A stretch of 64,000 nucleotides of DNA from a virus: IMG/VR virus record IMGVR_UViG_3300042348_000780; one strand, given 5' to 3'. A program made the translations under genes and the position numbers. Of this stretch, positions 1 to 64,000 are shown piece after piece. The number at the start of each line of letters is the position of its first letter. Within the stretch, counting starts at the first letter, position 1. The notes under the pieces are model-generated. The model worked only from the letters and a program-made list of their open reading frames with translations. It did no database searches and was not told where the DNA came from.

Positions 1-2
1 AC

Positions 3-266
3 TATGCCCCATATCGTCTTAACATAACATACGGTTCTTTGGGAACCATAAATGGATATACTTTCTATGGAATAACTTCATGTATAGGTTGTTGTGGAGC
101 TAGTTACTCTGGATTTACTGGTCCTACACATCGATTCCCAAATTGGAATCAGCTAATCACCGAAGATACCTTTGGTAATATAAATATACAAGATTTTATT
201 ATTTTATGTTATTCTGACGGTCTTACTAGCCCAAACGAAAATCTATCCTGTACTGGTTGCAACTAA
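3..266 (+). CDS. C-terminal part of a baseplate wedge protein (gp7-like position), truncated by the window start
   Basis: Frame is open from position 3 (YAPYRLNITYGSLGTING...). Its TAA overlaps the ATG of the gp8-like gene, and it lies just upstream of gp8. Confidence 0.55.
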   Translation, partial: YAPYRLNITYGSLGTINGYTFYGITSCIGCCGASYSGFTGPTHRFPNWNQLITEDTFGNINIQDFIILCYSDGLTSPNENLSCTGCN

Positions 267-2056
267 TGTTAAAAAAATCTAAAGATATTCAGTCATATAT
301 TTCATCTATAGGAAAAACCGAACATTTACATGTTTTTGTCGGTCAATCAGATAGTGTTGCTGATGATACTTCTACAATATCTTCTATAGATTTGTGGAGA
401 GATATGGCATTTAGTAAGAAAGTTAGTAAGGCTGACGTTATAGGTGTTATTAATAACAATCCCTGGTCATCTGGAAATATTTACTATCCTTGGAAATCAA
501 ACAAACAAAATACAAATTCATATTATGCATGGAATAAAGAAAATGGAAATGTTTATCTTTGTATTCAAAATAATGCATATAATAGAATAGATCGTGAAGG
601 ACAAAATGCTTCAACATATATTCCAAATCACAGTTATGGAATACAATCATATCCAGATGGTTATTCCTGGCTACCGATTTACAGAATAACAGGTGATTTG
701 CTAAGATTTGTTAAGACTGAATGGATTCCTGTTATATCATTTGAAACTTTTGAAGAACAAACATTTTCTACAGAATATACTGCACAGACTGAATTTTGTT
801 CAAACAATATAACAGCAACTGGATCGTGTGCTTTATATTTTAAAGATAATAATCAATTACCAATATCTGGTATAAGTTTTGAAAATTATTCTAAAGGAGA
901 TTTATATACCTCCTTTATTAGTGATTGTTCTGAGTGTTATACACTTTTTACAGATAATCCTAAGTTTTACAATAAATTCTATCCAACTGGTACTAGTGTA
1001 AATTCAACTTATACAATTGAAGATAAGTTTGATTTGATTGGAAGATTGATTTCAGAAAATAAACTACCAGCTTCATCTCCATATTATGCATTATATGAAA
1101 TAGCAAACAATGGGCCAGATGATGGTTCTCTTATTTCTGCACAGTTAGATTTATCAGGAATAACTGGTGATGATTTAGTTGTTAGTATACAAAATCCTCA
1201 AATTACTATTACATCAGCAACTGGATCAGGAGCATCAATGAGATTCCTGACCTACACAAATATTGATGGAAAATATATTGTAGAAGGTGTAGAAGTTCAA
1301 TCAGGTGGAACCAATTACAGAGATATTAGTTTGAGTATATCTAATTCAATATTTACAAATACTAACATTGTTGATATTTTATTATCATCAATTAATGTTA
1401 ATTTTGATAATATTGATGGATTAAACATAGATCCATATGATGTATTGAATTGTAATAATGTTATGGTAGATACAAGAATAGATACAAATGAATTATATTC
1501 GAGTGCTGTAGCATTGCCAGAAACTATAAATTTATTTGGTTTAGTATCTAATCCTTTAGAAGAATTACCAAATGGTGATCTTGTTATTGCTGGAGCTGAA
1601 TTATCTCCATATAACAGTAAAGTAAAATCAGGTGGTTCTGTGGTTTCTGTTTATTATCCTGGTGACGAAACACTTGGAAATCCCACAACTATTCCAAGTA
1701 AAGGTAAAGGGTCTGCAAATTCTATTATATCTGGTGTAAATAAAAATACAAATACAGCCAGAATTTTACAGAATGTATCAAATGATCCACTTTATGTTTT
1801 TGATTATCCACAGTTACCTTACGAGTCTATAGTCACTGTTAGTGGAATAGATTATTCTAACTTGTCTTCTTTATCTGAAATTACAGATTCAAGTGACAAT
1901 GAATTCATTGTAAGTACCGTGATTTCATCACCATCATTCAAACAATATTCTGGTAAAGTATTACAAACAAAAAGAACTTCAAGAGATCTAAAGTTAACAA
2001 CAACATCTGGTACATTATCCAGAATAATAAGAATAAATATGATTAAGGGATTATAA
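266..2056 (+). CDS. gp8: Baseplate wedge subunit, T4 gp8-like
   Basis: Motifs WSSGNIYYPW, GNVYLCIQNN and DGYSWLPIY match the gp8 pattern (W..G..Y / VYKC..N / DGY.W.Y). TAATG coupling places the start at 266. Confidence 0.75.
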   Translation: MLKKSKDIQSYISSIGKTEHLHVFVGQSDSVADDTSTISSIDLWRDMAFSKKVSKADVIGVINNNPWSSGNIYYPWKSNKQNTNSYYAWNKENGNVYLCIQNNAYNRIDREGQNASTYIPNHSYGIQSYPDGYSWLPIYRITGDLLRFVKTEWIPVISFETFEEQTFSTEYTAQTEFCSNNITATGSCALYFKDNNQLPISGISFENYSKGDLYTSFISDCSECYTLFTDNPKFYNKFYPTGTSVNSTYTIEDKFDLIGRLISENKLPASSPYYALYEIANNGPDDGSLISAQLDLSGITGDDLVVSIQNPQITITSATGSGASMRFLTYTNIDGKYIVEGVEVQSGGTNYRDISLSISNSIFTNTNIVDILLSSINVNFDNIDGLNIDPYDVLNCNNVMVDTRIDTNELYSSAVALPETINLFGLVSNPLEELPNGDLVIAGAELSPYNSKVKSGGSVVSVYYPGDETLGNPTTIPSKGKGSANSIISGVNKNTNTARILQNVSNDPLYVFDYPQLPYESIVTVSGIDYSNLSSLSEITDSSDNEFIVSTVISSPSFKQYSGKVLQTKRTSRDLKLTTTSGTLSRIIRINMIKGL

Positions 2057-2706
2057 TGGCTAACGAAATATTTGGAGATATTACAAATCCATCATCCTTG
2101 AGTAGAAAACCATTCTACTCAAGATTTACTTCTTTTGAAACCACAGAAGATAATTATATATTGATCGGATTCACACCTGGGTTAGCATTACAAGCCGCTG
2201 AATTAAATGAAATTCAAGATATTTATCACAAAATAGATAAATTAAGTAATACTATGATGTCTAATTGGACATTATATGCATTACAAAATATTGCAGATAT
2301 ATCAGATTTCACTGGAATAATATGGGATGGAACAATTCCATTATCACCAGATATGATCACAGTATCTGGTGATTTTATAACATTTTCATCTGGATGGTAT
2401 TACTATAATCATTCAAGTGGTCTGAATCATTGGGTATATCTTACAGAAGATATTATCTATGATTCATCTTTAGATGCAGCAAGTGGTTTTATAGGTTTCA
2501 GTATATCAACATTAGATGTATTTTCCTCTTCAGATGATCGTTTATATGATAACTCTTCTGGAAGTGTTAACACTAATAGTCCTGGTGCATATAGAGTAAA
2601 TCATAATATAACAGGTGCTAATTTTAATACTAATGCCAATAATACAAAAGTAATAATAAGAAAAACAAATAATGTTTATACTTATTTTAATGGAATGCCA
2701 ATTTAA
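2056..2706 (+). CDS. Short virion/baseplate protein with a DUF4815-type N-terminal motif
   Basis: FTPGLALQAAELNEIQ resembles the F.PG..VQARELT.LQ motif that opens the large structural protein following gp8 in T4-like phages. Confidence 0.6.
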   Translation: MANEIFGDITNPSSLSRKPFYSRFTSFETTEDNYILIGFTPGLALQAAELNEIQDIYHKIDKLSNTMMSNWTLYALQNIADISDFTGIIWDGTIPLSPDMITVSGDFITFSSGWYYYNHSSGLNHWVYLTEDIIYDSSLDAASGFIGFSISTLDVFSSSDDRLYDNSSGSVNTNSPGAYRVNHNITGANFNTNANNTKVIIRKTNNVYTYFNGMPI

Positions 2707-2718
2707 TAAAGGTTAAAG

Positions 2719-5037
2719 ATGCCAGTTACAAATAACACATATACTATTTCTACATTAGGAGCTACGGCTACTTTTTATGATTGGTTTAATAAAGAAAATA
2801 ATGATATTATTGCTAAATTAAACTTACTTAAGGTATATGGAGCCACAAGTGGTGATGGCATTTTAGCATCAACAAATACTAGTGGTCAATTATCACTATC
2901 AATAGGTGGTACATCTGGAATAATTCAAGCTCCTTTAACATTTAATAACACAATTACTTTTAATAGTAATGTAAATATTCCAAATATTAATATTCAGACA
3001 ACTGGTATTACATCTGGAACTTCTGGTTATACATTTGGTACACCAGTTAGAATTTACTTAGACTCAATAACACAGGCATTAGGTTTAACAGCATCAAGAG
3101 CAAATACTCCAGAAAATGCTGAAATATTAGGATTATTATCTTCAAGAGGAATCACATCATCAACTATAACCATTGCTGGTAAAATTACTGGAGATTTTTC
3201 TGGAATTTATGGTAAAGGTCTTAGTGCTGGTTGCATCTATTTTTTAGATAGCATAAATGCTGGAAAAATTGATGATGATGAACCACAAACTACTGGTACT
3301 GTTTCTAAACCAATAGTGATGGGTTTAACTCTAAATGAAGGTATAGTTTTAAGTTATCGTGGTAATTATTTAAATTACGATCTCACAAGTTATGGTTCTT
3401 CTGGCTCAAATCAAATAGTATTTTCTCTTAATACTGCACTTTATTCATCAGCAAACTCAGAAATATTGCTTGGTGATGTGTTGTCATTTTCTCCGTCTTA
3501 TGCAACTTCAATAAATGATGTCGATGCTTTAGGTAATAGAAAAAATTATGGAGGTTGGTTCCATAGTAGAGCTGGAAATGATGAAGAAGTTTATATTGTT
3601 GGTGTTGTGATTGAAAAATTTATAGTTGGTTCAAATCTTTATATTACTTTACAATTATCTGGATATACATCAGTATTACCTGGTGTTGGTGGTTCATATT
3701 TAAATGATGAGTTTGATCTTTCAGATAGGTCTGATAATCCTCAATTAATTTCAGCCACGACAAGACCAGGTACTCTTCCTCTTATTGCTATTAATTATGA
3801 TGTATCATCTGGTTATTCAGTAATTGATATACAAAAACCTTATACTACTTCATCAACAACTGATCTTCGTTCTACCTCTCTTCGTTCTACCTCATCGTCA
3901 TCAGCAGGAACTCCAAATGTTCTTATAAATGGTAATTTTGAAGTATGGCAGAGATCAAATATTGGTAGAGATGTGCCTTATACATCAACTGGGAATGTTA
4001 TATTTGCTGATCTATGGAGAAGACACGATGGTGTCACTGGTGGAGATAGTTTCAAGAACTTTTATATAACTAGACAATCATTTAGTGATTATCAGACAGA
4101 AATAGAAGGAAGTCCAAATTATTATGTCGATATAAAGGCTTTAGGTTCATCAGCAGCATCTTATGCTGGAATCACTACTGCTAGTTACCCTGGATATACT
4201 TTCTTCGATCATATGATGGTTGGTCATGTTATTCCAGATGCAAAAGCAGTCGATAAGAAAAATGTAACAGTTAGTTTCTATGCTAAGACATCACATTCAA
4301 ATTATAATACTGCTATAGTATATCTCTCAAGATATAATGGAACTTCTTTGTTAGATTATAAAGTATTGGGAACTGTAAATTTAACTACTAACTGGGCAAA
4401 ATATAATATAACAACTTATGTTGATGAAGTATCTTCGTCGGTTACACCATTGGCGAATGATTATTCTGAAATTGGACTTGATTTAATCCCTTTAATTACT
4501 CAAGCAAATGAAGCATCTGAATCAATTTCAACAAATGTTTATGTATCTTTAGCTTCATTCAATGCTTCATATGGAACATCATCTATATCTAATCATCATT
4601 TTATTCCATATGGCCAACAATTAGATTATTGCCAACAATATTATTATACAACATATGCAAGGGAAGAAAGAATAGGAACACCAACATTAGTTTCAAGATT
4701 CATAACATCAGAAACTACTCCATATCTTGTAACTCTTCCAAATTATTCATCAGTTGTTCATGAATTACCAATTCACATGAGAACAACACCTACTATAACA
4801 TTATACTCACCATACAGTGGATCTTCAAATGAAGCATATAATCAAACAGAGACAAGAGAATTAAGGTCCACAAATGGTACTGTTGGATATGCTGGAGGAA
4901 TACGAAGTGCATCTGGTGGTATAGCAATAAATGCCACACCAAGAATAAATACTATTAAAATAAATGTGAGTGAAGGATATACTTCATACGATCAAATTTA
5001 TTACCATTTCATTGCTGATGCTGACTATCCAATTTAA
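2719..5037 (+). CDS. Tail/baseplate fibre-like structural protein with a C-terminal carbohydrate-binding-like domain
   Basis: TFYDWFNKEN at the N-terminus. NVLINGNFEVWQR...ADLW and QLDYCQQYY are typical phage fibre-domain motifs. Gly/Ser/Thr-rich. Confidence 0.6.
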   Translation: MPVTNNTYTISTLGATATFYDWFNKENNDIIAKLNLLKVYGATSGDGILASTNTSGQLSLSIGGTSGIIQAPLTFNNTITFNSNVNIPNINIQTTGITSGTSGYTFGTPVRIYLDSITQALGLTASRANTPENAEILGLLSSRGITSSTITIAGKITGDFSGIYGKGLSAGCIYFLDSINAGKIDDDEPQTTGTVSKPIVMGLTLNEGIVLSYRGNYLNYDLTSYGSSGSNQIVFSLNTALYSSANSEILLGDVLSFSPSYATSINDVDALGNRKNYGGWFHSRAGNDEEVYIVGVVIEKFIVGSNLYITLQLSGYTSVLPGVGGSYLNDEFDLSDRSDNPQLISATTRPGTLPLIAINYDVSSGYSVIDIQKPYTTSSTTDLRSTSLRSTSSSSAGTPNVLINGNFEVWQRSNIGRDVPYTSTGNVIFADLWRRHDGVTGGDSFKNFYITRQSFSDYQTEIEGSPNYYVDIKALGSSAASYAGITTASYPGYTFFDHMMVGHVIPDAKAVDKKNVTVSFYAKTSHSNYNTAIVYLSRYNGTSLLDYKVLGTVNLTTNWAKYNITTYVDEVSSSVTPLANDYSEIGLDLIPLITQANEASESISTNVYVSLASFNASYGTSSISNHHFIPYGQQLDYCQQYYYTTYAREERIGTPTLVSRFITSETTPYLVTLPNYSSVVHELPIHMRTTPTITLYSPYSGSSNEAYNQTETRELRSTNGTVGYAGGIRSASGGIAINATPRINTIKINVSEGYTSYDQIYYHFIADADYPI
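3864..3893 (+). repeat. Perfect 15-bp tandem duplication (tcttcgttctacctc x2) in a Ser/Thr linker
   Basis: Read directly; encodes LRSTS-LRSTS. Confidence 0.85.
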
Positions 5038-5047
5038 GGAATAACAT

Positions 5048-5524
5048 ATGGCTACATCAATTAGTTCAAATATACGAGCAGCAAATACAGTAGTAAATTT
5101 ATCATCTGAGGGTGGTAATAGATTGATGGTACAGATAGGATCTGCACAAATTGCACCTCCAGGCTTATCTGCTGGTGATGCAATATTTTATAGTATATCA
5201 TCATCAAAGTATCAGAGATCAAAAGCAGATTCACCAAATACTGCTGAAGTTTTCGGAATAGTAGAAAGTGTTGATATTTCTGGAAATGCGAATGTTGTAT
5301 TGTATGGATCAATCGGTTTAACTGGATATATTAATATTGATGATGGTGGTGAAGGTGGTCATGATATTTACTTCCTTAGCGATTTAACTGCTGGAAAATT
5401 ACAGTCATTGGCTCCAACCAATCAAAATCATATTGTAAAACCAGTATATCAAGTAGCACCACACGGTAATTTTACAGGAACAGTAGTAAACTACATTGGT
5501 TATAAAGTACCAGTAAGTGAATAA
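5048..5524 (+). CDS. Small structural protein paralogous to an internal domain of the upstream gene
   Basis: SKADSPNTAEVFGIV / YFLSDLTAGKL / IVKPV / NYIG parallel SRANTPENAEILGL / YFLDSINAGKI / VSKPI / SYRG in 2719..5037. Confidence 0.65.
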   Translation: MATSISSNIRAANTVVNLSSEGGNRLMVQIGSAQIAPPGLSAGDAIFYSISSSKYQRSKADSPNTAEVFGIVESVDISGNANVVLYGSIGLTGYINIDDGGEGGHDIYFLSDLTAGKLQSLAPTNQNHIVKPVYQVAPHGNFTGTVVNYIGYKVPVSE

Positions 5525-5526
5525 TT

Positions 5527-8241
5527 ATGGGAAGTACTGGAAGCAGTTATGTTTATTCTTTAGAAATCGAATCCTATAGATCAGGATTAACTGGTATTAC
5601 AGGTAATACTGGTGCTACTGGTTCAATTGGAGCAACTGGTAATAGTATTATTGGACCTACAGGAAACACTGGAGGCAATTTAGTAAATATTACTATTGCA
5701 GAAGATAAAACATTTGTTTTTCATTATAGTGATGGAAAAACTATTTCTTCCATTGCACGTATTATTGGTGCTAATGGTTATTCAAAAATAAAATTACTTG
5801 GTGTAAGTCTTTTTAATTTTAGTCCATTAAATAATTCATTAACAAATCAAACGTATGATTCTCAATTTCCTGTTGATATATTAACATTTAAAGGTATATC
5901 ATCAGCGAGTTCTCCATACGTAAGAGTAAATTATATCAATAATAACACAATTCGTGTTGATTTTGATGCAATCAATATTGGATTTATTGGTATAAGTGGT
6001 GGAACTTTAGGAAATATTTTACAAAATCTTCCAGGACAAAAACAGGCTGGAATTACTTCTACCAAATATAATGAAGATGAAGCATCTATATTAATACAAC
6101 ATAAAAATATACATGAAAGTCTTGTAATTTGCAAACCCAATGTTGTAAGTTCATCATTAGTTTATTGGAAAATAGATCCATCACAAGGATCTATATTTCA
6201 CATCAATCCATATACAAATACTTTAAATACAAATAATGAAATAAATGGATATGTGTTCTTTATAAAAGAACCACAATATGGTACTTTATCTAAAGGTATC
6301 ACAATTCAATTTCCAAATACATTTACATTAAATTCAAATAAAATATATTATGTAATTTATGATAATGATGCTGATATTGATTCTGGAATTACATTAGGTG
6401 ATAATTTCTATAATAGATTTGATGTTGCTGGTATAGAATGGCAAAATAATTCATATTTTTGCCCAGATTCATCATTTAATGCTCTCAATCTAATTTCAAT
6501 TGGTGGAAGATATCTTGCATATCCTGTACAATATCAACAAAATAGTGCAAGTTCAAATACTTCTATTGATTCAGAAAGTTTAAGTGTAACATGCTACCCA
6601 TATTCAGAAAGATTGCCATCACAAGAATTTTTTACTGGTGGTTTATGCTGTCCAGGCAATTGTACTTCTTCCGCTTATGAAAGCATAAGTGGTGGGTGTA
6701 CTGGCTATTTCATTCCAACAAAAAGAATATCAAATTCATCATTGTGTACTAGAAAAGGTAGTTGTTGTATTAAAACAGCAGAAAATACCTTTACACCAAG
6801 TGAATTAACTTATTGTGAATGTGCTACTAGTGCTGGAGAGAATGAATTTATTTTTCACCCATTTGAGGGGCTAAAGAGTACATTAGAATGGTTTTTATGT
6901 GATGATACATGTTTTCGTAATGTTCCATCAGGTTCTTGTTGTGATGGACTTGGTAACTGTTTAGATTCTAGTATTATTACTTGCAATGAACTAGGTCACT
7001 TTTTTCAAGGCATTGGTGTTAAATGTAAACCTAATAATGCCTCGCAATTAAACATATGTTCTGGTGGTAGTGGTGGATGTTGTGATTCTGGTATGACTTG
7101 TGTTAATGGATATACAGGATCACAGTGTATTTCTGAAAGTAAATCATATCTAGGTGATCAAAAATATTGTCAATCATTTAATTGTTCACCAGATTCTATT
7201 GCATGTTCACAGACTATTCCAGGTATATCAGAATTAAAACAGGGTGATGAATATGCTGGAGGTATTGTTGTTGGAATATTTGATTTGAATACTTCTAAAA
7301 TTTTCGGTAATGATATTTTTAATGATATTAGTGCAGTTTCTAATTTCTTTGACATTGATACTATAAATTCTGATAGATCTTCAGTGCCTTTTACTATTAA
7401 ATACGATTTTAATGGATATGGTTTTGATAAATCTTTTGCATCTAGAACTTCTAGAGAAGATAAGTTTATATTAATTATTTCTAAACAAGATTTAGAATAT
7501 CGAAATACTTCACATTTCATTTGGTCTAAAAATCAAATTGCTTGGGGATATATATACAATCCAATAACAAATAATATAGAAGAGATCACATCAAAATCTG
7601 TATTTAATTTAGGTGAAGGTGTTGTATCTTTGACAAGTTTATCAAGCAATACCTTTGCATTACCAACTATAAGAACTAGTGGTAGTTCTTTACAATGGCT
7701 TTTCGATCAATCATCTTCTGGATATACTGGTAAATGGAGAAGAAATTATGGTTTATATAATACTCATAGACTATTGACATCTAAGCTGTTATATAATGAA
7801 GATATATCATTAACTACTCCAACAATCTACCAGGCAATTAAACAATACAATATTGACAATCCTCCTACAACAGAAAGAGAATCAAGTTGGTTTATTCCAT
7901 CACACGATGAACTTGGTTTTATTTCATATCTAACACAGCAGACAACAGATTTTAATATAAATGTTTCATTACTGTTGTCTGGTTATGATCAATTAAATGG
8001 AATTTACTGGACATCAACTGGAGCACACACCACAGCAGATGCACAAGCATCCTCTACTAAAGGATCAAATGCTTGGATTCATAATATTGATGCAGAAAAT
8101 CCAGAAAACAATTATTCTATAACTGCGAATAGAATAGAAAATACATATAAAGTTAGGCCAATTAAATTAATAAGATGTGATGGATCGTATCCTTCAGTAA
8201 GTGATGAAACATACAAACTATGGCGTTTGCCATTAATCTAA
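5527..8241 (+). CDS. Tail appendage protein: short collagen-like N-terminus, GxCC Cys-rich repeats, C-terminal DUF1566/Lcl-like (C-type lectin-fold) domain
   Basis: GLTGITGNTGATG; GSCC/GGCC repeats; WFIPSHDEL...YWTST...VRPIK. Confidence 0.65.
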   Translation: MGSTGSSYVYSLEIESYRSGLTGITGNTGATGSIGATGNSIIGPTGNTGGNLVNITIAEDKTFVFHYSDGKTISSIARIIGANGYSKIKLLGVSLFNFSPLNNSLTNQTYDSQFPVDILTFKGISSASSPYVRVNYINNNTIRVDFDAINIGFIGISGGTLGNILQNLPGQKQAGITSTKYNEDEASILIQHKNIHESLVICKPNVVSSSLVYWKIDPSQGSIFHINPYTNTLNTNNEINGYVFFIKEPQYGTLSKGITIQFPNTFTLNSNKIYYVIYDNDADIDSGITLGDNFYNRFDVAGIEWQNNSYFCPDSSFNALNLISIGGRYLAYPVQYQQNSASSNTSIDSESLSVTCYPYSERLPSQEFFTGGLCCPGNCTSSAYESISGGCTGYFIPTKRISNSSLCTRKGSCCIKTAENTFTPSELTYCECATSAGENEFIFHPFEGLKSTLEWFLCDDTCFRNVPSGSCCDGLGNCLDSSIITCNELGHFFQGIGVKCKPNNASQLNICSGGSGGCCDSGMTCVNGYTGSQCISESKSYLGDQKYCQSFNCSPDSIACSQTIPGISELKQGDEYAGGIVVGIFDLNTSKIFGNDIFNDISAVSNFFDIDTINSDRSSVPFTIKYDFNGYGFDKSFASRTSREDKFILIISKQDLEYRNTSHFIWSKNQIAWGYIYNPITNNIEEITSKSVFNLGEGVVSLTSLSSNTFALPTIRTSGSSLQWLFDQSSSGYTGKWRRNYGLYNTHRLLTSKLLYNEDISLTTPTIYQAIKQYNIDNPPTTERESSWFIPSHDELGFISYLTQQTTDFNINVSLLLSGYDQLNGIYWTSTGAHTTADAQASSTKGSNAWIHNIDAENPENNYSITANRIENTYKVRPIKLIRCDGSYPSVSDETYKLWRLPLI

Positions 8242-8242
8242 C

Positions 8243-11230
8243 ATGACTATAGGAAGCTCATTTTTACCTTATATAAGCAATATTGTTGGTTCAACAGGTC
8301 CAACAGGTCCAACTGGTCCAACTGGTCCAACTGGAATTACTGGACCACTTATTGCTGGTCCAACTGGGGCATCTGGTTTAGGTATTACTGGCTTTACATA
8401 TATTTCTGGAAAAAATCTTACAATTTATATTGGAGGAACTGGTTCAGTTTCTTTAAATATACAAGGAAATACATCTGCTTATAGTAATGAATTTTCTATT
8501 TTAAAGGGAAATACTACAAATGGTATTTCTGTTATTGTTCATGAACCAGAAGATTTGAGAGATTTAAATATACAATTACTTACTGAAGGAGCCACATTAG
8601 CCCTTAAAGGTATAACATTTAAATCTTCTACAAATTCTTTTAGTTCAATTTCTGTAGATGTGAATAAAATATCAGTAGCTGGTAAAACATACACAGTTTA
8701 TCCTGTAGGCGACACTGGTAATATAGCATTTATATACAGTGCCACAAAAGCAAAAGGAGTTCCTAATAGTTATTGGGATAATGGTATTTCTATGTTGGAT
8801 TTACCATTAGCATCAGAGAGACACGCAATACACAATAATATAAATTATGGAAGTTCTATATCATTTACTCAAAATATAGTAGGATTTAGTGGTGCTACTG
8901 GTATTGCTGATACATTATTTAATTTTAATCCATCATATGCTATTAATCCAAACTTTTCTAGATATCAAGTAAATTTTGATGTATATAATAAGATTGAATT
9001 AAATCAAACATTGTATATTGGTTCAAGTGGTGCAAGTAATTTTAATATTTCATTTTTGAAAAACACATACAATCGTGGATATTCGTTTACTCCACAATTA
9101 ATAACCAGTGAAAATGTTGGATCTTGTTGTTTATGTGAATTAAATGAAACAGATTCTGACATAAAATGTCTTGATTATGTTAATAAAGAATATTGTTTGG
9201 CTATGGGTGGTAGTTTTAGAACTTCAGCTTGTTCTTCTAGACTAATAAATGGTGATTGTTTTTCCGAGGGAGCTTGTTGTGTTAATGGAAAGTGCGTAAA
9301 TACTTCCCAAGAATTATGTTTGAAATATGGTGGTATATTTAATCCACTTCAGGTATGTAATAATACAGAAGGTAGTGATGAATATTTTACATGCTTAACA
9401 TCATGTCCAAATGACGTAGTTACTGGAAAATGTTGTATTAATGGTAAATGCTTTGATAATTTTACAAATTTTGAATGTATTTCTATAGAAAATTCAACAT
9501 TCCATGCTGGTCAATCATGTCTGGGTGATTGTGATGCTACGTGCAAGGAAACATCAAAGGGTGGATGTTGTTTAGCAGATGGAAATATTATTGAAACCTT
9601 TGCAGACGAGTGTAATGGTGTATTTTTAGGACCAGGTGTATTTTCTGGTAGATGTTGTACATCTGAACTTAGTGTAGGTTATTTTTCATCAACAAATACA
9701 TCATGTAGAGCAACAATTAATATTCCATGTTTGGATATAGGAACAAAAGTAGCTGGTGGATATTTAGTTGGTATTGTTGGGCATCCATCTCCATGTAATA
9801 ATTTTTCCACACCATTATTGGCAAGAGGACAAGTTTTAGGTTGTAGATATTATCCAAGAGGCTTTGTAAATAATTCATCAAATTATAATTATAAAAATTG
9901 CTTTGGTGAATCAGGTATTACTTTTGGCACTGATGATTTGCCAGCTTCTAAATTAAATATTGATTATTTTATAAGAACATATCCTACAATTCTACCACAA
10001 GAAGCAAAAGAAAACCAGTGCTTATTTAAAGGTGGAATACCACATATAATTCAAACGTATGATGGATTTGTTAGATCAACTTCAACTTCAGAAGATGAAA
10101 TACAATGGCCATCATCAAGTATGTTTGAAGGTAATTCAAATGCATCTCAATTAGCATTCTCAAATCAAGATTTATCTGACGTTATGTTATTTGAGGGTCT
10201 TGGGTTAAATGGTTCATCTAAATATAAAAGATTAGCATATCAATTTTATGAATCTACTGGAATGCCTTTATTATGGGCATTAATAATCTCCCCAGATGAC
10301 ATTGAGATCAACGAAGGTGATAATTTATTAAAATGGGGTATGTCTGAGGGAAGAGTTAAGGGATTAAATAATTACAATCTTGAACCAATTAGCACATGCC
10401 CACTTGATGGTTTCATGACAACAAGAATGTTTGATGAAACATCAAAAGAAAACACATATTTTTGGTTTAGATCTATAAACTTAACGCCAGGACAAGTTGG
10501 AAATTCAAATAGTGATCAATATGCATTTGATCGTTTCTGTTTTTATGATGGTAGTATTTCTGGTAAAAAGAATTGGTCTGATACTGTAAATGAAACAACT
10601 ATTGAAAATGATATAACACAATTTGCAGTAAAATATGCAGAAATGTGGGATAGTAATAATCCAACAGATTCTTGTACAAAGCAGATATCTATTGTAAATC
10701 AAACAGGAATTAATGGATATACAGATTGGTATATTCCAAGCATTATTGAATTAAATTATATTTACGCAAATATGGTTGATTTAAATAATTCACTATTAAT
10801 TAATGGTGATAATCCATTAAATGATGAACTTAACTATTGGTCATCAACAAGTCTTTGTACCCTACATTCATGGAATAATAATAATCCTGATGATAAATCA
10901 TTTTATACAATATACGAAACACCAAATAATTCACATAATAGTAAATTTAGATTTACAAAATCGGATTTTAATTTAAATGAAAATGATTTATATAAATTAA
11001 GTATGAATACATGTGCTGGTGAAACAATGTTGGTGCAAAATTTCTCAGATGGATTTGTACAATCAAAACCAAGAAATACTAAATCTGCCGCGTTGCGTCC
11101 AGTAAGAAGAATACCAATCGTAAAAACAAATAATCCTTTATGTTATTGGATTTCTGAAGTTTATGAAAACCATGATTATGAATCTTGTCCTTCATGTCCC
11201 TCTGGTGCATCATATGGATGTGCTGAATAA
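8243..11230 (+). CDS. Tail appendage protein: collagen-like N-terminus, GxCC repeats, C-terminal DUF1566-like domain
   Basis: (GPT)n; GACCVNGKC, GKCCINGKC; GYTDWYIPSIIEL...YWSST...LRPVRR. Confidence 0.65.
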   Translation: MTIGSSFLPYISNIVGSTGPTGPTGPTGPTGITGPLIAGPTGASGLGITGFTYISGKNLTIYIGGTGSVSLNIQGNTSAYSNEFSILKGNTTNGISVIVHEPEDLRDLNIQLLTEGATLALKGITFKSSTNSFSSISVDVNKISVAGKTYTVYPVGDTGNIAFIYSATKAKGVPNSYWDNGISMLDLPLASERHAIHNNINYGSSISFTQNIVGFSGATGIADTLFNFNPSYAINPNFSRYQVNFDVYNKIELNQTLYIGSSGASNFNISFLKNTYNRGYSFTPQLITSENVGSCCLCELNETDSDIKCLDYVNKEYCLAMGGSFRTSACSSRLINGDCFSEGACCVNGKCVNTSQELCLKYGGIFNPLQVCNNTEGSDEYFTCLTSCPNDVVTGKCCINGKCFDNFTNFECISIENSTFHAGQSCLGDCDATCKETSKGGCCLADGNIIETFADECNGVFLGPGVFSGRCCTSELSVGYFSSTNTSCRATINIPCLDIGTKVAGGYLVGIVGHPSPCNNFSTPLLARGQVLGCRYYPRGFVNNSSNYNYKNCFGESGITFGTDDLPASKLNIDYFIRTYPTILPQEAKENQCLFKGGIPHIIQTYDGFVRSTSTSEDEIQWPSSSMFEGNSNASQLAFSNQDLSDVMLFEGLGLNGSSKYKRLAYQFYESTGMPLLWALIISPDDIEINEGDNLLKWGMSEGRVKGLNNYNLEPISTCPLDGFMTTRMFDETSKENTYFWFRSINLTPGQVGNSNSDQYAFDRFCFYDGSISGKKNWSDTVNETTIENDITQFAVKYAEMWDSNNPTDSCTKQISIVNQTGINGYTDWYIPSIIELNYIYANMVDLNNSLLINGDNPLNDELNYWSSTSLCTLHSWNNNNPDDKSFYTIYETPNNSHNSKFRFTKSDFNLNENDLYKLSMNTCAGETMLVQNFSDGFVQSKPRNTKSAALRPVRRIPIVKTNNPLCYWISEVYENHDYESCPSCPSGASYGCAE

Positions 11231-11246
11231 ATAAAATTGGAATATT

Positions 11247-14200
11247 ATGTCAAAAAGTACTATAGGAACATACGTTATAAGAGGGCCACAGGGTCCAATT
11301 GGTCAATTAGGAGCCACAGGAAATACTGGACAAACGGGAAATACTGGCCCTACAGGACCAACTGGTGATTATGGTGTGTATATTCAATCTATACAAGCCT
11401 ACACTAATAGTATAATATTGACATTATCCAATGGTTCAACCCAAGAAGTAACTGGAAATTTCCGTGGTGCTACGAGTGAATTTTATATTGGTGGCACAAC
11501 AAGTCCAGAAGATTCTTATAGTTTTATATCATCATATGATTCAGGAACACAGACTGTTTCAATACGTGGAATGACATTCACTGGTTCTTTATATTTAACT
11601 GAAGATTCAGATTATATCTATATTCATACAAATATATCAGAAGCACCATCAGAACTTGATATAGCAAATTTAAATCAAAATACATTAGTATATTTGAAAA
11701 CAAATAGTCAAATATCTAGCACTTCTATTGGCGTATCTTATGATGCAAATTACTATAATGGAACACTCGTATATAATGATACTGGTTCTGGAAATGGTAG
11801 AGCAAAATTAAATGCTTCCTCTAAGATAAAATATGTTGGTCCAATTACTAGAGATGATGATTTAATCTATCTAAATGCTGATGATGCAGGAACATTTTAC
11901 TTAGCAACACCAATTGGTATCGCAGGAATTACTGGTACATTTAGAGCAAATGAATCAATATCTTTAACATTGATTCCAGAAAATGAAAATATATGGCATT
12001 TCCCAGAAAATATTTATTTTGAATCTGGTGAAAATTATTTAACATGTGGTAAATCAATTATTAATATAACTTCAACTGATCAAGGCGAAACATGGTTGGC
12101 CACAGTTGCTGCTAGAGGTTTTGATGTTGATGTTAATTCCTGTGTATTATCAAATACATTGGGATCATGTTGTTATAGTGCTGAAAATTTTGAAACAAAA
12201 TGCAAAGATTACATAACAAAAGAAGCATGTGAATCACTGTTTGGAACATTTTATCCATTGAGATCATGCAAAGATGCTTGTGGATCAACTGGAATTTGTT
12301 GTACAAATGGTAGATGTATAGAAGATACAACACCATCTGAATGTGAAGCCTTCGGTGGTAGTTATTATTCTGGAATTACCTGTGGTGCGTATAATAATAA
12401 TCCAGATGATACTAATTTCGGATCTAGATTATGTCCTAATAATTGTGAACAAGATGGTTTAGTTTCTTGTTGTAAAGATGGTGTATGTTTGGGCGATAAC
12501 TTTACAAAATTATTATGCGAACAAGTTCTTGGTGGAAAAGCCGTTGAAGGTTCATGTTCAGAAGCAAACTGTTGTGATCAGTTGGTTGGACCTGGACCTT
12601 GTTGTACTATAGGTGGTTGTTTAGAATTAAATAAAGTTGAATGTGATGCTGTTGGTGGAATTTTCATGGGAGAAGGTTTACCGTGTAATCAAATCAATTG
12701 TGAATGTTTAGATATAAATTCACAGAATGATCCATTCGGAGCTTGTTGTGAAAATGGAGTTTGTTCACAAAAATATCAATCTCAATGTAAGGGTAGTTTT
12801 ATTGGTGGTGAATGTGATATTAATACATGTCTAATACCATCTGGAGCTTGTTGTAAAGATTGTGATTGTACACAAGTTAGCCAAACTGTATGTCAGTCTC
12901 AAGGTGGTCAATATAATGGTGATGGTACTTCATGCCCAGGTAATTGTAGTTCATCTCCAGAATGCGCATGTTCTAGTGGAGGATTTACTGAATTATTTGA
13001 TTGTACTGAGCCGACATCAATGGATTGTCTTACATCCATAAAAATGTATCCAAAGGAAAATTTAGAATCATCTGAAATTACATCACATTTTACAAGTGGT
13101 ATAGCATTTTTTCAATATCACGAAAAATTTGGTAATGATCAAATTCGTTATATTTTTAGACAAGGAATGGCTGTAAAAGATTTATTTATTCCAGTTGAAA
13201 GTAATAACATAGCTGATTTTAATGCTGGAGTAAATATAATAAAAATAGATGAAGATGGCACTGGTCGAGTATGTTTAAAATTAAACATAGCAAATGTTCA
13301 ATCCATGTCTTCTGATCAATTTAAATCATTAAGATTTTATCTATTAAGAACTAATTATCCAAGACATTACTCACAAAATTTAGCTGCATTACGAGGAATA
13401 ACAAATTCATACGGAACAGATACCATTGATTCCATTAATCCATTATCACAAACAAGTGAAGATACAGATGGAAATGGAGATATACAGACGATAGACGCTA
13501 ATGTATTTATGCCAGGAACTGATAAATTACGTAGACAATTAAATGGACCTTTATATGGAGGTATAAGAAAAAATAGTGTATCAGAAATTTTCGAAGGCCA
13601 ACTTAGACCTTTAGCTTATAATACTAATGATTATAAAAATCATTTTTTAAATATGGGTCTTAATACATTTGGTATAACTGGAATATATGATATCGTAAGA
13701 ATGTCTCACAACATTGGAAATAATCAACCTGGACAGGGTTTTAGAGTTATACATAGAGCAAATGAAGGTTCAGTTATAAGTTCTGAGTGTAGAAATGCAA
13801 ATTTTACAACAACATATGCTGATCCACGAATAGGACCATTGGTTAATGGTTCTTCATTAAATACAAATTTATTTTCAATACCATCTAAACAAGATGAAAC
13901 TATATTTTATATTGCTTCAACAAATATGGAATATAATACTAATATTCCTCCACTAAATTATTTATATTATGCACTTATAGATGAACAATGTAAATTTTTA
14001 AAATTGGATCATATAGTTACTAGTAATGACTTTTTACAACCTTTCGTAGATTCTGGATATCTTATTCCCTGTGTAAAATCAACCACATTTATTCCAAACT
14101 ATCCTACATCATCTTTACCATATATTCCATATGGTATGCTTTTAGTTGGTTATCACGCACATGGATATAATAAAATAATAAATCCACAAACTGCTTCTGG

Positions 14201-15779
14201 TATTCCAAGCAATACAATACAATCGTATTATAAATTATTATCTAAATTATCAATGAATTTTTCAAATAGATTTTTTAATCTTAGTAATTTAGCTAATGAA
14301 TATTTAAATTATTCGGTAGGATTAAATGATCCAGGTCATCCATGGATTGTTGATTTAGTAGACCCACAATATAATTATAAATATGAACAATTTAATCAAA
14401 ATCTATCTTTAGATTGTAAAAAATATAAAACTAGAGATGATGCCATTATATTTGATTCTGGTGCTATAAAGATAAAATCAACAGCAACAATTGAAAATGG
14501 AAATAGATATTATCATGAATTTTTGATTGATAACATTCCACGTGATTTTGATAATAATAATTTAATTTTCATTCCAGATACTTCAAGCGATATAAATCTA
14601 CATCAATTTTCATATGCAATAAATCGATCGCAATATATTTATAAAAATTCAAATGCTATTGCTGATCCATTTTATGAGAATAAAAGAACGTATCCTAAAG
14701 GCAATTTAGTTATTCCTGAATTTTTAAATCAAGATGGAAGTATTGATGTAATTTGTTGCATCACAATTCCAAATATAAGATCATACATGCCATCATTTGA
14801 TGATATTCAAAATGATACTACACATAACGATCCTTATGATGATGGTTATTATCTTAAATCATTTGCAGATACACTTAGATTGGTAATTTTTACTGATATA
14901 ATTTCACCAGATAATACTGTAAATCAAAAATCAGATGGAAATATTACAGATATAACATTATCAACGAATTGTTTTGGACAAGGATGTAATTTTGAACCAT
15001 CTGGTGAATTATTATCTTGTCATGTTTGTGATGGTGACTTTTTTACTGGTGATCGTTGTCCTTCATATAATTTTATGGTATGCAATAAATTGAGAGCTGG
15101 ATTTGGTGAGCAATGTGGTAATGAAGATCCATCAATAGAATGTTACCCAGATTGCCCTGATACTGGAAGTAATTCTTGTTGTATTCAGGCAGGAAGTCTA
15201 AATTGTGATGATTCCTATTTTTATGCAAGTGGTACAGTTTCAATAAATGAAAATTTATCATGTAATAAAGTTAATGTTGAGGTAAGTCTTTCATGTGGCT
15301 TAATTGATGAACCACCAGTATCTGCTTGTGGTAGTTATTTATATGATGGCTGTGGTTTTCCAAATGCAATCAATGCATTTCAATGTGCCACTGATGTTGG
15401 AACTCCTTGTGTGGGAAACACTGTAGTGTGGCCCACTTGTGGTAATCCTGGAATACCATACTTTATAAATAGTCGTAAACAAAGAGTTTGTTTTGCTTTA
15501 CCAGTAGTCATTGATGATCCATATGATATAGGTGAAAATTGTAGTTTATGGTCTGAATTAATAAGAACATTATATGCTGCATGTTTTGCCAATGGTGGTA
15601 GTGGTTGTAATGATTGTCTTGGAAGTATACCTGAATTTTCATGTACATCTTCAGGATTTGCTGGAGATCTCAGATTAATTAATAAGAAAATATATGTAAA
15701 TCAAACAGATTCTATCTGTGTTCCAATGGATCCTTCTAATTTAAATATTCTAAATACTTTTGAGGATTGTGATACATGA
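11247..15779 (+). CDS. Large Cys-rich tail appendage protein (collagen-like N-terminus, about six GxCC repeats, Cys-rich C-terminus)
   Basis: GATGNTGQTGNTGPT; GSCCY, GICCTNGRC, VSCCKDGVC, GPCCTIGGC, GACCENGVC, GACCKDC; 1510 aa ORF. Confidence 0.65.
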   Translation: MSKSTIGTYVIRGPQGPIGQLGATGNTGQTGNTGPTGPTGDYGVYIQSIQAYTNSIILTLSNGSTQEVTGNFRGATSEFYIGGTTSPEDSYSFISSYDSGTQTVSIRGMTFTGSLYLTEDSDYIYIHTNISEAPSELDIANLNQNTLVYLKTNSQISSTSIGVSYDANYYNGTLVYNDTGSGNGRAKLNASSKIKYVGPITRDDDLIYLNADDAGTFYLATPIGIAGITGTFRANESISLTLIPENENIWHFPENIYFESGENYLTCGKSIINITSTDQGETWLATVAARGFDVDVNSCVLSNTLGSCCYSAENFETKCKDYITKEACESLFGTFYPLRSCKDACGSTGICCTNGRCIEDTTPSECEAFGGSYYSGITCGAYNNNPDDTNFGSRLCPNNCEQDGLVSCCKDGVCLGDNFTKLLCEQVLGGKAVEGSCSEANCCDQLVGPGPCCTIGGCLELNKVECDAVGGIFMGEGLPCNQINCECLDINSQNDPFGACCENGVCSQKYQSQCKGSFIGGECDINTCLIPSGACCKDCDCTQVSQTVCQSQGGQYNGDGTSCPGNCSSSPECACSSGGFTELFDCTEPTSMDCLTSIKMYPKENLESSEITSHFTSGIAFFQYHEKFGNDQIRYIFRQGMAVKDLFIPVESNNIADFNAGVNIIKIDEDGTGRVCLKLNIANVQSMSSDQFKSLRFYLLRTNYPRHYSQNLAALRGITNSYGTDTIDSINPLSQTSEDTDGNGDIQTIDANVFMPGTDKLRRQLNGPLYGGIRKNSVSEIFEGQLRPLAYNTNDYKNHFLNMGLNTFGITGIYDIVRMSHNIGNNQPGQGFRVIHRANEGSVISSECRNANFTTTYADPRIGPLVNGSSLNTNLFSIPSKQDETIFYIASTNMEYNTNIPPLNYLYYALIDEQCKFLKLDHIVTSNDFLQPFVDSGYLIPCVKSTTFIPNYPTSSLPYIPYGMLLVGYHAHGYNKIINPQTASGIPSNTIQSYYKLLSKLSMNFSNRFFNLSNLANEYLNYSVGLNDPGHPWIVDLVDPQYNYKYEQFNQNLSLDCKKYKTRDDAIIFDSGAIKIKSTATIENGNRYYHEFLIDNIPRDFDNNNLIFIPDTSSDINLHQFSYAINRSQYIYKNSNAIADPFYENKRTYPKGNLVIPEFLNQDGSIDVICCITIPNIRSYMPSFDDIQNDTTHNDPYDDGYYLKSFADTLRLVIFTDIISPDNTVNQKSDGNITDITLSTNCFGQGCNFEPSGELLSCHVCDGDFFTGDRCPSYNFMVCNKLRAGFGEQCGNEDPSIECYPDCPDTGSNSCCIQAGSLNCDDSYFYASGTVSINENLSCNKVNVEVSLSCGLIDEPPVSACGSYLYDGCGFPNAINAFQCATDVGTPCVGNTVVWPTCGNPGIPYFINSRKQRVCFALPVVIDDPYDIGENCSLWSELIRTLYAACFANGGSGCNDCLGSIPEFSCTSSGFAGDLRLINKKIYVNQTDSICVPMDPSNLNILNTFEDCDT

Positions 15780-17233
15780 GTACGCAATTTAGATCTAGAG
15801 TTAAATCTGTCGTAAATTTTGGATCAGATTTAAAGGCTATTGGTACTTGTTGTTTTACAAATGGTACTAGTGAAGAATTGTCATTTTACGAATGTTTTAT
15901 AAAAAATGGCACATTTATTGCTGGTACAAATGCAGAATGCCCAAATCAAGGTGAATTAGTAAGTTGTTATGCTTGCTCTTATCTTACACCTTCACAAAAA
16001 ATAGCAGTAATTAATGATTCTTCTATTTTAACAAACAATAATACTATAGGTGTAAAGCAAGTAACTTTATGTGAATGTACACGAATAGGTGGTAATATTT
16101 CAGCTCAGGATCCAAATAATCCTGGAAGAGATATAAGAATTCCAAAAGCATGTTGTTATATGGATTATGATGGTGCTGGTTTTCCTATAGGAATAACATG
16201 CGAAAATGTATGTTCAGAAAAAGAATGCTCTTTAAAGGGTATAACATTTGAAAATGGACAATTGAAAAATACTCCATTGTTTACATCAAATTCTTTATGT
16301 TCTGAGGTTGAATGTGAACCGAATGCAATAACTTCTAATAACTTTGCTAAAATAGCTACTGGAAAAGAATCAAATTCTATTTTTGATATTGGCACTTGTT
16401 ATACATTAACAAGAAATGATTCAGGTTTTAGTTATTCTTGTGAAATTAACATGCTTCATAATTGCAATGGATATTGGATTTCATCAAGTTATGGTGAAAA
16501 TAATACAATATTTTGTGGAAATTCTTATGCTCCACAATTACCTATAGTAGAAACTGCTAGAGTTATAGAACCCGAATCCATGTCAGAAGCAGCATTTGAT
16601 GCTCTAAATATACAAATAGGTGATTCATATAAAGGCGGCATCTACATTGGAAAATATATTCCAAGTTCATCTTTATGTAAAGTTTATGGTTCACTGAATT
16701 TACAATCTCCAGAAGAAAAATATTATGATGATTCTACTCCTAGAGATGGAAATCAAACTTGTGCTTTGATTGTAGATATTAATAATATAAATACAAATCT
16801 TTTAACAACTGAAGAGATATCTTCATCAGTCCCCCAAACATCTTTATCAGATGGCTTCTATAATACATATGGTAATAAGACAGACTTTTTTGGTTTAGAT
16901 TTTGTAACTGTGAATACAATCAAAGGCAGAATACGTACTGGATTTGCTGATTACTATATTCCAAGTATATTAGAATTGGCATTTTTGGCTAATTCTATTC
17001 GAAATAATTCATCATTGCTTGATAAATTAGACATTACAAATTCATTATCATCATCTTCTATATTTTTTGAAGATATTACTTCAAGTAAAACAAATAAATT
17101 TAATTTCAGTAATATAATTTTTAGTTATGGTCAGATAATAAATAGTAATGCATTTGAATTTGGACAAATGCTATTAGTTCCTGGAACTAATAAATCAGAT
17201 ATAAGATTGTTCAGAAAGGTGATATTAACATGA
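15776..17233 (+). CDS. Cys-rich protein with a degenerate DUF1566-like C-terminal domain
   Basis: GTCCFTNG; IGDSYKGGIYIG; GFADYYIPSILEL; IRLFRK; ATGA overlap with the upstream gene. Confidence 0.6.
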   Translation: MSTQFRSRVKSVVNFGSDLKAIGTCCFTNGTSEELSFYECFIKNGTFIAGTNAECPNQGELVSCYACSYLTPSQKIAVINDSSILTNNNTIGVKQVTLCECTRIGGNISAQDPNNPGRDIRIPKACCYMDYDGAGFPIGITCENVCSEKECSLKGITFENGQLKNTPLFTSNSLCSEVECEPNAITSNNFAKIATGKESNSIFDIGTCYTLTRNDSGFSYSCEINMLHNCNGYWISSSYGENNTIFCGNSYAPQLPIVETARVIEPESMSEAAFDALNIQIGDSYKGGIYIGKYIPSSSLCKVYGSLNLQSPEEKYYDDSTPRDGNQTCALIVDINNINTNLLTTEEISSSVPQTSLSDGFYNTYGNKTDFFGLDFVTVNTIKGRIRTGFADYYIPSILELAFLANSIRNNSSLLDKLDITNSLSSSSIFFEDITSSKTNKFNFSNIIFSYGQIINSNAFEFGQMLLVPGTNKSDIRLFRKVILT

Positions 17234-17730
17234 GTTGCAATTGTGGAAAAAACAAAGATAATGAAAAATTCAGAACAGAAGAAATAAAAAAAGAAAATAC
17301 AGTATCAGAAAAAATATCAATGGTGCAAAATTTTGCATCTGCTATTGCTTCTAGAGGTATTTCAAATGAAAAAGTTTCTAAAGCAGTAAAACAATTAAGA
17401 GTTTTATCTTGTTTTGGTAATATGAGAGAGGGTGGAGAACTTCCTCCATGCGAACATTTAAAACCAAGCACAACAACAGGTAAATTCTTTTGTGGAGGTT
17501 GTGGTTGTGGTGACAGAAAAGGAACTTGGCTTGTTTCTAATGGTGAAGAATATTCTAAGTTAGATTATCCAAAATTATCATGTCCTTTACAAATGCCAGG
17601 TTTTTCTAATTATAAAAAATCAGATCCATCCGAAGCAGAAGAACCAGTTACAAGAAGATATTATATTGAAAAGAATATCACATATAAGGATCTGGAAAAA
17701 ATAGCTGTAAATGTTCCAGATAAAAAATAA
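17230..17730 (+). CDS. Small Cys-rich (probably Zn-binding) hypothetical protein
   Basis: MSCNCG; CEHL...FCGGCGCG...KLSCP; coupled to the upstream gene by ATGA. Confidence 0.65.
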   Translation: MSCNCGKNKDNEKFRTEEIKKENTVSEKISMVQNFASAIASRGISNEKVSKAVKQLRVLSCFGNMREGGELPPCEHLKPSTTTGKFFCGGCGCGDRKGTWLVSNGEEYSKLDYPKLSCPLQMPGFSNYKKSDPSEAEEPVTRRYYIEKNITYKDLEKIAVNVPDKK

Positions 17731-17742
17731 ATAATATCTCCA

Positions 17743-17750
17743 TATAAATA
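17743..17750 (+). promoter_or_regulatory. T4-type late promoter TATAAATA upstream of gp13
   Basis: Exact consensus in the intergenic gap, followed by AGGAGA and ATG; gp55 is encoded in this window. Confidence 0.75.
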
Positions 17751-17764
17751 AAATAGGAGATTTT

Positions 17765-18568
17765 ATGGCAGCACCTAATTCAAGAGATTCAATTATTGAT
17801 TATGCATTAAGAACTCTTGGTAGTCCAGTAATAGAAATAAATGTGGATAGAGAACAATGTGAAGATCGTCTAGACGAAGCTTTACAATTCTTTACTGAAC
17901 GTCATTTTGATGGTGTTGACAAAGTATTTTTTAAATATCAAGTAACACAAACGGATAAAACCAACAAATATATTGATATTAATAATATCGGCGGTTGGAA
18001 TGGAAATGCAAATGCAAGACCAAACGGTTCTGATATTATCTCTGTTGTAAAATTATTTCAATTTGGTAATTTTGCTAATATTGATATGTTTGATTTAAAA
18101 TATCAATTAGCTCTTGTTGACTATTTCGGAATCAATAGAGGAATGAATGGTGGTGGATCTATGGGTCTTGCCTCATATCATTCAACAAAACAATATATTA
18201 AATTAATTGAGGATTTCTTTCAAGGTGAAAAGGCAATTAGATTCAGTAAAGTCACGAATAGAATTCATATTGATGGATCTTTGTCCGATATTATTGTCGG
18301 TGACTATATTGTTTTTGAAACATATGCAGCACTTGATCCAGAAGAATACACAAAAATATTTAATGATAGACTTTTGAAAAAATATTTAACAGCCTTAATT
18401 AAACGTCAATGGGGGGCGAATATGGCCAAATATGATGGTGTTCAGCTACCTGGTGGTATAGTAATGAAAGGCGGTCAGATCTACGCTGAGGCAGTAAGCG
18501 AGATCGCTGCGATTGAAATTGAGTTTATTACTTCACACGAATTGCCAGTAAATTTCTTTGTAGGTTAA
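17765..18568 (+). CDS. gp13: Neck protein gp13
   Basis: YALRTLGSPVIEINVD...DEALQFF.E.HFDG; KRQWGANM.KY.GVQLPGG. Confidence 0.92.
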   Translation: MAAPNSRDSIIDYALRTLGSPVIEINVDREQCEDRLDEALQFFTERHFDGVDKVFFKYQVTQTDKTNKYIDINNIGGWNGNANARPNGSDIISVVKLFQFGNFANIDMFDLKYQLALVDYFGINRGMNGGGSMGLASYHSTKQYIKLIEDFFQGEKAIRFSKVTNRIHIDGSLSDIIVGDYIVFETYAALDPEEYTKIFNDRLLKKYLTALIKRQWGANMAKYDGVQLPGGIVMKGGQIYAEAVSEIAAIEIEFITSHELPVNFFVG

Positions 18569-18569
18569 T

Positions 18570-19451
18570 ATGGCAACAAATCCATTTTTCAAATATTCAA
18601 ATCTAGATCAAAAGTTAATAGATGATCTCACTATAGAAACTATTAAAGTTACTGGTATTGATATTCTTTATATACCAAGAGAATATTTTAAATTGGATAA
18701 TATTTTGGGTGAAGATATTCAATCCAAATTTACAAAAGCATATCAATTGGAATGTTATGTTCAAACTGTATTATCATTCGATGGTCAAGCAGATGTAATT
18801 AGTAAATTCGGCGTTATGATCACCGATAGAATGACTATTCAAGTATCCAAGACACGATTCAAACAAGAAATATATTCTAAAGATTCACTGATTGTAAGAC
18901 CGAGAGAAGGTGATTTAATATATTTTCCTTTATCTGGTACTATATTTGAAATTAATAAACTAGAGGACGAGATTCCATTCTATCAGTTAGGTGCATTGAC
19001 AACATATACTCTAACACTAGAAGCCTTTGTATATTCACACGAAGAGTTTAATACTGGCATTGATATTCTTGATAATGCCACGAAGGATAGAAAGTCGTAT
19101 GTTTCAAGAATTCTTCTCAAAGGTATACAAGGTGGAAATTATTTACCTGGGGAATATGTGAATCATTCTGGATATACCGCAACTGTACAGCAATTTACCA
19201 AAGGTTTCAGCTATTCATATATGTACGTATTTGATGAAGTTGGTACATATGTAAATGGTATCACACTTTCTGGTGCATTGTCTGGTGCTGGATATACAGG
19301 ATTCAATAGATCCGTAACTACAACTATTATACCTACTGATCCTGTTAAGGATCGTAGTGATGGTGATAATGTTGATTTTGACAATGAAAGAGCTAAAAAG
19401 GATTTATTTGATTTCACAGAAACTGATCCATTCAGTGAAGGGAAATATTAA
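18570..19451 (+). CDS. gp14: Neck protein gp14
   Basis: MATNPFF; YIPRE; RPREGDLIYFP; PFYQLG; C-terminal DFTETDPFSE. Confidence 0.92.
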   Translation: MATNPFFKYSNLDQKLIDDLTIETIKVTGIDILYIPREYFKLDNILGEDIQSKFTKAYQLECYVQTVLSFDGQADVISKFGVMITDRMTIQVSKTRFKQEIYSKDSLIVRPREGDLIYFPLSGTIFEINKLEDEIPFYQLGALTTYTLTLEAFVYSHEEFNTGIDILDNATKDRKSYVSRILLKGIQGGNYLPGEYVNHSGYTATVQQFTKGFSYSYMYVFDEVGTYVNGITLSGALSGAGYTGFNRSVTTTIIPTDPVKDRSDGDNVDFDNERAKKDLFDFTETDPFSEGKY

Positions 19452-20200
19452 TGTTTGGAGAAAATGTATCATTTTATAATGAAACTATTCGTAAAAATAT
19501 AGTTGCATTTGGAACTTTATTTAATCAAATAACTATATTACGAAAAGATAGCAATGATAATATTACAAATAGGATAAAAGTTCCTATTTTATATGGTCCT
19601 AAAGAAAAGTTTATTTATAGATTAACAACAGAAACTGGTGTTACGGATAATACACATATTCAATCGACATTTCCAAAAATGGGATTTGAAATAATTAATA
19701 TTCTTTATGATCCAACAAGAAAATTGAATAGAATTTATAAGAAAAAGAGTTCTGTTTCTGGATATAACGAAAGTACATTTACTGAAATACCATATAATAT
19801 TAATTTAAATTTATACTCTTTCACTAGAAATTTAGAAGATAATTTACAAATTATAGAACAAATCGTTCCGTTCTTTGCGCCAGATTTTACCGTAACGATA
19901 AATTATAATTCATTAAATGAAAAAGTTGATGTTCCGATTGTATTAAATGATGTTAGTACATCTGAAGACTACGAAGGTGATTTTAGTACAAGAAGAAGTG
20001 TTACAAGTGTTTTTAATTTTACTATGAAATCTTATGTTTATGGAAACATTAAGAGAGATATTGGAGGAATCATAGAAAATGCACGTGTAAATATTTACAA
20101 TGGAATGACTATGCAATCAGCTCCTTCAAATCTTGTTTCAAGCCCAGGATATACTGGAAATGCAGAAACAGGAAGTATTACTTATTATGATGGTGTTTAA
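19451..20200 (+). CDS. gp15: Tail terminator / sheath stabiliser gp15
   Basis: FYNETIRK.IVAFGTLFN; KVPILYGPKEKF; QIIEQIVPFF.P; YEGDF.TRR. Confidence 0.92.
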   Translation: MFGENVSFYNETIRKNIVAFGTLFNQITILRKDSNDNITNRIKVPILYGPKEKFIYRLTTETGVTDNTHIQSTFPKMGFEIINILYDPTRKLNRIYKKKSSVSGYNESTFTEIPYNINLNLYSFTRNLEDNLQIIEQIVPFFAPDFTVTINYNSLNEKVDVPIVLNDVSTSEDYEGDFSTRRSVTSVFNFTMKSYVYGNIKRDIGGIIENARVNIYNGMTMQSAPSNLVSSPGYTGNAETGSITYYDGV

Positions 20201-20202
20201 TT

Positions 20203-20634
20203 ATGTCAAAAGATCCATTTGAAAATATATCAAAAGCTTTAGAAACTACATTTGAAAAAAATCCTGAAAAGAAAGATATTCAAATTGTAAAAGAAATCAA
20301 GAGATCTAAAGAAGAAGTTCTTGAGGCTGATTTTAATTCAGCAAGAACTAATATGAAAGAACTTATTAATAATGGCATGGATGCGTTAGATGGAATTATG
20401 AAAGTTGCCTCTGCAAGTGATTCTCCAAGAGCGTATGAAGTTGCAGCATTATTATTAAAAACATTATCTGATATGAATAAAGATCTAATGGTTGTTCATG
20501 AAAAATCAGAAAATATTCAAAAAGAAAAAGTTACAAATATTACTAATAATTCAATATATGTCGGATCTACAACAGATTTACAGAATCTGATTAATAAATC
20601 ACGATCTCAAGCTAAGGAATTACCTGATGTCTAG
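20203..20634 (+). CDS. gp16: Terminase small subunit gp16
   Basis: DF..AR.N; SDSPRAYEV; NNSIYVGSTTDLQ; position before gp17. Confidence 0.9.
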   Translation: MSKDPFENISKALETTFEKNPEKKDIQIVKEIKRSKEEVLEADFNSARTNMKELINNGMDALDGIMKVASASDSPRAYEVAALLLKTLSDMNKDLMVVHEKSENIQKEKVTNITNNSIYVGSTTDLQNLINKSRSQAKELPDV

Positions 20635-22339
20635 TCAATATCAGAAAAAACCTGGTTATCTTGGAAATGCCAATCTAAAACCCATTGGTGTTAAGATTGA
20701 CTTTACAAAAGAGCAAGTAGAAGAATATGTGAAATGTGCTGGTGATCCTGTATATTTTGCTAGAAAATATGTCAAAGTAGTTACATTAGATAAAGGTATA
20801 ACAGACTTTGATCTATATGATTACCAAGAAAGACTTATTCGTACTTTAGAAAAAAATAGATTCGTTATTGGTAAACTTGCTCGGCAGGCTGGAAAAACAA
20901 CTACCGTTGGTTGTTGTTATCTTTTACATAAAGTTTTATTTAATCAAAATATGAATGTCTGTATTCTTGCAAATAAATTGAATACAGCTAGAGATATTCT
21001 TGCAAGAATTCGTGAAGCATATGAATATTTACCAAACTGGCTTCAACAAGGTATTGTTGAGTGGAATAAAGGATCTATTGTTTTAGAGAATGGTTCTAAA
21101 ATATTAGCAGCAGCAACGTCATCATCTGCTGTTCGTGGTGGAAGTTACAATATAATTTTTTTGGATGAATTTGCGTTCGTTCCAACTACAGTAGCCGAAG
21201 AATTCTTTTCATCTGTGTATCCAACAATTACTGCTGGTCAAAGTACTCAAATGATTATCATTTCAACGCCTAAAGGGTTGAATATGTATTATCAGCTATG
21301 GAAAGCTGCTATATCAAAACAAAATGAATATGTTCCATTTGAAGTTAATTGGAAAGAGATTCCACAATATCCAGGCGGTCCACTACGTGATGATGCATGG
21401 AAAGAACAGCAAATCAAAAATACTTCTGAAAGGCAATTTGATGCGGAATTTAATTGCTCATTCATAGGTTCTGCTAATACTCTTATAGATGCTAATAAAT
21501 TAAATCAATTAAGTTATGGTAAACCAAGACATAGAAATGGTGAAGGTTTATTGGTTTATGAAGATCCAATAAAAGGGACGGATGAAAAAGAAAATCCAGA
21601 TCATCAGTATTTCATAACCGTGGATGTGGCTAGAGGGCAAGGAAAAGATAACAGTGCATTCGTAGTAGTTGATATTACTACAATGCCTTATAGAGTCGTA
21701 GCTAGATTTAAAAGCAATGTAGTATCTCCATTACTTCTTCCATCTTATATACGTGCAGTTGGTAAAAAATATAATAATGCATATGTTTTAGTAGAAGTAA
21801 ATGATATTGGCTCACAGGTTGCCGACATCTTGCATAATGATTTAGAATATGAAAATTTGATTAAATCTAATTTCAAAGGAACTAAGGGTCAGACAATCAC
21901 TGAAATGGGTGGTGGTAATAGACTTCTGTTAGGAGTCAGAACAACAAATCCTGTCAAGAAGTTAGGTTGTGCGATACTCAAGAATCTTATAGAACAAGAT
22001 AAAATCGTTGTTGAGGATTCAGATACAATTGATGAATTAACAACTTTTATTGCAGATGGTGTTTCTTTCAGAGCAGATGATGGTCATACAGACGATCTTG
22101 TTATGTGTTTAGTTTTATTTTCTTGGGCAACACGTCAAGACTTTTTTGAAACATTAACAAATAAAGATATACGTGTTGAGATGTTCAATGAGGAAATAGA
22201 AAAAATAGAGGCTGAGATAGTTCCGTTTGGATTTATTGAGGACGGAAGAGGTGATATTGGTGAAGTCTTGAACAATGATGTCTGGTTTGATCGTAATGAT
22301 CGTAAAAATAATATTTCCACTCAATTCTGGGTTTTTTAG
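20627..22339 (+). CDS. gp17: Terminase large subunit gp17
   Basis: Walker A ARQAGKTT; Walker B IFLDEFAF; ISTPKG; nuclease motifs VDVARG and DDLVM. Confidence 0.97.
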   Translation: MSSQYQKKPGYLGNANLKPIGVKIDFTKEQVEEYVKCAGDPVYFARKYVKVVTLDKGITDFDLYDYQERLIRTLEKNRFVIGKLARQAGKTTTVGCCYLLHKVLFNQNMNVCILANKLNTARDILARIREAYEYLPNWLQQGIVEWNKGSIVLENGSKILAAATSSSAVRGGSYNIIFLDEFAFVPTTVAEEFFSSVYPTITAGQSTQMIIISTPKGLNMYYQLWKAAISKQNEYVPFEVNWKEIPQYPGGPLRDDAWKEQQIKNTSERQFDAEFNCSFIGSANTLIDANKLNQLSYGKPRHRNGEGLLVYEDPIKGTDEKENPDHQYFITVDVARGQGKDNSAFVVVDITTMPYRVVARFKSNVVSPLLLPSYIRAVGKKYNNAYVLVEVNDIGSQVADILHNDLEYENLIKSNFKGTKGQTITEMGGGNRLLLGVRTTNPVKKLGCAILKNLIEQDKIVVEDSDTIDELTTFIADGVSFRADDGHTDDLVMCLVLFSWATRQDFFETLTNKDIRVEMFNEEIEKIEAEIVPFGFIEDGRGDIGEVLNNDVWFDRNDRKNNISTQFWVF

Positions 22340-22384
22340 TCAAAAAAGCTAAAAAAATATATATTATTAGAATAGGAGAAAATT

Positions 22385-23572
22385 ATGAGCAGCTACCCAG
22401 GAGTAACTGTAAGAATACTTGATGAATCGTTAACAAGAAGCACATCTGAACTAAATTCACCAGCAGTTGGTGCAATGTTGGGTCAGGGTGGAACTTACTC
22501 TATGAAATTATTTTCTAAGAGTGCTACCGAGACAGCTCAAGGATATTACTACGTAGAAAATTTAAATGATTGGTTCAATAGATTAACTTATTTTTACAAT
22601 ACATATTATCCAGGATTTTCAGCAACCAATGGTACAACACTTGCTGCTAGAGATTTAGCGACCAACGGTGTAACTGGTTGGACTGATGAATGGTATCACG
22701 TTCATAACTTCTTGCAATACGGAGCACCATGTTATGTCTCATGGCAAGATTCTGGAGGTTCTGGTGATTTCTATATGCAAGATTTTGATGTAGTTTTCCA
22801 AGGTGGTACTGCCAGTACAAATCAAAGTTTTGTAAACAATGTTGTAAGTGCCAGAGCGGATGGTCCACTTCCAGTATTTGGTGTTTTAGGTGTAAATTCG
22901 AGTACTGCTCCACCAGCAGTAACTGCACCAACAGCAACATACGGTGAAAATACTTGTGCAGTTTATGGAGAAAAGAAGCACTTTAATGTCGCTGGTGATC
23001 CAACAAATCTCATAATTTCATCACTAGCTCCTGACGTAGCAGGATGTATTATAAGAACTGATAGAGATTCATTCCCGTGGTTCTCTCCAGCAGGGGCAAG
23101 AAGAGGTAGAATTAACAATGTCGCTGGACTTACAAAAGTTCTTTCAGAAGCAGATAAGGGATCTCTTTACACAAATAAAGTAAATCCAGTATTTAATGTT
23201 CCAGGAGAAGGTACACTTCTATTTGGTGATAAGTCATTGTATTCAGGCACTTCAACATTGGGATCAATAAATGTTGCAAGATTGTTTATCTATCTTAAGA
23301 GAACACTTGGTCCACTTGCAAGAGGTGTGTTATTTGAACAAAATGATGCTACTACTAGAGAAACATTTGCATCAGCAGCAGATAGTGTGCTTAGAGAAGT
23401 ACAGGCTGGTAGAGGAATTTCCGAATATAGAGTTATTTGTGATGAAACAAATAACACTGCCGAAATTATAGAGGCTAAGAATTTCGTAGCAGATATTTTA
23501 GTTAAGCCAATTCCATCAATAAACTTTGTAAGACTTACTCTTACAAATAAGGATTTAAGTTCGACCCTTTAA
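22385..23572 (+). CDS. gp18: Tail sheath protein gp18 (short, 395 aa)
   Basis: YPGV; PWFSPAG.RRG; LY.NKVNP; LFGDK; INV.RLF; FEQND; VICDETNNT; KP.PSINF. Confidence 0.9.
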   Translation: MSSYPGVTVRILDESLTRSTSELNSPAVGAMLGQGGTYSMKLFSKSATETAQGYYYVENLNDWFNRLTYFYNTYYPGFSATNGTTLAARDLATNGVTGWTDEWYHVHNFLQYGAPCYVSWQDSGGSGDFYMQDFDVVFQGGTASTNQSFVNNVVSARADGPLPVFGVLGVNSSTAPPAVTAPTATYGENTCAVYGEKKHFNVAGDPTNLIISSLAPDVAGCIIRTDRDSFPWFSPAGARRGRINNVAGLTKVLSEADKGSLYTNKVNPVFNVPGEGTLLFGDKSLYSGTSTLGSINVARLFIYLKRTLGPLARGVLFEQNDATTRETFASAADSVLREVQAGRGISEYRVICDETNNTAEIIEAKNFVADILVKPIPSINFVRLTLTNKDLSSTL

Positions 23573-23586
23573 TCTAGGAGATAATA

Positions 23587-24093
23587 ATGGGAAAGATAGA
23601 TATTTTCAGACAATCTTTTAAGGGTGTAAGAGCAAATAGATTTGAAATTTTTGGTAAAACACCAGTTAATGTTGATATTCCAGATTTTAAAATCTATGCT
23701 AAGGCAGGATCTGTGCCTGGTTCAAGTATAGGAATCATTCCAGTTGGTTTCAAAGGAAGACCTGTGAAATTCTCAGGTGAAAGAACATATACTGATTGGG
23801 CAGTACAGGTATATGATTCATCAAAAACTGACCTTCGTAAAGTTATTGAAGACTGGATCGATAAAATGGATAGTAGATCAGATCACGAAGTAAATTATGA
23901 TTACACTGCTGATTGGGAAGTTCATTATCAGGACATGACAAATACATCATCTACCCCATTATACAAACGTAAAATTAAACTGGTTCATTGTTTTCCAGTA
24001 GACATTTCACCTGTAGATTTGAGCTATGATGCACCAGATACATTCGCTGAATTCACTTTAACACTCACTTACGATTATTGGCAATATATCTAA
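23587..24093 (+). CDS. gp19: Tail tube protein gp19 (copy 1)
   Basis: RANRF; PGSSIG.I.V.F.GR.VKF.GERTY.DW; FP.DIS..DLSYD; EF.LTL.YDYW. Confidence 0.88.
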   Translation: MGKIDIFRQSFKGVRANRFEIFGKTPVNVDIPDFKIYAKAGSVPGSSIGIIPVGFKGRPVKFSGERTYTDWAVQVYDSSKTDLRKVIEDWIDKMDSRSDHEVNYDYTADWEVHYQDMTNTSSTPLYKRKIKLVHCFPVDISPVDLSYDAPDTFAEFTLTLTYDYWQYI

Positions 24094-24635
24094 TGGGTAA
24101 AATAGATGATTTTAGAAAATATTTCGTAGGAGTAAAGTCCAACAGATTTAAAGTAACTGGTGGCATTCCATCTTCATTAAGATCACAAATCAATTCAAGT
24201 GTCTTTAACCAGGCACTTGAAATTTATTGCAAAGCAACTCAATTTCCAGGTTCTAGTGTTGGTTCTATAAATCTAAATTATAGAGGTAGACCTGTGAAAT
24301 TCCCAGCAGAAAGATCAGCAGCTGATTGGGCAATACAGGTATATTCATCAGAACACCAATCAGAAGATTTAAGAACTTTTTTCCAAAGATGGATTGATTT
24401 CATCAACAGTGGTAATCATGACAAGATGAATTGGAAAGCCTATGCTGCAGAATGGGTAGTTTCCTATAACGATATGACTGCTGCTCAATCCAACTCTAAA
24501 TATAAAACTTTTTGTTCTTTAATTAACGTATTTCCTATTGATATTTCTCCAATAGAATTGACAAACGATGCCACTGATGTTTTTGCAGAATTTACTGTGA
24601 CATTGAGTTATGATTATTCTGTATTTTATCCCTAA
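24093..24635 (+). CDS. gp19: Tail tube protein gp19-like (copy 2)
   Basis: Paralog of the preceding gene (PGSSVG, RGRPVKF, FPIDISP, FAEFTVTLSYDY). TAATG coupling places the start at 24093. Confidence 0.8.
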   Translation: MGKIDDFRKYFVGVKSNRFKVTGGIPSSLRSQINSSVFNQALEIYCKATQFPGSSVGSINLNYRGRPVKFPAERSAADWAIQVYSSEHQSEDLRTFFQRWIDFINSGNHDKMNWKAYAAEWVVSYNDMTAAQSNSKYKTFCSLINVFPIDISPIELTNDATDVFAEFTVTLSYDYSVFYP

Positions 24636-24643
24636 ATAGTATT

Positions 24644-26215
24644 ATGGCTAACAATTTTTTTGGTTTTTTATTCGGAAAAAATAATAATAATGAACTATCT
24701 CCAATAACTCAAGAGGTAGGCAATCAACCATCATTTGCTGCACCAGATGATTATGACGGAACAATAACCGCAGAATCTGGTGGTTTCTTCTCTACAGTTT
24801 ATGATTTCGGTGGTTCTATACGAGATGACAATACACAATTATCTCATTATAGATCTATGTCATTGTATCCAGAAGTGGATATGGCAATTGAAGATATTAT
24901 TAATGAAACTATTGTATATGATGAAGATCATAATGCAGTTTTCTTAGATCTTTCAAACGTAGATAATTTATCTCCACAGATCAAGGATAAAATTCATAAA
25001 GAATTTAAGGGTATTCTTAAATTATTAAAATTTAATCATCAAGGTTGCGATATTTTTAGAAAATGGTATATCGATGGAAGATTATATTATCATACGATTA
25101 TTGATGTAACCAGACCAGAAAAGGGTATACAGGAACTTCGTTTAATTGATCCATTAAAGATTAAGAAGGTTCGTAAAGTAGATAAAGAAATTAAAAATAT
25201 TAATGGTATTCAGACAAATCTAATTAAGAATATCGAAGAATATTTTGTTTATACAGATCTGGATCCTGATGCAATCATGCAAACCAGTTCTTCTGGCCTT
25301 AAAATCGCATTAGATTCGATAACGTATGTTCACTCTGGTTTGATTGATTTAAATTCAAAACGTGTTATAGGCTATCTACATAAGGCTATTCGCCCTCTTA
25401 ATATGTTACGTCAAATTGAAGATGCAGTTGTCATCTACAGAATGACAAGAGCACCCGAAAGACGTATTTTTTATATTGATGTTGGTAATTTACCAAAAAA
25501 TAAAGCCGAACAATATATGCGTGAGTTAATGAATCGATATAGAAATCGATTAGTTTACGATCAAAAAACTGGTGAAGTTAAAGATGATCGTGCTCATTTA
25601 ACAATGCTTGAGGATTATTGGATTCCACGAAGAGAAGGTGGTCGTGGTACTGAAATATCTACTTTAGATGGCGGTCAAAATTTAGGCCAAATGGAAGATG
25701 TCGAATATCTTCAAAGAAAATTATATAGAGCATTGAATGTTCCCATATCAAGACTTGAAACAACAACTGGTTTTAATATGGGTAGATCCAGCGAAATAAG
25801 CCGCGATGAAGTAAAATTCTTTAAATTTATTGAAAGATTACGAGCAAAATTTGCCATGTTGTTCTTAGATCTTTTAAAGAAACAATTAATTCTTAAAGGC
25901 ATCTGTACATTAAATGATTGGGAAAAGATATACCAAGATATAAACTTCACTTTCACTAAAGATTCATATTTCACAGAATTAAAGGAAAATGAAATTCTTA
26001 GAGAAAAAGTGGATATGTTAAATATATTGGCTTCTTATGAAGGTAAATATTTCTCTTCTAAGTATATTCGTAAGCATATTTTACGACAATCCGATGAAAT
26101 GATGCGTCAAATTGATGTAGAAATATCATCAGAACAAGCACTTGCTGCACAGGCACAAGCACAACAACAAATGATGCAAGGTCCACCGCAACAAGAGGAA
26201 GAACCTAAAAAATGA
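24644..26215 (+). CDS. gp20: Portal protein gp20
   Basis: YR.M..YPEVD.AI; WYIDGR; EDAVVIYR.TRAPERRIFYIDVGNLPK.KAEQY; EDYWIPRREGGRGTEI. Confidence 0.97.
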   Translation: MANNFFGFLFGKNNNNELSPITQEVGNQPSFAAPDDYDGTITAESGGFFSTVYDFGGSIRDDNTQLSHYRSMSLYPEVDMAIEDIINETIVYDEDHNAVFLDLSNVDNLSPQIKDKIHKEFKGILKLLKFNHQGCDIFRKWYIDGRLYYHTIIDVTRPEKGIQELRLIDPLKIKKVRKVDKEIKNINGIQTNLIKNIEEYFVYTDLDPDAIMQTSSSGLKIALDSITYVHSGLIDLNSKRVIGYLHKAIRPLNMLRQIEDAVVIYRMTRAPERRIFYIDVGNLPKNKAEQYMRELMNRYRNRLVYDQKTGEVKDDRAHLTMLEDYWIPRREGGRGTEISTLDGGQNLGQMEDVEYLQRKLYRALNVPISRLETTTGFNMGRSSEISRDEVKFFKFIERLRAKFAMLFLDLLKKQLILKGICTLNDWEKIYQDINFTFTKDSYFTELKENEILREKVDMLNILASYEGKYFSSKYIRKHILRQSDEMMRQIDVEISSEQALAAQAQAQQQMMQGPPQQEEEPKK

Positions 26216-26481
26216 GATATTATTATCATGAAAAGGAAAGATTGGTTAAATTATTCAATTCATCAAAAAAGTTAAAATTGCCAGTTACAATTTATTTAAG
26301 AGATAGAAACACAATAATTTTAAATCCACCTCAAGTACAAATGATTCAATCTTTTGTGAATAGTGATAATAAAAAATTAAAAATGCTGTTATCGGATAAA
26401 AAAACCATAAATAATTTTCTTGGACATTTTACAGAAAATCTTAAAAAAATAAATAATAAAAGAACTAGGAGCAAACAATGA
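26212..26481 (+). CDS. Hypothetical small protein in the prohead module
   Basis: 89-aa ORF coupled by ATGA overlaps at both ends, lying between portal and prohead core genes. Confidence 0.6.
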   Translation: MRYYYHEKERLVKLFNSSKKLKLPVTIYLRDRNTIILNPPQVQMIQSFVNSDNKKLKMLLSDKKTINNFLGHFTENLKKINNKRTRSKQ

Positions 26482-26996
26482 ATAATTTTTCTGATCTTAT
26501 ACCCCTTATAATGGAAAATAAGTTATCACAAGCTAAAGATATATTAAATGAACGCCTTTACACTAAACTTGGTGTAATGCTTGAGCAACGTCTAGAAGAC
26601 TACGCACCAACTGTGTTCATGACACAAGAAGAGTTGGAAATTCATGAAGCTAAGAAAAAAATGGAAGAAGATGATAAAGAAGACAGTGAAGATGAAATAG
26701 ATTATGAAGACGAAGATAATGATGGTGATATTGATGAAGATGGTGATAAAGACGATAGTGATGAGTATTTAAAAAATAGATCTGAGAAAATTAAAAAAAA
26801 TACAAATGAAGAAATAGATTCTGATGATGACGATATCATTGAAGAAGAATTTATGACAGAATTGACTGCCATTGTCGAAGAAATAGAAGCAGAACTTGGT
26901 GAAGAACTAACAGAAGAAGAAATAGCCGAAATAGCAGAAGAATTACTTTCAGAAGAAGAAATTTGCGAAGACTGTGAAGAAGAAACCCAAGAATAA
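26478..26996 (+). CDS. Highly acidic prohead core protein (gp67/gp68-position analogue)
   Basis: AGGAG RBS; Glu/Asp-rich; DEDGDKDDSDEYLKNR motif; position before gp21. Confidence 0.6.
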   Translation: MNNFSDLIPLIMENKLSQAKDILNERLYTKLGVMLEQRLEDYAPTVFMTQEELEIHEAKKKMEEDDKEDSEDEIDYEDEDNDGDIDEDGDKDDSDEYLKNRSEKIKKNTNEEIDSDDDDIIEEEFMTELTAIVEEIEAELGEELTEEEIAEIAEELLSEEEICEDCEEETQE

Positions 26997-27004
26997 GGAA
27001 TTCC

Positions 27005-27646
27005 ATGAAGTTAATCACAGAAACAATTGAAAACGTAAAAACTCTTGTAGAGTCTACCGACAATGGTAAAAATTATTATATTGAAGGTATTATGATGCAA
27101 GGTGAAACTGTGAATCGTAATGGAAGAAAATATAGCATTAATATTCTTGAAAACGAGTGTGGCCGTTATGTCAAGGAATACGTTGATAAAAAACGTGCTC
27201 TAGGTGAATTAAATCACCCATCTGGTCCATCTGTAAATCTAGATCGTGTCTCACACATGATTGTAGAATTAAATCAAGAAGGTAATAATTTCATCGGTAA
27301 AGCTAAAATATTAGATACACCGATGGGTAAAATTGTTAAATCATTGATTGATGAAGGTGCTTTATTGGGTGTTTCTTCAAGAGGTATGGGAACATTAAAA
27401 AGAGTAAACGAAATTAATGAAGTTCAATCAGACTTTACTTTAAGTGCTATTGATATTGTTGCTGATCCATCAGCTCCAGATGCCTTTGTAAATGGTATTC
27501 TGGAAGGAAAAGAGTGGGTATGGCACAATGGATTACTTAGAGAAAAAGAATTGTCTGAAATGAAAAAACAATTGCAAAAGACCAGTAAAAAAGATATGGA
27601 AAAAAAAGCCATAAAAATGTTTGAAAACTTTTTGAGGAAGTTATGA
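27005..27646 (+). CDS. gp21: Prohead protease gp21
   Basis: MKLITE; NRNGR.Y; ALGELNHP; LDRVSH; TPMG; GVSSRG.G; DIVADPSAPDAFV.GI.E. Confidence 0.96.
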   Translation: MKLITETIENVKTLVESTDNGKNYYIEGIMMQGETVNRNGRKYSINILENECGRYVKEYVDKKRALGELNHPSGPSVNLDRVSHMIVELNQEGNNFIGKAKILDTPMGKIVKSLIDEGALLGVSSRGMGTLKRVNEINEVQSDFTLSAIDIVADPSAPDAFVNGILEGKEWVWHNGLLREKELSEMKKQLQKTSKKDMEKKAIKMFENFLRKL

Positions 27647-28401
27647 AAAACGAAACAAATATTTCATCAAGCATATCTTGCAGAAATGCAAGATATGCTA
27701 TTTACTGTAAAGTTCATAATGATTTAAAAGAAAATAATAGTATAAAACAAATCAATGAAAAATTCTTTAGTGGTGGTACTCCACTATTTCAGAAATTAGG
27801 TAGTAGATTAGCACTTGCTGCCAGAAAAGGATTGAGAACTGTTAGGGGTCCAATAACAACTGGTCAATATAGTCAAAAAATGGGTGCATTGCCTGTACAA
27901 AAACCATCTATTATGGCGGCTGCTTTACCTAAACTCGCCACAATGGGATTAAGAGCTGCTATATCTAGTGGTTTAAATTTTCCAACCGCACGTGGTAATG
28001 TAACTAATCCTTTAAAGGGAGTAACAAACTTAGGTAGTGTTTTGAGAGCTGGCAGAGCTGTATCAAATGCTTTTAGAACAAATCAACCTCAAGAACCACA
28101 AACATCTACATCTCCAGTAACAGCTAGATCTGGTCCAAAACCATTAATGACTGCTGCTCAATTAGCATCACAGATAAGATCAACACAACAAGAATTAGCG
28201 AGAAGATCTACTCAAGAAATAGATTTATTACCAAGATCATCTAGAATAAGTCGTATTGCTGCATTGAGAGCAACAGAACAAAGATTAAAAGATCTTCAAG
28301 CACAAAATACAGGTATATTGGGATTTAAATATGATGAGGATGATGTATATCCCAAACCAAATTTATACAAACCACCAAATAATCCAGACCCTACGAATTA
28401 G
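27643..28401 (+). CDS. Basic Ala/Arg-rich hypothetical protein, candidate internal head protein
   Basis: 252-aa ORF coupled to gp21. Very few acidic residues over the ~150 residues after KQINE. Lies between gp21 and gp22. Confidence 0.55.
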   Translation: MKNETNISSSISCRNARYAIYCKVHNDLKENNSIKQINEKFFSGGTPLFQKLGSRLALAARKGLRTVRGPITTGQYSQKMGALPVQKPSIMAAALPKLATMGLRAAISSGLNFPTARGNVTNPLKGVTNLGSVLRAGRAVSNAFRTNQPQEPQTSTSPVTARSGPKPLMTAAQLASQIRSTQQELARRSTQEIDLLPRSSRISRIAALRATEQRLKDLQAQNTGILGFKYDEDDVYPKPNLYKPPNNPDPTN

Positions 28402-28444
28402 TCCAACAATAGACGTTACATATCGTTATGTAAATAATAAAAAA

Positions 28445-28452
28445 TATAAATA
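28445..28452 (+). promoter_or_regulatory. Late promoter TATAAATA upstream of gp22
   Basis: Exact consensus in the intergenic gap, followed by a GGAGA RBS. Confidence 0.75.
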
Positions 28453-28473
28453 ATATTACTTACGGAGAAAATT

Positions 28474-29409
28474 ATGAATCAAGGTCAAGATGTACAAGAT
28501 GCAACAGGAAAGGGAACTTTCGCCTCGAATGGCGTAACTCCTATGTTTGCTAAACCAATTGCAAAAGACGGTTTAGCAAAAGCAAACATGGCTTCACTTT
28601 CACCTCAAGGTGGTGCAGCACCAAAGCAAAACACCACAGAAGAACCAGAAGATGATATGGAAGAAACCAAAGAATCAGTACAATTAGATATTACTGATTA
28701 TGTTGATGCACTTTTTGAAGGACAAGATCTTTCAGATGAATTCAAAGCAAAGGCTGCAACCTTGTTTGAAGCTGCTTTGAATGAAAAAGTAGCAATCATC
28801 GAACAAGCAATTTTACAAGCATCACAAGAAGTAATTGAGGAAGAAGTATCCGCAGTAGCATCTACTCTCACTGAGCAAGTAGACGGTTATCTTGGATATG
28901 TTCTCAATGAATGGATGGAAGAAAATCGTCTTCAAGTCGAGCAAGGTTTCCGTACCGAGATTGCCGAAAACTTTATCCAAGGACTCAAAGAGTTGTTTGA
29001 AAATAACTATATTGAAGTTCCAGAAGAAAAGGTCGATCTCGTTGATGAATTATTTGCCGAGAATCGTCAACTTGAAGAAAATCTTAATCAACTCATGAAA
29101 CAGCACATGGAATTACAAGAGAAAAATATTGTAAATGAATGTGCTAATGTTTTCATGGAACTTTCATCAGATCTTGCAGATACAGAAGTTGAAAAACTTG
29201 CTTCACTCTGCGAGTCTATTGAATTCAATTCAGTTGATCAATACAAAGAAAAAGTAAAAATACTCAAAGAGTCATATTTTAATGGTAAGTCACCTGAAGC
29301 AGAAAGCCTCACCGAAGAAACTACTACTTCATCTAAACCATTTATCAATGAAGATATGAATGTTTATGTCAATTCAATCAGTAAGCATCTCAAAGCCATA
29401 AAAGGTTAA
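28474..29409 (+). CDS. gp22: Prohead core scaffold protein gp22
   Basis: LSDEFKAKAATLFEAA; VDGYL.YV..EW.EEN; ENFI.GLK.LF..NYIEVPEEK.D; LKESYF. Confidence 0.93.
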   Translation: MNQGQDVQDATGKGTFASNGVTPMFAKPIAKDGLAKANMASLSPQGGAAPKQNTTEEPEDDMEETKESVQLDITDYVDALFEGQDLSDEFKAKAATLFEAALNEKVAIIEQAILQASQEVIEEEVSAVASTLTEQVDGYLGYVLNEWMEENRLQVEQGFRTEIAENFIQGLKELFENNYIEVPEEKVDLVDELFAENRQLEENLNQLMKQHMELQEKNIVNECANVFMELSSDLADTEVEKLASLCESIEFNSVDQYKEKVKILKESYFNGKSPEAESLTEETTTSSKPFINEDMNVYVNSISKHLKAIKG

Positions 29410-29438
29410 TTTAACAAAAAGAAAATAGGAGAAATAAA

Positions 29439-30866
29439 ATGGATTTTAATGGAATAACCCCTTATGACCAACTTCTTGAGAAGTGGTCCCCAATCATTGA
29501 TCACCCAGAATTAGACAAGATCAATGACATTCAACGTCGTCGTAATACCGCAGTTCTTCTTGAGAATCAAAAGAAGGCACTCAGAGAAGGTGCAAGTGAT
29601 TTCCTCACAGAAGCACCTGTAAATGCTATGGGTGGCAATTTTGCCAATAATCAAGTAGCTCAAGGTGGCGCATCAACATCAGCTCTCGCTGGTTATGATC
29701 CAATCCTAATCAGCCTTGTTCGTCGTGCAATGCCTAACGTCGTTGCTTATGATGTAGCAAGCGTTCAACCAATGTCAGCACCAACTGGTCTTATCTTTGC
29801 ATTCCGTTCAAGATACGACAATCAAGCTGGTCTTGAGGCAATGTATGATGAACCAATCGCATCCTTCGCTGGTGCTCTTGGATCAACTGGTGTTGGTGCT
29901 GGTGCTACTGGCTTTACTTATACCAACCCATTTGGTCTAGGTGCTTCATCTGGTAGCTGGAATGCTTCACCAGATCGTAAAGATTTGTTTAATTCATTCC
30001 GTGGTTTCCTTACACAAAATGCAGAATCACTCGGTGAAGCTGGCAACCCATTCAAGGAAATGTCATTCAGCATTGAACGTGTCGCAGTACAAGCTCGTAC
30101 ACGCGCACTCAAGGCAGAATACACAACTGAACTTGCACAAGATCTCAAGGCTGTTCACGGTCTTGATGCTGAGGCGGAACTCGCAAATATTCTTTCAACT
30201 GAAATCTTGAACGAAATCAACCGCGAAATTCTCCGTGCAGTTTACACCATTGCCAAGACAGGTTCACAACAAAGAGATCTTTCATACTCTGGTTCATACG
30301 ATCTCTCAACAGATTCTGACGGTCGTTGGTCAGCTGAAAGATATCGTGGCCTCATGTTCCAAATCGAACGTGAAGCAAACGTCATTGCGAAAGAAACTCG
30401 TAGAGGCAAGGGTAACTTCATTCTTTGCAGCGCAGATGTTGCTTCTGCTCTCGCAATGGGTGGATTCCTTAATCTCTCACCAGCACTCAACGTCAATATG
30501 AATGTTGATGATACTGGTAACGTCTTCGCAGGCGTTCTCAACGGCAAGTACAAGGTCTTCATCGATCCATTCGTTCCTGCTGGTGTTGACTTCTTCATGG
30601 TTGGTTATAAGGGTCAATCCCCATATGACGCTGGTATGTTCTACTGCCCATACGTTCCGCTACAAATGGTACGTGCAGTCGGTCAAGATACCTTCCAACC
30701 CAAGATTGGCTTCAAGACTCGTTACGGCATGGTCGCAAATCCATTCGCCAAGGGTCGTGATGTAATCAGCGCAAACGCTGAAGGTTTGGATGCTAATAGC
30801 AACGTCTATTACAGACTTACTCGCGTAGTCAATCTCCATGGTCTTGATTCAGGCTTCAATACCTGA
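29439..30866 (+). CDS. gp23: Major capsid protein gp23
   Basis: KW.PI; DPILISLVRRAMP; VQPM..PTGLIFA; RALKAEYT.ELAQDLKAVHGLDAE.EL; FQPKIGFKTRYG; strong high-expression codon bias. Confidence 0.98.
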   Translation: MDFNGITPYDQLLEKWSPIIDHPELDKINDIQRRRNTAVLLENQKKALREGASDFLTEAPVNAMGGNFANNQVAQGGASTSALAGYDPILISLVRRAMPNVVAYDVASVQPMSAPTGLIFAFRSRYDNQAGLEAMYDEPIASFAGALGSTGVGAGATGFTYTNPFGLGASSGSWNASPDRKDLFNSFRGFLTQNAESLGEAGNPFKEMSFSIERVAVQARTRALKAEYTTELAQDLKAVHGLDAEAELANILSTEILNEINREILRAVYTIAKTGSQQRDLSYSGSYDLSTDSDGRWSAERYRGLMFQIEREANVIAKETRRGKGNFILCSADVASALAMGGFLNLSPALNVNMNVDDTGNVFAGVLNGKYKVFIDPFVPAGVDFFMVGYKGQSPYDAGMFYCPYVPLQMVRAVGQDTFQPKIGFKTRYGMVANPFAKGRDVISANAEGLDANSNVYYRLTRVVNLHGLDSGFNT

Positions 30867-30889
30867 TAATAACCCGTAAGGTTTATAAG

Positions 30890-30917
30890 GAAAAGGGTGG
30901 CGAAAGCCACCCTTTTT
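30890..30917 (+). terminator. Rho-independent terminator after gp23
   Basis: aaaagggtggc-GAAA-gccaccctttt stem-loop followed by a T tract. Confidence 0.9.
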
Positions 30918-30922
30918 CATTG

Positions 30923-30930
30923 CATAAATA
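30923..30930 (+). promoter_or_regulatory. Late promoter variant CATAAATA upstream of gp3
   Basis: One mismatch to consensus; directly after the terminator and 5 nt before the ATG at 30936. Confidence 0.6.
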
Positions 30931-30935
30931 ATAGT

Positions 30936-31502
30936 ATGTTTAATCCAGCAAATATACCAGCTTCTGTGAAGGCAAATTTGCCTGGTGATTTTTATTCATC
31001 AAATCCATCTATACCAGTAAATACAAACTTTCTTCTACAGAATAGATTTGTATTTACATTGAGTAGATGCCCAACAATGAGTTATTTTCTTCAACGAGTA
31101 AATTTACCTTCTTTGAGTATTGGTATATCACCGCAGTCTAACCCAACACCAATAGATATACGTCTAGCTGGAAATAGATTTCAATTCGAAGATTTACAGG
31201 TTAGTTTTCCAGTTGATGAATATATGATGAATTATAAAGAATTGTTCGATTGGATGAAGGGTTTGGCCCCATACACAGATAATGTAGAGGAATTAAAGGA
31301 TATACATAAAACATCTGATGCTACATTGGTTATTTTGAACAGTCAATATAATCCAATTATCACATATAAGTTTTATAATATATTTCCTAGTTTTTTATCT
31401 GGATTAGATTTTGATGTTACTTTAAATGATACTGATGTTGTGATTGCCTCGGCAGTATTTACATATACACACTTTGATATTTTTGAAGATAAGACTTTAT
31501 AA
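30936..31502 (+). CDS. gp3: Tail tube terminator / tail completion protein gp3
   Basis: NFL..N.F.F.L...P; VNLPSLS; F.VDE.M.NY.E.FDW; SDATL.IL; FP..LSGLDFD; conserved position after gp23. Confidence 0.85.
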   Translation: MFNPANIPASVKANLPGDFYSSNPSIPVNTNFLLQNRFVFTLSRCPTMSYFLQRVNLPSLSIGISPQSNPTPIDIRLAGNRFQFEDLQVSFPVDEYMMNYKELFDWMKGLAPYTDNVEELKDIHKTSDATLVILNSQYNPIITYKFYNIFPSFLSGLDFDVTLNDTDVVIASAVFTYTHFDIFEDKTL

Positions 31503-31503
31503 T

Positions 31504-31938
31504 ATGACACTAAATGATATTAAAAAAATGGTAGAGGATGATGTCCTCATTGATAATACAAGTTTAGATCACGAAGCCTCGGTTGTTCCTCAACAACATA
31601 ACAAATATCTTTGTATATTGTCTGATGAAAAACTAGTATTGGCTAAGTTTGAAACAGATTTAAATGTTCTAAAAAGAAATAAATGGCTATATTACTCTGG
31701 AAAATTGAGTGAAGAACAACTGCACGATTTAGGTTGGGAACCATTTGAATTAGCACTAATACGTCAAGATTTAGATAAATTTATTGACAGCGATAAAGAT
31801 GTAATTCAACTTGAATTAAAGGTAACTATGCAAAAAGAAAAAGTCAATTATCTAGAAAGTGTAGTTAAAATTATTTCAAACAAAATTTGGTCTATTCGAG
31901 CATCAATCGAATGGATTAAATTTACTCAAGGTGTATAA
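31504..31938 (+). CDS. uvsY: Recombination mediator UvsY
   Basis: D..ID...LD.E...P..H.KY; KW.YY.GK; YLE...K.I..; W.KF..G. Confidence 0.9.
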   Translation: MTLNDIKKMVEDDVLIDNTSLDHEASVVPQQHNKYLCILSDEKLVLAKFETDLNVLKRNKWLYYSGKLSEEQLHDLGWEPFELALIRQDLDKFIDSDKDVIQLELKVTMQKEKVNYLESVVKIISNKIWSIRASIEWIKFTQGV

Positions 31939-33407
31939 TGTTAAAGATTCATAAGGTCGATGAAGTATATTTGAAAATCGACTGTGAGCCTTCGATTGCG
32001 AAAGAGCTTTCTGGATTTTTTACATTTAAAGTACCAAATCATCAGTTTACACCAGCATATAAAAAGAAAAAATGGGATGGTACGATTAAATTATTTAATT
32101 TAGCAGCCCAGACGATATATGTTGGATTGTTGGATTATATTGTAAAATTCTGTGAAGAACGTATGTACAAATACGAAATACATGGAATTGAAATTAAAAA
32201 AATAACAGAGACTGATATAAGGGAATGGTTGAATAAACAAAAGATTTATTCTGGAGGCAAGGAGATTATTCCACACGCCCACCAAATAGATGCTGTCATT
32301 CATGCTCTTACAAAGAATCGAAGTCTCCTGCTGTCTCCTACTGGCTCTGGTAAGTCATTAATCATATATCTCACACTTAAGTATCTTTTAGATCATAATG
32401 AAAATAGTAAATATTTGATTATTGTTCCTACCACTGGTCTTGTTACTCAAATGGCTGGTGATTTTTCAGATTATTGTAATCATGATAAGAACATCTTGAG
32501 ACAAATACATACAATATTTCAAGGAAAATCAAAAGAAATAAATCGAAGGATTGTGATATCTACATGGCAAAGTATATACAAGGAGCCAGATTCATTTTTC
32601 AAGAACTTTTATGGTGTCTTTGGGGATGAAGTTCATCTTTATAAAGCAAAATCTTTATCGACCATGATGAAAAAATGTAAGAATTGTGTTTTCAGAACTG
32701 GAACAACTGGTACATTAGATAATACCCAGGCTCATAAATTAATGATTGAGGGATTATTTGGTAGATGTTTTTCTGTAACTACAACTAAAATATTAATGGA
32801 TGATAAAATCTTATCAAATTTAACTATCCATTCAATATTATTAAATTATGATACTAAAGAATATCAAGATATTAAGAAGTGCAGCTATCAACATGAAATG
32901 GAATGGCTCATTACTAATACGAAAAGAAATAATTTTATCTGTAATTTGGCCAATAATATTCCTGGTAATGTTCTGGTTCTATTTAATTTTGTTGAAAAAC
33001 ATGGTATACCATTGTTCAATCAATTAAATAAGTCTAAAACTAAAGATACATTTATGATATATGGGAAGACTGATATTGAACAACGAGAATTGATTAGAAA
33101 TATCGTTGACAAGCACACAAATAGTATTCTTGTTGCATCTTATGGTACTTGTAGTACTGGTATTAATATTAAAAACATAAATGCAATTATATTTGCATCT
33201 CCATCAAAATCCGTCGTAAGAATATTACAATCTATTGGTAGAGGTCTTCGTAAATCAGACAGAAAAGATAAGGCTACTGTGTTCGATATTGGTGATAATT
33301 TATCATGGAAGTCATACAGAAATCACACCCTCAGACATATGGATGAGAGGCTTGACCTATATACTAAAGAGAAGTTTACGTTCGATATCAAGAACATAAG
33401 ATTATAG
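31938..33407 (+). CDS. uvsW: DNA/RNA helicase UvsW
   Basis: SPTGSGKS; VPT..LV.QM; STWQS; DEVH; TGT; STGINI; LQSIGRGLR. Confidence 0.96.
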   Translation: MLKIHKVDEVYLKIDCEPSIAKELSGFFTFKVPNHQFTPAYKKKKWDGTIKLFNLAAQTIYVGLLDYIVKFCEERMYKYEIHGIEIKKITETDIREWLNKQKIYSGGKEIIPHAHQIDAVIHALTKNRSLLLSPTGSGKSLIIYLTLKYLLDHNENSKYLIIVPTTGLVTQMAGDFSDYCNHDKNILRQIHTIFQGKSKEINRRIVISTWQSIYKEPDSFFKNFYGVFGDEVHLYKAKSLSTMMKKCKNCVFRTGTTGTLDNTQAHKLMIEGLFGRCFSVTTTKILMDDKILSNLTIHSILLNYDTKEYQDIKKCSYQHEMEWLITNTKRNNFICNLANNIPGNVLVLFNFVEKHGIPLFNQLNKSKTKDTFMIYGKTDIEQRELIRNIVDKHTNSILVASYGTCSTGINIKNINAIIFASPSKSVVRILQSIGRGLRKSDRKDKATVFDIGDNLSWKSYRNHTLRHMDERLDLYTKEKFTFDIKNIRL

Positions 33408-33415
33408 GAGGAGCA

Positions 33416-34132
33416 ATGAATTGTAAAATACTCAAATTGAGCAATGGCGAAGAATTAATTGCCGACGTTCAAGAAGACTCCGAAAAATACATAGTAAACA
33501 ATCCGATGGTATTTTTAACAACCACTATGTCCGATGAAAATGGACTTGGTGTAGATGTTACTTTTATGAAGGATTGGTTAAATAATAGTGATATAAAAAC
33601 TATTGAATTAAGTAAAGATAGAGTCGTGGCAATAATTGATGCTAGTAAGAAATGTGTACGTCATTATACTCTTGAAAAAGAGAAAAATGAAAATGAAGAA
33701 AAATTGAAAAATAATCTTTCTGAACAAGAAATAGAACAGTACATGAAAGATGTTGATGCTATTATGGAACAGATATTCAATCCATCATTCTCTGGAGATG
33801 AGATTCCTTTTGAAGATGAAATTCCATATGAAGAAATTGAAAGAGAAGAAAAACGACGCAGAAAGCGTCGTAAGCGTAAGAAGAATATAGAAAATAATAT
33901 TATTCCTAAAGAATTTCAGGATAGACCAATGATTTATTTGAATATGGTAATTCCACCTGAAGCAATTATGAATCTAATTTCTGCTGGTATACTAGATCCA
34001 GAAATGATTCAAACTATGATTGATCAGGTAAAGAAGAAAGCAAAATTTACTGGTGATGAGAAAACTCGTAAAGATTTTGGTAACAAGTTTAGTGATTGGA
34101 ATCCAGATCCCAAGTCAGATGATTATCTCTAA
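33416..34132 (+). CDS. Hypothetical protein with an Sm-like N-terminal domain (usual uvsW neighbour in T4-like phages)
   Basis: KILKLSNGEELIADV...NNPM; strong AGGAGG RBS; basic KRRRKRRKRKK patch. Confidence 0.65.
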   Translation: MNCKILKLSNGEELIADVQEDSEKYIVNNPMVFLTTTMSDENGLGVDVTFMKDWLNNSDIKTIELSKDRVVAIIDASKKCVRHYTLEKEKNENEEKLKNNLSEQEIEQYMKDVDAIMEQIFNPSFSGDEIPFEDEIPYEEIEREEKRRRKRRKRKKNIENNIIPKEFQDRPMIYLNMVIPPEAIMNLISAGILDPEMIQTMIDQVKKKAKFTGDEKTRKDFGNKFSDWNPDPKSDDYL

Positions 34133-34173
34133 GATCTTGAAGAAACCTAGTCTTCCTTATACCAGACAAAGTA

Positions 34174-34202
34174 ATTATAATTATCTACTGAAAACGTGTC
34201 AA
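34174..34202 (-). promoter_or_regulatory. Perfect sigma70-type promoter on the minus strand (TTGACA-17 bp-TATAAT), antisense to the upstream operon
   Basis: Plus strand shows attata at 34174-34179 and tgtcaa at 34197-34202, with a 17-nt spacer. Confidence 0.7.
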
Positions 34203-34223
34203 GAGCAATCTTGACATTTTTTT
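34191..34223 (+). terminator. Rho-independent terminator before gp55
   Basis: tgtcaaga-GCAA-tcttgaca followed by a T run and preceded by an A run. Confidence 0.7.
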
Positions 34224-34232
34224 AAATTAATA

Positions 34233-34261
34233 TTGAAAGTATATCGAATATGATGTATAAT
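34233..34261 (+). promoter_or_regulatory. sigma70-type promoter for gp55 (TTGAAA-17 bp-TATAAT)
   Basis: TTGAAA at 34233-34238 and TATAAT at 34256-34261. The predicted +1 falls on the in-frame ATG at 34268. Confidence 0.65.
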
Positions 34262-34267
34262 GACGAT

Positions 34268-34810
34268 ATGGAAGAAATAAAAAAAGACAAAAAGTTAAAA
34301 CATTATATAAATAACGAAGAATTTCTAACAGAAATGAATTCTTGGAAAAAGGTTGTGAATAAAGCATTAAAGAAGAAACAACCAATACCACCAGTTACAA
34401 ACTATATTGGTGAATGCTTTATGAAGATTGCTGAACATTTATCCCAAAGACCTAATTTTATCAACTACCCATTCAGGGAAGATATGATAAGTGATGGCGT
34501 TGAAAATTGTTTGCAATATGCACATAATTTTGATGATTCCAAATCAAAGAATCCATTCTCATATTTCACACAAATAATTTATTTTGCATTTCTACGAAGA
34601 ATCGAAAAAGAAAAGAAACAAGCATATATTAAATATAAATGTCTAGAAATGCATAATATAGATGCTAAATTTTCTGAATGGTTAAAGGAACACAACGAAT
34701 CTGCTACATTTGCTGAATTTCTACAGAAAAACTTTTATTTATCAGAGAATGATATAGAAAAGATGGAAAAAGAAACTCAACCAAAGAAAAGAAAACGTAA
34801 AAAGTCGTGA
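34268..34810 (+). CDS. gp55: Late-transcription sigma factor gp55
   Basis: HYINN.EF; YIGECFMKIAEHLS.RPNFINY.FREDMISDG.ENC..Y..NFD..KS.NPF.YFTQI.Y.AFLRRI.KEKKQ. The ORF can be extended to 34250. Confidence 0.96.
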   Translation: MEEIKKDKKLKHYINNEEFLTEMNSWKKVVNKALKKKQPIPPVTNYIGECFMKIAEHLSQRPNFINYPFREDMISDGVENCLQYAHNFDDSKSKNPFSYFTQIIYFAFLRRIEKEKKQAYIKYKCLEMHNIDAKFSEWLKEHNESATFAEFLQKNFYLSENDIEKMEKETQPKKRKRKKS

Positions 34811-35847
34811 AAATTGCAATAATATCAGATACACATTTTGGTCATAAAAACGACTCACTGTTCTTTTTGGAAGAATCACTTAAATTCTTCGAAGAGCAGT
34901 TTTTCCCATATCTACATCAAAATAACATCAAAGATGTGATTCATATGGGTGATTTGATGGATCGCCGTAAGTATGTAAATTTTAATACATTACATCAAGT
35001 AAAAGATAGATTTATTCGATTCTTTGCTGACAATAATATTAATTTACACATTACACTTGGTAATCATGATACATTTTACAAGAATACCAATTTTATAAAT
35101 TCAATAAATGAATTGTTTGGTGATTCTAAGAATATTATTTTATATGATAAACCTACAGAATTACAATTTGATACACTCAAAATTGGCATAGTGCCATGGA
35201 TAACAAATGATAACGAAAATGATTGCTTGGATTTCCTTCAAACTACATCTGCTTCTATACTTGTTGGGCATTTCGAAATCAACGGATTCGAAGTAGTTAC
35301 AAATATCCGTCATTCCTCTGGATCTGATTCAGAGATGTTCAGTAAATTCGACAAAGTATTATCTGGACATTTTCATCTACGTCAATCCAAACAAAATATT
35401 CATTATTTGGGTACTCAATATGAATTGAGTTTTGGTGATGTAAATTCTAAAAAGGGTTTTTCTATTTTAGATACAGATACCAGAGAATTAGAATTCATTG
35501 AGAATACTAGAAAAATATTCAACATTATTAAATATGATGATGTAAATGGATTCGAAAAACCAGATGCAAATAAAATCAAAAATACACATGTAAAGGTTAT
35601 TGTCTTAAATAAGAAAAAACCTAAAATTTTTGATATGCTAATGGATGCATTGGCTACATGTGAATTACAAGAATTGACCGTAGTAGAAGATTTTGAAAAT
35701 AATGATAATGAAGAATCTGAAGTTGATATTACTCAAGATACAATCAGTATCATAGCTTCAGAGATTGATATGAATGAAAATATTATTCATAAAGACAGGA
35801 TCAAGATGATAATTAAAGAATTATACATGGAGAGTATGACATTATGA
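34807..35847 (+). CDS. gp47: Recombination endonuclease subunit gp47 (Mre11/SbcD-like)
   Basis: Metallophosphoesterase motifs DTHFG, GDLMDRR, GNHD, GHFE and SGHFH. Confidence 0.95.
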   Translation: MKIAIISDTHFGHKNDSLFFLEESLKFFEEQFFPYLHQNNIKDVIHMGDLMDRRKYVNFNTLHQVKDRFIRFFADNNINLHITLGNHDTFYKNTNFINSINELFGDSKNIILYDKPTELQFDTLKIGIVPWITNDNENDCLDFLQTTSASILVGHFEINGFEVVTNIRHSSGSDSEMFSKFDKVLSGHFHLRQSKQNIHYLGTQYELSFGDVNSKKGFSILDTDTRELEFIENTRKIFNIIKYDDVNGFEKPDANKIKNTHVKVIVLNKKKPKIFDMLMDALATCELQELTVVEDFENNDNEESEVDITQDTISIIASEIDMNENIIHKDRIKMIIKELYMESMTL

Positions 35848-35969
35848 TTGAAAAATCAGCAGATGAATTTCTATTTGAAAAAGACGAAGAAAAAAAAGTT
35901 GTATTTCGTTCAATGATTGTTCCAGAGAAGGTATTAGATAATGATCATCTTCAAGAAGATAAAGTTTAA
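35844..35969 (+). CDS. Possible 41-aa ORF bridging gp47 and gp46
   Basis: ATGA overlap with the gp47 stop; reads MIEKSADEFLFEKDEEKKVVFRSMIVPEKVLDNDHLQEDKV*; below the ORF-track size cutoff. Confidence 0.35.
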   Translation: MIEKSADEFLFEKDEEKKVVFRSMIVPEKVLDNDHLQEDKV

Positions 35970-37650
35970 AAATTTCGGATCATTCGGTAATAAGTTTACC
36001 GAACTTGATTTGTTAAAATCTCCAACAACTTTGGTGTGTGGAAAAAATGGAAGTGGTAAATCATTTGCATTATTGGATTCGATTACCTTTGCTTTGTTTG
36101 GTAAACCATTTAGAAAAATTAATATTCCACAGCTTCAGAATTCAATCAACACGAAAGAATGTTTAGTTGAATTGTATTTTTCAATTGGATCTGACGAATA
36201 TGTAATTCGTCGTGGTCTTGGTCCAAAATTATTTGAGATAATTAAAAATGGTAAATTAATTAATCAGGATGCAAAAACATCAGATTACCAAGACTTACTT
36301 GAACAGCAAATTATTAAAATGAACTACAAGACATTTACTCAAGTAGTAATTCTTGGTAGTTCATCCTTCATTCCATTCATGCAATTGACAGCGGCTGATC
36401 GTAGATCCGTTATTGAAAATATTTTAGATATTAATGTATTTACAAATATGAATACATTATTGAAGGGTAAGATATTACAAAGTAAAGAAAATCTTAGAGA
36501 ACTAAGTAATAAGATTGAAAATCAAAAACAAAAGATTGATTATCAAAAAATTATTATTAATAAAACAGTAGGATTGTCAGAGGATGAAATCGAAGAATTG
36601 AATAACACCATTCAAAGTAACCAATCCACCATTGATACTCTAAATAGTACTATATCAGAATATCATAATAATAAGATAAAGATTGATGAACAAGATTTAA
36701 TTACTCTAGAAAAAGATTTAGTTAAATTTCAGAGGTTTACTGCTCAGATCTCTCTTAAGATGGCAAATGCCATAGAGGAAAAACAATTTTATGAGAAAGA
36801 AGAAAATTGTTCGAAATGTAAAGGCAAAATTACAGAGGAAACGAAAAAAACTAACCTCGAAGAGATCGAAAAAAATATTAAGCAGTTCGAGGAAGCTAAC
36901 AAGACGTTCGAAAGTCAAATCGAAACGATAACGTCAAGCATCTCTTCCATCAAAGAAAAACTTAAAGCAAATAATAATATTGATGATAAAATCAAAGATT
37001 TAAAGAATCAGATTGCCATAATTAATATGACAATTGAACACGCTAAATCTAAGTTGAAGAAGACAGAAACAAATCAAACCGACATTGTAAAAGAAAAAGA
37101 TAAATTGAATGAGTATAATATTCAATTGAAAATATTTGAAGAAGAAAAGGAATCAAAGAAGGAAGAATATATTCAACTTGAACAAATATCAGATATTCTA
37201 AAGGATAGTGGAGTAAAGGCTAAGATCATCAAGCATTATCTTCCATCAATGAATAAAAATATCAATAAGTATTTAAAATCTATGGATTTCTTTGTTCAAT
37301 TTTATCTAGATGAAAATTTTCAAGAAGTTATCAAAAGTCGAAATCGAGATGAGTTTTCTTACATGAATTTTAGTGAGGGAGAAAAGATGCGTATTGATCT
37401 ATCTCTTCTATTGGCATGGAGGGAAATTGCTAAACTAAAAAATAGTGTTAATTGCAATTTGCTTATCTTGGATGAGGTTTTTGATTCATCACTGGATTCA
37501 GTTGGAACAGATGAAGTAATGAAATTACTAAATACATTAGGTGTAAATTCAAACGTGTTTGTAATCAGTCATAAAGCCGATCAAATAGTGGATAAATTCA
37601 ACCATGTCATTCACTTTGAAAAGAAAAATAATTTCAGTAAGATGATCTGA
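35941..37650 (+). CDS. gp46: Recombination ATPase subunit gp46 (Rad50/SbcC-like)
   Basis: GKNGSGKS; zinc hook CSKC; FSEGEKMRIDL; LILDEVFD; ISH. Confidence 0.96.
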   Translation: MIIFKKIKFKNFGSFGNKFTELDLLKSPTTLVCGKNGSGKSFALLDSITFALFGKPFRKINIPQLQNSINTKECLVELYFSIGSDEYVIRRGLGPKLFEIIKNGKLINQDAKTSDYQDLLEQQIIKMNYKTFTQVVILGSSSFIPFMQLTAADRRSVIENILDINVFTNMNTLLKGKILQSKENLRELSNKIENQKQKIDYQKIIINKTVGLSEDEIEELNNTIQSNQSTIDTLNSTISEYHNNKIKIDEQDLITLEKDLVKFQRFTAQISLKMANAIEEKQFYEKEENCSKCKGKITEETKKTNLEEIEKNIKQFEEANKTFESQIETITSSISSIKEKLKANNNIDDKIKDLKNQIAIINMTIEHAKSKLKKTETNQTDIVKEKDKLNEYNIQLKIFEEEKESKKEEYIQLEQISDILKDSGVKAKIIKHYLPSMNKNINKYLKSMDFFVQFYLDENFQEVIKSRNRDEFSYMNFSEGEKMRIDLSLLLAWREIAKLKNSVNCNLLILDEVFDSSLDSVGTDEVMKLLNTLGVNSNVFVISHKADQIVDKFNHVIHFEKKNNFSKMI

Positions 37651-37651
37651 G

Positions 37652-37975
37652 ATGTTTATAGAAGAAACACCACAAGAACTAAATTTTAGAGGAAAATACA
37701 GGAAATATGATCCTGATGGTTATTATAGTGTATATAATACTGGTGATGTTGTAGAATATCTTGGCAAGAAATATGTTGCCGTAAAACCAACTAAAAATAT
37801 AATACCATTAAATAACACTACAAATTGGAAAGAATTAGAAGTAGCATCTAGATTTTTTAGAGCTGAAGTTGAACCATCTGAAACTAACGAAGGAGATAGA
37901 TGGCTTGATCTCGCAACTGGTATCGTATATACTAGAGTCCGCGATATCAATGGACTTCATTGGGTAGAATTTTAG
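37652..37975 (+). CDS. Small hypothetical protein (Y..GDVV.Y.G..Y motif reminiscent of CBM5/12-like modules)
   Basis: YNTGDVVEYLGKKYVA...W; GDRWLD...WVE. Confidence 0.5.
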   Translation: MFIEETPQELNFRGKYRKYDPDGYYSVYNTGDVVEYLGKKYVAVKPTKNIIPLNNTTNWKELEVASRFFRAEVEPSETNEGDRWLDLATGIVYTRVRDINGLHWVEF

Positions 37976-37983
37976 GAGAAAAC

Positions 37984-38166
37984 ATGTCGAAAAATACAGA
38001 TCGTAATGGTAAGGGCGTTCACAAGCAAACAATGAAAAATATTGATCGTCGCATCAAAGATAAAGAGCGTTCTTCAGAACGTAATGATTTTAAGAATAAA
38101 CTTCGAAGTTATGTTGACGGTAATTTAGAACATCTTGATGAAGATGACCTTGACGACTTTGAATAA
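37984..38166 (+). CDS. Small hypothetical protein, basic N-terminus and acidic C-terminus
   Basis: AGGAG RBS before the ATG at 37984; fills the gap before gp45. Confidence 0.6.
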   Translation: MSKNTDRNGKGVHKQTMKNIDRRIKDKERSSERNDFKNKLRSYVDGNLEHLDEDDLDDFE

Positions 38167-38178
38167 ACTAATTATAAT
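38150..38178 (+). promoter_or_regulatory. sigma70-type promoter for gp45 (TTGACG-17 bp-TATAAT)
   Basis: TTGACG at 38150-38155, TATAAT at 38173-38178, ATG at 38187. Confidence 0.7.
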
Positions 38179-38186
38179 GAGTACAT

Positions 38187-38873
38187 ATGACATCTACAGC
38201 AATTACAATCAGTAAAACAACACTTTCTATTCTCAAGAACTTTGCAAATATGAATTCAAATATTCTTGTAAAGCCTGGGAATGTAATCAAGACAATCACA
38301 CCATCCAAGAGTGGTATGGGAGAGGCAGTTATCGAAGAGACTTTTGATGTCGAATTTGGTATCTGGGATCTTAACAAATTCCTTGGAGTCGTGAGTCTTT
38401 TCAGCAACCCTCAGTTTGAATTTGGTGAAAAGAGTGTAAAGATCATTGGACCGAATAATTCAGTTGTAAATTATTATTATTCGGAACCTCGACTTCTCAC
38501 ATATCCAACGAAGTCAGTAAATATGCCACCAGTTACGGTAAAGACTCGTATCGAAGAAGGTATGTTCAATGAACTTCAGCGAATTTCATCAGTTCTACAA
38601 CTTCCAGATCTTTCATTCCAGAGTGATGGTAGTATTATCTACGCGATCATCTGTGATCTTAAGGATCCAACAAGTAATAGCTACAAGGTAGAACTTGAAG
38701 GTAATGCTGATGGTGCTGAATTTGAACTTAATTTTAAGATGGAAAATATTCGTCTTTTGGCTGGAGATTATGAGATTTCATTTGCAAAGAACGTAGCAGT
38801 TCAATTTGATAATGAAAATCTGAATCTCTCTTATTGGTTTGCAATGGAACCTAACTCACGGTATACTGCATAA
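38187..38873 (+). CDS. gp45: Sliding clamp gp45
   Basis: T.SILKNFA..N.NI..K.G; F.IWDLN.FL; LQLPDL; FKMENI.L..GDY; YW.AME. Confidence 0.93.
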   Translation: MTSTAITISKTTLSILKNFANMNSNILVKPGNVIKTITPSKSGMGEAVIEETFDVEFGIWDLNKFLGVVSLFSNPQFEFGEKSVKIIGPNNSVVNYYYSEPRLLTYPTKSVNMPPVTVKTRIEEGMFNELQRISSVLQLPDLSFQSDGSIIYAIICDLKDPTSNSYKVELEGNADGAEFELNFKMENIRLLAGDYEISFAKNVAVQFDNENLNLSYWFAMEPNSRYTA

Positions 38874-38874
38874 T

Positions 38875-39819
38875 ATGAATAATACTGAATTTCTTTGGGT
38901 CGAAAAATATCGACCACAAACCATTGATCAATGTATTCTCCCATCGTCCTTGAAGAAGACCTTCAAGGACATGGTTGCTAAAGGAGAACCACAAAATCTT
39001 CTATTTTCTGGTACTGCTGGTACAGGAAAAACTACTGTTGCCAAGGCACTTTGTAATGAATTGAATGCAGATTGGATTCTTATTAATTGTTCTGAAGATG
39101 GAAACATCGATACACTTCGAACAAAGATTCGACAATTTGCAAGCACAGTTTCATTTTCTGAAAATTCAAAAAAGGTTGTTATTCTTGATGAGTTTGATTA
39201 TTCAAACGCACAGAGTATTCAACCAGCACTTCGTGGAGCTATTGAAGAATTTTCAAGTAATTGTCGTTTTATTTTGACTTGTAACTACAAGTCACGAATC
39301 ATTGAACCAATTCATTCACGATGTACTTGTATCGATTTTACAATCTCTAACGAGGAACGTCCTTCTATCTGTGCTGGAATTTTGGAACGATGTGAATATA
39401 TTCTTAAAAATGAGAATGTTATTTGTGATAAAAAGGCTTTGGCCAAGCTTATCATGAAGCATTACCCAGATTTTCGTAGAATTCTAAACGAACTTCAGCG
39501 ATATTCTGTCTCTGGTAAGATTGATGAAGGTATTCTTATTAATATTGCTGATAATGAAATCAAGAATCTAATTTCATTTATGAAAAATAAGGACTTCGCA
39601 AATGTTCGAAAGTGGGTTGCAACAAATGTGCATTTGTCAGAAACTGATATTTTTAGAAAGATTTATGATAATCTAAATGCATATCTAGCCCCTATGAGCA
39701 TTCCTGGAGCCATTATTGTTCTTGGGGAGTATCAGTACAAGGCTGCATTTGTGAGCGATCAGGAGATCAATATGGTGGCTTGCTTGGTAGAACTTATGAT
39801 GACATGTGAGTTTATCTAA
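38875..39819 (+). CDS. gp44: Clamp loader large subunit gp44
   Basis: FLWVEKYRP; GTAGTGKTT; ILDEFD; QPALR..IEEF; PIHSRC; PDFRR.LNELQRY. Confidence 0.96.
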   Translation: MNNTEFLWVEKYRPQTIDQCILPSSLKKTFKDMVAKGEPQNLLFSGTAGTGKTTVAKALCNELNADWILINCSEDGNIDTLRTKIRQFASTVSFSENSKKVVILDEFDYSNAQSIQPALRGAIEEFSSNCRFILTCNYKSRIIEPIHSRCTCIDFTISNEERPSICAGILERCEYILKNENVICDKKALAKLIMKHYPDFRRILNELQRYSVSGKIDEGILINIADNEIKNLISFMKNKDFANVRKWVATNVHLSETDIFRKIYDNLNAYLAPMSIPGAIIVLGEYQYKAAFVSDQEINMVACLVELMMTCEFI

Positions 39820-40208
39820 TGGAAATCTTTGATTTTCTCAATAGCATTAATGATAATAAGAAAAATCTAATGAACGTAGATCCTGGTTGCGAGAGGGTTT
39901 ACGTTCCTTATATTATCAATAAATCTTTATCATATTTTCCAGATACTCTTTTTGAGGCAAATATGATGAATTTTTATAATAATATTAGTAAAAAGATGCA
40001 ATATGATTATTATCTTCTGAATATTCGAAAAAAGAAACGATTTAGCAAGTGGCATAAAGAAAAGACCACTGATTCTGATGATATATCAATTATCAAGCAA
40101 TATTACGGATATTCGGATAAAAAGGCAGTAGAAGCCTCCAAAATTCTAACAAAAGAGCAAATAAATCATCTAAAGAAGGCATTAAATACTGGTGGAAATA
40201 TTAAATAA
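39819..40208 (+). CDS. gp62: Clamp loader small subunit gp62
   Basis: F.FLNSIN..K.N; Y.PYIIN.SLS...DT...AN.MN; RKKKRFSKW; YYGYS..KA. Confidence 0.93.
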   Translation: MEIFDFLNSINDNKKNLMNVDPGCERVYVPYIINKSLSYFPDTLFEANMMNFYNNISKKMQYDYYLLNIRKKKRFSKWHKEKTTDSDDISIIKQYYGYSDKKAVEASKILTKEQINHLKKALNTGGNIK

Positions 40209-40216
40209 TATAAATA
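40209..40216 (+). promoter_or_regulatory. Late promoter TATAAATA upstream of regA
   Basis: Exact consensus immediately after the gp62 stop, followed by a GGAG RBS. Confidence 0.6.
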
Positions 40217-40238
40217 TTTAATATTTTTGGAGTATTTA

Positions 40239-40646
40239 ATGGAAGAAAATAATGATGATATTTTTGATGGATTGGGTGTTGAAGTGACCCTAAAATCAAA
40301 AGAAGACTTTTTAAAAATCAAGGAAACCCTCACAAGAATTGGCGTATCCTCAAAAAAGGAAAATAAACTATTTCAATCTTGTCATATTCTGCACAAGCGA
40401 GGTCGTTATGCAATAATGCATTTTAAAGAAATGTTTATACTTGATAATCTAGAGAGTGATATTTCTGATGATGATATTGGTAGAAGAAATACTATTGTAA
40501 AATTATTGATTGAGTGGGGTTTATGTGATGCAGTTGATCCTGAAGAATATAGCACACCACAACTTTCTTTAGCAAGAATTAAAATAGTATCACATAAAGA
40601 CAAAGTTAACTGGCAACTCGTTCCTAAATACCATATAGGAAAGTGA
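40239..40646 (+). CDS. regA: Translational repressor RegA
   Basis: DFLKIKETLTRIGV.S; LFQSCHILHK.GRY.I.HFKE.F.LD; RRNTI..LL..WGL; W.LVPKY.IG. Confidence 0.96.
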   Translation: MEENNDDIFDGLGVEVTLKSKEDFLKIKETLTRIGVSSKKENKLFQSCHILHKRGRYAIMHFKEMFILDNLESDISDDDIGRRNTIVKLLIEWGLCDAVDPEEYSTPQLSLARIKIVSHKDKVNWQLVPKYHIGK

Positions 40647-40658
40647 GTTGTTTTTAAT

Positions 40659-41501
40659 ATGGATATAATGCAAGCAATTGGAGCACCGTTTAATACAGAT
40701 CAGTCTTCCTGTTCTGACAAGAAACCTAAATTATTTTCATGGACGAAAGAAGATAGCAATATCAAGGTTTTTATAGATGCAGCTATTTCACATGGAATAA
40801 ATTACGTAAAGAAGCCTAACGAAAAAAAGATAGCATGGATTTGTGAATCAAGGGCGATATTTTATGAATTTAATTTTCCTAAAGATTTATTTGAAAAACA
40901 TCTTGAACGGATTTGTGACAGCTATGATGCTGTTTATTTTTCTGATAGGACATTTTGCAGTAAAAATAAAAAATTACATTTCTCGTTTGCTGGAAGTAAC
41001 CTTCCTTGGATAGAAGATCAACAAATATTTGAAAAGAATAAATTAGTATCTCTAATAGCATCACCAAAACAAGCAACAATAGGTCATCAAGTTCGTCATG
41101 CTTTGGCAGACAAATGGAAAGATAAAGTTGATTTATATGGTGGTGTATTAGGATCACAAAGATTTGGATATGAGAAACGACCTTGGGGAGATAAAAGTCG
41201 TGCCTTGAATCCATATATGTTTTCAATTGTTATTGAAAATGATAAGTATCCAACTTACTTTACAGAAAAATTAACAGACTGTTTTGCAACTGGAACAATA
41301 CCTGTATATTGGGGTACACCTGATATTGGTAATTATTTCAATTCAGAAGGAATTATTACACTTGATTCATCATTTGATCCATCACAATTAACAGAAGAAT
41401 TATATTATAGTAAGATGGATGCAATTAAACATAATTTCGAACGTGTGAAAAAATTAGAGAATGCAGATGACATTCTTTATCACATGATAAAACAAATATA
41501 A
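40659..41501 (+). CDS. Glycosyltransferase, GT10 (fucosyltransferase-like) family
   Basis: YMFSIVIEN...YFTEKLTDCFATGTIPVYWG is the GT10-type donor-binding motif. Confidence 0.8.
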   Translation: MDIMQAIGAPFNTDQSSCSDKKPKLFSWTKEDSNIKVFIDAAISHGINYVKKPNEKKIAWICESRAIFYEFNFPKDLFEKHLERICDSYDAVYFSDRTFCSKNKKLHFSFAGSNLPWIEDQQIFEKNKLVSLIASPKQATIGHQVRHALADKWKDKVDLYGGVLGSQRFGYEKRPWGDKSRALNPYMFSIVIENDKYPTYFTEKLTDCFATGTIPVYWGTPDIGNYFNSEGIITLDSSFDPSQLTEELYYSKMDAIKHNFERVKKLENADDILYHMIKQI

Positions 41502-41504
41502 ATA
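41497..41504 (+). promoter_or_regulatory. Late promoter TATAAATA inside the glycosylation island
   Basis: Exact consensus overlapping the stop codon, 7 nt before the ATG at 41512. Confidence 0.6.
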
Positions 41505-41511
41505 CTAGACC

Positions 41512-42195
41512 ATGAAGACACCTGTGATTTCTTTTTATGCTGACGTAGATGGTCGCACTTATTATAGCGATCATGCCACAAGATTGAAAAAAAATCTTGA
41601 GGAACATTCCGTACCAAACTTTATTAGACATAAACCATCAAAGGGAAATTATCGTTCTAATTGTTTATCAAAACCTAGATTTATTCTTGAGATGATGAAC
41701 GAATTAAGAACACCACTTGTTTGGTTAGATGTAGATTCAATTGTACATAAACCTCTTGAAGTTTTTGATGAGTTTCACGATAAAGTTGATTTAGCTATGG
41801 CATTTCCTAAAGTTCCTACAAAGGAAGATACAACTATTGGTATGCCAAAAGCATCACCAATATACTTAAATCAAACACCAAAATCTTATGAATTTATATA
41901 TGCTTGGATTGAGGCAAGTGAAGAATTAGAACGACAAGCAAATATTGCATTTGATCATGAAGTTTTGTTAAAGATATTCATGAAAATGATAAACGAGAAT
42001 ACTGGTGTTCGTATGGCTTTTTTAGGAAATGCTTATTGTGTTTGGCCTGGTATACCGATTCAAGGTGGAGAACCAGTAATTACAATGGGATTAGCGGATG
42101 GAGAATCAAAAGAACAGGTATTGAGAGATATGGGTTTTGATGAACACAATATTAAATTTCAAAGCCCAGGAAATAAGTTTTTGGTGAATCAATGA
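41512..42195 (+). CDS. Nucleotide-diphospho-sugar transferase (GT-A fold, DXD motif)
   Basis: KPRFILEM...LVWLDVDS; FDHEVL. Confidence 0.7.
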   Translation: MKTPVISFYADVDGRTYYSDHATRLKKNLEEHSVPNFIRHKPSKGNYRSNCLSKPRFILEMMNELRTPLVWLDVDSIVHKPLEVFDEFHDKVDLAMAFPKVPTKEDTTIGMPKASPIYLNQTPKSYEFIYAWIEASEELERQANIAFDHEVLLKIFMKMINENTGVRMAFLGNAYCVWPGIPIQGGEPVITMGLADGESKEQVLRDMGFDEHNIKFQSPGNKFLVNQ

Positions 42196-43025
42196 AACCT
42201 GTAATATTGAATGCTGATTATATGATATCTTCTGAAGATATTCCAGATATCATGCATCCAACAGAAATATATTTTACAAGATTTGGTACTAATAAATTTC
42301 CAAATGGAGAACCATCGTTTATTGGTGAAAATTCATATAAAATATTTTGTCATGTAAATGAACCAACAACTTCTAGATGGGTTGAACCTGTAGAAAATAT
42401 TATAAAGCATCACAAAAAGTATGATAAAATTGTAACATCAAATCCAGAAGTTTTAGATAAATGTTCAAACGCAAAGTTCATGGTGTACGGAACAACATGG
42501 TTAAATAAGTCAAAACATCATCCAGATTCATTTGGAAAATTTACTAATGATCTAGTAACTCTTCAGAAAGAATTAAGTCTTTCTATGGTATGTGGATCTT
42601 TATATGGAAAACCTGGATATAATCTAAGACATATTATATTTCAAAATCAAGATAAAATTTTAGTATCTAAAAAATTTTATAGTTCAACACGTTTTATGAT
42701 ACCAAATGTTCCAACATTACCCAATGATGATAAAATACATCTATTTAATAGCATGTATTCAGTAGCAATTGAAAGCACACAAGAAGTAAATTATTTTTCT
42801 GAAAAAATAGTAGATTGTCTGATAACTAAAACAATCCCTATATATTGGGGATGTCCAAACATATCAGATTTTTTTGATACATCATATTGGTTAAATATTG
42901 ATGATCTTATAAATTTTAAATTTACTGATGATTATTACTATAGTAATTTAGAAAAAATAAATATTAATTTTGAAAAATCAAAACAATATTGTGATAACAT
43001 TATAGAAAGAATATTAAAATTATGA
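42192..43025 (+). CDS. Second GT10-like glycosyltransferase
   Basis: MYSVAIES...NYFSEKIVDCLITKTIPIYWG.PNI. Confidence 0.75.
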   Translation: MKPVILNADYMISSEDIPDIMHPTEIYFTRFGTNKFPNGEPSFIGENSYKIFCHVNEPTTSRWVEPVENIIKHHKKYDKIVTSNPEVLDKCSNAKFMVYGTTWLNKSKHHPDSFGKFTNDLVTLQKELSLSMVCGSLYGKPGYNLRHIIFQNQDKILVSKKFYSSTRFMIPNVPTLPNDDKIHLFNSMYSVAIESTQEVNYFSEKIVDCLITKTIPIYWGCPNISDFFDTSYWLNIDDLINFKFTDDYYYSNLEKININFEKSKQYCDNIIERILKL

Positions 43026-43720
43026 ATAAGCGAGTATTATTAGTAACTGGAATAGGGAAATTACAACTAGATGTTTATTCTGCTGGTGGTGATTTGCCTA
43101 TTAAACAAATAGCAGAAATGACATTTCCTTCTAAACAAAGATATGCTTCTAAACATGGTTATGATTTATTAAAAATTGAAGATTTTGGTTCTGATAAAGA
43201 AAAAAATATAGATGAAAGTAATATGGGATTTATGAGAGCGGCTAGAACATCCGATATGTTAAACTATTATGATATAGTAGTGTGGATTGATGCCGATTCC
43301 ATAATAACAAATGATCAAATTAAAATAGAAAATTTTCCAATAGAAGAAGACATAACATTCTATGCATCATATGATTGGAATGGAAAATATAGTATAAGTG
43401 GCGGTAATTTTATGTTTGTTAAAAATAAAAATACTGAACATTTTCTTGAAGTATTTTATAGTCTTGTTGGAAAAGCTAAACATGAACAAGAAGCTATGAA
43501 TTTTTTATATTTTAGAACACCTTATAAAAATATGATGAAAATTCTTGATCATGATTATTTAAATGCAGCTCCAACTAGAGAAATGTATGCTGAACAATGG
43601 GCCACTAGAGGAGATATACCTTATCCATGGAATGAAAAATCTTTTTTATGTCATTTAACTGGAGCCTCTAATAGACATAGAGAAAGAATATTAAAATCTT
43701 ACTTTAATAATTTTTTATAA
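43022..43720 (+). CDS. Glycosyltransferase, GT34/MNN10-like (GT-A fold)
   Basis: YASKHGYDL; VVWIDADSIITN; HEQEAM; FLCHLTG. Confidence 0.7.
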   Translation: MNKRVLLVTGIGKLQLDVYSAGGDLPIKQIAEMTFPSKQRYASKHGYDLLKIEDFGSDKEKNIDESNMGFMRAARTSDMLNYYDIVVWIDADSIITNDQIKIENFPIEEDITFYASYDWNGKYSISGGNFMFVKNKNTEHFLEVFYSLVGKAKHEQEAMNFLYFRTPYKNMMKILDHDYLNAAPTREMYAEQWATRGDIPYPWNEKSFLCHLTGASNRHRERILKSYFNNFL

Positions 43721-43815
43721 GAACATAAATATATGTTATCAATTATTACTTATATTTAAATAAAAATATTTTATATATTGACATCTGTTAATAAAATATG
43801 ATAGAGAATTTTAAA

Positions 43816-44769
43816 ATGAAAAAAATTGTATATGTTACAGGTTGTTTAGGCTTTATTGGTTCATATATAACTCGTTTATGTTTACAGCGAGGATGGTATG
43901 TAAAAGGTGTTGATAAAATAACATATGCTGCAAATAAAGATTTATTAAATGAATTTACAAAATATGAAAACTTTTCATTTGTACATTGTGATATAAATGA
44001 TCTTAAATTTTTATATGACTGTGATTATGTAATTAATACAGCAGCAGAAACACATGTTGGAAATTCTATAGCAAATAGTGATGATTTTATTAAATCAAAT
44101 ATAGACGGTGTACATAATTTATTAGAATTGATAAGAAATTATAGGCAAGAAACTGGAAAAATACCAACCTTGTTTCATTTTAGCACTGATGAAGTTTATG
44201 GAGATATTGAAGAAGGTGCTCACACAGAAACAGATTTACTTAAGCCATCCAATCCATATTCAGCGACTAAAGCAGCAGCAGATATGCTAATATTAGCCTG
44301 GGCTAGAACGTATGGAATCCCATATGTTATTGTTAGACCAACAAATAATTATGGAATAGGTCAATATGTTGAAAAATTAATTCCAAAATCATGTAAATAT
44401 CTTGCTTTGGGGAGAAAAATACCACTTCATAACAATGGAACACCTATAAGAAATTGGTTACATGCTGAAGATACAGCAAGAGCAGTTTTAAATATTATTG
44501 ATAAAGATGTTAAAAATGAAATATACAATATTTGTGGTGGATTTGAACAAAGTAATTTTGAAACAGTAAATCAAATTTTGAAATGTCATAATATTCCAGA
44601 AGAAAAATTACAAAATTATATTGATTTGTCTTTCAATCGAACTGGACAGGATGTAAGATATGCATTGAATGATTCTAAACTAAGATCATTAGGTTGGAAT
44701 CCAATTAAAATTTTTGAAAAAGAATTAAAAGATATAGTAAAACACTATCAGGAAAAATTTATATGGTAA
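43816..44769 (+). CDS. rfbB: NDP-glucose 4,6-dehydratase (RmlB/RfbB-like extended SDR)
   Basis: VTGCLGFIG; AAETHV; STDEVYG; PSNPYSATKA; NNYG..Q..EKLIP; R.GQD.RY. Alternative start at 43798. Confidence 0.88.
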   Translation: MKKIVYVTGCLGFIGSYITRLCLQRGWYVKGVDKITYAANKDLLNEFTKYENFSFVHCDINDLKFLYDCDYVINTAAETHVGNSIANSDDFIKSNIDGVHNLLELIRNYRQETGKIPTLFHFSTDEVYGDIEEGAHTETDLLKPSNPYSATKAAADMLILAWARTYGIPYVIVRPTNNYGIGQYVEKLIPKSCKYLALGRKIPLHNNGTPIRNWLHAEDTARAVLNIIDKDVKNEIYNICGGFEQSNFETVNQILKCHNIPEEKLQNYIDLSFNRTGQDVRYALNDSKLRSLGWNPIKIFEKELKDIVKHYQEKFIW

Positions 44770-45836
44770 ATAATATATTTGAAAATTTATTTGTTCTTGA
44801 GTTAGCAAATAATCATTGGGGATCATTAAAACGAGGAAAGCAAATTGTAAAACAATTTGCTAAAGTTGTAAAAACAAATAAAGTTAAAGCAGCAATTAAA
44901 TTACAGTTTAGAGATGTAGATACATTTATTCATAAAGATTTTAAAACTGAAGGAAAAGGTGAAGAGTTAACTAATTTACCTAAAAGAAGTAGATATATTC
45001 AAAAAACATGTAAAACAAAATTAACATATGACGAATTTGAAGAACTCATTAATTATATTCGTAAACATGATTGTATTCCAATGGCAACTCCATTTGATGA
45101 GCAATCTGTAGATTGGTGTGTTTCTATGAATTTACCTATCATAAAAATAGCAAGTGCTGATATTAATGATTGGATATTAATTAAAAAAATAGCATCAACA
45201 AAAAAACCTGTAATTATTTCAACGGGTGGAGCAAATGATAAACAGATAGATGATGTTGTTAAGTATTTTACAAATAGAAATATTTTAATATCAGTTAATC
45301 ATTGTGTTTCAAAATATCCAAGCGAAGATAATGAATTAGAATTACATCAGATTGATTATTTAAAACTAAAATATCCAAATATAGTTATAGGATTATCTAC
45401 TCACGAATATCATGATTGGTATTCTTCTGTGTTGATATCATATGGTAAGGGCGTTAGAACATGGGAGAGACACATAGATATTCCATATCCAAAAGATCAC
45501 CAACAAACTGAAATATCTAGTTATTGTTCAACACCAGAACAAATTGATACTTGGTTTAAATCATACAATAAAGCAGTTGAAATGTGTGGTTCTTCATCAT
45601 TAATTAGAAGAATTATTGATGACAAGGAAAAAAAATATTTAGAATCTTTATATCGCGGATTGTATCTAAAAAGAGATATAAATAAAGGAGAAAGTGTGAG
45701 TTTAGATGATTTATATTCTGCTATTCCATATCAGAAAGAAATAAATCAATTAACCTCAAGAGATTTTATTGAAAATGATGCGATTGCTTTGAGAAATTTA
45801 AAAAAGGATTCTCCTTTAATCGTGGATGATATTTAA
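44763..45836 (+). CDS. N-acetylneuraminate synthase family protein (NeuB/PseI/SpsE-like) with a C-terminal SAF/AFP-like tail
   Basis: ELANNH.G; TPFD..SVD; KIASAD; PVIISTG; HCVSKYP; GLSTH; ERH. Confidence 0.85.
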   Translation: MVNNIFENLFVLELANNHWGSLKRGKQIVKQFAKVVKTNKVKAAIKLQFRDVDTFIHKDFKTEGKGEELTNLPKRSRYIQKTCKTKLTYDEFEELINYIRKHDCIPMATPFDEQSVDWCVSMNLPIIKIASADINDWILIKKIASTKKPVIISTGGANDKQIDDVVKYFTNRNILISVNHCVSKYPSEDNELELHQIDYLKLKYPNIVIGLSTHEYHDWYSSVLISYGKGVRTWERHIDIPYPKDHQQTEISSYCSTPEQIDTWFKSYNKAVEMCGSSSLIRRIIDDKEKKYLESLYRGLYLKRDINKGESVSLDDLYSAIPYQKEINQLTSRDFIENDAIALRNLKKDSPLIVDDI

Positions 45837-45837
45837 T

Positions 45838-47574
45838 ATGAAAATTTCTGATTTAGTTTTTAAATTTATAAAAGATAAAGGAATAGACACAGTTTTTACT
45901 GTGTCTGGTGGTGGATGTATGCATTTAATTGATTCTTTGGGGAAAAATAAAGAATTAAAATATATCTGCAATCATCATGAACAAGCTTGTTCTATGGCAG
46001 CAGAAGCATATGCAAGAATAAAAAATATACCTGGTTGTGTTTTGGTCACTACTGGTCCTGGTGGAACAAATGCTCTTACAGGAGTTTTATGTGCTTTTCA
46101 GGATTCTATTCCTATGATTGTAATTTCTGGACAAGTTCCATCTGATCAATTGTCAAATGGAACTGGTTGTAGGCAAATAGGACAGCAAGAATATAATATT
46201 GTTGATACAGTAAGACCTATGACGAAATATGCTGTTACTATAACAGATAAAAACAGTATATTGTACCATTTAGAAAAGGCATATCATTTAGCAGTTTCTG
46301 GGCGTCCTGGGCCTGTGTGGTTAGATATACCACTTGACATACAGAGCAGCGAAGTTAATATTTCTAAATTAAAAAAATTTATTTTACCAAAGCAAAAAAA
46401 TAATAAAATAATCAATTCGTTATATTTAAATAAACTTCAAAAATTACTGTTAAAAAGTAAAAGACCAGTTGTTGTTGTTGGTAATGGTGTTCGTGTGTCA
46501 AATAATGTTGATAATTTACTAGAATTTTTAAATAAAACAGGTATTCCAGTCTTAACTGGACCCCATTCAGCGGTTGATGTTGTAAATTCTGATTATGAAT
46601 ATTATGCTGGTAGGTTTGGAATTTTAGGACAACGCACATCAAATCAAATTATACAGGAGTCAGATTTAGTAATATCTCTTGGATCTAGATTAAATCCAAA
46701 AATGATTGGATATGATCAATCAAAATTTGCTCCTGGGGCAACTAAATTTATAATCGATGTTGATAAAAACGAAATTAAAAAATTAAAATTTAAAAATAAA
46801 ATAGGTTGGTGTATTGATCTTCGTTTGTTTTTTAACATGATTAAAAATGTTAAAGTAAATGATATAAGTGAATGGCAAAATAATATTAAAAAATATAGAA
46901 ATAATGAAATATTAGTTTTAGAAAAACATAAGTTTTTAAAAGATTATGTTAGTAGCTATGTTTTTTCTAATAAATTAGAAAAATATTTATCAGAAGATTC
47001 AATTATAGTAACTAGTGATGGAACAGCTCATGTAGTACCTTTAAAAACTATAACCTTAAAAGGCAAACAAAGACTTTTTAGTAATGAAGGAACTGCTCCA
47101 ATGGGTTATGGATTGCCAGCAGCAATTGGAGCACATTATGGAAGTAAAAAAGAGATAATATGCATAGAAGGAGATGGAAGTATTATGATGAATCTACAAG
47201 AATTAGAAACAGTTTGTCATAATAAAGTACCAATAAAAATATTTATTCTAAATAATTGTGGTTACTTATCAATCAAATTAACTCAAAATTCATTTTTTAA
47301 AGGAAATTTAGTTGCTTCTGAAATTTCTTCTGGTGTTTCAATTCCTTCATTTGAAAAAATAGCTAATGCATTTGGTTTGAAGTATATTTCTATTAAAACA
47401 AATGATATGTTAGATCCTAAATTAAATGAAGTATTTTCAAATAAAGAAAGTATTTTAATTGAAATATTCAGTGATCCTAATGAACAACACGAACCAAAAG
47501 TTATTTCTAAAGGAATTGATAAAAATGGAAAAATTATTCCAGGCGAATTGACAGATATGAATGTGAAAACTTAA
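45838..47574 (+). CDS. Thiamine-diphosphate-dependent enzyme (acetolactate synthase family; YerE-like sugar C-branching enzyme by context)
   Basis: HHEQA catalytic Glu; TTGPG.TN; GRPGPVW.DIP.D; MGYGLPAAIGA; ThDP motif GDGS...NN. Confidence 0.85.
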   Translation: MKISDLVFKFIKDKGIDTVFTVSGGGCMHLIDSLGKNKELKYICNHHEQACSMAAEAYARIKNIPGCVLVTTGPGGTNALTGVLCAFQDSIPMIVISGQVPSDQLSNGTGCRQIGQQEYNIVDTVRPMTKYAVTITDKNSILYHLEKAYHLAVSGRPGPVWLDIPLDIQSSEVNISKLKKFILPKQKNNKIINSLYLNKLQKLLLKSKRPVVVVGNGVRVSNNVDNLLEFLNKTGIPVLTGPHSAVDVVNSDYEYYAGRFGILGQRTSNQIIQESDLVISLGSRLNPKMIGYDQSKFAPGATKFIIDVDKNEIKKLKFKNKIGWCIDLRLFFNMIKNVKVNDISEWQNNIKKYRNNEILVLEKHKFLKDYVSSYVFSNKLEKYLSEDSIIVTSDGTAHVVPLKTITLKGKQRLFSNEGTAPMGYGLPAAIGAHYGSKKEIICIEGDGSIMMNLQELETVCHNKVPIKIFILNNCGYLSIKLTQNSFFKGNLVASEISSGVSIPSFEKIANAFGLKYISIKTNDMLDPKLNEVFSNKESILIEIFSDPNEQHEPKVISKGIDKNGKIIPGELTDMNVKT

Positions 47575-47575
47575 T

Positions 47576-48334
47576 ATGAAACTTTTTAAAAATACAAATT
47601 ATAATCGTTCACTGTATGACAATACTAAATCATTAACAGAAATTGCAAATTTGTTTGAAACAGATAAAGGTAATGCTGATTCAAAATCTTTATCATGGAG
47701 TAAAGATTATCCAGAGCACTTTTCTATGTCATATACTATAACCTATGAAAAGTATATGAATAATTATAGAGAAGATCATGTTAAATTATTTGAAATAGGA
47801 ATTTGTGATAAAAGATTTCCATACGCTTCACAAAAAATGTGGTTAACATTTTTTAAAAATGTAGAATTATATGGGATGGATAATTTTTGGGGTAATTATT
47901 TAGAAGATAAAACTAAAGATATAAATTTTTTAAATGAATTGGGTGTAAATTTTATATATGCTGATCAAGGAAATTTTTGCGATTGGAATGAAATAAAAGA
48001 ACAATGCCCAAATAATTTTGATTTTTTTATTGAAGATGGTAGTCATTGGCCAAATCATATGGCAGTAAGTTTGTGGCAAGCAAAAGATTTAGTAAAACAA
48101 AATGGATATTATTTTATGGAAGATATTCAAAATCCAAAAACTAGTCGTGGGATGTTTAAATATGATAACGCATTATTGTGTGAAGATTTAATCAATACAC
48201 AAAAAACTGGAATTTTTAAAAGCCATTTTTTAAATAATCAACAGAATTTAGATATTAATAAATCTTTTGAATTAGTTGAATTAGTGTTGGATCCAAAATC
48301 AATAAATTATTTAGCAATATTTAGAAAGATATAA
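47576..48334 (+). CDS. Class I SAM-dependent O-methyltransferase (sugar O-MT, MycE/TylE-like)
   Basis: TDKG; LFEIG; ADQG; IEDGSH; YFMEDI. Confidence 0.7.
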   Translation: MKLFKNTNYNRSLYDNTKSLTEIANLFETDKGNADSKSLSWSKDYPEHFSMSYTITYEKYMNNYREDHVKLFEIGICDKRFPYASQKMWLTFFKNVELYGMDNFWGNYLEDKTKDINFLNELGVNFIYADQGNFCDWNEIKEQCPNNFDFFIEDGSHWPNHMAVSLWQAKDLVKQNGYYFMEDIQNPKTSRGMFKYDNALLCEDLINTQKTGIFKSHFLNNQQNLDINKSFELVELVLDPKSINYLAIFRKI

Positions 48335-48335
48335 A

Positions 48336-49013
48336 ATGATAAAAATTAAAACATTAGATGAATTAGCAAATTTTTATAAAACCGATAAAGGTACTATGTT
48401 TGAAACTCCATGTAAACATGGTTATGCACCAATATATGATGAATTATTAACGCCATTAAGAGATAAAGATATTTCTTTATTGGAAGTTGGTGTTTGGTTA
48501 GAAACTTCATCCATTGGTGGTGAATCTTTAAATATGTGGAAAGAATATTTTAAAAATGCAAATATATATGCATTTGATATTAGAGATATGAAAAATCATC
48601 CATTTTTTGTAAATAACACTAATGTGTATTTTTACAATGGAGATCAGGGCAACCGAGACGATTTTGTATCTATGCATAATGCATTTAATAATGTATTTTT
48701 TGATTTTATTCTTGAGGATGGATCACATAATGCAAATCATCAAATGATTTCATTTGCTAGTTTATTTAAATATGTTAAACCTGGGGGCATTTATATCTTA
48801 GAAGATATAACATTACCTGGTGTTGCCAACTGTAATGGAATGAATAATAATCCAACATGGTATACTTTGAATGGTTTTATTGAAAATAAACAAATAATAT
48901 CTAATTATTTAACAGATGAAGAAACCTCCTATCTTACTGATAACATAGACAAAATAATAATACATAACGATATTAAGAATCAATGGGCTACGGCTATAAT
49001 TTATAAAAAATGA
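48336..49013 (+). CDS. Class I SAM-dependent O-methyltransferase (paralog)
   Basis: TDKG...HGY..IY; LLEVGV; GDQG; LEDGSH; KPGGIYILEDI. Confidence 0.78.
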   Translation: MIKIKTLDELANFYKTDKGTMFETPCKHGYAPIYDELLTPLRDKDISLLEVGVWLETSSIGGESLNMWKEYFKNANIYAFDIRDMKNHPFFVNNTNVYFYNGDQGNRDDFVSMHNAFNNVFFDFILEDGSHNANHQMISFASLFKYVKPGGIYILEDITLPGVANCNGMNNNPTWYTLNGFIENKQIISNYLTDEETSYLTDNIDKIIIHNDIKNQWATAIIYKK

Positions 49014-49780
49014 ATATTTTAATAACAGGCGGTAATGGATACATCGCAAAAAAATTAAAGCAAAATTTAAATTATAATATACTCGCAGTCACTCGTCACG
49101 ATTTTGACCTTGAAGATACTACAGCTGTTCATAAGTGGTTTCGTGATAAAACATTTGATGTAGTAATACATACAGCAATATCTGGTGGGAGCAGATTAAA
49201 ATCTGATGATTCTAGCATTATAGAATCAAATTTAAAAATGTATTACAATTTATATAATGAAAGACATCAGTTTGGTAAACTTATATCTTTTGGTTCAGGT
49301 GCAGAAATATTTGCATCAAATACACCATATGGTGAAAGTAAAAAAAGAATTGCAGAATCAATTCAAAATACTAATAATTTTTACAATATTCGCATATTTA
49401 ATGTATTTGATGAGAATGAATTAGAAACTCGATTTGTAAAAGCAAATATCATAAGACATATTCGCAATCAACCAATGATAATATTTAACGATAAAATCAT
49501 GGATTTTTACTACATGAAAGATTTATTATCTTTAGTGGAATATTATCTAGTAAATAGTGATTTGCCAAAAGAATCAAATTGTAGTTACGAGATTAAGTTT
49601 ACATTAAAGCAAATAGCAAATTTTATAAATTCACTAGACAATCACAAAGTTCCTGTTATAATTCAAAGCCAAAAACATTTAGAATTTTATTGTGATTCTG
49701 CACATGATCTAAATATAAATGAAATAGGACTAAAACAGGGTATAATTAATACTTATAATATTCTAAAAAATAGAGGTTAA
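49010..49780 (+). CDS. NAD(P)-dependent epimerase/reductase (extended SDR; YerF-like by context)
   Basis: ILITGGNGYI; DVVIHTA; FGSGAE; YGESK (YxxxK). Confidence 0.8.
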   Translation: MNILITGGNGYIAKKLKQNLNYNILAVTRHDFDLEDTTAVHKWFRDKTFDVVIHTAISGGSRLKSDDSSIIESNLKMYYNLYNERHQFGKLISFGSGAEIFASNTPYGESKKRIAESIQNTNNFYNIRIFNVFDENELETRFVKANIIRHIRNQPMIIFNDKIMDFYYMKDLLSLVEYYLVNSDLPKESNCSYEIKFTLKQIANFINSLDNHKVPVIIQSQKHLEFYCDSAHDLNINEIGLKQGIINTYNILKNRG

Positions 49781-49781
49781 T

Positions 49782-51128
49782 ATGATTGATGTGAATTTAT
49801 CTGGTGATGAAATTGATCGTAAAATAAAAGAACTTGTTCAATTAAAAAGAAAACAAACAAAAAAATGGATTCGAGGAAAAGATACAATTCAATATGCTGG
49901 CAATTACTTTGATGATGAAGAATTTATTGCTGGTATAGATTGTTTTCTTGATGGTTGGTTGGTTCTTGGAGATCATGGTCTTCGTTTCGAAAGACAATTC
50001 AAAGAAAAACTTGGAAAACAACACGGTGCATTAGTAAATAGTGGATCAAGTGCTAATCTTTTAATGATTACTGCATTAAAATCTAAAAGACTTTATAATT
50101 TTGGTCCAGGGACAAAGATAATTACTCCTGCCGCTGGTTTTCCAACAACAATTAATCCAATTATCCAAAATGGTTTTCAACCAGTTTTTGTTGATATTGA
50201 AGTAGATACTTTAAATCTAAATTTAGATCAAGTTGAACAAGCAGCAAAAAATGGTGCTAAAGTTCTTGCATTTGCACATGTACTTGGTAATCCACCTAAT
50301 ATGGATAAGTTAATGGAGATTGTTGATAAGTATAATCTTATTCTTCTTGAAGATTGTTGTGATGCTCTTGGTAGTAAATATGATGGTAAATTACTAGGAT
50401 CTTTCGGTCAATTTGCATCATGTTCGTTTTATCCTGCACATCATATTACAATGGGAGAAGGAGGATTTGTTGCATCTAAAACTGATGAACAAGATACAGT
50501 AATTAAAAGTCTTCGTGAATGGGGAAGAGGTTGTTATTGTTCTGGTAAGGGTGCTTCTTGTCTTCGAAATGGAATGTGTAAGAAGAGATTCAGTGAATGG
50601 TTGCCAAGTTTTCCTGGAGTAATATTTGATCACAAATATGTCTATGAAGAGATTGGTTATAATCTAAAACCAATTGAAATGCAAGCGGCAATAGGATTAG
50701 TTCAACTTAAGAAGTTAGATAAGATTATTGAACTTCGAAAGAAAAATTTTAATCGTCTATACCAAATTTTTTCAAAATATGATAAGATTTTTCATCTACC
50801 AAAAGCAACTGAAAAATCAGATCCTTCTTGGTTTGCTTTCCCATTAACAGTTAAAGATGGAGTATATCTTAAACGAAATGAATTTACTATGTATCTTGAA
50901 GACAATAAGATACAGACTAGAAATTATTTTGGTGGAAATGTTCTTCTTCAACCAGCATATGAAGGAATTTATTCTGGTAATGCAAAGAAAGATTTTCCAG
51001 TCGCAACAAAAGTTACTACTGACACATTTTTTTTAGGGACTAGTCCAGTCATAACAGACGAACAACTAGATTATATTGAAGATGTAGTTACAACTTATTT
51101 TAATAATTCTACAAATTATAGCGTATAA
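49782..51128 (+). CDS. rfbH: CDP-4-keto-6-deoxyglucose 3-dehydratase-like enzyme (RfbH/DdhC, PMP- and [2Fe-2S]-dependent)
   Basis: VNSGSSANL; EDCCDA; SFYPAHHITMGEGG (His replaces the DegT-family Lys); WGR.CYC..C; DHKY.Y.EIGYNLK. Confidence 0.88.
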   Translation: MIDVNLSGDEIDRKIKELVQLKRKQTKKWIRGKDTIQYAGNYFDDEEFIAGIDCFLDGWLVLGDHGLRFERQFKEKLGKQHGALVNSGSSANLLMITALKSKRLYNFGPGTKIITPAAGFPTTINPIIQNGFQPVFVDIEVDTLNLNLDQVEQAAKNGAKVLAFAHVLGNPPNMDKLMEIVDKYNLILLEDCCDALGSKYDGKLLGSFGQFASCSFYPAHHITMGEGGFVASKTDEQDTVIKSLREWGRGCYCSGKGASCLRNGMCKKRFSEWLPSFPGVIFDHKYVYEEIGYNLKPIEMQAAIGLVQLKKLDKIIELRKKNFNRLYQIFSKYDKIFHLPKATEKSDPSWFAFPLTVKDGVYLKRNEFTMYLEDNKIQTRNYFGGNVLLQPAYEGIYSGNAKKDFPVATKVTTDTFFLGTSPVITDEQLDYIEDVVTTYFNNSTNYSV

Positions 51129-51131
51129 ATA
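51124..51131 (+). promoter_or_regulatory. Late promoter TATAAATA upstream of the GT2-TPR gene
   Basis: Exact consensus overlapping the rfbH stop, then an AAGGA RBS. Confidence 0.65.
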
Positions 51132-51149
51132 AGATAAAGGATCTTAATT

Positions 51150-52358
51150 ATGCATCGACTTTCTTTGTCAATGATTGTAAAAAATGAATCACATGTGATT
51201 CTAGAGTGTCTTAATTCAGTATATAAACTTATAGATTATTGGGTAATAGTTGATACAGGATCAACAGATGGAACCCAAGATATTATCAAAAACTTCTTTC
51301 AAGAGAAAGGCATTCCTGGAGAATTACATGAAAAGGAATGGAAAGGTTTTGGTAAATCAAGAACAGAAGCATTAGATCTTTGTAAGGGTAAAGCAGAATA
51401 TGCTTATATGATCGATGCAGATGATTATCTACATGGTGAATTCAAATTACCACCAGGAAATAAAGTTGATTCATATGCTCTTCGTCTAGGAAGAGAAGAA
51501 TTTTCTTGGTGGAGAAATCAAATATTCAAAGTAGATGCTGAATGGGAATACGTTGGTGTTCTTCATGAATACGCTCGTTCTAGAGCAAAAGAACAACCAA
51601 TCATAGCAAAGCTTGAAGGTAATTATAGGGTAGTCGCTCGCACTGTTGGTGCAAGAAATGTTGGCATTACACCTGTTGAAAAATATACAAAAGATGCCGA
51701 GACATTAGAGAAGGCTCTTATAGATGAACCAGATAATATTCGATATATGTTTTATCTGGGTCAATCATATTTTGATTCACAACAGTGGGAAAAAGCAATT
51801 GATGCTTATATGAGAAGAGCCGAAAAGGGTGGATGGGGTGAAGAAGTATATTATTCTTTATATCGAATTGCAGTAGCCAAGGCCATGTTAAATCGTCCAT
51901 GGGGTGAAATCATGGAATCATTTTTGCTTGCCTACAATTCAAGACCAATTCGAGCAGAGCCACTATATCATATTGCTCAAATCTATCGTACAAAGTTTAA
52001 CATGCCTGCAATCGCCTATATGTTCGCAAAGGCAGCATCAGATATTCCATTTCCAGAAGGAGATATCTTATTCGTACCTGATATGATGTACAATTATGCA
52101 ATATTAGATGAATTGGCTGCTACAGCACATGCAGCAGGACAATTTCAATTAGGATATGATGTTTGCCGTAGACTATTACTTGAAAATAAGATTCCAAAAT
52201 CAGAGATTCCACGAATTCAAGGTAATTTGGAACAATATGCACATATATTGGAACAGATGAAGAAACAACAGGCTGCTTTTCAACAACAGATGAAACAAAT
52301 GGAGCCTGATCCAGAACCAGAAAAAAAGAAACAAATAAAATACAAAGAACGTAAATAA
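51150..52358 (+). CDS. GT2 glycosyltransferase with TPR repeats (protein O-glycosyltransferase architecture)
   Basis: LSMIVKNE...CL.S; VDTGSTDGT; IDADD; W.YVGVLHE; TPR segments RYMFYLGQSYFD, EEVYYSLYRIA, P.RAEPLY. Confidence 0.85.
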   Translation: MHRLSLSMIVKNESHVILECLNSVYKLIDYWVIVDTGSTDGTQDIIKNFFQEKGIPGELHEKEWKGFGKSRTEALDLCKGKAEYAYMIDADDYLHGEFKLPPGNKVDSYALRLGREEFSWWRNQIFKVDAEWEYVGVLHEYARSRAKEQPIIAKLEGNYRVVARTVGARNVGITPVEKYTKDAETLEKALIDEPDNIRYMFYLGQSYFDSQQWEKAIDAYMRRAEKGGWGEEVYYSLYRIAVAKAMLNRPWGEIMESFLLAYNSRPIRAEPLYHIAQIYRTKFNMPAIAYMFAKAASDIPFPEGDILFVPDMMYNYAILDELAATAHAAGQFQLGYDVCRRLLLENKIPKSEIPRIQGNLEQYAHILEQMKKQQAAFQQQMKQMEPDPEPEKKKQIKYKERK

Positions 52359-52361
52359 AAG

Positions 52362-52390
52362 ATAAAAACCCGCAAGATGCGGGTTTTTAT
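52362..52390 (+). terminator. Rho-independent terminator ending the glycosylation island
   Basis: aaaaacccgca-aga-tgcgggttttt. Confidence 0.85.
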
Positions 52391-52395
52391 AAATA
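52388..52395 (+). promoter_or_regulatory. Late promoter TATAAATA fused to the terminator tail
   Basis: Exact consensus, followed by AGGAGA and the ATG at 52413. Confidence 0.75.
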
Positions 52396-52412
52396 GCTGT
52401 ATAGGAGACTCC

Positions 52413-52739
52413 ATGCCAAAGAAATTCGGAATCGCAATCACAAATCCATCGGCAATGTATACTGTAGGACATATTGCAGCAACTGCGGACACCTACACTT
52501 CTGCAAATGCTCATGTTACTGGTACAAGTACTGGTGCTTTAAATGATGGTGTTTTAGTAAAGAATGTTGGTCCTCTTGATATAAAAGTTGCATTTAGCGG
52601 TGCGACTCATGGTTCAGATACAGGATTTATTCTTGGTCAAGCTGAACAGATTTTTGTCGAAACAGCAAGTTTATCATCAGTCATTGTTAAAAATAATACA
52701 GCATCTGAAGGTATTACATTTAGCGTCTACGCAAACTAA
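52413..52739 (+). CDS. Small beta-rich virion accessory protein (paralog 1 of 3)
   Basis: GVLVKN...GFIL...IFVE; RBS supports the start at 52413. Confidence 0.65.
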   Translation: MPKKFGIAITNPSAMYTVGHIAATADTYTSANAHVTGTSTGALNDGVLVKNVGPLDIKVAFSGATHGSDTGFILGQAEQIFVETASLSSVIVKNNTASEGITFSVYAN

Positions 52740-52747
52740 GGATTCAC

Positions 52748-53080
52748 ATGGGATTTAAAAACGATTTTTTAAATTATCCTGTAAAAGTATTTTTCTCAAA
52801 TACAATACGTAGTGGTGATGCAAATGATTTTGTTGTTATTACAACAGATGTATTAAATGTAAATACATCACTAGCAAATGTCGGTTTCCTAATAAAAAAT
52901 ATAGGAACCGATTCTGATTGTTATTTTTTTGTCAAACACTCTAATAACAATCACGGTAGTAATACTGGATTTAGAGTCAATATTGGAGAAAGTATTTTTG
53001 TAGAGTGTAATAATATATCTGATGTTTATATAAAATCAAATACGGCTCAAGAAATTTCATATCAAGTAATTGGAAATTAA
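52748..53080 (+). CDS. Small beta-rich virion accessory protein (paralog 2 of 3)
   Basis: GFLIKN...TGFRV..GESIFVE. Confidence 0.65.
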   Translation: MGFKNDFLNYPVKVFFSNTIRSGDANDFVVITTDVLNVNTSLANVGFLIKNIGTDSDCYFFVKHSNNNHGSNTGFRVNIGESIFVECNNISDVYIKSNTAQEISYQVIGN

Positions 53081-53089
53081 AGGAAAAAC

Positions 53090-56000
53090 ATGTCAAAAAA
53101 TCCTGGAAGTATTTCAGAGCAAAAAAGTCCACAGACTTATATTCCATCTGCAAATCCATATAATTTAAGTAATGTTGGAGCACCAACACAATATAATAGT
53201 GCTACTGTACCAGTGACTTATAATGGTTTTAAATGGAGTTTTAGTTCTCCTGTGACATGGGGTAGATTTGTTTCTGGAGAACCATATATTATTCTTCCTG
53301 CCGCTGGTGTTATGGTAACTGGTGTATCTTATGAAAATACACCTGGTGTTTATGAAAATTGTCCAATTCTAAAAACTGGTTACACCAGTGAGGCTGGTCA
53401 ATTAAATAATGTTGGTATTACCATGTGGGTAAATGGTTCCATGAAGAATCCAGTTCCGTGGTATCATATTGAATTATTAAATTGGTCATTAGCAACAATT
53501 GGTACTACCATCCAAAAATGGTCATATGATGAAAGATATAGCAATAATATTAATTTAATTAAGGGATGGACAGTAATAAAGGATATAGATGAATCAAAAT
53601 TCCCAATGAGTGAATTTTTACGATTCCCAGTTGGTTTGTCTGCTGGTGATGTTCTTGTTACCACAAAATCAAATTTCAATGCAAATTGGCAACAAAGCAA
53701 TAGGCCACAGGGGGTGGCTAGATTTGTTGCTTTTACTGATCCATGGATGAGTCGTTTAGGTATAGAAAAATATGGAATTTTAACATCCATACCACAAGGT
53801 AAAGGTCCAACCTATGCTGATTGTTATAGACCACCTGTAATGTGGAATGGATCTTCATTCTCTGATAGACCAATATTCTATCGTAGAGATATGGTGAAGA
53901 ATACAGAAGATTACTTGTTGAGTATCCCTGAGAAAAATGTTTATGGCGAAGATATAAATTTGAATAGCACAAGTATTCAACAAGAATTCAATAATTGGAA
54001 TGACAAGATCACCAATTATTGGAAATCTTCAGTTATGCCATATCATTCCCATCACCATCGTCAAGGTGCTGTTGGTGCTTATGATGTTTACAACTCAACA
54101 CCAAATGAAACAAAATATGGTTATCACGGCTATAGCTGTAAAATTATCGATCAGACTGCACAATCAATATTTGTTCCTTGGGTATCAAGGACAAATAGAC
54201 AAAAAGCCTTAGATAAATTTACACAATATGGTATAGATAGCTGGGGGATGATTAATGCTGGTGGTGCTGCTGCTGGTAACGGTGGTCATAATCAAGGTAT
54301 ATTTGTTCCATCATTAGCATTTTTAGGTTGGGTGTATGATAGAAATGATATCAAACAATGGCACAATAATAAACAATTATTAGATAAGTTAAAATCAACA
54401 CAAATTCACCAAACAACTGGTGCTTCTATACCTGGTATTTCTGGTGGAAGATGGGCTATAGGACAAATACAAGTTCCTTCCGACTTTTATGTAAAATCTC
54501 TTGTTTCCCAAGATTACAACCAAAGAGTCAAACTTTTTGGTTCAGCCGTTACAAATAAGCAAGGATTTACTCATGCTACACTAACTAATTCAGATATTGA
54601 TCTATATCATGGTTTAACATATCCAAGTGTAGCATCAGGAGCAACTGGTGAGGGGTGGGGATATAAGCTGACAGGTATAACCTGTGCATTTGCATATAGT
54701 GTTCCATCATTAGAACTAACTGGTCAAATTGTTTCAGGTAATTTCGGTGTTATTGTTGCTCATAGAGACTTTGTTGGTAGACTTAATGGACTTGGACCAA
54801 AATCAAATAAATCTGGTCCAGCAGAATTACCATTGAAGTTGAATTCAAATGGCTACTTGATGAAGAAAGGTTTTCATTCAGAAGATGATGTTACTGATTA
54901 CTGGGGCTTTACATCACAAACATTAGTTGGTTCAAAGATAAAAATAACTTCTGGTCCTGGTGCTGGAAATACAGCATATGAAATTCTAGATGTAAAAAAT
55001 ACTTTCGTAGATAGAGGAAGTCTTCAGGCTGGTGATGAAGAAACAGAACAAACAGTAACAAACACAAACCTACAAAAATTACAATATGCTTCATTTATAT
55101 TGGATCGTGATTTCGATGATAATGTTGTTCCTACAAGTGAATCAACATTTAAGATTTATCCAGCTGAAAATAATTACTCAGGGTGGGGATTCTATGCAAA
55201 TCCATGGTTACAAGGATACACATACAATATGAATCTTACAACCATATACAATCAACATAACTACAATGATATTGCAGATGAAAATATCATGAAGTTTGCA
55301 GCAATGTATAATTGGTTAGGTATCACTCACGAACAATATATGGTTGATTATATCAAGGATCTATATTGGAATACAGCCATTCCATCATATATAAGACGTA
55401 GAAAAATTTTAGGTGGACCATATCTAGGTTCATTATATGATTCTTCAAATATAGTTGGTGGCAACGTAATTGTTCAAATGTTAGGAATTACTGGCGCAAC
55501 ATTCTTACCAAGATCAATAAATTTGAATGATTTGGCTGGAATCAACGACACAGTGCCTGCTTTAGATTTAAATGGAATTACACTTGAATTTATTCCTGAA
55601 CCAATTACAAATTATACAGTAGTAAATGGAAGTGGAATAAGTTATTCTGGCTACGGTAAGATATTCAATACTCCACAGACACCGTTTAAGATTGATGCAA
55701 TTATCGATGATAAGATTTTCATTAATCCATCATTCTCATCATTGTACACTTTAATTAGCAGATTCAAGGCAAAGAATGGTCCTTTCTTGAGTGATGATTT
55801 GATCACCGAAACACAAGAAACAGACAATCAATATAAAGACAGATATGCAATTTATAACTTTTTAAGTAAGAGAGATTTTACTAATGTCAACAATGTAGTA
55901 AGTAGTGCTGAATATTTAAGAAATATTCCATCACTGCAAACTTTAAATCAGACAAATACTAAATTAAATCTTACCTTTATTAGTAATCAATATGGAGTTG

Positions 56001-56926
56001 CTGGTGCAGCTGGCATATTACCAAATAATGGTGAAACTAATCTATTAACTACCTCCTATGGTATGAGAGCGATTACTAGAAATGGCAATTTGCTCATAAT
56101 AGTGATGGATACAGAGACAGTGCGTGGAACTATAGATTTAAATGATATTTGGTACTGTGTTGCAAATCCAACAATTGCTGTTGGAGCCACTGCAATGGCA
56201 GATGAATATATCATTTCAAATTGGAAGAAGGCAGAGAATGTATTTGGTTATTTTGCTGGCACTAATATTGGCTTCTACACAAATGATCTTCCTGCATCTG
56301 GATCATTGATACCAAACTATAATCCAAGTGCAACCGATGATAAATTAATATTCTTCAAATATTTAACAAAATTAAATATTGCAGATACTCAAAATATGAT
56401 TTCTGTTGTACCAGCTCCAACTGGTATTACACAATCACAATGGAGTAATATTAATTCAATAAATTATGCTGGTTGGACATTCTCAGATGCCTATAAGATT
56501 CATAAGATAGATTCAATAATAACAAACAATACCCCAGGAAATGCTGGTTATTTTAGATACAACTTCATTAATTCAACAGCAAATGATTATAGAAGATATG
56601 CATATAATACATTTAGATTGTGGTATAATAACTTTATTGACATGGAAACCATCCGTGGTATTCCAACATTCAGTATAAGACAAGAAGTTGATACTAATGT
56701 CTTTGAACAGATGGATATGTCGGTCGAGAAGTTAACATTGAATGAAACCATATTGAGTAATGAATTCTATAATCCAAAGGGTAGAAATATTTTAAATTCT
56801 GGTGTTATAGGTAGTGATTATGAACATAATGGATTCTATAACACATATATTCATGGACTTACATTCAATTTATTACTTCCACAGACTCCACATACATTGT
56901 TATGGTGTTCAGGGGCTACAATTTAA
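53090..56926 (+). CDS. Large (1278 aa) hypothetical, probably virion-associated, protein
   Basis: Long ORF with an AAGGA RBS in a late unit; rich in aromatic residues, Gly and Asn; many G-X-T motifs. Confidence 0.7.
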   Translation: MSKNPGSISEQKSPQTYIPSANPYNLSNVGAPTQYNSATVPVTYNGFKWSFSSPVTWGRFVSGEPYIILPAAGVMVTGVSYENTPGVYENCPILKTGYTSEAGQLNNVGITMWVNGSMKNPVPWYHIELLNWSLATIGTTIQKWSYDERYSNNINLIKGWTVIKDIDESKFPMSEFLRFPVGLSAGDVLVTTKSNFNANWQQSNRPQGVARFVAFTDPWMSRLGIEKYGILTSIPQGKGPTYADCYRPPVMWNGSSFSDRPIFYRRDMVKNTEDYLLSIPEKNVYGEDINLNSTSIQQEFNNWNDKITNYWKSSVMPYHSHHHRQGAVGAYDVYNSTPNETKYGYHGYSCKIIDQTAQSIFVPWVSRTNRQKALDKFTQYGIDSWGMINAGGAAAGNGGHNQGIFVPSLAFLGWVYDRNDIKQWHNNKQLLDKLKSTQIHQTTGASIPGISGGRWAIGQIQVPSDFYVKSLVSQDYNQRVKLFGSAVTNKQGFTHATLTNSDIDLYHGLTYPSVASGATGEGWGYKLTGITCAFAYSVPSLELTGQIVSGNFGVIVAHRDFVGRLNGLGPKSNKSGPAELPLKLNSNGYLMKKGFHSEDDVTDYWGFTSQTLVGSKIKITSGPGAGNTAYEILDVKNTFVDRGSLQAGDEETEQTVTNTNLQKLQYASFILDRDFDDNVVPTSESTFKIYPAENNYSGWGFYANPWLQGYTYNMNLTTIYNQHNYNDIADENIMKFAAMYNWLGITHEQYMVDYIKDLYWNTAIPSYIRRRKILGGPYLGSLYDSSNIVGGNVIVQMLGITGATFLPRSINLNDLAGINDTVPALDLNGITLEFIPEPITNYTVVNGSGISYSGYGKIFNTPQTPFKIDAIIDDKIFINPSFSSLYTLISRFKAKNGPFLSDDLITETQETDNQYKDRYAIYNFLSKRDFTNVNNVVSSAEYLRNIPSLQTLNQTNTKLNLTFISNQYGVAGAAGILPNNGETNLLTTSYGMRAITRNGNLLIIVMDTETVRGTIDLNDIWYCVANPTIAVGATAMADEYIISNWKKAENVFGYFAGTNIGFYTNDLPASGSLIPNYNPSATDDKLIFFKYLTKLNIADTQNMISVVPAPTGITQSQWSNINSINYAGWTFSDAYKIHKIDSIITNNTPGNAGYFRYNFINSTANDYRRYAYNTFRLWYNNFIDMETIRGIPTFSIRQEVDTNVFEQMDMSVEKLTLNETILSNEFYNPKGRNILNSGVIGSDYEHNGFYNTYIHGLTFNLLLPQTPHTLLWCSGATI

Positions 56927-56937
56927 CAGAGGATAAT

Positions 56938-57255
56938 ATGTCAAAAAATATAACACAAGTCATAAATCCACCGAAATTAATGATAACATTGTCTTTATCG
57001 AATGATGATTTTCAATATTTGACAGATTTAGTTTCTGTTGATTTTAGTTCAATAAATAATGGTGTTTTCATCAAAAATAATTCAACTGTTTCTGGTCAAA
57101 ATGTTTCTGTAAAAATTGCCAATGTTACAAACGTAGCAAATACAATTGAATTAATTAATGATGATAATATTTTTATTGAACTTGATACTATATCGAATCT
57201 TCAATTAAAGGGTGATTCGACTACACCAAGATCAGTAAGTATTTTTGTTAATTAA
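56938..57255 (+). CDS. Small beta-rich virion accessory protein (paralog 3 of 3)
   Basis: NGVFIKN...DNIFIE; GAGGA RBS before the ATG at 56938. Confidence 0.65.
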   Translation: MSKNITQVINPPKLMITLSLSNDDFQYLTDLVSVDFSSINNGVFIKNNSTVSGQNVSVKIANVTNVANTIELINDDNIFIELDTISNLQLKGDSTTPRSVSIFVN

Positions 57256-57268
57256 TTAGCAAATTCAT

Positions 57269-57304
57269 GAAAACACGGAGAAGAAATTCTCCGTGTTTTC
57301 TTTT
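57269..57304 (+). terminator. Rho-independent terminator
   Basis: gaaaacacggagaa-GAAA-ttctccgtgttttc followed by a T run. Confidence 0.88.
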
Positions 57305-57311
57305 ATAAATA
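57304..57311 (+). promoter_or_regulatory. Late promoter TATAAATA
   Basis: Exact consensus, 6 nt before the ATG at 57318. Confidence 0.75.
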
Positions 57312-57317
57312 TTCATA

Positions 57318-58484
57318 ATGCCTTTAAATTTTCCAGCAAATCCTATGACTGGTGCTACATTTTCATTTGAAAATGTGTCATGGACATATAATGGATATGC
57401 TTGGCAGAGATTAGTTGGTCCAACTGGAGCAATAGGTCCAATTGGTCCAACTGGATCTCAAGGTATTCAGGGTCCAACAGGTCCAACAGGATCTCAGGGT
57501 CCAACAGGTCCAACAGGATCTCAGGGTATTCAGGGGCCAACAGGTCCAACAGGATCTCAGGGTATTCAGGGTCCAACAGGATCTCAAGGTGTATCAGGTG
57601 CAATAAGTTTTACTTCATCAACTACAGCACCCGCAGGAGCCACATACGGCGATATGTGGTTCAACACCACAAGCGGAAATATATTTGTTTATATTACAGA
57701 CGGAACATCTTCCTATTGGGTTGAACCATTTGGTCCTCAAGGAGCAACAGGTGCTAATGGAACAAATGGAGTAAGTGGTGCTACTGGTGCTACAGGAGCA
57801 ACAGGTTTTCAAGGTAATACTGGTGCAACAGGTTCTCAAGGTGTTACAGGTGCCACTGGTCCCCAAGGTGCAACAGGTACCGCAGGTTCAGGTGTTGCTG
57901 GTAACAACGATGTCGGTGTGATGTATTTGAAAAATAATGCTGTCGAGACAGTAATTTCCGTAATCAACCAGCGTCAGGTTGTTTCGGGAACTATGCAAAC
58001 GGGAGCCTTATACAATTTTATCAAAGATCCCTCGACTAACTCGTTAAAATATACAGGTAGTGGTGGAAGATTCCATGCTATAGCAACCTTCGACTTTTTT
58101 AGCGAAGTTAGCAACAACACATGTGGATTCTACATCGGAAAGAACACAGATCCTGCTAGTGGTCTGAGTGCGGATGCTGACAGAATCTCGGAATCAGAAA
58201 TTTATGTTGACTGTTCATCATCGTCTAAACCAGTTGCGGGTGCTATTCAGACAATAGTTGATCTTGAGACGGATGATCGTATCTTCTTTATTGTGCAGAA
58301 CAAAAGTGCCGCAAAGAATATTACTGTTGAGTTTATGAAGTTTATAGCAGTTCCCTTGACATCCGAACGCGGAGCAACGGGAGCAACAGGTGCAACTCCA
58401 ACAAATATTGTAAATTCCGTCAACGGTCAAACAGGTGCAGTTCAATATATCGTAGACTTCAAGAGAGGATGGTTCTTCCTATGA
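57318..58484 (+). CDS. Collagen-like fibre protein
   Basis: MPLNFP.NP...W.Y.G..W N-terminal module; GPT/GSQ/GIQ and GAT triplets; GDMWFN...YWVE; SVNGQTGAV. Confidence 0.8.
57417..57590 (+). repeat. Collagen-coding tandem repeat (9-bp units ggtccaaca / ggatctcag / ggtattcag)
   Basis: Read directly; the same units occur at 61664-61945. Confidence 0.85.
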
Positions 58485-59365
58485 GAAGATGGCGATTAAA
58501 CTCTGGTTACAATGGAACAACAGATCAACGCCGAACTCAGGCGGGAACCATTCCTATGTTGAAGCATTACATGGAGAGAGATGTGGGATTGTTTTTTAAT
58601 ACTGTTGCTGTTGGGTGGACGCCTGCCAATCTTACTTCTATTGCTTGTTGGTTAGACGCAGCAGACATAAACACAATCACCCTTAATGAAACTACTGTTT
58701 CTCAATGGAACGACAAGAGTGGAAACGAAAGACACGCAACACAAGCGAATGCAGCAAATCAACCAACATATATTTCTAATGGAATGAACTCATTAGGACT
58801 CATTGATTGGGATGGTTTAAACGATTCAATGACGATAAGTGGAGGAATAACACCATTACATTCAGAATTATCGGGAGACAATACTTATAGCATGGCATGG
58901 GCAGTAAAGCCAGATACAATCAGCGGTCAAGAAGTTTTGCTTTATGTGCCAGAAGGTAGTTGGAAATTCTTAGTTGAAATCAAAAGTGATGGAGGATTGT
59001 ATTGGGGAGATACTACATCCAACTACAGAACATATAATGGAGGATCATTCTTCGTAATTAATACTGGAACTTTCTTTACGCTAATCAAGACAGGATTGGG
59101 TGCTGGAACTGCCCATGTAGGAGGAACCCTCAACACTAGTTTTACAAATAATGGTGGTCTGGGTGATACTCCTTCATTAGGCGCAGCATTTATTTTGGGT
59201 CAATATCCTGGTCTATTCTACAATGGTAAGATGGCAGAAATCATTATATCAAATTATTCTTGGGATACACCTGAAAGACAACGAGTCGAAGGATATCTTG
59301 CACACAAATGGGGATTACAAGCAAATCTTCCCAATGATCACCCGTACAAATCCTCCGCACCATAA
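58481..59365 (+). CDS. LamG/concanavalin A-like domain virion protein (paralog A)
   Basis: WTPA...WLDAAD...WNDKSGN..HATQ....QP; G.MAEII; [17 protein letters not shown]; ATGA overlap places the start at 58481. Confidence 0.7.
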
Positions 59366-59639
59366 GCGTAAATACTAACAAATGCCAATACAATTTCCAC
59401 CATCTCCATCAGTAAACCAAGAATACACCTACGAAGGAAAGGTGTGGGCATGGGATGGTTCTTCATGGGTTGGTGTGCGTCAAGAAACAGGAGTACAAAA
59501 AAGTAATATCTGGGCAAAGCAGAATCTTCTAATTCCTAAACGAGGATTCGGATTAAACTCTGGTTACAATGGAACAACAGATCAACGCCGTACAAAGGCA
59601 GGAACCATTCCTAGTCTGAAGCATTACATGGAGAGAGAT
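58494..59639 (+). repeat. Direct repeat pair of about 89 bp (58494-58582 / 59551-59639)
   Basis: First 40 bp identical (gattaaactctggttacaatggaacaacagatcaacgccg); remainder highly similar. Confidence 0.85.
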
Positions 59640-60437
59640 TTAAATGAGTTTATTAATACTGTTGTTATTCCTGGTACTGAATGGACACCCGCAAACATTT
59701 CTACTGTCTTTTGGTTAGATGCAGCAGACTCTAGTACAATCACTATTGCAACAGGTGTTGCAACATGGGCAGATAAAAGTGGAAATTCAGTAAACGCAAC
59801 CCAAGCAACTACAACACTTCAACCATCATACTCTGCAACCGCTTTTCCTGGTTCGTTGCCAGGAGTTTTATTTGATGGTGTAGATGACATAATGGATATT
59901 TCTACTATAGCCATGAGAAACCAAACACACGGCGTGTATTGGGTTTTTTCAAGAAGTGGTGCAGGAAGTGGTGCTGATGGTTATAGAACAATTATTGGTG
60001 GAAGAGCATCTGCGGGAACTGGAACTGACCGAGGTGCATTGCACTATATAAAAATTGCTAATGATTTTGGTGCATCTTATCCTTTCTTCCAAGGACCTAC
60101 AACCGTCAGTTATGATCTGTCAGCAGGAATAGCATATTCAAATAGTACAGGAAATGTAATGTCATTTCAAAGCAATACCACGGGATGGGGCGTATGGAGA
60201 AATGGAACTTTGGAAGGCACAACAAACAATATTGTAACACCCGATGCTACTAATATTGGATATTCTATTGGTGGGCAGTACAACACCTCAAGACGAATGC
60301 ATGGTGTAATGGGGGAATTAATTATGGTGGAAACCACAGATACCACTACAAGACAAAAAATCGAAGGATACCTTGCACACAAATGGGGACTGCAAGCAAA
60401 TCTTCCAGTAGATCACCCGTACAAATCCTCCGCACCA
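59286..60437 (+). repeat. Direct repeat pair of about 77 bp (59286-59362 / 60361-60437)
   Basis: tcgaaggata.cttgcacacaaatgggga...gatcacccgtacaaatcctccgcacca occurs in both gene ends. Confidence 0.85.
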
Positions 60438-60446
60438 ACAGTATAA
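59382..60446 (+). CDS. LamG/concanavalin A-like domain virion protein (paralog B) with an MP..FP..P N-terminal module
   Basis: Same WTPA/WLDAAD/DKSGN and [10 protein letters not shown] motifs as paralog A. Confidence 0.72.
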   Translation: MPIQFPPSPSVNQEYTYEGKVWAWDGSSWVGVRQETGVQKSNIWAKQNLLIPKRGFGLNSGYNGTTDQRRTKAGTIPSLKHYMERDLNEFINTVVIPGTEWTPANISTVFWLDAADSSTITIATGVATWADKSGNSVNATQATTTLQPSYSATAFPGSLPGVLFDGVDDIMDISTIAMRNQTHGVYWVFSRSGAGSGADGYRTIIGGRASAGTGTDRGALHYIKIANDFGASYPFFQGPTTVSYDLSAGIAYSNSTGNVMSFQSNTTGWGVWRNGTLEGTTNNIVTPDATNIGYSIGGQYNTSRRMHGVMGELIMVETTDTTTRQKIEGYLAHKWGLQANLPVDHPYKSSAPTV

Positions 60447-60449
60447 ATA
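60442..60449 (+). promoter_or_regulatory. Late promoter TATAAATA
   Basis: Exact consensus overlapping the stop codon, before the gene at 60465. Confidence 0.6.
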
Positions 60450-60464
60450 TAAAGAGATAAATTC

Positions 60465-60785
60465 ATGCCCGACATATACCTCAACTACGCAACATCAATC
60501 GGAACCACTGGTGCAAGCACAATCTATGCTGGCATCACAGGTACTGCCATTATCAATGGCATCCATGTTGCAAACACAAGCACTAGCACAGCAAACTCTG
60601 TTTCCATTCAGTTGTTCAAGGGAGCAACAGGATACTACATTGTTCGTGCAGCAGCAGTTCCGATTCAGTCAACATATCAAGCACTAGACACACCTATTCC
60701 GTTAATAACAGGAGATACACTCAAGGCAACAGCAGGAGCAACTGCTGGTCTTGATATAATTGTATCAGTATTGGAGTCAACCTAA
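60465..60785 (+). CDS. Small fibre-associated virion protein
   Basis: TIY...AII.GI.VAN...VP..ST...PI.L..GDTLK...LD..VSVLE pattern, common beside phage fibre genes. Confidence 0.65.
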   Translation: MPDIYLNYATSIGTTGASTIYAGITGTAIINGIHVANTSTSTANSVSIQLFKGATGYYIVRAAAVPIQSTYQALDTPIPLITGDTLKATAGATAGLDIIVSVLEST

Positions 60786-61093
60786 TGGCATTACAGCAGA
60801 TAATTCAACATGAGACAGGTTCATACTCGCAATATTGGCGAGTTGTTCGTACAAGTTTAAACTATGATATTTTACGAGGAGAAATAGTTCTCTATGGATA
60901 TGTCTCACAACAAGCGCGTGAGTCTGGAAAGACCAAACTAGATTCTCGTACATTTTCAGTGACGACAGAAGATTTCAATACTTATTTTATTCCTTCTGCA
61001 ATCGATCCACAAGATATCAATCAAGTTAAAAATTCTTACTTGTATATTAAAGGTATCAGTGGTGGAGAATTTTCGACAGCAACAGATATTTAA
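60785..61093 (+). CDS. Hypothetical protein
   Basis: TAATG-coupled 102-aa ORF (YWRV...GY.S..AR...Y.YIK...F..A.D). Confidence 0.65.
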   Translation: MALQQIIQHETGSYSQYWRVVRTSLNYDILRGEIVLYGYVSQQARESGKTKLDSRTFSVTTEDFNTYFIPSAIDPQDINQVKNSYLYIKGISGGEFSTATDI

Positions 61094-61104
61094 AGGAAAA
61101 TGCT

Positions 61105-61347
61105 ATACCAGCATCAAGATATGACATATACACAGAACAAGGATCTACTTTTAAACTGCATTTACACTACAAATATTCTGGTGGAACTGGATATACTGGT
61201 GGTATTTTTATTCGTGCTGATGCGACAACTATGAAAAATACACCATATGGAAAGCATTTTTATGATCTGGAATTGACAAATAGTCTTGGAGAGGTTCAAA
61301 GACTCATTGAAGGTAGTTTTGAAATATCAAGAGAAATTACGAGATAA
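61105..61347 (+). pseudogene. Probable decayed gene of the 'MPA..YD...EQG.TF ... YDLEL...V.RL.EG....EITR' phage fibre-adjacent family (ATA in place of ATG; apparently shortened)
   Basis: Open frame IPASRYDIYTEQGSTFKLHLHYKYSGGTGYTGGIFIRADATTMKNTPYGKHFYDLELTNSLGEVQRLIEGSFEISREITR*. AAGGA RBS lies 7 nt upstream of the ATA. Confidence 0.6.
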
Positions 61348-61366
61348 TTGACGGCGGACTTTATTG

Positions 61367-62410
61367 ATGTCGGATACATCTATAACCATAACACAACAAG
61401 GTCAAGCAAGAACTATTACAGCAATAGCACCTGGAGTAGCATTATCTGGACCACAAGGAATACAAGGTCCAACTGGTGAACAAGGTTCAAGAGGTGCTAC
61501 TGGTCCAACTGGTGCTTCTAATTTATATGAATTATTAGATGTTTCTATTGATCCAGAAACAGATTATCTTGATGGTAGGATATTAATCTATAGAACATCT
61601 GAAAATAAATGGAAAGTAGAAGATAACACAAATTTCTTTCTTCCTGCAAATAATGGTGCTACTGGTCCAACAGGTCCAACAGGATCTCAAGGTATTCAGG
61701 GTCCAACAGGATCTCAGGGTATTCAGGGTCCAACAGGATCTCAGGGTATTCAGGGTCCAACAGGTCCAACAGGATCTCAGGGTATTCAGGGTCCAACAGG
61801 ATCTCAGGGTATTCAGGGTCCAACAGGTCCAACAGGATCTCAGGGTATTCAGGGTCCAACAGGATCTCAGGGTATTCATGGTCCACCAGGTCCAACAGGA
61901 TCTCAGGGTCCAACAGGTCCAACAGGATCTCAGGGTATTCAGGGTGTCACAGGTGCTACGGGTGCTACAGGATCTCAAGGCATTCAAGGTGTCACGGGTG
62001 CTACAGGATCTCAAGGCATTCAAGGTGTCACAGGTGCTACGGGTGCTACAGGTCCAACCGAAGACAACATAACTCTATTCATTGATGCAACTCCAGATGA
62101 CATCACAACAGGGAACAAAGGTTATAAGCAGATTGCATATAACTGCGAGGCAATTGAATGGTATGTAATTTCAGGACAAACTGGCAGTATTGAGTTTGAT
62201 ATCAAGAAATCATCATTTGCTAACTACCCATCTACAACATCAATAGTCGGTTCAGATTATCCAGGATTCAGTGGAGCAATGAAGGACTCCAATACTGGAA
62301 TCACCGCATGGAGTGGTTTATCGGCAGGAGATATAATTGATTTTGTAATAAATAGTAATACGGGTGTGCAGAGTGTTGGATTGTTTATAAAGATCAGGAG
62401 AACATCGTGA
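61367..62410 (+). CDS. Collagen-like fibre protein with a C-terminal beta domain
   Basis: Long ([12 protein letters not shown])n run; C-terminal TG.KG...W...GSIEFDI...GLSAGD. Confidence 0.8.
61664..62058 (+). repeat. Collagen-coding tandem repeat array
   Basis: Near-perfect 27/36-bp units ggtccaacaggatctcagggtattcag, then ggtgtcac.ggtgctac. units. Confidence 0.9.
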
Positions 62411-64000
62411 AAGCAGCAGTAGATCACCATTTCGTAGGACAAACTGTTGGATTTACAGGAGGAATTCCTGCCGTTGGTATAACTGCGGGTGGTTATGATT
62501 CCACCAAGACCATGCTTTCCTCGCTCATTCGCCAAGCCACGGGAGCAAACACAGAAGACAACTATATTTCTTCAAAGCCATCAGCCATTGTGAACATTCC
62601 TGAAGTGTTTTCTTCGGGTTCGCAGTTTATGCCATCTGTATATAAGTGGTCAGATAATATTTATTGGGTATTTACCGCATCAAATGCAACTGCTGCTGCC
62701 ACGAGAACTTTGGCTCTTACCGAGTTTAATTCTAACACTCAAACTTTGACATATAAAGGATTTATTACACTTTCGGGAACAACCGTTTCTGGAGTCAAGA
62801 ATGTCCGTTCTTTACGAGCAGTTGTCTATGAGCACACTACAGGAACAGTATCAACTAGCGGATCTTCCGCCACGATTGGTGGATCAGGCACGGGATTCAC
62901 GGACGAGAGGATTGCTGTTGGCGCAAGGATTGGATTTGGAACAACCGATCCCACGGCAGTCACCACATGGTATGAAATCACAGGAATAACAAACAACACA
63001 ACCCTAACGATCAATGCTCCCGTTACTCTATCTGCTGGAACTTCGTATGTTATTGAAGAAATACGAATTGCAGTTGCCTGTACGCAATCGGGTACTAATT
63101 CTATCGTTGTGAATAGCGGTGTTCATCTCATCAAGGGGTTGAACTACAGCACATTCTCTCAAGGCGGAACCACAATTACAGAAGCAACGACTGTTGATAA
63201 CATTCGTGCTTCATACCTGTTGACCGATGCAAGAATAAACTCTGCACCAATCCAAACCTTCACAGTCACCATTGCTTCACCAGGAGTCTTTACTTGCAAT
63301 AGTCATGGACTGAGGAACGGTGATGTTGTTGTTTTGACAAGTACAGGTGCTTTGCCAACTGGACTTACGACATCTCCGACGACTGCTGCAACGCTGTATT
63401 ATGTCATCAATGCAGAGGCGAATACATTCAACCTGTCAACCACTCTCAACGGAACTGCGATCAATACCTCTGGTTCTCAGAGCGGAACTCATACCATACA
63501 CTCTCATGCAAAGAATGTGTCGGCAACTCTTGCTCTTGACAATGAGGTTAGCAAGACAGACCACAGCATCTACTTGGTGTCAACATATACAACCGCTTGT
63601 TCAATAACCAAGTACAACCTCAGAGCGGCATTGACTGTTGGTGCGATGGGTTCGTTCATTACCGCAGGAACGAGTCCAAGTGCCTATGTGCTATCCACAA
63701 CGACACAAGCGGTCACGGGAACACCATCACAGGTAAATTCTGGAAGAATATTTACAGTAAATCATGGTTCCGCATCTGGAATAAAAAGTCTTTACTTTAC
63801 AACAAACACAAGAATTTACCGTTGTCCATATGCCAATCTTACCAGTGGATCTATAACCTGGTTGGAAGACGCAATGCTTGAAGTCCCACCAGGCGGTAGT
63901 GTCACATATACCGCTACAACAACCATGTCACAGGTTGAATATTCGACATTACTCGACCGATTGTTCGTGACAACCACAAGTGGACGATTTGGAACCTATG
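62407..64000 (+). CDS. Large tail-fibre-like protein, truncated by the window end (absent from the ORF track)
   Basis: GTG at 62407 overlaps the upstream TGA, with an AGGAG RBS. The frame reads as sense at start, middle and end. It contains [16 protein letters not shown]...TGALPTGL...YYV...F.LS...AINTSG, a repeat common in phage tail proteins. Confidence 0.8.

Follow-up and report, generated by a model that had tools for sequence, protein, structure and literature searches.

The virions of some mycobacteriophages are glycosylated by virus-encoded machinery, and in the bacterial cytoplasm GmaR O-glycosylates Ser/Thr of a surface filament protein. Giant viruses likewise possess their own glycosylation machinery, which decorates the particle, and their fibrils include collagen-like proteins (PMC9614988). 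In Clostridioides difficile, the enzyme SgtA, whose gene immediately precedes bclA3, combines a GT-A domain with four TPRs and puts O-GlcNAc on Thr of GAT/GPT peptides, taking Ser as well in vitro (PMC7157674). For aquatic T4-like phages, the host-recognition clusters of pelagimyophages and cyanomyophages carry transferases that have been read as modifying the host O-chain (PMC7029224). Our literature search turned up no T4-like phage with reported virion glycosylation.

The window analysed here, a stretch of 64,000 nucleotides of the virus record IMGVR_UViG_3300042348_000780, encodes a glycosyltransferase, GT2-TPR, which we liken to SgtA on the basis of the latter's published domain layout and gene neighbourhood (PMC7157674). 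Both are soluble proteins of ~360–400 aa with an N-terminal GT-A domain and a C-terminal TPR region, and SgtA works on short peptides, with the Thr of G-X-T as acceptor and a gene that adjoins a GPT/GAT-rich collagen-like gene (PMC7157674). On the other hand, the phage system belongs to a virion and not to a spore exosporium, the phage motif also lies outside collagen, with a hydrophobic X and in many unrelated surface proteins, the phage enzyme is preceded by a variable 10-kb sugar island, and Ser, which SgtA accepts, is not in the phage's enriched motif.

The glycocin S-/O-glycosyltransferases SunS and ThuS (PDB 7msn, 7msp, 7msk) are the best structural matches over the entire two-domain GT2-TPR; they share GT-A plus helical repeats with it and glycosylate a peptide, but their targets are Cys (for ThuS also Ser) of small bacteriocins, not Thr of structural proteins, and family scans of the window suggested no glycocin system. 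The GT2 domain is similar (E 1.8e-7) to that of GmaR, the flagellin O-GlcNAc transferase and anti-repressor of Listeria monocytogenes (PDB 22ao), which possesses a TPR region (PMC9638930), although the sequence match covers only the N-terminal 95 residues and the phage has no flagellin or MogR partner. The mycobacteriophage and giant-virus systems differ in using other enzyme families and in having no simple dispersed sequon described. The pelagimyophage and cyanomyophage clusters resemble this locus in their aquatic T4-like background and in a variable region with fibre genes, collagen repeats and LPS-type sugar genes (PMC7029224).

The G-X-T motif in the window

PHROG and Pfam matches give the window the gene order of a T4-like myovirus of the cyanophage type, with a colinear series (gp13–gp23, gp3, uvsY, uvsW, gp55, gp47, gp46, gp45, gp44, gp62, regA) in an order identical to that in S-PM2 and P-RSM4, and a portal protein with 53% identity to cyanophage portals. 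A sequence-only reading had proposed that a G-X-T/S tripeptide marks the outer virion proteins of this phage. When GXY runs of at least 4 triplets were masked beforehand, the pooled exterior/fibre-like proteins held 121 G-x-T against 71.0 expected, which ranks first among 312 a-x-b patterns, while G-x-S (84 against 79.9), T-x-G and G-x-G were unenriched in the same pool. The excess is carried entirely by hydrophobic X: G-[IVLFYWMA]-T was found 77 times (27.1 expected), and G-polar-T 44 times (44.4 expected). GIT (29 against 5.7) and GAT (17 against 4.2) head the ranking of all tripeptides by over-representation in these proteins; their codon use is that of the background, and therefore selection acts at the protein level. 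Shuffled controls bear out an enrichment beyond composition, with z 9.1 for G-hydrophobic-T after shuffling in 30-aa blocks and z 7.2 when every run of at least 2 triplets was masked. A hydrophobic middle residue beside Thr is also compatible with a turn-to-strand structural element.

The distribution among compartments follows the proposal in part. As it had anticipated, the motif is sparse inside the particle and in the replication apparatus: neither the inner core virion proteins (2 against 2.5 expected) nor the non-structural proteins, including those of replication (3 against 8.2), are enriched in G-hydrophobic-T, whereas gp14, gp15, gp18 and gp23 together hold 13 against 3.9. The main carriers are the following.

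53090..56926, + strand: orphan protein of 1278 aa; strongest dispersed signal, 18 G-hydrophobic-T against 3.5 expected, along the entire length
2719..5037, + strand: tail-fibre protein of 772 aa (phrog_4492); 12 G-hydrophobic-T against 2.9 expected
5527..15779, + strand: three fibre-like proteins (904, 995 and 1510 aa) with PHROG tail-fibre and collagen-like matches; dispersed motif 6 against 2.0, 7 against 2.2 and 7 against 3.0 expected
3..266, + strand: C-terminal fragment of a baseplate/fibre-module protein; 4 G-hydrophobic-T against 0.4 expected
60465..60785, + strand: protein of 106 aa; six G-x-[TS], three of them G-hydrophobic-T; TATAAATA at 60442
18570..20200, + strand: neck proteins gp14 and gp15 (PHROG); three motif sites in each
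22385..23572, + strand: short gp18 tail sheath, 395 aa (tblastn; conserved region 214–387)
29439..30866, + strand: gp23 major capsid protein (phrog_138)

The excess differs from protein to protein: it is strong in the 1278-aa protein, in those starting at 2719, 8243, 5527 and 57318 and in the fragment 3..266, weak in 11247, and absent by per-protein counts from the exterior proteins 257, 58469, 59382 and 62407. The 1278-aa protein matched no Pfam or PHROG family and has homologues only in the closest relatives; homologues of the fragment 3..266 precede the baseplate wedge gene in relatives. The sites of gp14 and gp15 (3 against 0.8 and 3 against 0.6 expected) lie mainly within or adjoining the variable C-terminal parts, three of the four gp18 sites lie in its variable N-terminal part, and those of gp23 are at residue 5 and at the pair 155/158, which falls in a variable region aligned to the T4 gp23 insertion. 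All the individual sites that the sequence-only reading had quoted for gp14, gp15, gp18 and gp23 are present, and the 1278-aa protein does end in GATI. The G-x-[TS] counts of that reading were right for 3..266 (six) and low elsewhere (24, not about 18, in 2719..5037; six, not five, in 60465..60785). The observation is therefore partly confirmed, being real but narrower than stated: Ser drops out, X is hydrophobic, and four exterior proteins go unmarked. The exterior proteins are in general Gly- and Thr-rich.

The motif across relatives and other T4-like phages

The motif recurs in every relative examined. In 334 unique ORFs downstream of GT2-TPR in relatives, G-hydrophobic-T was counted 1008 times against 415.9 expected, with GIT, GLT, GAT and GVT as the top four tripeptides; these counts take in homologous proteins and are therefore not fully independent. 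In 675 ORFs upstream of GT2-TPR in the same genomes there was no enrichment (218 against 212), and Ser showed no differential enrichment in the motif of this clade. Fibre modules of three divergent relatives carry the motif at 3.3, 2.1 and 2.6 times expectation. In four further relatives, gp13/14/15/18/23 hold 41 sites against 19.4 expected, and gp16/17/19/20/21/22 show no enrichment (5 against 11.1). Phages without a GT2-TPR homologue lack the excess both in fibres and baseplates (T4 17 against 22.7, S-PM2 30 against 35.4, P-RSM4 70 against 61.4) and in the orthologous outer proteins (4 against 4.4, 7 against 5.6 and 8 against 5.8, respectively). It is thus well supported that, within the phages compared, outward-facing virion proteins carry the motif only in this clade.

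When gp13/14/15/18/23 of five phages were aligned, 55 sites fell into 42 columns, only 7 of which were common to several phages. Positions turn over between phages while motif density persists, and orthologues have gained sites independently. The enzyme and the sugar island are present in every clade member seen, and no member without GT2-TPR was found among the relatives examined; the co-occurrence of motif and enzyme is therefore in effect one evolutionary event, with no natural enzyme-free control.

The GT2-TPR enzyme and its linkage to collagen-like genes

51150..52358, + strand: GT2-TPR glycosyltransferase of 402 aa, with an N-terminal GT-A domain and C-terminal TPR-like helical repeats (residues ~175–384)
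51124..51131, + strand: TATAAATA box, T4-type late-promoter consensus, 19 nt ahead of the GT2-TPR start codon

The N-terminal domain matches Pfam PF00535 (E 3e-14), and D89-A-D91-D92 is invariant among 25 homologues; TPR_16 gives a weak match under its cut-off. Sequence matches in the PDB are SunS, GmaR, ThuS and MamA, the last through its TPRs. The AF2 model (pLDDT 89) has a GT-A fold and ten helices in residues 175–384; in Foldseek it retrieved SunS/ThuS best (E 1e-16, full length), then TarS/TarP (~1e-7), with designed TPR chains also among the matches. The SunS-family equivalog TIGR04195 (NCBIfam) scored 38.6 bits against a cut-off of 350, on residues 7–94 only. Taken together, the modelled fold and the likeness of the GT-domain sequence to GmaR make assignment to a protein-directed type of glycosyltransferase well supported. 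Of 66 distinct relatives, 18 have the late-promoter box within 80 nt upstream of GT2-TPR, usually with its first base 26 nt ahead of the ATG; the background frequency is 0.009 per 80 nt. GT2-TPR of this clade found no match among T4-like phages in the cultured phage collection.

Downstream of GT2-TPR, at 5 and 9 kb, are two collagen-like genes.

57318..58484, + strand: collagen-like fibre protein (Pfam PF01391, E 4e-17; PHROG tail and tail-fibre families); TATAAATA at 57304
61364..62410, + strand: collagen-like protein (Pfam PF01391, E 4e-25)

Their GXY runs occupy residues 34–96 and 139–192 of the first (62.2 bits) and 29–52 and 98–232 of the second (87.9 bits; gathering cut-off 27.2 bits). 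Shorter GXY runs occur in 5527, 8243 and 11247, the three fibre-like proteins of 5527..15779 each having a short GXT collagen run at the N-terminus. Thr takes the Y position in 52% of the 117 collagen triplets of the window, with GPT (31) and GAT (17) among them.

The same linkage is seen elsewhere. In 21 of 34 dereplicated phage loci, the start of a collagen-like ORF is found no more than 3 kb downstream of GT2-TPR, and bacterial genomes with a homologue, from many phyla, have a collagen-like ORF of at least 10 triplets within 6 kb in 37 of 80 cases, 23 of these 37 with Thr at 50% or more of Y positions. In the jumbo phage Tunturi_5, 3.7 kb separate the homologue from a fibre whose GAT/GPT/GIT runs amount to 330 residues; among huge phages with a GT2-TPR homologue, a collagen-like gene is nearby in only one of three. 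The genomic linkage of GT2-TPR homologues to Thr-rich collagen-like genes is well supported in both phages and bacteria.

Proposed virion glycosylation and alternative explanations

We give a probability of roughly 50% to the reading that this phage glycosylates its own virion, O-linked at G-X-T. GT2-TPR would be a soluble, late-expressed protein O-glycosyltransferase of the SgtA/SunS/GmaR type, whose TPR domain may grip the protein substrate while the GT-A domain would use a nucleotide sugar as donor to attach the first sugar to the hydroxyl group of Thr in G-X-T. Its putative substrates are the GXT collagen-like runs of fibre proteins and, we infer, the dispersed G-(I/A/L/V/Y/F)-T sites that selection would have placed where capsid, neck, sheath, baseplate-module and fibre proteins face outward. 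Enzymes of the upstream island may supply an unusual sugar (3,6-dideoxy or branched, and nonulosonic-like), and its further glycosyltransferases may lengthen the glycan. The outward proteins are packed with the motif and the SgtA-like enzyme is constant; therefore, the particle is probably sugar-coated.

The sequence-only reading had likewise named GT2-TPR as the most plausible enzyme to modify the motif, with the island extending the glycan into a coat over the whole virion, an interpretation that is partly supported. The SunS/ThuS fold and SgtA layout agree with a protein-directed enzyme; its extension to dispersed sites as acceptors and to a whole-virion coat is unsupported or conjectural, bacterial partner proteins lacking such dispersed enrichment and several exterior proteins lacking the motif, as is a glycan-extending role of the island.

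A possible, though doubtful, alternative is that GT2-TPR modifies only collagen-like GXT runs, as SgtA does on BclA3, and that the dispersed motif is a structural element of the clade (a Gly turn, a buried hydrophobic residue and an exposed beta-branched Thr in surface domains) or the recognition site of another process. What recurs in bacteria and unrelated phages is indeed the enzyme–collagen gene link; outside their collagen, bacterial partner proteins hold the dispersed motif no more often than expected (60 against 64.5), and a hydrophobic middle residue with Thr preferred over Ser would suit a strand-start motif. The commonest collagen triplet in relatives, GNT, is unenriched outside collagen, as is G-polar-T in general, so the dispersed motif is not simply a stray collagen triplet. 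However, three other T4-like phages have beta-rich fibres and baseplates without the motif, orthologous gp13/14/15/18/23 of the same fold bear it in this clade only, and site positions turn over, unlike what is expected of a fold-fixed element. G-hydrophobic-V is unenriched, and beta-branching alone is therefore insufficient as an explanation. Across relatives, Thr at collagen Y ranges from 0 to 98% and is uncorrelated with the dispersed enrichment (rho 0.02); three of them (L042, L066, L070) have near-Thr-free neighbouring collagen runs, yet retain both the enzyme and the dispersed motif.

Virion glycosylation must also be weighed against an unlikely reading in which host or DNA, not the virion, is the target of the sugar island with its transferases, through remodelling of host O-antigen or capsule against superinfection, a role put forward for glycosyltransferases in host-recognition clusters of pelagimyophages, or through glycosylation of phage DNA, and the virion-protein motif is unrelated.

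40659..51128, + strand: sugar island of 11 soluble proteins (Pfam, NCBIfam, paralogy)

The island encodes a GT10-like enzyme and its paralogue, a GT34-like enzyme, a 4,6-dehydratase/epimerase, a NeuB/PseI-like enzyme, an acetolactate-synthase-like ThDP enzyme, a second epimerase and an RfbH equivalog (NCBIfam, 483 bits against a cut-off of 423); four of its proteins match no family. O-antigen pathways typically include RfbH, 4,6-dehydratase and NeuB-like enzymes, host O-chain modification is the published reading of similar marine T4-like gene sets (PMC7029224), and phage GT-A enzymes are able to hypermodify DNA with glycans (bioRxiv 10.1101/2023.12.21.572611). But Kyte-Doolittle hydropathy, taken over 19-residue windows, stays at or below 1.6 in every island protein, so that none has a membrane-helix-like segment, which fits cytoplasmic protein modification rather than lipid-carrier assembly; nor did any Pfam family of a membrane-embedded transferase, flippase, polymerase or lipid-carrier transferase match in the island, or one of a cytosine methyltransferase, dioxygenase or hydroxymethylase beside it in the window. 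Island content varies among relatives, the constant parts being GT10 and p41512 after regA and GT2-TPR last, and in relatives L025–L030 regA is followed by GT2-TPR and then a collagen-like gene, with no island between. The terminal enzyme has a peptide-glycosyltransferase-like fold with a TPR protein-binding domain, borders the structural module and has a late-promoter box in front, and the clade-specific surface motif would stay unexplained.

Finally, the notion that the motif is a by-product of composition, of leftover degenerate collagen runs or of a handful of recurring protein families is close to refuted: although Gly and Thr abound in the exterior proteins, Gly follows at +3 in roughly a quarter of sites and the relatives' counts are partly dependent through homologues, none of 1000 composition-keeping shuffles (per-protein, 30-aa local) reached the observed count, masking left z 7.2, G-polar-T, T-x-G and G-x-G are unenriched, the motif-rich regions of the window proteins have no detectable paralogy to one another, and orthologues show independent gains.

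Genome organization and phage identity

The window belongs to an uncultured T4-like myovirus, with every gene on the + strand, a G+C content of about 30% and no tRNA genes in the window. Its gene order is the same as that of the T4-like cyanophages S-PM2 and P-RSM4; its portal is only 53% identical to theirs, and no close DNA-level relative was found in the cultured phage collection.

Gene map of the window, based on PHROG and Pfam scans of its proteins
257-17730, + strand: baseplate/fibre module
17765-30866, + strand: T4 core gp13-gp23, including two tandem tube genes
up to 40646, + strand: gp3-like, uvsY, uvsW, gp55, gp47, gp46, gp45, gp44, gp62 and regA
40659-51128, + strand: sugar island
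within 40659-51128, + strand: island transferases, GT10-like and GT34-like
within 40659-51128, + strand: other island enzymes, namely a 4,6-dehydratase/epimerase, a NeuB/PseI-like synthase, an acetolactate-synthase-like ThDP enzyme and a second epimerase
51150-52358, + strand: GT2-TPR glycosyltransferase
52377-64000, + strand: second structural block, with a 1278-aa orphan, two Pfam-grade collagen-like proteins and two "virion structural protein" paralogues

GT2-TPR and its probable collagen-like partner

In C. difficile SgtA, residues 1-260 form a GT-A domain and residues 262-358 four TPRs, and its gene directly precedes the collagen-like bclA3; the recombinant enzyme adds beta-O-GlcNAc to Thr of GAT/GPT-containing peptides and accepts Ser too (PMC7157674). 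Compared by published description, SgtA/bclA3 and GT2-TPR have the same domain layout and gene pairing. By sequence, the closest solved proteins to GT2-TPR are SunS (sublancin S-glycosyltransferase), GmaR (Listeria flagellin O-GlcNAc transferase), ThuS and the TPR protein MamA. An AF2 model built from 25 homologues (pLDDT 89) matches SunS/ThuS across the full two-domain length (E 1e-16), with the wall-teichoic-acid enzymes TarS/TarP nine orders of magnitude behind, and D89-A-D91-D92 is invariant among the homologues. SunS equivalog identity was rejected (38.6 bits vs. a cut-off of 350).

Of 34 dereplicated phage loci with enough sequence, 21 have a collagen-like ORF that begins no more than 3 kb downstream of GT2-TPR, and 1 has such a start within 3 kb upstream. 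In loci L025-L030, which lack an island at this position, GT2-TPR and a collagen-like gene come right after regA. Bacterial homologues of 37-45% identity occur in many phyla, their hosts including Streptomyces, Mycobacterium, Polyangiaceae, Chlamydiae, Comamonadaceae, Verrucomicrobia, Acidobacteriota and Acinetobacter. Among 80 bacterial loci, 37 have a collagen-like ORF of at least 10 triplets no more than 6 kb away; its end usually lies just ahead of the enzyme gene, and in 23 of these 37 at least half of the Y positions are Thr. Given the rarity of collagen-like genes in bacterial genomes, this linkage should lie far above any plausible background frequency. In Tunturi_5, an unrelated jumbo phage, the homologue is 3.7 kb away from a fibre in which GAT/GPT/GIT runs make up 330 residues; among three huge phages with a homologue, only one has a collagen-like gene within 15 kb of it.

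A TATAAATA box lies 19 nt 5' of the GT2-TPR start codon, and it precedes the gene in 18 of 66 distinct relatives, mostly beginning 26 nt before the ATG (background 0.009 per 80 nt). In the best-supported part of our reading, GT2-TPR is a putative protein O-glycosyltransferase that had a Thr-rich collagen-like protein as its ancestral partner and that in this phage is made late with the virion proteins.

Several observations accompany these loci. On the + strand of the window, a TATAAATA box 15-30 nt ahead of the start codon is present for gp13 (box at 17743), gp22 (28445), regA (40209), the second island gene (41497), GT2-TPR (51124), the collagen-like gene (57304) and the 106-aa protein (60442); the window-wide total is not in excess (18 vs. 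14.5 by chance). Among the bacterial loci (L173-L252), the homologue adjoins very long Thr-rich collagen-like genes, for example in L223 (1283-5809), L237 (1-3930), L238 (1243-5794) and L242 (1034-5700), with a Chlamydiales ORF of 434 triplets (87% Thr), a proteobacterial ORF of 393 triplets (98% Thr) and, at some loci, tandem arrays of three or four collagen-like paralogues. This combination seems to be a cassette of the SgtA/BclA3 type that is widespread but has been little studied. In the Tunturiibacter phage Tunturi_5 (L169, 13391-16809), the homologue is separated from the collagen-rich tail fibre gp29 by four ORFs in tandem, gp30-gp33, each about 281-285 aa long; being of equal size and all hypothetical, they are probably paralogues.

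A Gly-hydrophobic-Thr motif in exterior virion proteins

The sequence-only reading had proposed that a G-X-T/S tripeptide pervades the outer virion proteins, and the sites it quoted are present in the window proteins on direct check. With all runs of at least four GXY triplets masked, every a-x-b pattern was counted in the pool of exterior and fibre-like proteins (9,293 residues) and set against its expected number. G-x-T ranked first of 312 patterns (121 vs. 71.0 expected), T-x-G and G-x-G were not enriched, and the unbiased ranking of all exact tripeptides placed GIT first (29 vs. 5.7) and GAT second (17 vs. 4.2). Split by middle residue, G-[IVLFYWMA]-T occurred 77 times vs. 27.1 and G-[IA]-T 46 times vs. 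10.0. The former count was not reached in any of 1000 shuffles within 30-residue blocks (28.3 expected, z 9.1), and with every run of at least two triplets masked, 54 sites vs. 21.5 still remained. The proposed enrichment therefore holds over composition-preserving controls, but not for Ser (84 vs. 79.9) or for a polar middle residue (44 vs. 44.4): the true motif is Gly-hydrophobic-Thr. Codons inside it follow the general usage of the same genes, which rules out a DNA-level cause and indicates that selection acts on the protein. No paralogy was detectable among the motif-rich regions.

The claimed contrast between exterior and internal or replication proteins is likewise borne out, with 13 sites vs. 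3.9 in the outer gp14/15/18/23, 2 vs. 2.5 in inner core proteins and 3 vs. 8.2 in non-structural proteins. We dropped depletion in the last group as a feature, since ORFs upstream of the enzyme in relatives have 218 sites vs. 212. Enrichment is uneven, being very strong in the 1278-aa protein and the protein starting at 2719, present in those at 5527, 8243, 57318 and 60465 and in the baseplate/fibre-module fragment 3..266, weak in that at 11247, and not seen in those at 257, 58469, 59382 and 62407.

The motif across phages and relatives

The motif is not generic to phage fibres: beta-rich baseplate and fibre proteins of phages without an enzyme homologue gave 17 vs. 22.7 (T4), 30 vs. 35.4 (S-PM2) and 70 vs. 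61.4 (P-RSM4). The distal fibre gp36/gp37 of T4 has a modest G-x-T excess with polar middle residues, which is a different pattern. In IMG/VR, 234 relatives of GT2-TPR share 51-90% identity with it, and its homologues in metagenomes number more than 6,000. Downstream of the enzyme gene, 334 unique ORFs from 80 loci contain 1008 G-hydrophobic-T sites vs. 415.9, with GIT, GLT, GAT and GVT the four most over-represented tripeptides; the near-expected upstream count comes from 675 ORFs of the same loci. G-hydrophobic-S shows an equally mild rise on either side (1.49x and 1.43x), and the differential signal is thus Thr-specific. Fibre modules 5' of gp13 in three divergent relatives show 3.3x, 2.1x and 2.6x enrichment, and the enrichment is clade-wide. 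No clade member without the enzyme was found, and each of the 32 regA-anchored relatives whose downstream sequence is long enough has a sugar island.

The most telling test of motif specificity comes from orthologues whose fold is known. Four further relatives have 41 sites vs. 19.4 expected in the outward-facing gp13/14/15/18/23 and 5 vs. 11.1 in gp16/17/19/20/21/22; the orthologous outer proteins of T4, S-PM2 and P-RSM4 show no comparable excess (4 vs. 4.4, 7 vs. 5.6 and 8 vs. 5.8). Most outer-protein sites fall in variable parts, namely the C-terminal parts of gp14 and gp15, the N-terminal half of gp18 and the region of gp23 aligned with the T4 insertion. In total, 55 sites from five phages map to 42 alignment columns, only 7 of which are in common. 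Motif density is thus kept while positions turn over, as predicted by a surface tag under selection and not by a fold-fixed structural element. The AF2 model of gp18 (five orthologues) reached a pLDDT of 45, too low for placing the sites. A substitution spectrum (57% of motif Thr conserved vs. 30% of other Thr) was set aside because its alignments are dominated by two collagen-like proteins.

Dispersed sites as acceptors and alternative explanations

We favor virion O-glycosylation at G-X-T with the dispersed sites included, at a probability of about 0.5. Here, the dispersed G-hydrophobic-T sites would be further acceptors beside the collagen-like protein, as suggested by the specificity of the motif for clade, compartment and Thr, by its positional turnover, and by some relatives whose collagen runs lack Thr, yet which keep both the enzyme and the dispersed motif. 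A wider proposal, which we make tentatively, is that this uncultured, abundant T4-like clade carries O-glycans over the entire particle exterior (capsid, neck, sheath, baseplate module and fibres). One SgtA-like enzyme would attach them at a minimal Gly-hydrophobic-Thr sequon, the sequons would turn over like the glycan shields of animal viruses, and a hypervariable phage-encoded sugar island would diversify the glycan in a serotype-like manner. The islands of relatives all open with GT10 and p41512 (an island protein) after regA and close with GT2-TPR, and the content between varies; that of the window includes an RfbH equivalog (483 bits vs. a cut-off of 423), and none of its proteins has a membrane-helix-like segment.

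Glycosylation might instead be confined to the collagen runs, the dispersed motif having another cause, which we consider rather unlikely. Speaking against dispersed acceptors, dispersed sites are not enriched in the bacterial partner proteins (60 vs. 64.5), GNT, the commonest collagen triplet of the relatives, is not enriched outside collagen, and every clade member found has the enzyme; Gly, a buried hydrophobic residue and an exposed Thr would also be reasonable as a strand-start element. It seems improbable that the sugar machinery targets the host or DNA: similar gene sets have been read as modifying the host O-chain (PMC7029224), and DNA glycosylation is a further possibility of this kind, but both leave the motif and the enzyme fold unexplained. 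That the motif is an artefact is hardly credible.

Novelty and implications

Phage particles are usually regarded as bare protein, the known exceptions being some mycobacteriophages, which glycosylate their particles, and giant viruses. Virus-encoded particle glycosylation is known from the latter (PMC9614988), and the enzyme-substrate pairing from C. difficile. No paper found in our literature searches describes such a system, or a minimal sequon in dispersed positions, for T4-like phages; what is new in this analysis is the narrowing of X to hydrophobic residues, the negative controls, the comparison of outer with inner orthologues and the turnover analysis. If one enzyme acting at a simple sequon does glycosylate the majority of outward-facing proteins in a T4-like clade this common in the environment, our picture of how aquatic phages recognize their hosts, how stable and sticky their particles are and how they resist grazing would change, the "LPS-type" sugar genes of marine and freshwater myoviruses, now taken as host-surface modifiers, would have to be reread, and a compact enzyme-and-tag pair would become available for glycoengineering.

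Additional features of the window

No relatives of the 1278-aa protein were found in IMG/VR or the cultured phage collection. Directly 3' of GT2-TPR, two small paralogous proteins of no family (52377-52739 and 52748-53080, 36% identical) are retained in the closest relatives L001, L007 and L008. The tail-tube (gp19) paralogues are in tandem (23587-24093 and 24078-24635, 46% identical), and a third tube-family protein occupies the gp3 position (30897-31502). The tail sheath (22385-23572) is unusually short, with 395 aa vs. 659 in T4 and 743 in S-PM2; its conservation with cyanophage sheaths is limited to residues 214-387, and the sheaths of relatives are likewise about 395-432 aa. The paralogues at 58469-59365 and 59382-60446 (42% identical, PHROG 10356 "virion structural protein"), one of which has a weak concanavalin-like match, are unlike their neighbours in having no motif enrichment (2 vs. 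1.3 and 0 vs. 1.7).

G-polar-C is in excess in the exterior proteins (28 vs. 11.3) and comes from Cys-rich, Gly-rich stretches in 3-266, 5527-8241 (residues ~513-530) and the C-terminal end of 8243-11230. It was dropped as a candidate S-glycosylation site or second acceptor motif because the excess is absent from the proteins of relatives; the stretches are probably local disulfide or metal modules.

Finally, the enzymes clustered at 43798-51128, all soluble (the RfbH equivalog, 4,6-dehydratase, acetolactate-synthase-like ThDP enzyme, short-chain epimerase/reductase and NeuB/PseI-like synthase), suggest a branched or 3,6-dideoxy sugar as product and perhaps a nonulosonic acid as well.

Follow-up and report, generated by a model that had tools for sequence, protein, structure and literature searches.

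The evidence leans modestly towards a phage-encoded route to an NDP-3,6-dideoxy-4-C-acyl-branched hexose carrying a branch of more than two carbons, probably O-methylated and then passed on by glycosyl transfer. The window, by which we mean the whole stretch of 64,000 nucleotides that was analysed, holds the parts of a YerE-type route to branched 3,6-dideoxy sugars (a dehydratase, an E1 enzyme, a ThDP enzyme and an SDR), as the initial annotation had recognised. Its proposal of a pyruvate-derived C2 branch, as in yersiniose, is disfavoured by our data, since the ThDP enzyme falls outside the PpYerE clade and inside one linked to a putative donor gene, a conserved NeuB-like gene lies directly upstream of the ThDP gene, and the SDR does not appear to be of the YerF type. 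We found no description of the phage route in the literature; the in silico survey of Krug et al. 2024 (Angew. Chem.), which reportedly took in more than 200 YerE-like clusters, may cover NeuB-type partners.

The glycosylation island

The phage origin of the DNA, assumed from the outset, is borne out by T4-like myovirus markers in the window, namely portal, major capsid protein, terminase, sheath, clamp loader and regA. The sugar cassette (43798-51128), seven plus-strand genes that overlap or abut, is part of a larger glycosylation island of 12 genes (40659-52358). The four functions previously reported as co-located, 4,6-dehydratase, RfbH/DdhC, ThDP enzyme and SDR, are all intact and run in the same direction. 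The dehydratase ORF begins at 43798, the start given earlier (43816) being its second ATG. Absent from the initial annotation was a NeuB-family gene (44763-45836) between the dehydratase and ThDP genes, and the two genes at 47576-49013, left unassigned there, encode paralogous class I SAM methyltransferases.

Glycosyltransferase genes, also on the plus strand, lie on both sides of the cassette. The GT10-like gene at 40659-41501 (Pfam Glyco_transf_10, 7e-9) clusters as a paralog with that at 42192-43025, for which the same assignment is weak (0.0079). The gene at 41512-42195, with TATAAATA at 41497 by its start, gave no match in the Pfam search; its ESM Atlas matches to Nucleotid_trans/GT34-like clusters, by features (0.98) and by structure (TM 0.74-0.78), indicate a nucleotide-diphospho-sugar transferase of GT-A fold. 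It is followed, after the second GT10-like gene, by a GT34/DUF273-like gene at 43022-43720 (PF05637, 4.5e-8; PF03314, 3.5e-7). Downstream of the cassette, TATAAATA recurs at 51124 before a SunS-like GT2 + TPR glycosyltransferase gene at 51150-52358 (Glycos_transf_2, 3e-14; TPR_16), whose match to TIGR04195 SunS (5.7e-10) has a score far under the cut-off.

Proposed formation of the acceptor sugar

The NDP-glucose 4,6-dehydratase (43798-44769) scored 305 bits against TIGR01181, the model for the dTDP-glucose type (cut-off 365), as opposed to 69 for the CDP type and 52 for the GDP type, matches PDB entry 2HUN at 7e-67, and carries GxxGxxG, STDE and YSATK, in agreement with its earlier description as dTDP-type (RmlB-like) rather than CDP-type. 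It would convert host NDP-glucose (dTDP- or UDP-) to NDP-4-keto-6-deoxyglucose.

As judged from sequence, the product of 49782-51128 is by class a true E1/RfbH enzyme, that is, a PMP- and [2Fe-2S]-type NDP-4-keto-6-deoxyhexose 3-dehydrase. It scored 483 bits against NF011936, above the cut-off of 423, and aligned with Yersinia E1 (3BCX) at 2e-109 over residues 7-440. The His-for-Lys replacement and Cys ligands noted earlier were recovered: His220 and His221 of the SFYPAHH motif align exactly with the 'ahh' of wild-type E1, which reads 'akh' in the H220K mutant 3BB8, and of the cysteines at 192, 193, 251, 253, 260 and 266, Cys193, 251 and 253 occupy the same positions as in the Yersinia enzyme. 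We take the [2Fe-2S] ligands of the latter to be C193, C251, C253 and C261; in the phage protein, whose loop ahead of the last Cys is 5 residues longer, the fourth ligand may be Cys260 or Cys266. This enzyme would remove the 3-OH to give NDP-4-keto-3,6-dideoxyhexose, probably with electrons from host ferredoxin/flavodoxin-type reductases. The phage E1 is nearest to a CDP-specific enzyme and the dehydratase is dTDP-type, so that the nucleotides of the two may be mismatched.

Among 30 related viral loci, the E1 family was found in 27, ThDP in 25, RmlB in 24, the NeuB-like gene in 23 and the SDR in 22. A 3-dehydratase, E1-type or ColD-like, is kept in all 27 loci with the E1 family, which fits the need for a 4-keto-3,6-dideoxy acceptor.

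In agreement with the initial annotation, searches of the 64-kb window by tblastn, a ferredoxin-motif scan and custom HMMs turned up neither a nucleotidyltransferase nor DdhD/E3. Five related viral contigs (52-107 kb) gave no PF00483 match, and neither the window nor the viral loci contained a ferredoxin-motif/FNR-type ORF or a match to a custom E3 HMM. A linked E3 is also missing at bacterial NeuB-linked loci, and is found at PpYerE-type loci. As no E3 is encoded, C3 deoxygenation would depend on host reductases. SpnQ, from the spinosyn forosamine pathway, is an E1 homologue that works on a dTDP-sugar with general cellular reductases and no dedicated E3; it belongs to the biosynthesis of an actinomycete antibiotic, where it acts on a 2,6-dideoxy sugar, and offers a possible parallel to the phage E1.

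The ThDP enzyme and its predicted donor

The protein encoded at 45826-47574 contains all three TPP domains (TPP_N, PF02776; TPP_M, PF00205; TPP_C, PF02775), and its alignment with JanthE shows HHEQ and IEGDGS (GDG motif, catalytic Glu). Its top PDB matches are JanthE (8RPH, 2e-106) and then PpYerE (5AHK, 5e-72), both above acetohydroxyacid synthase (AHAS). Identity is 27-30% to true AHAS as against 34-44% to sugar-cluster enzymes, and likewise 27-30% to PpYerE orthologs as against 34-44% to NeuB-linked enzymes. IQ-TREE recovered a clade of sugar-cluster enzymes (96% support) without IlvB/IlvI types, and FastTree agreed. The initial annotation had called for such a phylogeny and named grouping with AHAS as evidence against a branched-sugar route; as the enzyme stands apart from AHAS in both trees, that objection does not arise. 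The PpYerE orthologs (882 bits to 5AHK) are sister to a clade with 100% support comprising every ThDP enzyme from the phages and from the NeuB-linked bacterial loci, together with two long-branch Pseudomonas sequences that have no NeuB-like neighbour, and FastTree placed the JanthE ortholog inside the same wider clade as the phage enzyme. On these trees, which leave out YpYerE, ErwE and MMAR_2332, the phage protein belongs by sequence to the sugar-branching (YerE-like) radiation and lies outside the PpYerE pyruvate-type subgroup. We predict that it is a YerE-family carboligase of a JanthE-like subfamily, with an NDP-4-ketosugar (ketone) as acceptor.

The neighbouring NeuB-family protein (PF03102, 1.2e-38), a putative PEP-dependent synthase, scored well below the equivalog cut-offs for PseI (TIGR03586, 135 against 340) and NeuB (TIGR03569, 114 against 400). 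Its best PDB match is 3G8R, an uncharacterised structural-genomics entry (9e-53, versus about 1e-17 for true NeuB/PseI), and we know of no member of this subfamily with a known function. The ELANNH, IKLQ, IKIAS, NHC, STHE and ERH blocks, presumably the NeuB catalytic residues, are invariant in 15 phage homologues. The gene directly adjoins the ThDP gene in 23 of the 30 related viral contigs, always abutting it where both occur, and of 80 bacterial loci with a NeuB-like gene, 73 have a ThDP homolog no more than 10 kb away and 53 have an E1. Each of the 12 genes of the island has an assignment, and a CMP-ulosonate synthetase/cytidylyltransferase is not among them, so the NeuB product itself probably does not serve as a glycosyl donor. 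Neither a class II nor a DmpG-type aldolase was found in the phage cassette, the NeuB-family synthase standing beside the ThDP gene instead.

Family chemistry and gene linkage lead us to infer that the NeuB-like product is the donor for the ThDP enzyme. The NeuB-like enzyme would make a 4-hydroxy-2-oxo acid from PEP and a small aldehyde, and the ThDP enzyme would decarboxylate this acid and place the acyl anion onto the C4 ketone. A donor of this kind would bring the product nearer to erwiniose or caryophyllose than to yersiniose, and the NeuB-like gene suggests a branch longer than that of yersiniose.

Proposed reduction, methylation and transfer

The SDR (49010-49780) bears GxxGxxG and YGESK and matches Pfam Epimerase (5.6e-16) and RmlD_sub_bind (3.7e-11). 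A 310-aa YerF-type SDR encoded after the JanthE-ortholog ThDP gene has orthologs at 47-51% after PpYerE-type genes and, as query, gave no match in the window at E < 1e-6. From these comparisons the phage SDR is RmlD-like, of the short extended type, and not YerF-type. Its proposed substrate is the side-chain ketone, although reduction of an unbranched sugar at C4 is an alternative.

The first methyltransferase (47576-48334) is Methyltransf_24-like according to its ESM Atlas matches to Methyltransf_24 clusters, by features (0.95) and by structure (TM 0.71-0.75); the second (48336-49013) is 30% identical to it (E 6e-20) and has a weak Methyltransf_24 match of its own (0.0024). Because two such genes are present, the O-methylation suggested in the initial annotation is plausible, and both enzymes may act on the sugar. 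The five phage glycosyltransferases would then move the finished sugar onto an acceptor.

Alternative readings

It is unlikely, though worth weighing, that the ThDP enzyme adds a pyruvate-derived C2 branch which the SDR then reduces, as in yersiniose, while the NeuB-like enzyme has some separate task. Taken together, the dehydratase, E1, the ThDP enzyme and the SDR agree with the yersiniose scheme (PMC9306805), JanthE, the top PDB match, accepts pyruvate in vitro among other donors (PMC12188165), and PpYerE comes second. Against this, the phage enzyme is outside the PpYerE clade, no YerF-type SDR was found in the window, and, within that clade, Pseudomonas loci whose ThDP enzyme is 5AHK-like lack a NeuB-like gene and have E3 and a YerF-type SDR. 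Moreover, a pyruvate donor does not explain why, in phages and bacteria alike, the NeuB-like and ThDP genes are almost always neighbours, and there is no activating enzyme for a separate ulosonic acid. Slightly less probable again is a cassette with two products, in which dehydratase, E1 and RmlD-like SDR yield a plain 3,6-dideoxyhexose nucleotide and the NeuB-like and ThDP enzymes, decarboxylating with no carboligation onto the sugar, yield a 2-deoxy-aldose or some other small molecule. In its favour, the usual role of RmlD-type SDRs is to reduce NDP-sugars at C4, and the ThDP superfamily includes simple 2-oxo-acid decarboxylases; however, the five functions are found together in 22-27 of the 30 viral loci and at the majority of bacterial loci, the phage ThDP enzyme groups with ketone-accepting carboligases rather than decarboxylases, and E1-ThDP adjacency is also seen in JanthE-ortholog and PpYerE-type clusters.

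An auxiliary metabolic role for the ThDP gene, as an AHAS boosting branched-chain amino-acid synthesis in infection, we consider very improbable. The gene's relatives are auto-annotated as 'acetolactate synthase large subunit' and its top NCBIfam matches are AHAS models, yet all of these are far under cut-off (TIGR00118, 360 bits against 538), the island has no regulatory small subunit, and the gene is embedded among sugar genes. An AHAS function is contradicted by model scores, identities and trees alike.

Comparison with bacterial pathways

The yersiniose A pathway of Yersinia pseudotuberculosis (DdhA-D, YerE, YerF) and Pseudomonas PpYerE-type clusters share with the phage the same E1 class, with His220 and Cys193/251/253; for the phage we predict, as in the yersiniose A pathway, that a ThDP enzyme branches a 3,6-dideoxy-4-ketohexose at C4 and that the product is then reduced. 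The phage cassette differs in its ThDP enzyme from a sister clade, the lack of DdhA, DdhD/E3 and a YerF-type SDR, its dTDP-type dehydratase, the additional NeuB-like gene, two methyltransferases and a predicted branch larger than C2.

Steitz et al. 2022 (PMC9306805) put forward a unifying scheme in which acyl-branched sugars are built on a 4-keto-3,6-dideoxy sugar by a YerE-like enzyme and a reductase, with an aldolase providing the 4-hydroxy-2-oxo acid donor; ErwE rejects pyruvate. The phage has the deoxy-keto-sugar genes, the ThDP enzyme and the reductase, with the NeuB-family synthase in the position of the aldolase. The JanthE-ortholog cluster, with a DmpF/DmpG-type acetaldehyde dehydrogenase and 4-hydroxy-2-oxovalerate aldolase directly after ThDP and SDR, is of the erwiniose type in layout; this pair occurred in none of the NeuB-linked or viral loci examined. 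That cluster and the erwiniose/caryophyllose-type clusters (ErwE, MMAR_2332, MyGE) resemble the phage in having a 4,6-dehydratase and E1 for the 4-keto-3,6-dideoxy sugar, a YerE-family ThDP enzyme from the radiation outside PpYerE, an SDR reductase and, beside ThDP, a gene able to make a 4-hydroxy-2-oxo acid (predicted for the phage). Methyltransferases are shared with the Rhodopseudomonas palustris cluster. Unlike them, the phage has a NeuB-family PEP-dependent synthase as putative donor gene rather than a class II pyruvate aldolase or DmpG/DmpF, an RmlB-type rather than CDP-type dehydratase, no nucleotidyltransferase, an RmlD-like reductase and a viral carrier.

Bacterial NeuB-like/ThDP cassettes, for which we found no function described in the literature, occur in Zoogloea, Pseudomonas putida NBRC 14671, Herbaspirillum, Rhodoferax, Janthinobacterium lividum and others. 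They resemble the phage in their NeuB-like proteins, of the same subfamily (52-57% identity), in their ThDP enzymes, of the same clade (34-44%), and in having methyltransferases and an E1 with Fe-S cysteines but usually no linked E3. Unlike the phage, they have an RfbF-type nucleotidyltransferase, a CDP-type dehydratase and methyltransferases of the FkbM and Methyltransf_23 types, and about one third have a HAD phosphatase. The Pseudomonas putida locus runs in the order NTP-transferase, CDP-type dehydratase, E1, glycosyltransferase, NeuB-like, ThDP, FkbM methyltransferase, SDR and methyltransferase.

The phage and its glycan island

The window, which forms part of a T4-like myovirus, encodes a gp23-type major capsid protein, portal, sheath, large terminase, fibres and a baseplate wedge protein, together with a UvsW-like helicase, a gp46-like nuclease, the clamp loader, gp62 and RegA. 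The major capsid protein shares less than 60% identity with that of any deposited phage, its nearest relatives being found in marine Synechococcus myoviruses and in Methylophilales phage Melnitz. The island (40659-52358) comprises 12 genes, all on the plus strand, and extends from regA (40227-40646) to a block of unknown and fibre genes. Its core has a G+C content of 26-27%, versus 30-44% in the flanks.

The biosynthetic core consists of seven genes, each overlapping or abutting the next. They encode an RmlB-type 4,6-dehydratase (43798-44769; TIGR01181 305 bits versus 69 for the CDP type, with STDE and YSATK intact), a NeuB-family protein (44763-45836; Pfam NeuB, 1e-38), a three-domain ThDP enzyme (45826-47574), two class I SAM methyltransferases (47576-48334 and 48336-49013), an RmlD-like SDR (49010-49780) and an E1/RfbH 3-dehydrase (49782-51128) that passes the NCBIfam equivalog cut-off. 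The methyltransferases are paralogs with 30% identity, and were called from a weak Pfam match combined with Atlas features and structure. The initial annotation had described the dehydratase, ThDP enzyme, SDR and E1/RfbH as co-located, and all four do lie in this core; the NeuB-family gene had been overlooked. Five glycosyltransferase-like genes surround the core: two GT10-like, one GT-A Nucleotid_trans-like, one GT34-like and one GT2+TPR gene with a weak SunS-family match.

In the manner of a hypervariable glycan locus, the island differs in gene content and order among the close viral relatives L002-L007: E1 lies upstream of the GT34-like gene in L002, L003 and L007, and L004 carries an extra GT11 and two further SDRs and keeps both the flanking regA and the downstream gene for a 1278-aa protein. 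In the window this last gene (53090-56926) directly follows the island, with small ORFs on its flanks, and its product has no PHROG match and only a sub-threshold Pfam match.

The E1 dehydrase and the ThDP enzyme

There is a strong case from sequence that the island 3-dehydrase is a true E1/RfbH. It scores 483 bits against the NCBIfam cut-off of 423 and aligns over its whole length with Yersinia E1 (3BCX, 2e-109). His220/His221 in SFYPAHH and Cys193, Cys251 and Cys253 (numbered as in the Yersinia enzyme) are present, and one more Cys, at 260 or 266, comes beyond an insertion of five residues. In seven of the 30 viral loci collected from IMG/VR (L008-L010, L017-L019 and L022) the E1 type is replaced by a ColD-like form of about 380 aa, only about 33% identical, which keeps the His and lacks the cysteine cluster and would therefore need no reductase. 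Since each viral locus with this family has one form or the other, the 3-dehydratase is always kept there.

The ThDP enzyme falls far under the cut-offs of all acetohydroxyacid synthase (AHAS) models in NCBIfam. Its best solved structures are 8RPH (2e-106) and 5AHK (5e-72), both ahead of all AHAS entries; 5AHK, which we take to be the structure of the pyruvate-using PpYerE, is the sole match besides 8RPH that ranks over them. The PpYerE structure is mentioned in PMC12247030, and 8RPH is the structure of JanthE, a YerE-like enzyme that accepts ketones and has no assigned physiological substrates (PMC12188165).

A phylogeny was built from phage and bacterial homologues, true AHAS from five of the genomes that had supplied the bacterial homologues, IlvB, IlvI and Gcl of E. 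coli, and Pseudomonas enzymes from a scan of 401 genomes with the phage E1. It covers neither YpYerE, ErwE, MMAR_2332 nor MyGE, and the PpYerE and JanthE orthologs were identified indirectly: one Pseudomonas type was assigned to PpYerE because it scores 882 bits to 5AHK, and the other has JanthE as its best match. The ThDP enzyme of L069, a Janthinobacterium lividum MAG, was rejected as a JanthE ortholog (335 bits). In IQ-TREE (LG+C20+F+G4, SH-aLRT support) the AHAS lie outside, and the sugar-cluster enzymes form a clade with 96% support, inside which six PpYerE-type sequences are sister to a clade with 100% support. The latter holds all phage and all NeuB-linked bacterial ThDP enzymes, and also two long-branch Pseudomonas sequences without a NeuB-like neighbour. 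Nested within this NeuB-linked clade, the phage sequences make up a separate group (100%), and the FastTree runs used for comparison agree with this topology. The initial annotation had proposed such a tree, naming a grouping with anabolic AHAS as the outcome that would speak against a YerE-like enzyme; as the AHAS fall outside the sugar-cluster clade, that outcome did not occur. Together with the NCBIfam scores, the trees rule out an AHAS identity.

Linkage of the NeuB-like gene

Over the 30 viral loci the core set is recurrent, with the E1 family in 27, the ThDP enzyme in 25, RmlB in 24, the NeuB-like gene in 23 and the SDR in 22. In every one of those 23 loci the NeuB-like gene directly abuts the ThDP gene. 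When the aligned phage NeuB-like proteins were used to scan one genome per prokaryotic species, at least 587 sites matched, the best 80 of which show 52-57% identity and come from several phyla (Zoogloea, Herbaspirillum, Pseudoduganella, Rhodoferax, Pseudomonas putida, Janthinobacterium lividum and others). Among these best 80, a ThDP homolog lies within 10 kb of the NeuB-like gene in 73, five of the seven exceptions being contigs shorter than 10 kb, and an E1 with the full Cys/His signature is nearby in 53. The recurring bacterial set consists of the NeuB-like gene, ThDP enzyme, SDRs, E1, an RfbF-type nucleotidyltransferase, FkbM methyltransferase, GT2, HAD phosphatase and a Methyltransf_23 protein. 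The phosphatase occurs in 29 bacterial NeuB-linked loci (L035-L110, e.g. L110:11096-11740), adjoins the NeuB-like gene in six, and was found in none of the phage loci. About one in three bacterial cassettes has it, a hint that the aldehyde substrate there is phosphorylated.

The NeuB-like protein scores far below the equivalog cut-offs for NeuB and PseI, and its best structure match, 3G8R, is uncharacterised. No cytidylyltransferase was found among the island genes. Synthesis of sialic or pseudaminic acid was ruled out, as there are neither equivalog scores nor partner enzymes nor a CMP-synthetase.

The 5.6-kb contig L032 (RGCF01000194.1), labelled as a Bacteroidetes MAG, encodes NeuB-like and ThDP proteins (75% and 52% identity) that both nest inside the phage clade; most likely this is phage DNA that was assigned to a bacterial MAG in binning. 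Pseudomonas loci L143, L145, L147-L149, L154 and L155 carry an additional NeuB-family gene that is more distant (26-30% identity), is paired with its own well-supported ThDP sub-clade and is accompanied in some loci by an extra nucleotidyltransferase-like gene. The NeuB-family partner and the ThDP carboligase seem to diversify together.

Donor supply and predicted product

NeuB-family enzymes condense PEP with an aldehyde to give a 3-deoxy-2-ulosonic acid bearing a 4-hydroxyl. Longer acyl-branched sugars (erwiniose, caryophyllose and 'gastriose') are built from a 4-keto-3,6-dideoxy sugar, a YerE-like enzyme and a reductase, the donor being a 4-hydroxy-2-oxo acid from a neighbouring aldolase; the YerE-family carboligase ErwE rejects pyruvate (Steitz et al., PMC9306805). 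A close JanthE ortholog, which matches JanthE at all 22 residues of a stretch surrounding the unusual CDG motif and shows 68/77 identities over four other segments, was found in L181:3581-14140. The order in this locus is nucleotidyltransferase, CDP-type dehydratase, E1, ThDP enzyme, SDR, DmpF-like acetaldehyde dehydrogenase and DmpG-like 4-hydroxy-2-oxovalerate aldolase, an erwiniose-type layout. This suggests 4-hydroxy-2-oxovalerate as the physiological donor of JanthE and a CDP-4-keto-3,6-dideoxyhexose as its acceptor.

The DmpF/DmpG-like pair was found in no NeuB-linked bacterial locus, no viral locus and not in the window. Reciprocally, neither the JanthE-ortholog locus nor any of the Pseudomonas loci with a 5AHK-like ThDP enzyme has the NeuB-like gene. 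As the product class of the NeuB family is the donor class of these carboligases, we read the NeuB-like enzyme, from linkage and analogy, as a putative non-orthologous replacement of the aldolase module. It would thus feed a 4-hydroxy-2-oxo acid donor to the ThDP carboligase, and we lean slightly towards the full mechanism as proposed for the phage cassette. From the yersiniose-like pathway of the initial annotation, the route and the enzyme family are retained, while the donor (pyruvate) and the product are probably wrong.

Precursor and reductase supply

The phage cassette differs from its bacterial NeuB-linked counterparts in several respects. Its dehydratase is RmlB-type whereas theirs is CDP-type (among phage contigs only L025 matches the CDP type, weakly, at 28% identity), it has no nucleotidyltransferase, and its methyltransferases are of Methyltransf_24 type. 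In sixteen sister contigs the latter are replaced by a small protein with FkbM-like motifs, read from the sequence, for which Pfam gave no match. Moreover, the RmlD-like reductase is unrelated to the YerF-type SDR of the PpYerE and JanthE-ortholog clusters.

The absence from the window of a nucleotidyltransferase and of DdhD, the dedicated reductase partner (E3) of E1, had been noted in the initial annotation and was borne out by tblastn, a 2Fe-2S motif scan and custom HMMs. Neither was found in the flanks of the 30 viral loci, the nucleotidyltransferase searches including positive controls. PF00483 had no match in five related viral contigs (52-107 kb), all 14 control genomes being positive. 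Since the dehydratase is RmlB-type and no nucleotidyltransferase is present, the phage appears to use host NDP-glucose, drawing on dTDP- or UDP-glucose and on host reductases.

The phage is not alone in lacking a linked E3. ORFs of about 330 aa that resemble E3, with a 2Fe-2S motif and RxYS, adjoin the nucleotidyltransferase in eight Pseudomonas loci (L140-L159), seven of which have a PpYerE-type ThDP gene, and occur in only one of the NeuB-linked bacterial loci (L033-L111). The E1 proteins of those cassettes retain the Fe-S cysteines despite the near-absence of a linked E3, and an E3-like paralog was found elsewhere in the genome in 4/5 NeuB-linked bacterial genomes.

Expression and glycan target

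The five island glycosyltransferases include the GT2+TPR enzyme, and fibre and virion-type genes follow the island. At eight sites in the window (179, 17743, 28445, 40209, 41497, 51124, 57304 and 60442) the T4 late-promoter consensus TATAAATA precedes a start codon by 10-30 nt, a suggestive placement. Late expression and glycosylation of the virion fit the glycosyltransferases, the downstream virion genes and this placement. Virion glycosylation in phages has reportedly been described by Freeman and colleagues in 2023, and Pyle and colleagues are said to have described glycan hypermodification of DNA in 2024; both studies appear among the references of PMC12801897 and PMC12619734. However, the total of TATAAATA in the window is not enriched over chance (18 found versus 14.5 expected). 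Alternatively, the glycan could be placed on the host envelope or on DNA.

Novelty and significance

The pathway type is already known, with a textbook E1 and a ThDP family that is being actively studied. The new elements are that a virus carries it, that its plumbing is RmlB-based and that it has a partner of NeuB type. Krug and colleagues reportedly surveyed more than 200 YerE-like clusters in 2024, and given that survey the bacterial NeuB-ThDP linkage may already be in print. In a GenBank collection of 50,697 phage records, from which those near the window were possibly left out, no ThDP homologue exceeded 30% and no NeuB-like protein exceeded 29% identity. The cassette is common in uncultured viral contigs, with 30 IMG/VR loci and more than 100 protein clusters at 54-77% identity.

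Among surface antigens, branched 3,6-dideoxy sugars are rare, and the ThDP enzymes responsible for making them are in demand as biocatalysts for the production of chiral tertiary alcohols. We tentatively entertain, as a joint reading that may well fail in some part, that a PEP-dependent NeuB-like synthase feeds long hydroxylated 2-oxo-acid donors to YerE-family carboligases, a previously unrecognised route to a large undescribed family of branched sugars in hundreds of bacterial species. An uncultured T4-like phage lineage would have captured this route, re-plumbed it onto host dTDP-/UDP-glucose and expressed it late, placing an O-methylated branched sugar on its own virion (fibres or capsid). 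If so, phages make branched 3,6-dideoxy sugars, rewiring a bacterial glycan pathway onto whatever NDP-glucose and reductases the host offers. There would also be a testable hypothesis for an uncharacterised NeuB subfamily with at least 587 sites, nearly always beside a ThDP gene among the best 80. The cassette gives a panel of diverse YerE-family enzymes with predicted functionalised donors.

In the phage sub-lineage L014-L021, genes for a classical adh_short SDR and a 3-dehydroquinate-synthase-like protein come after the ThDP gene (e.g. L014:11745-12389 and L018:12368-13393), a pair that may extend the pathway by generating an aldehyde or by cyclisation.
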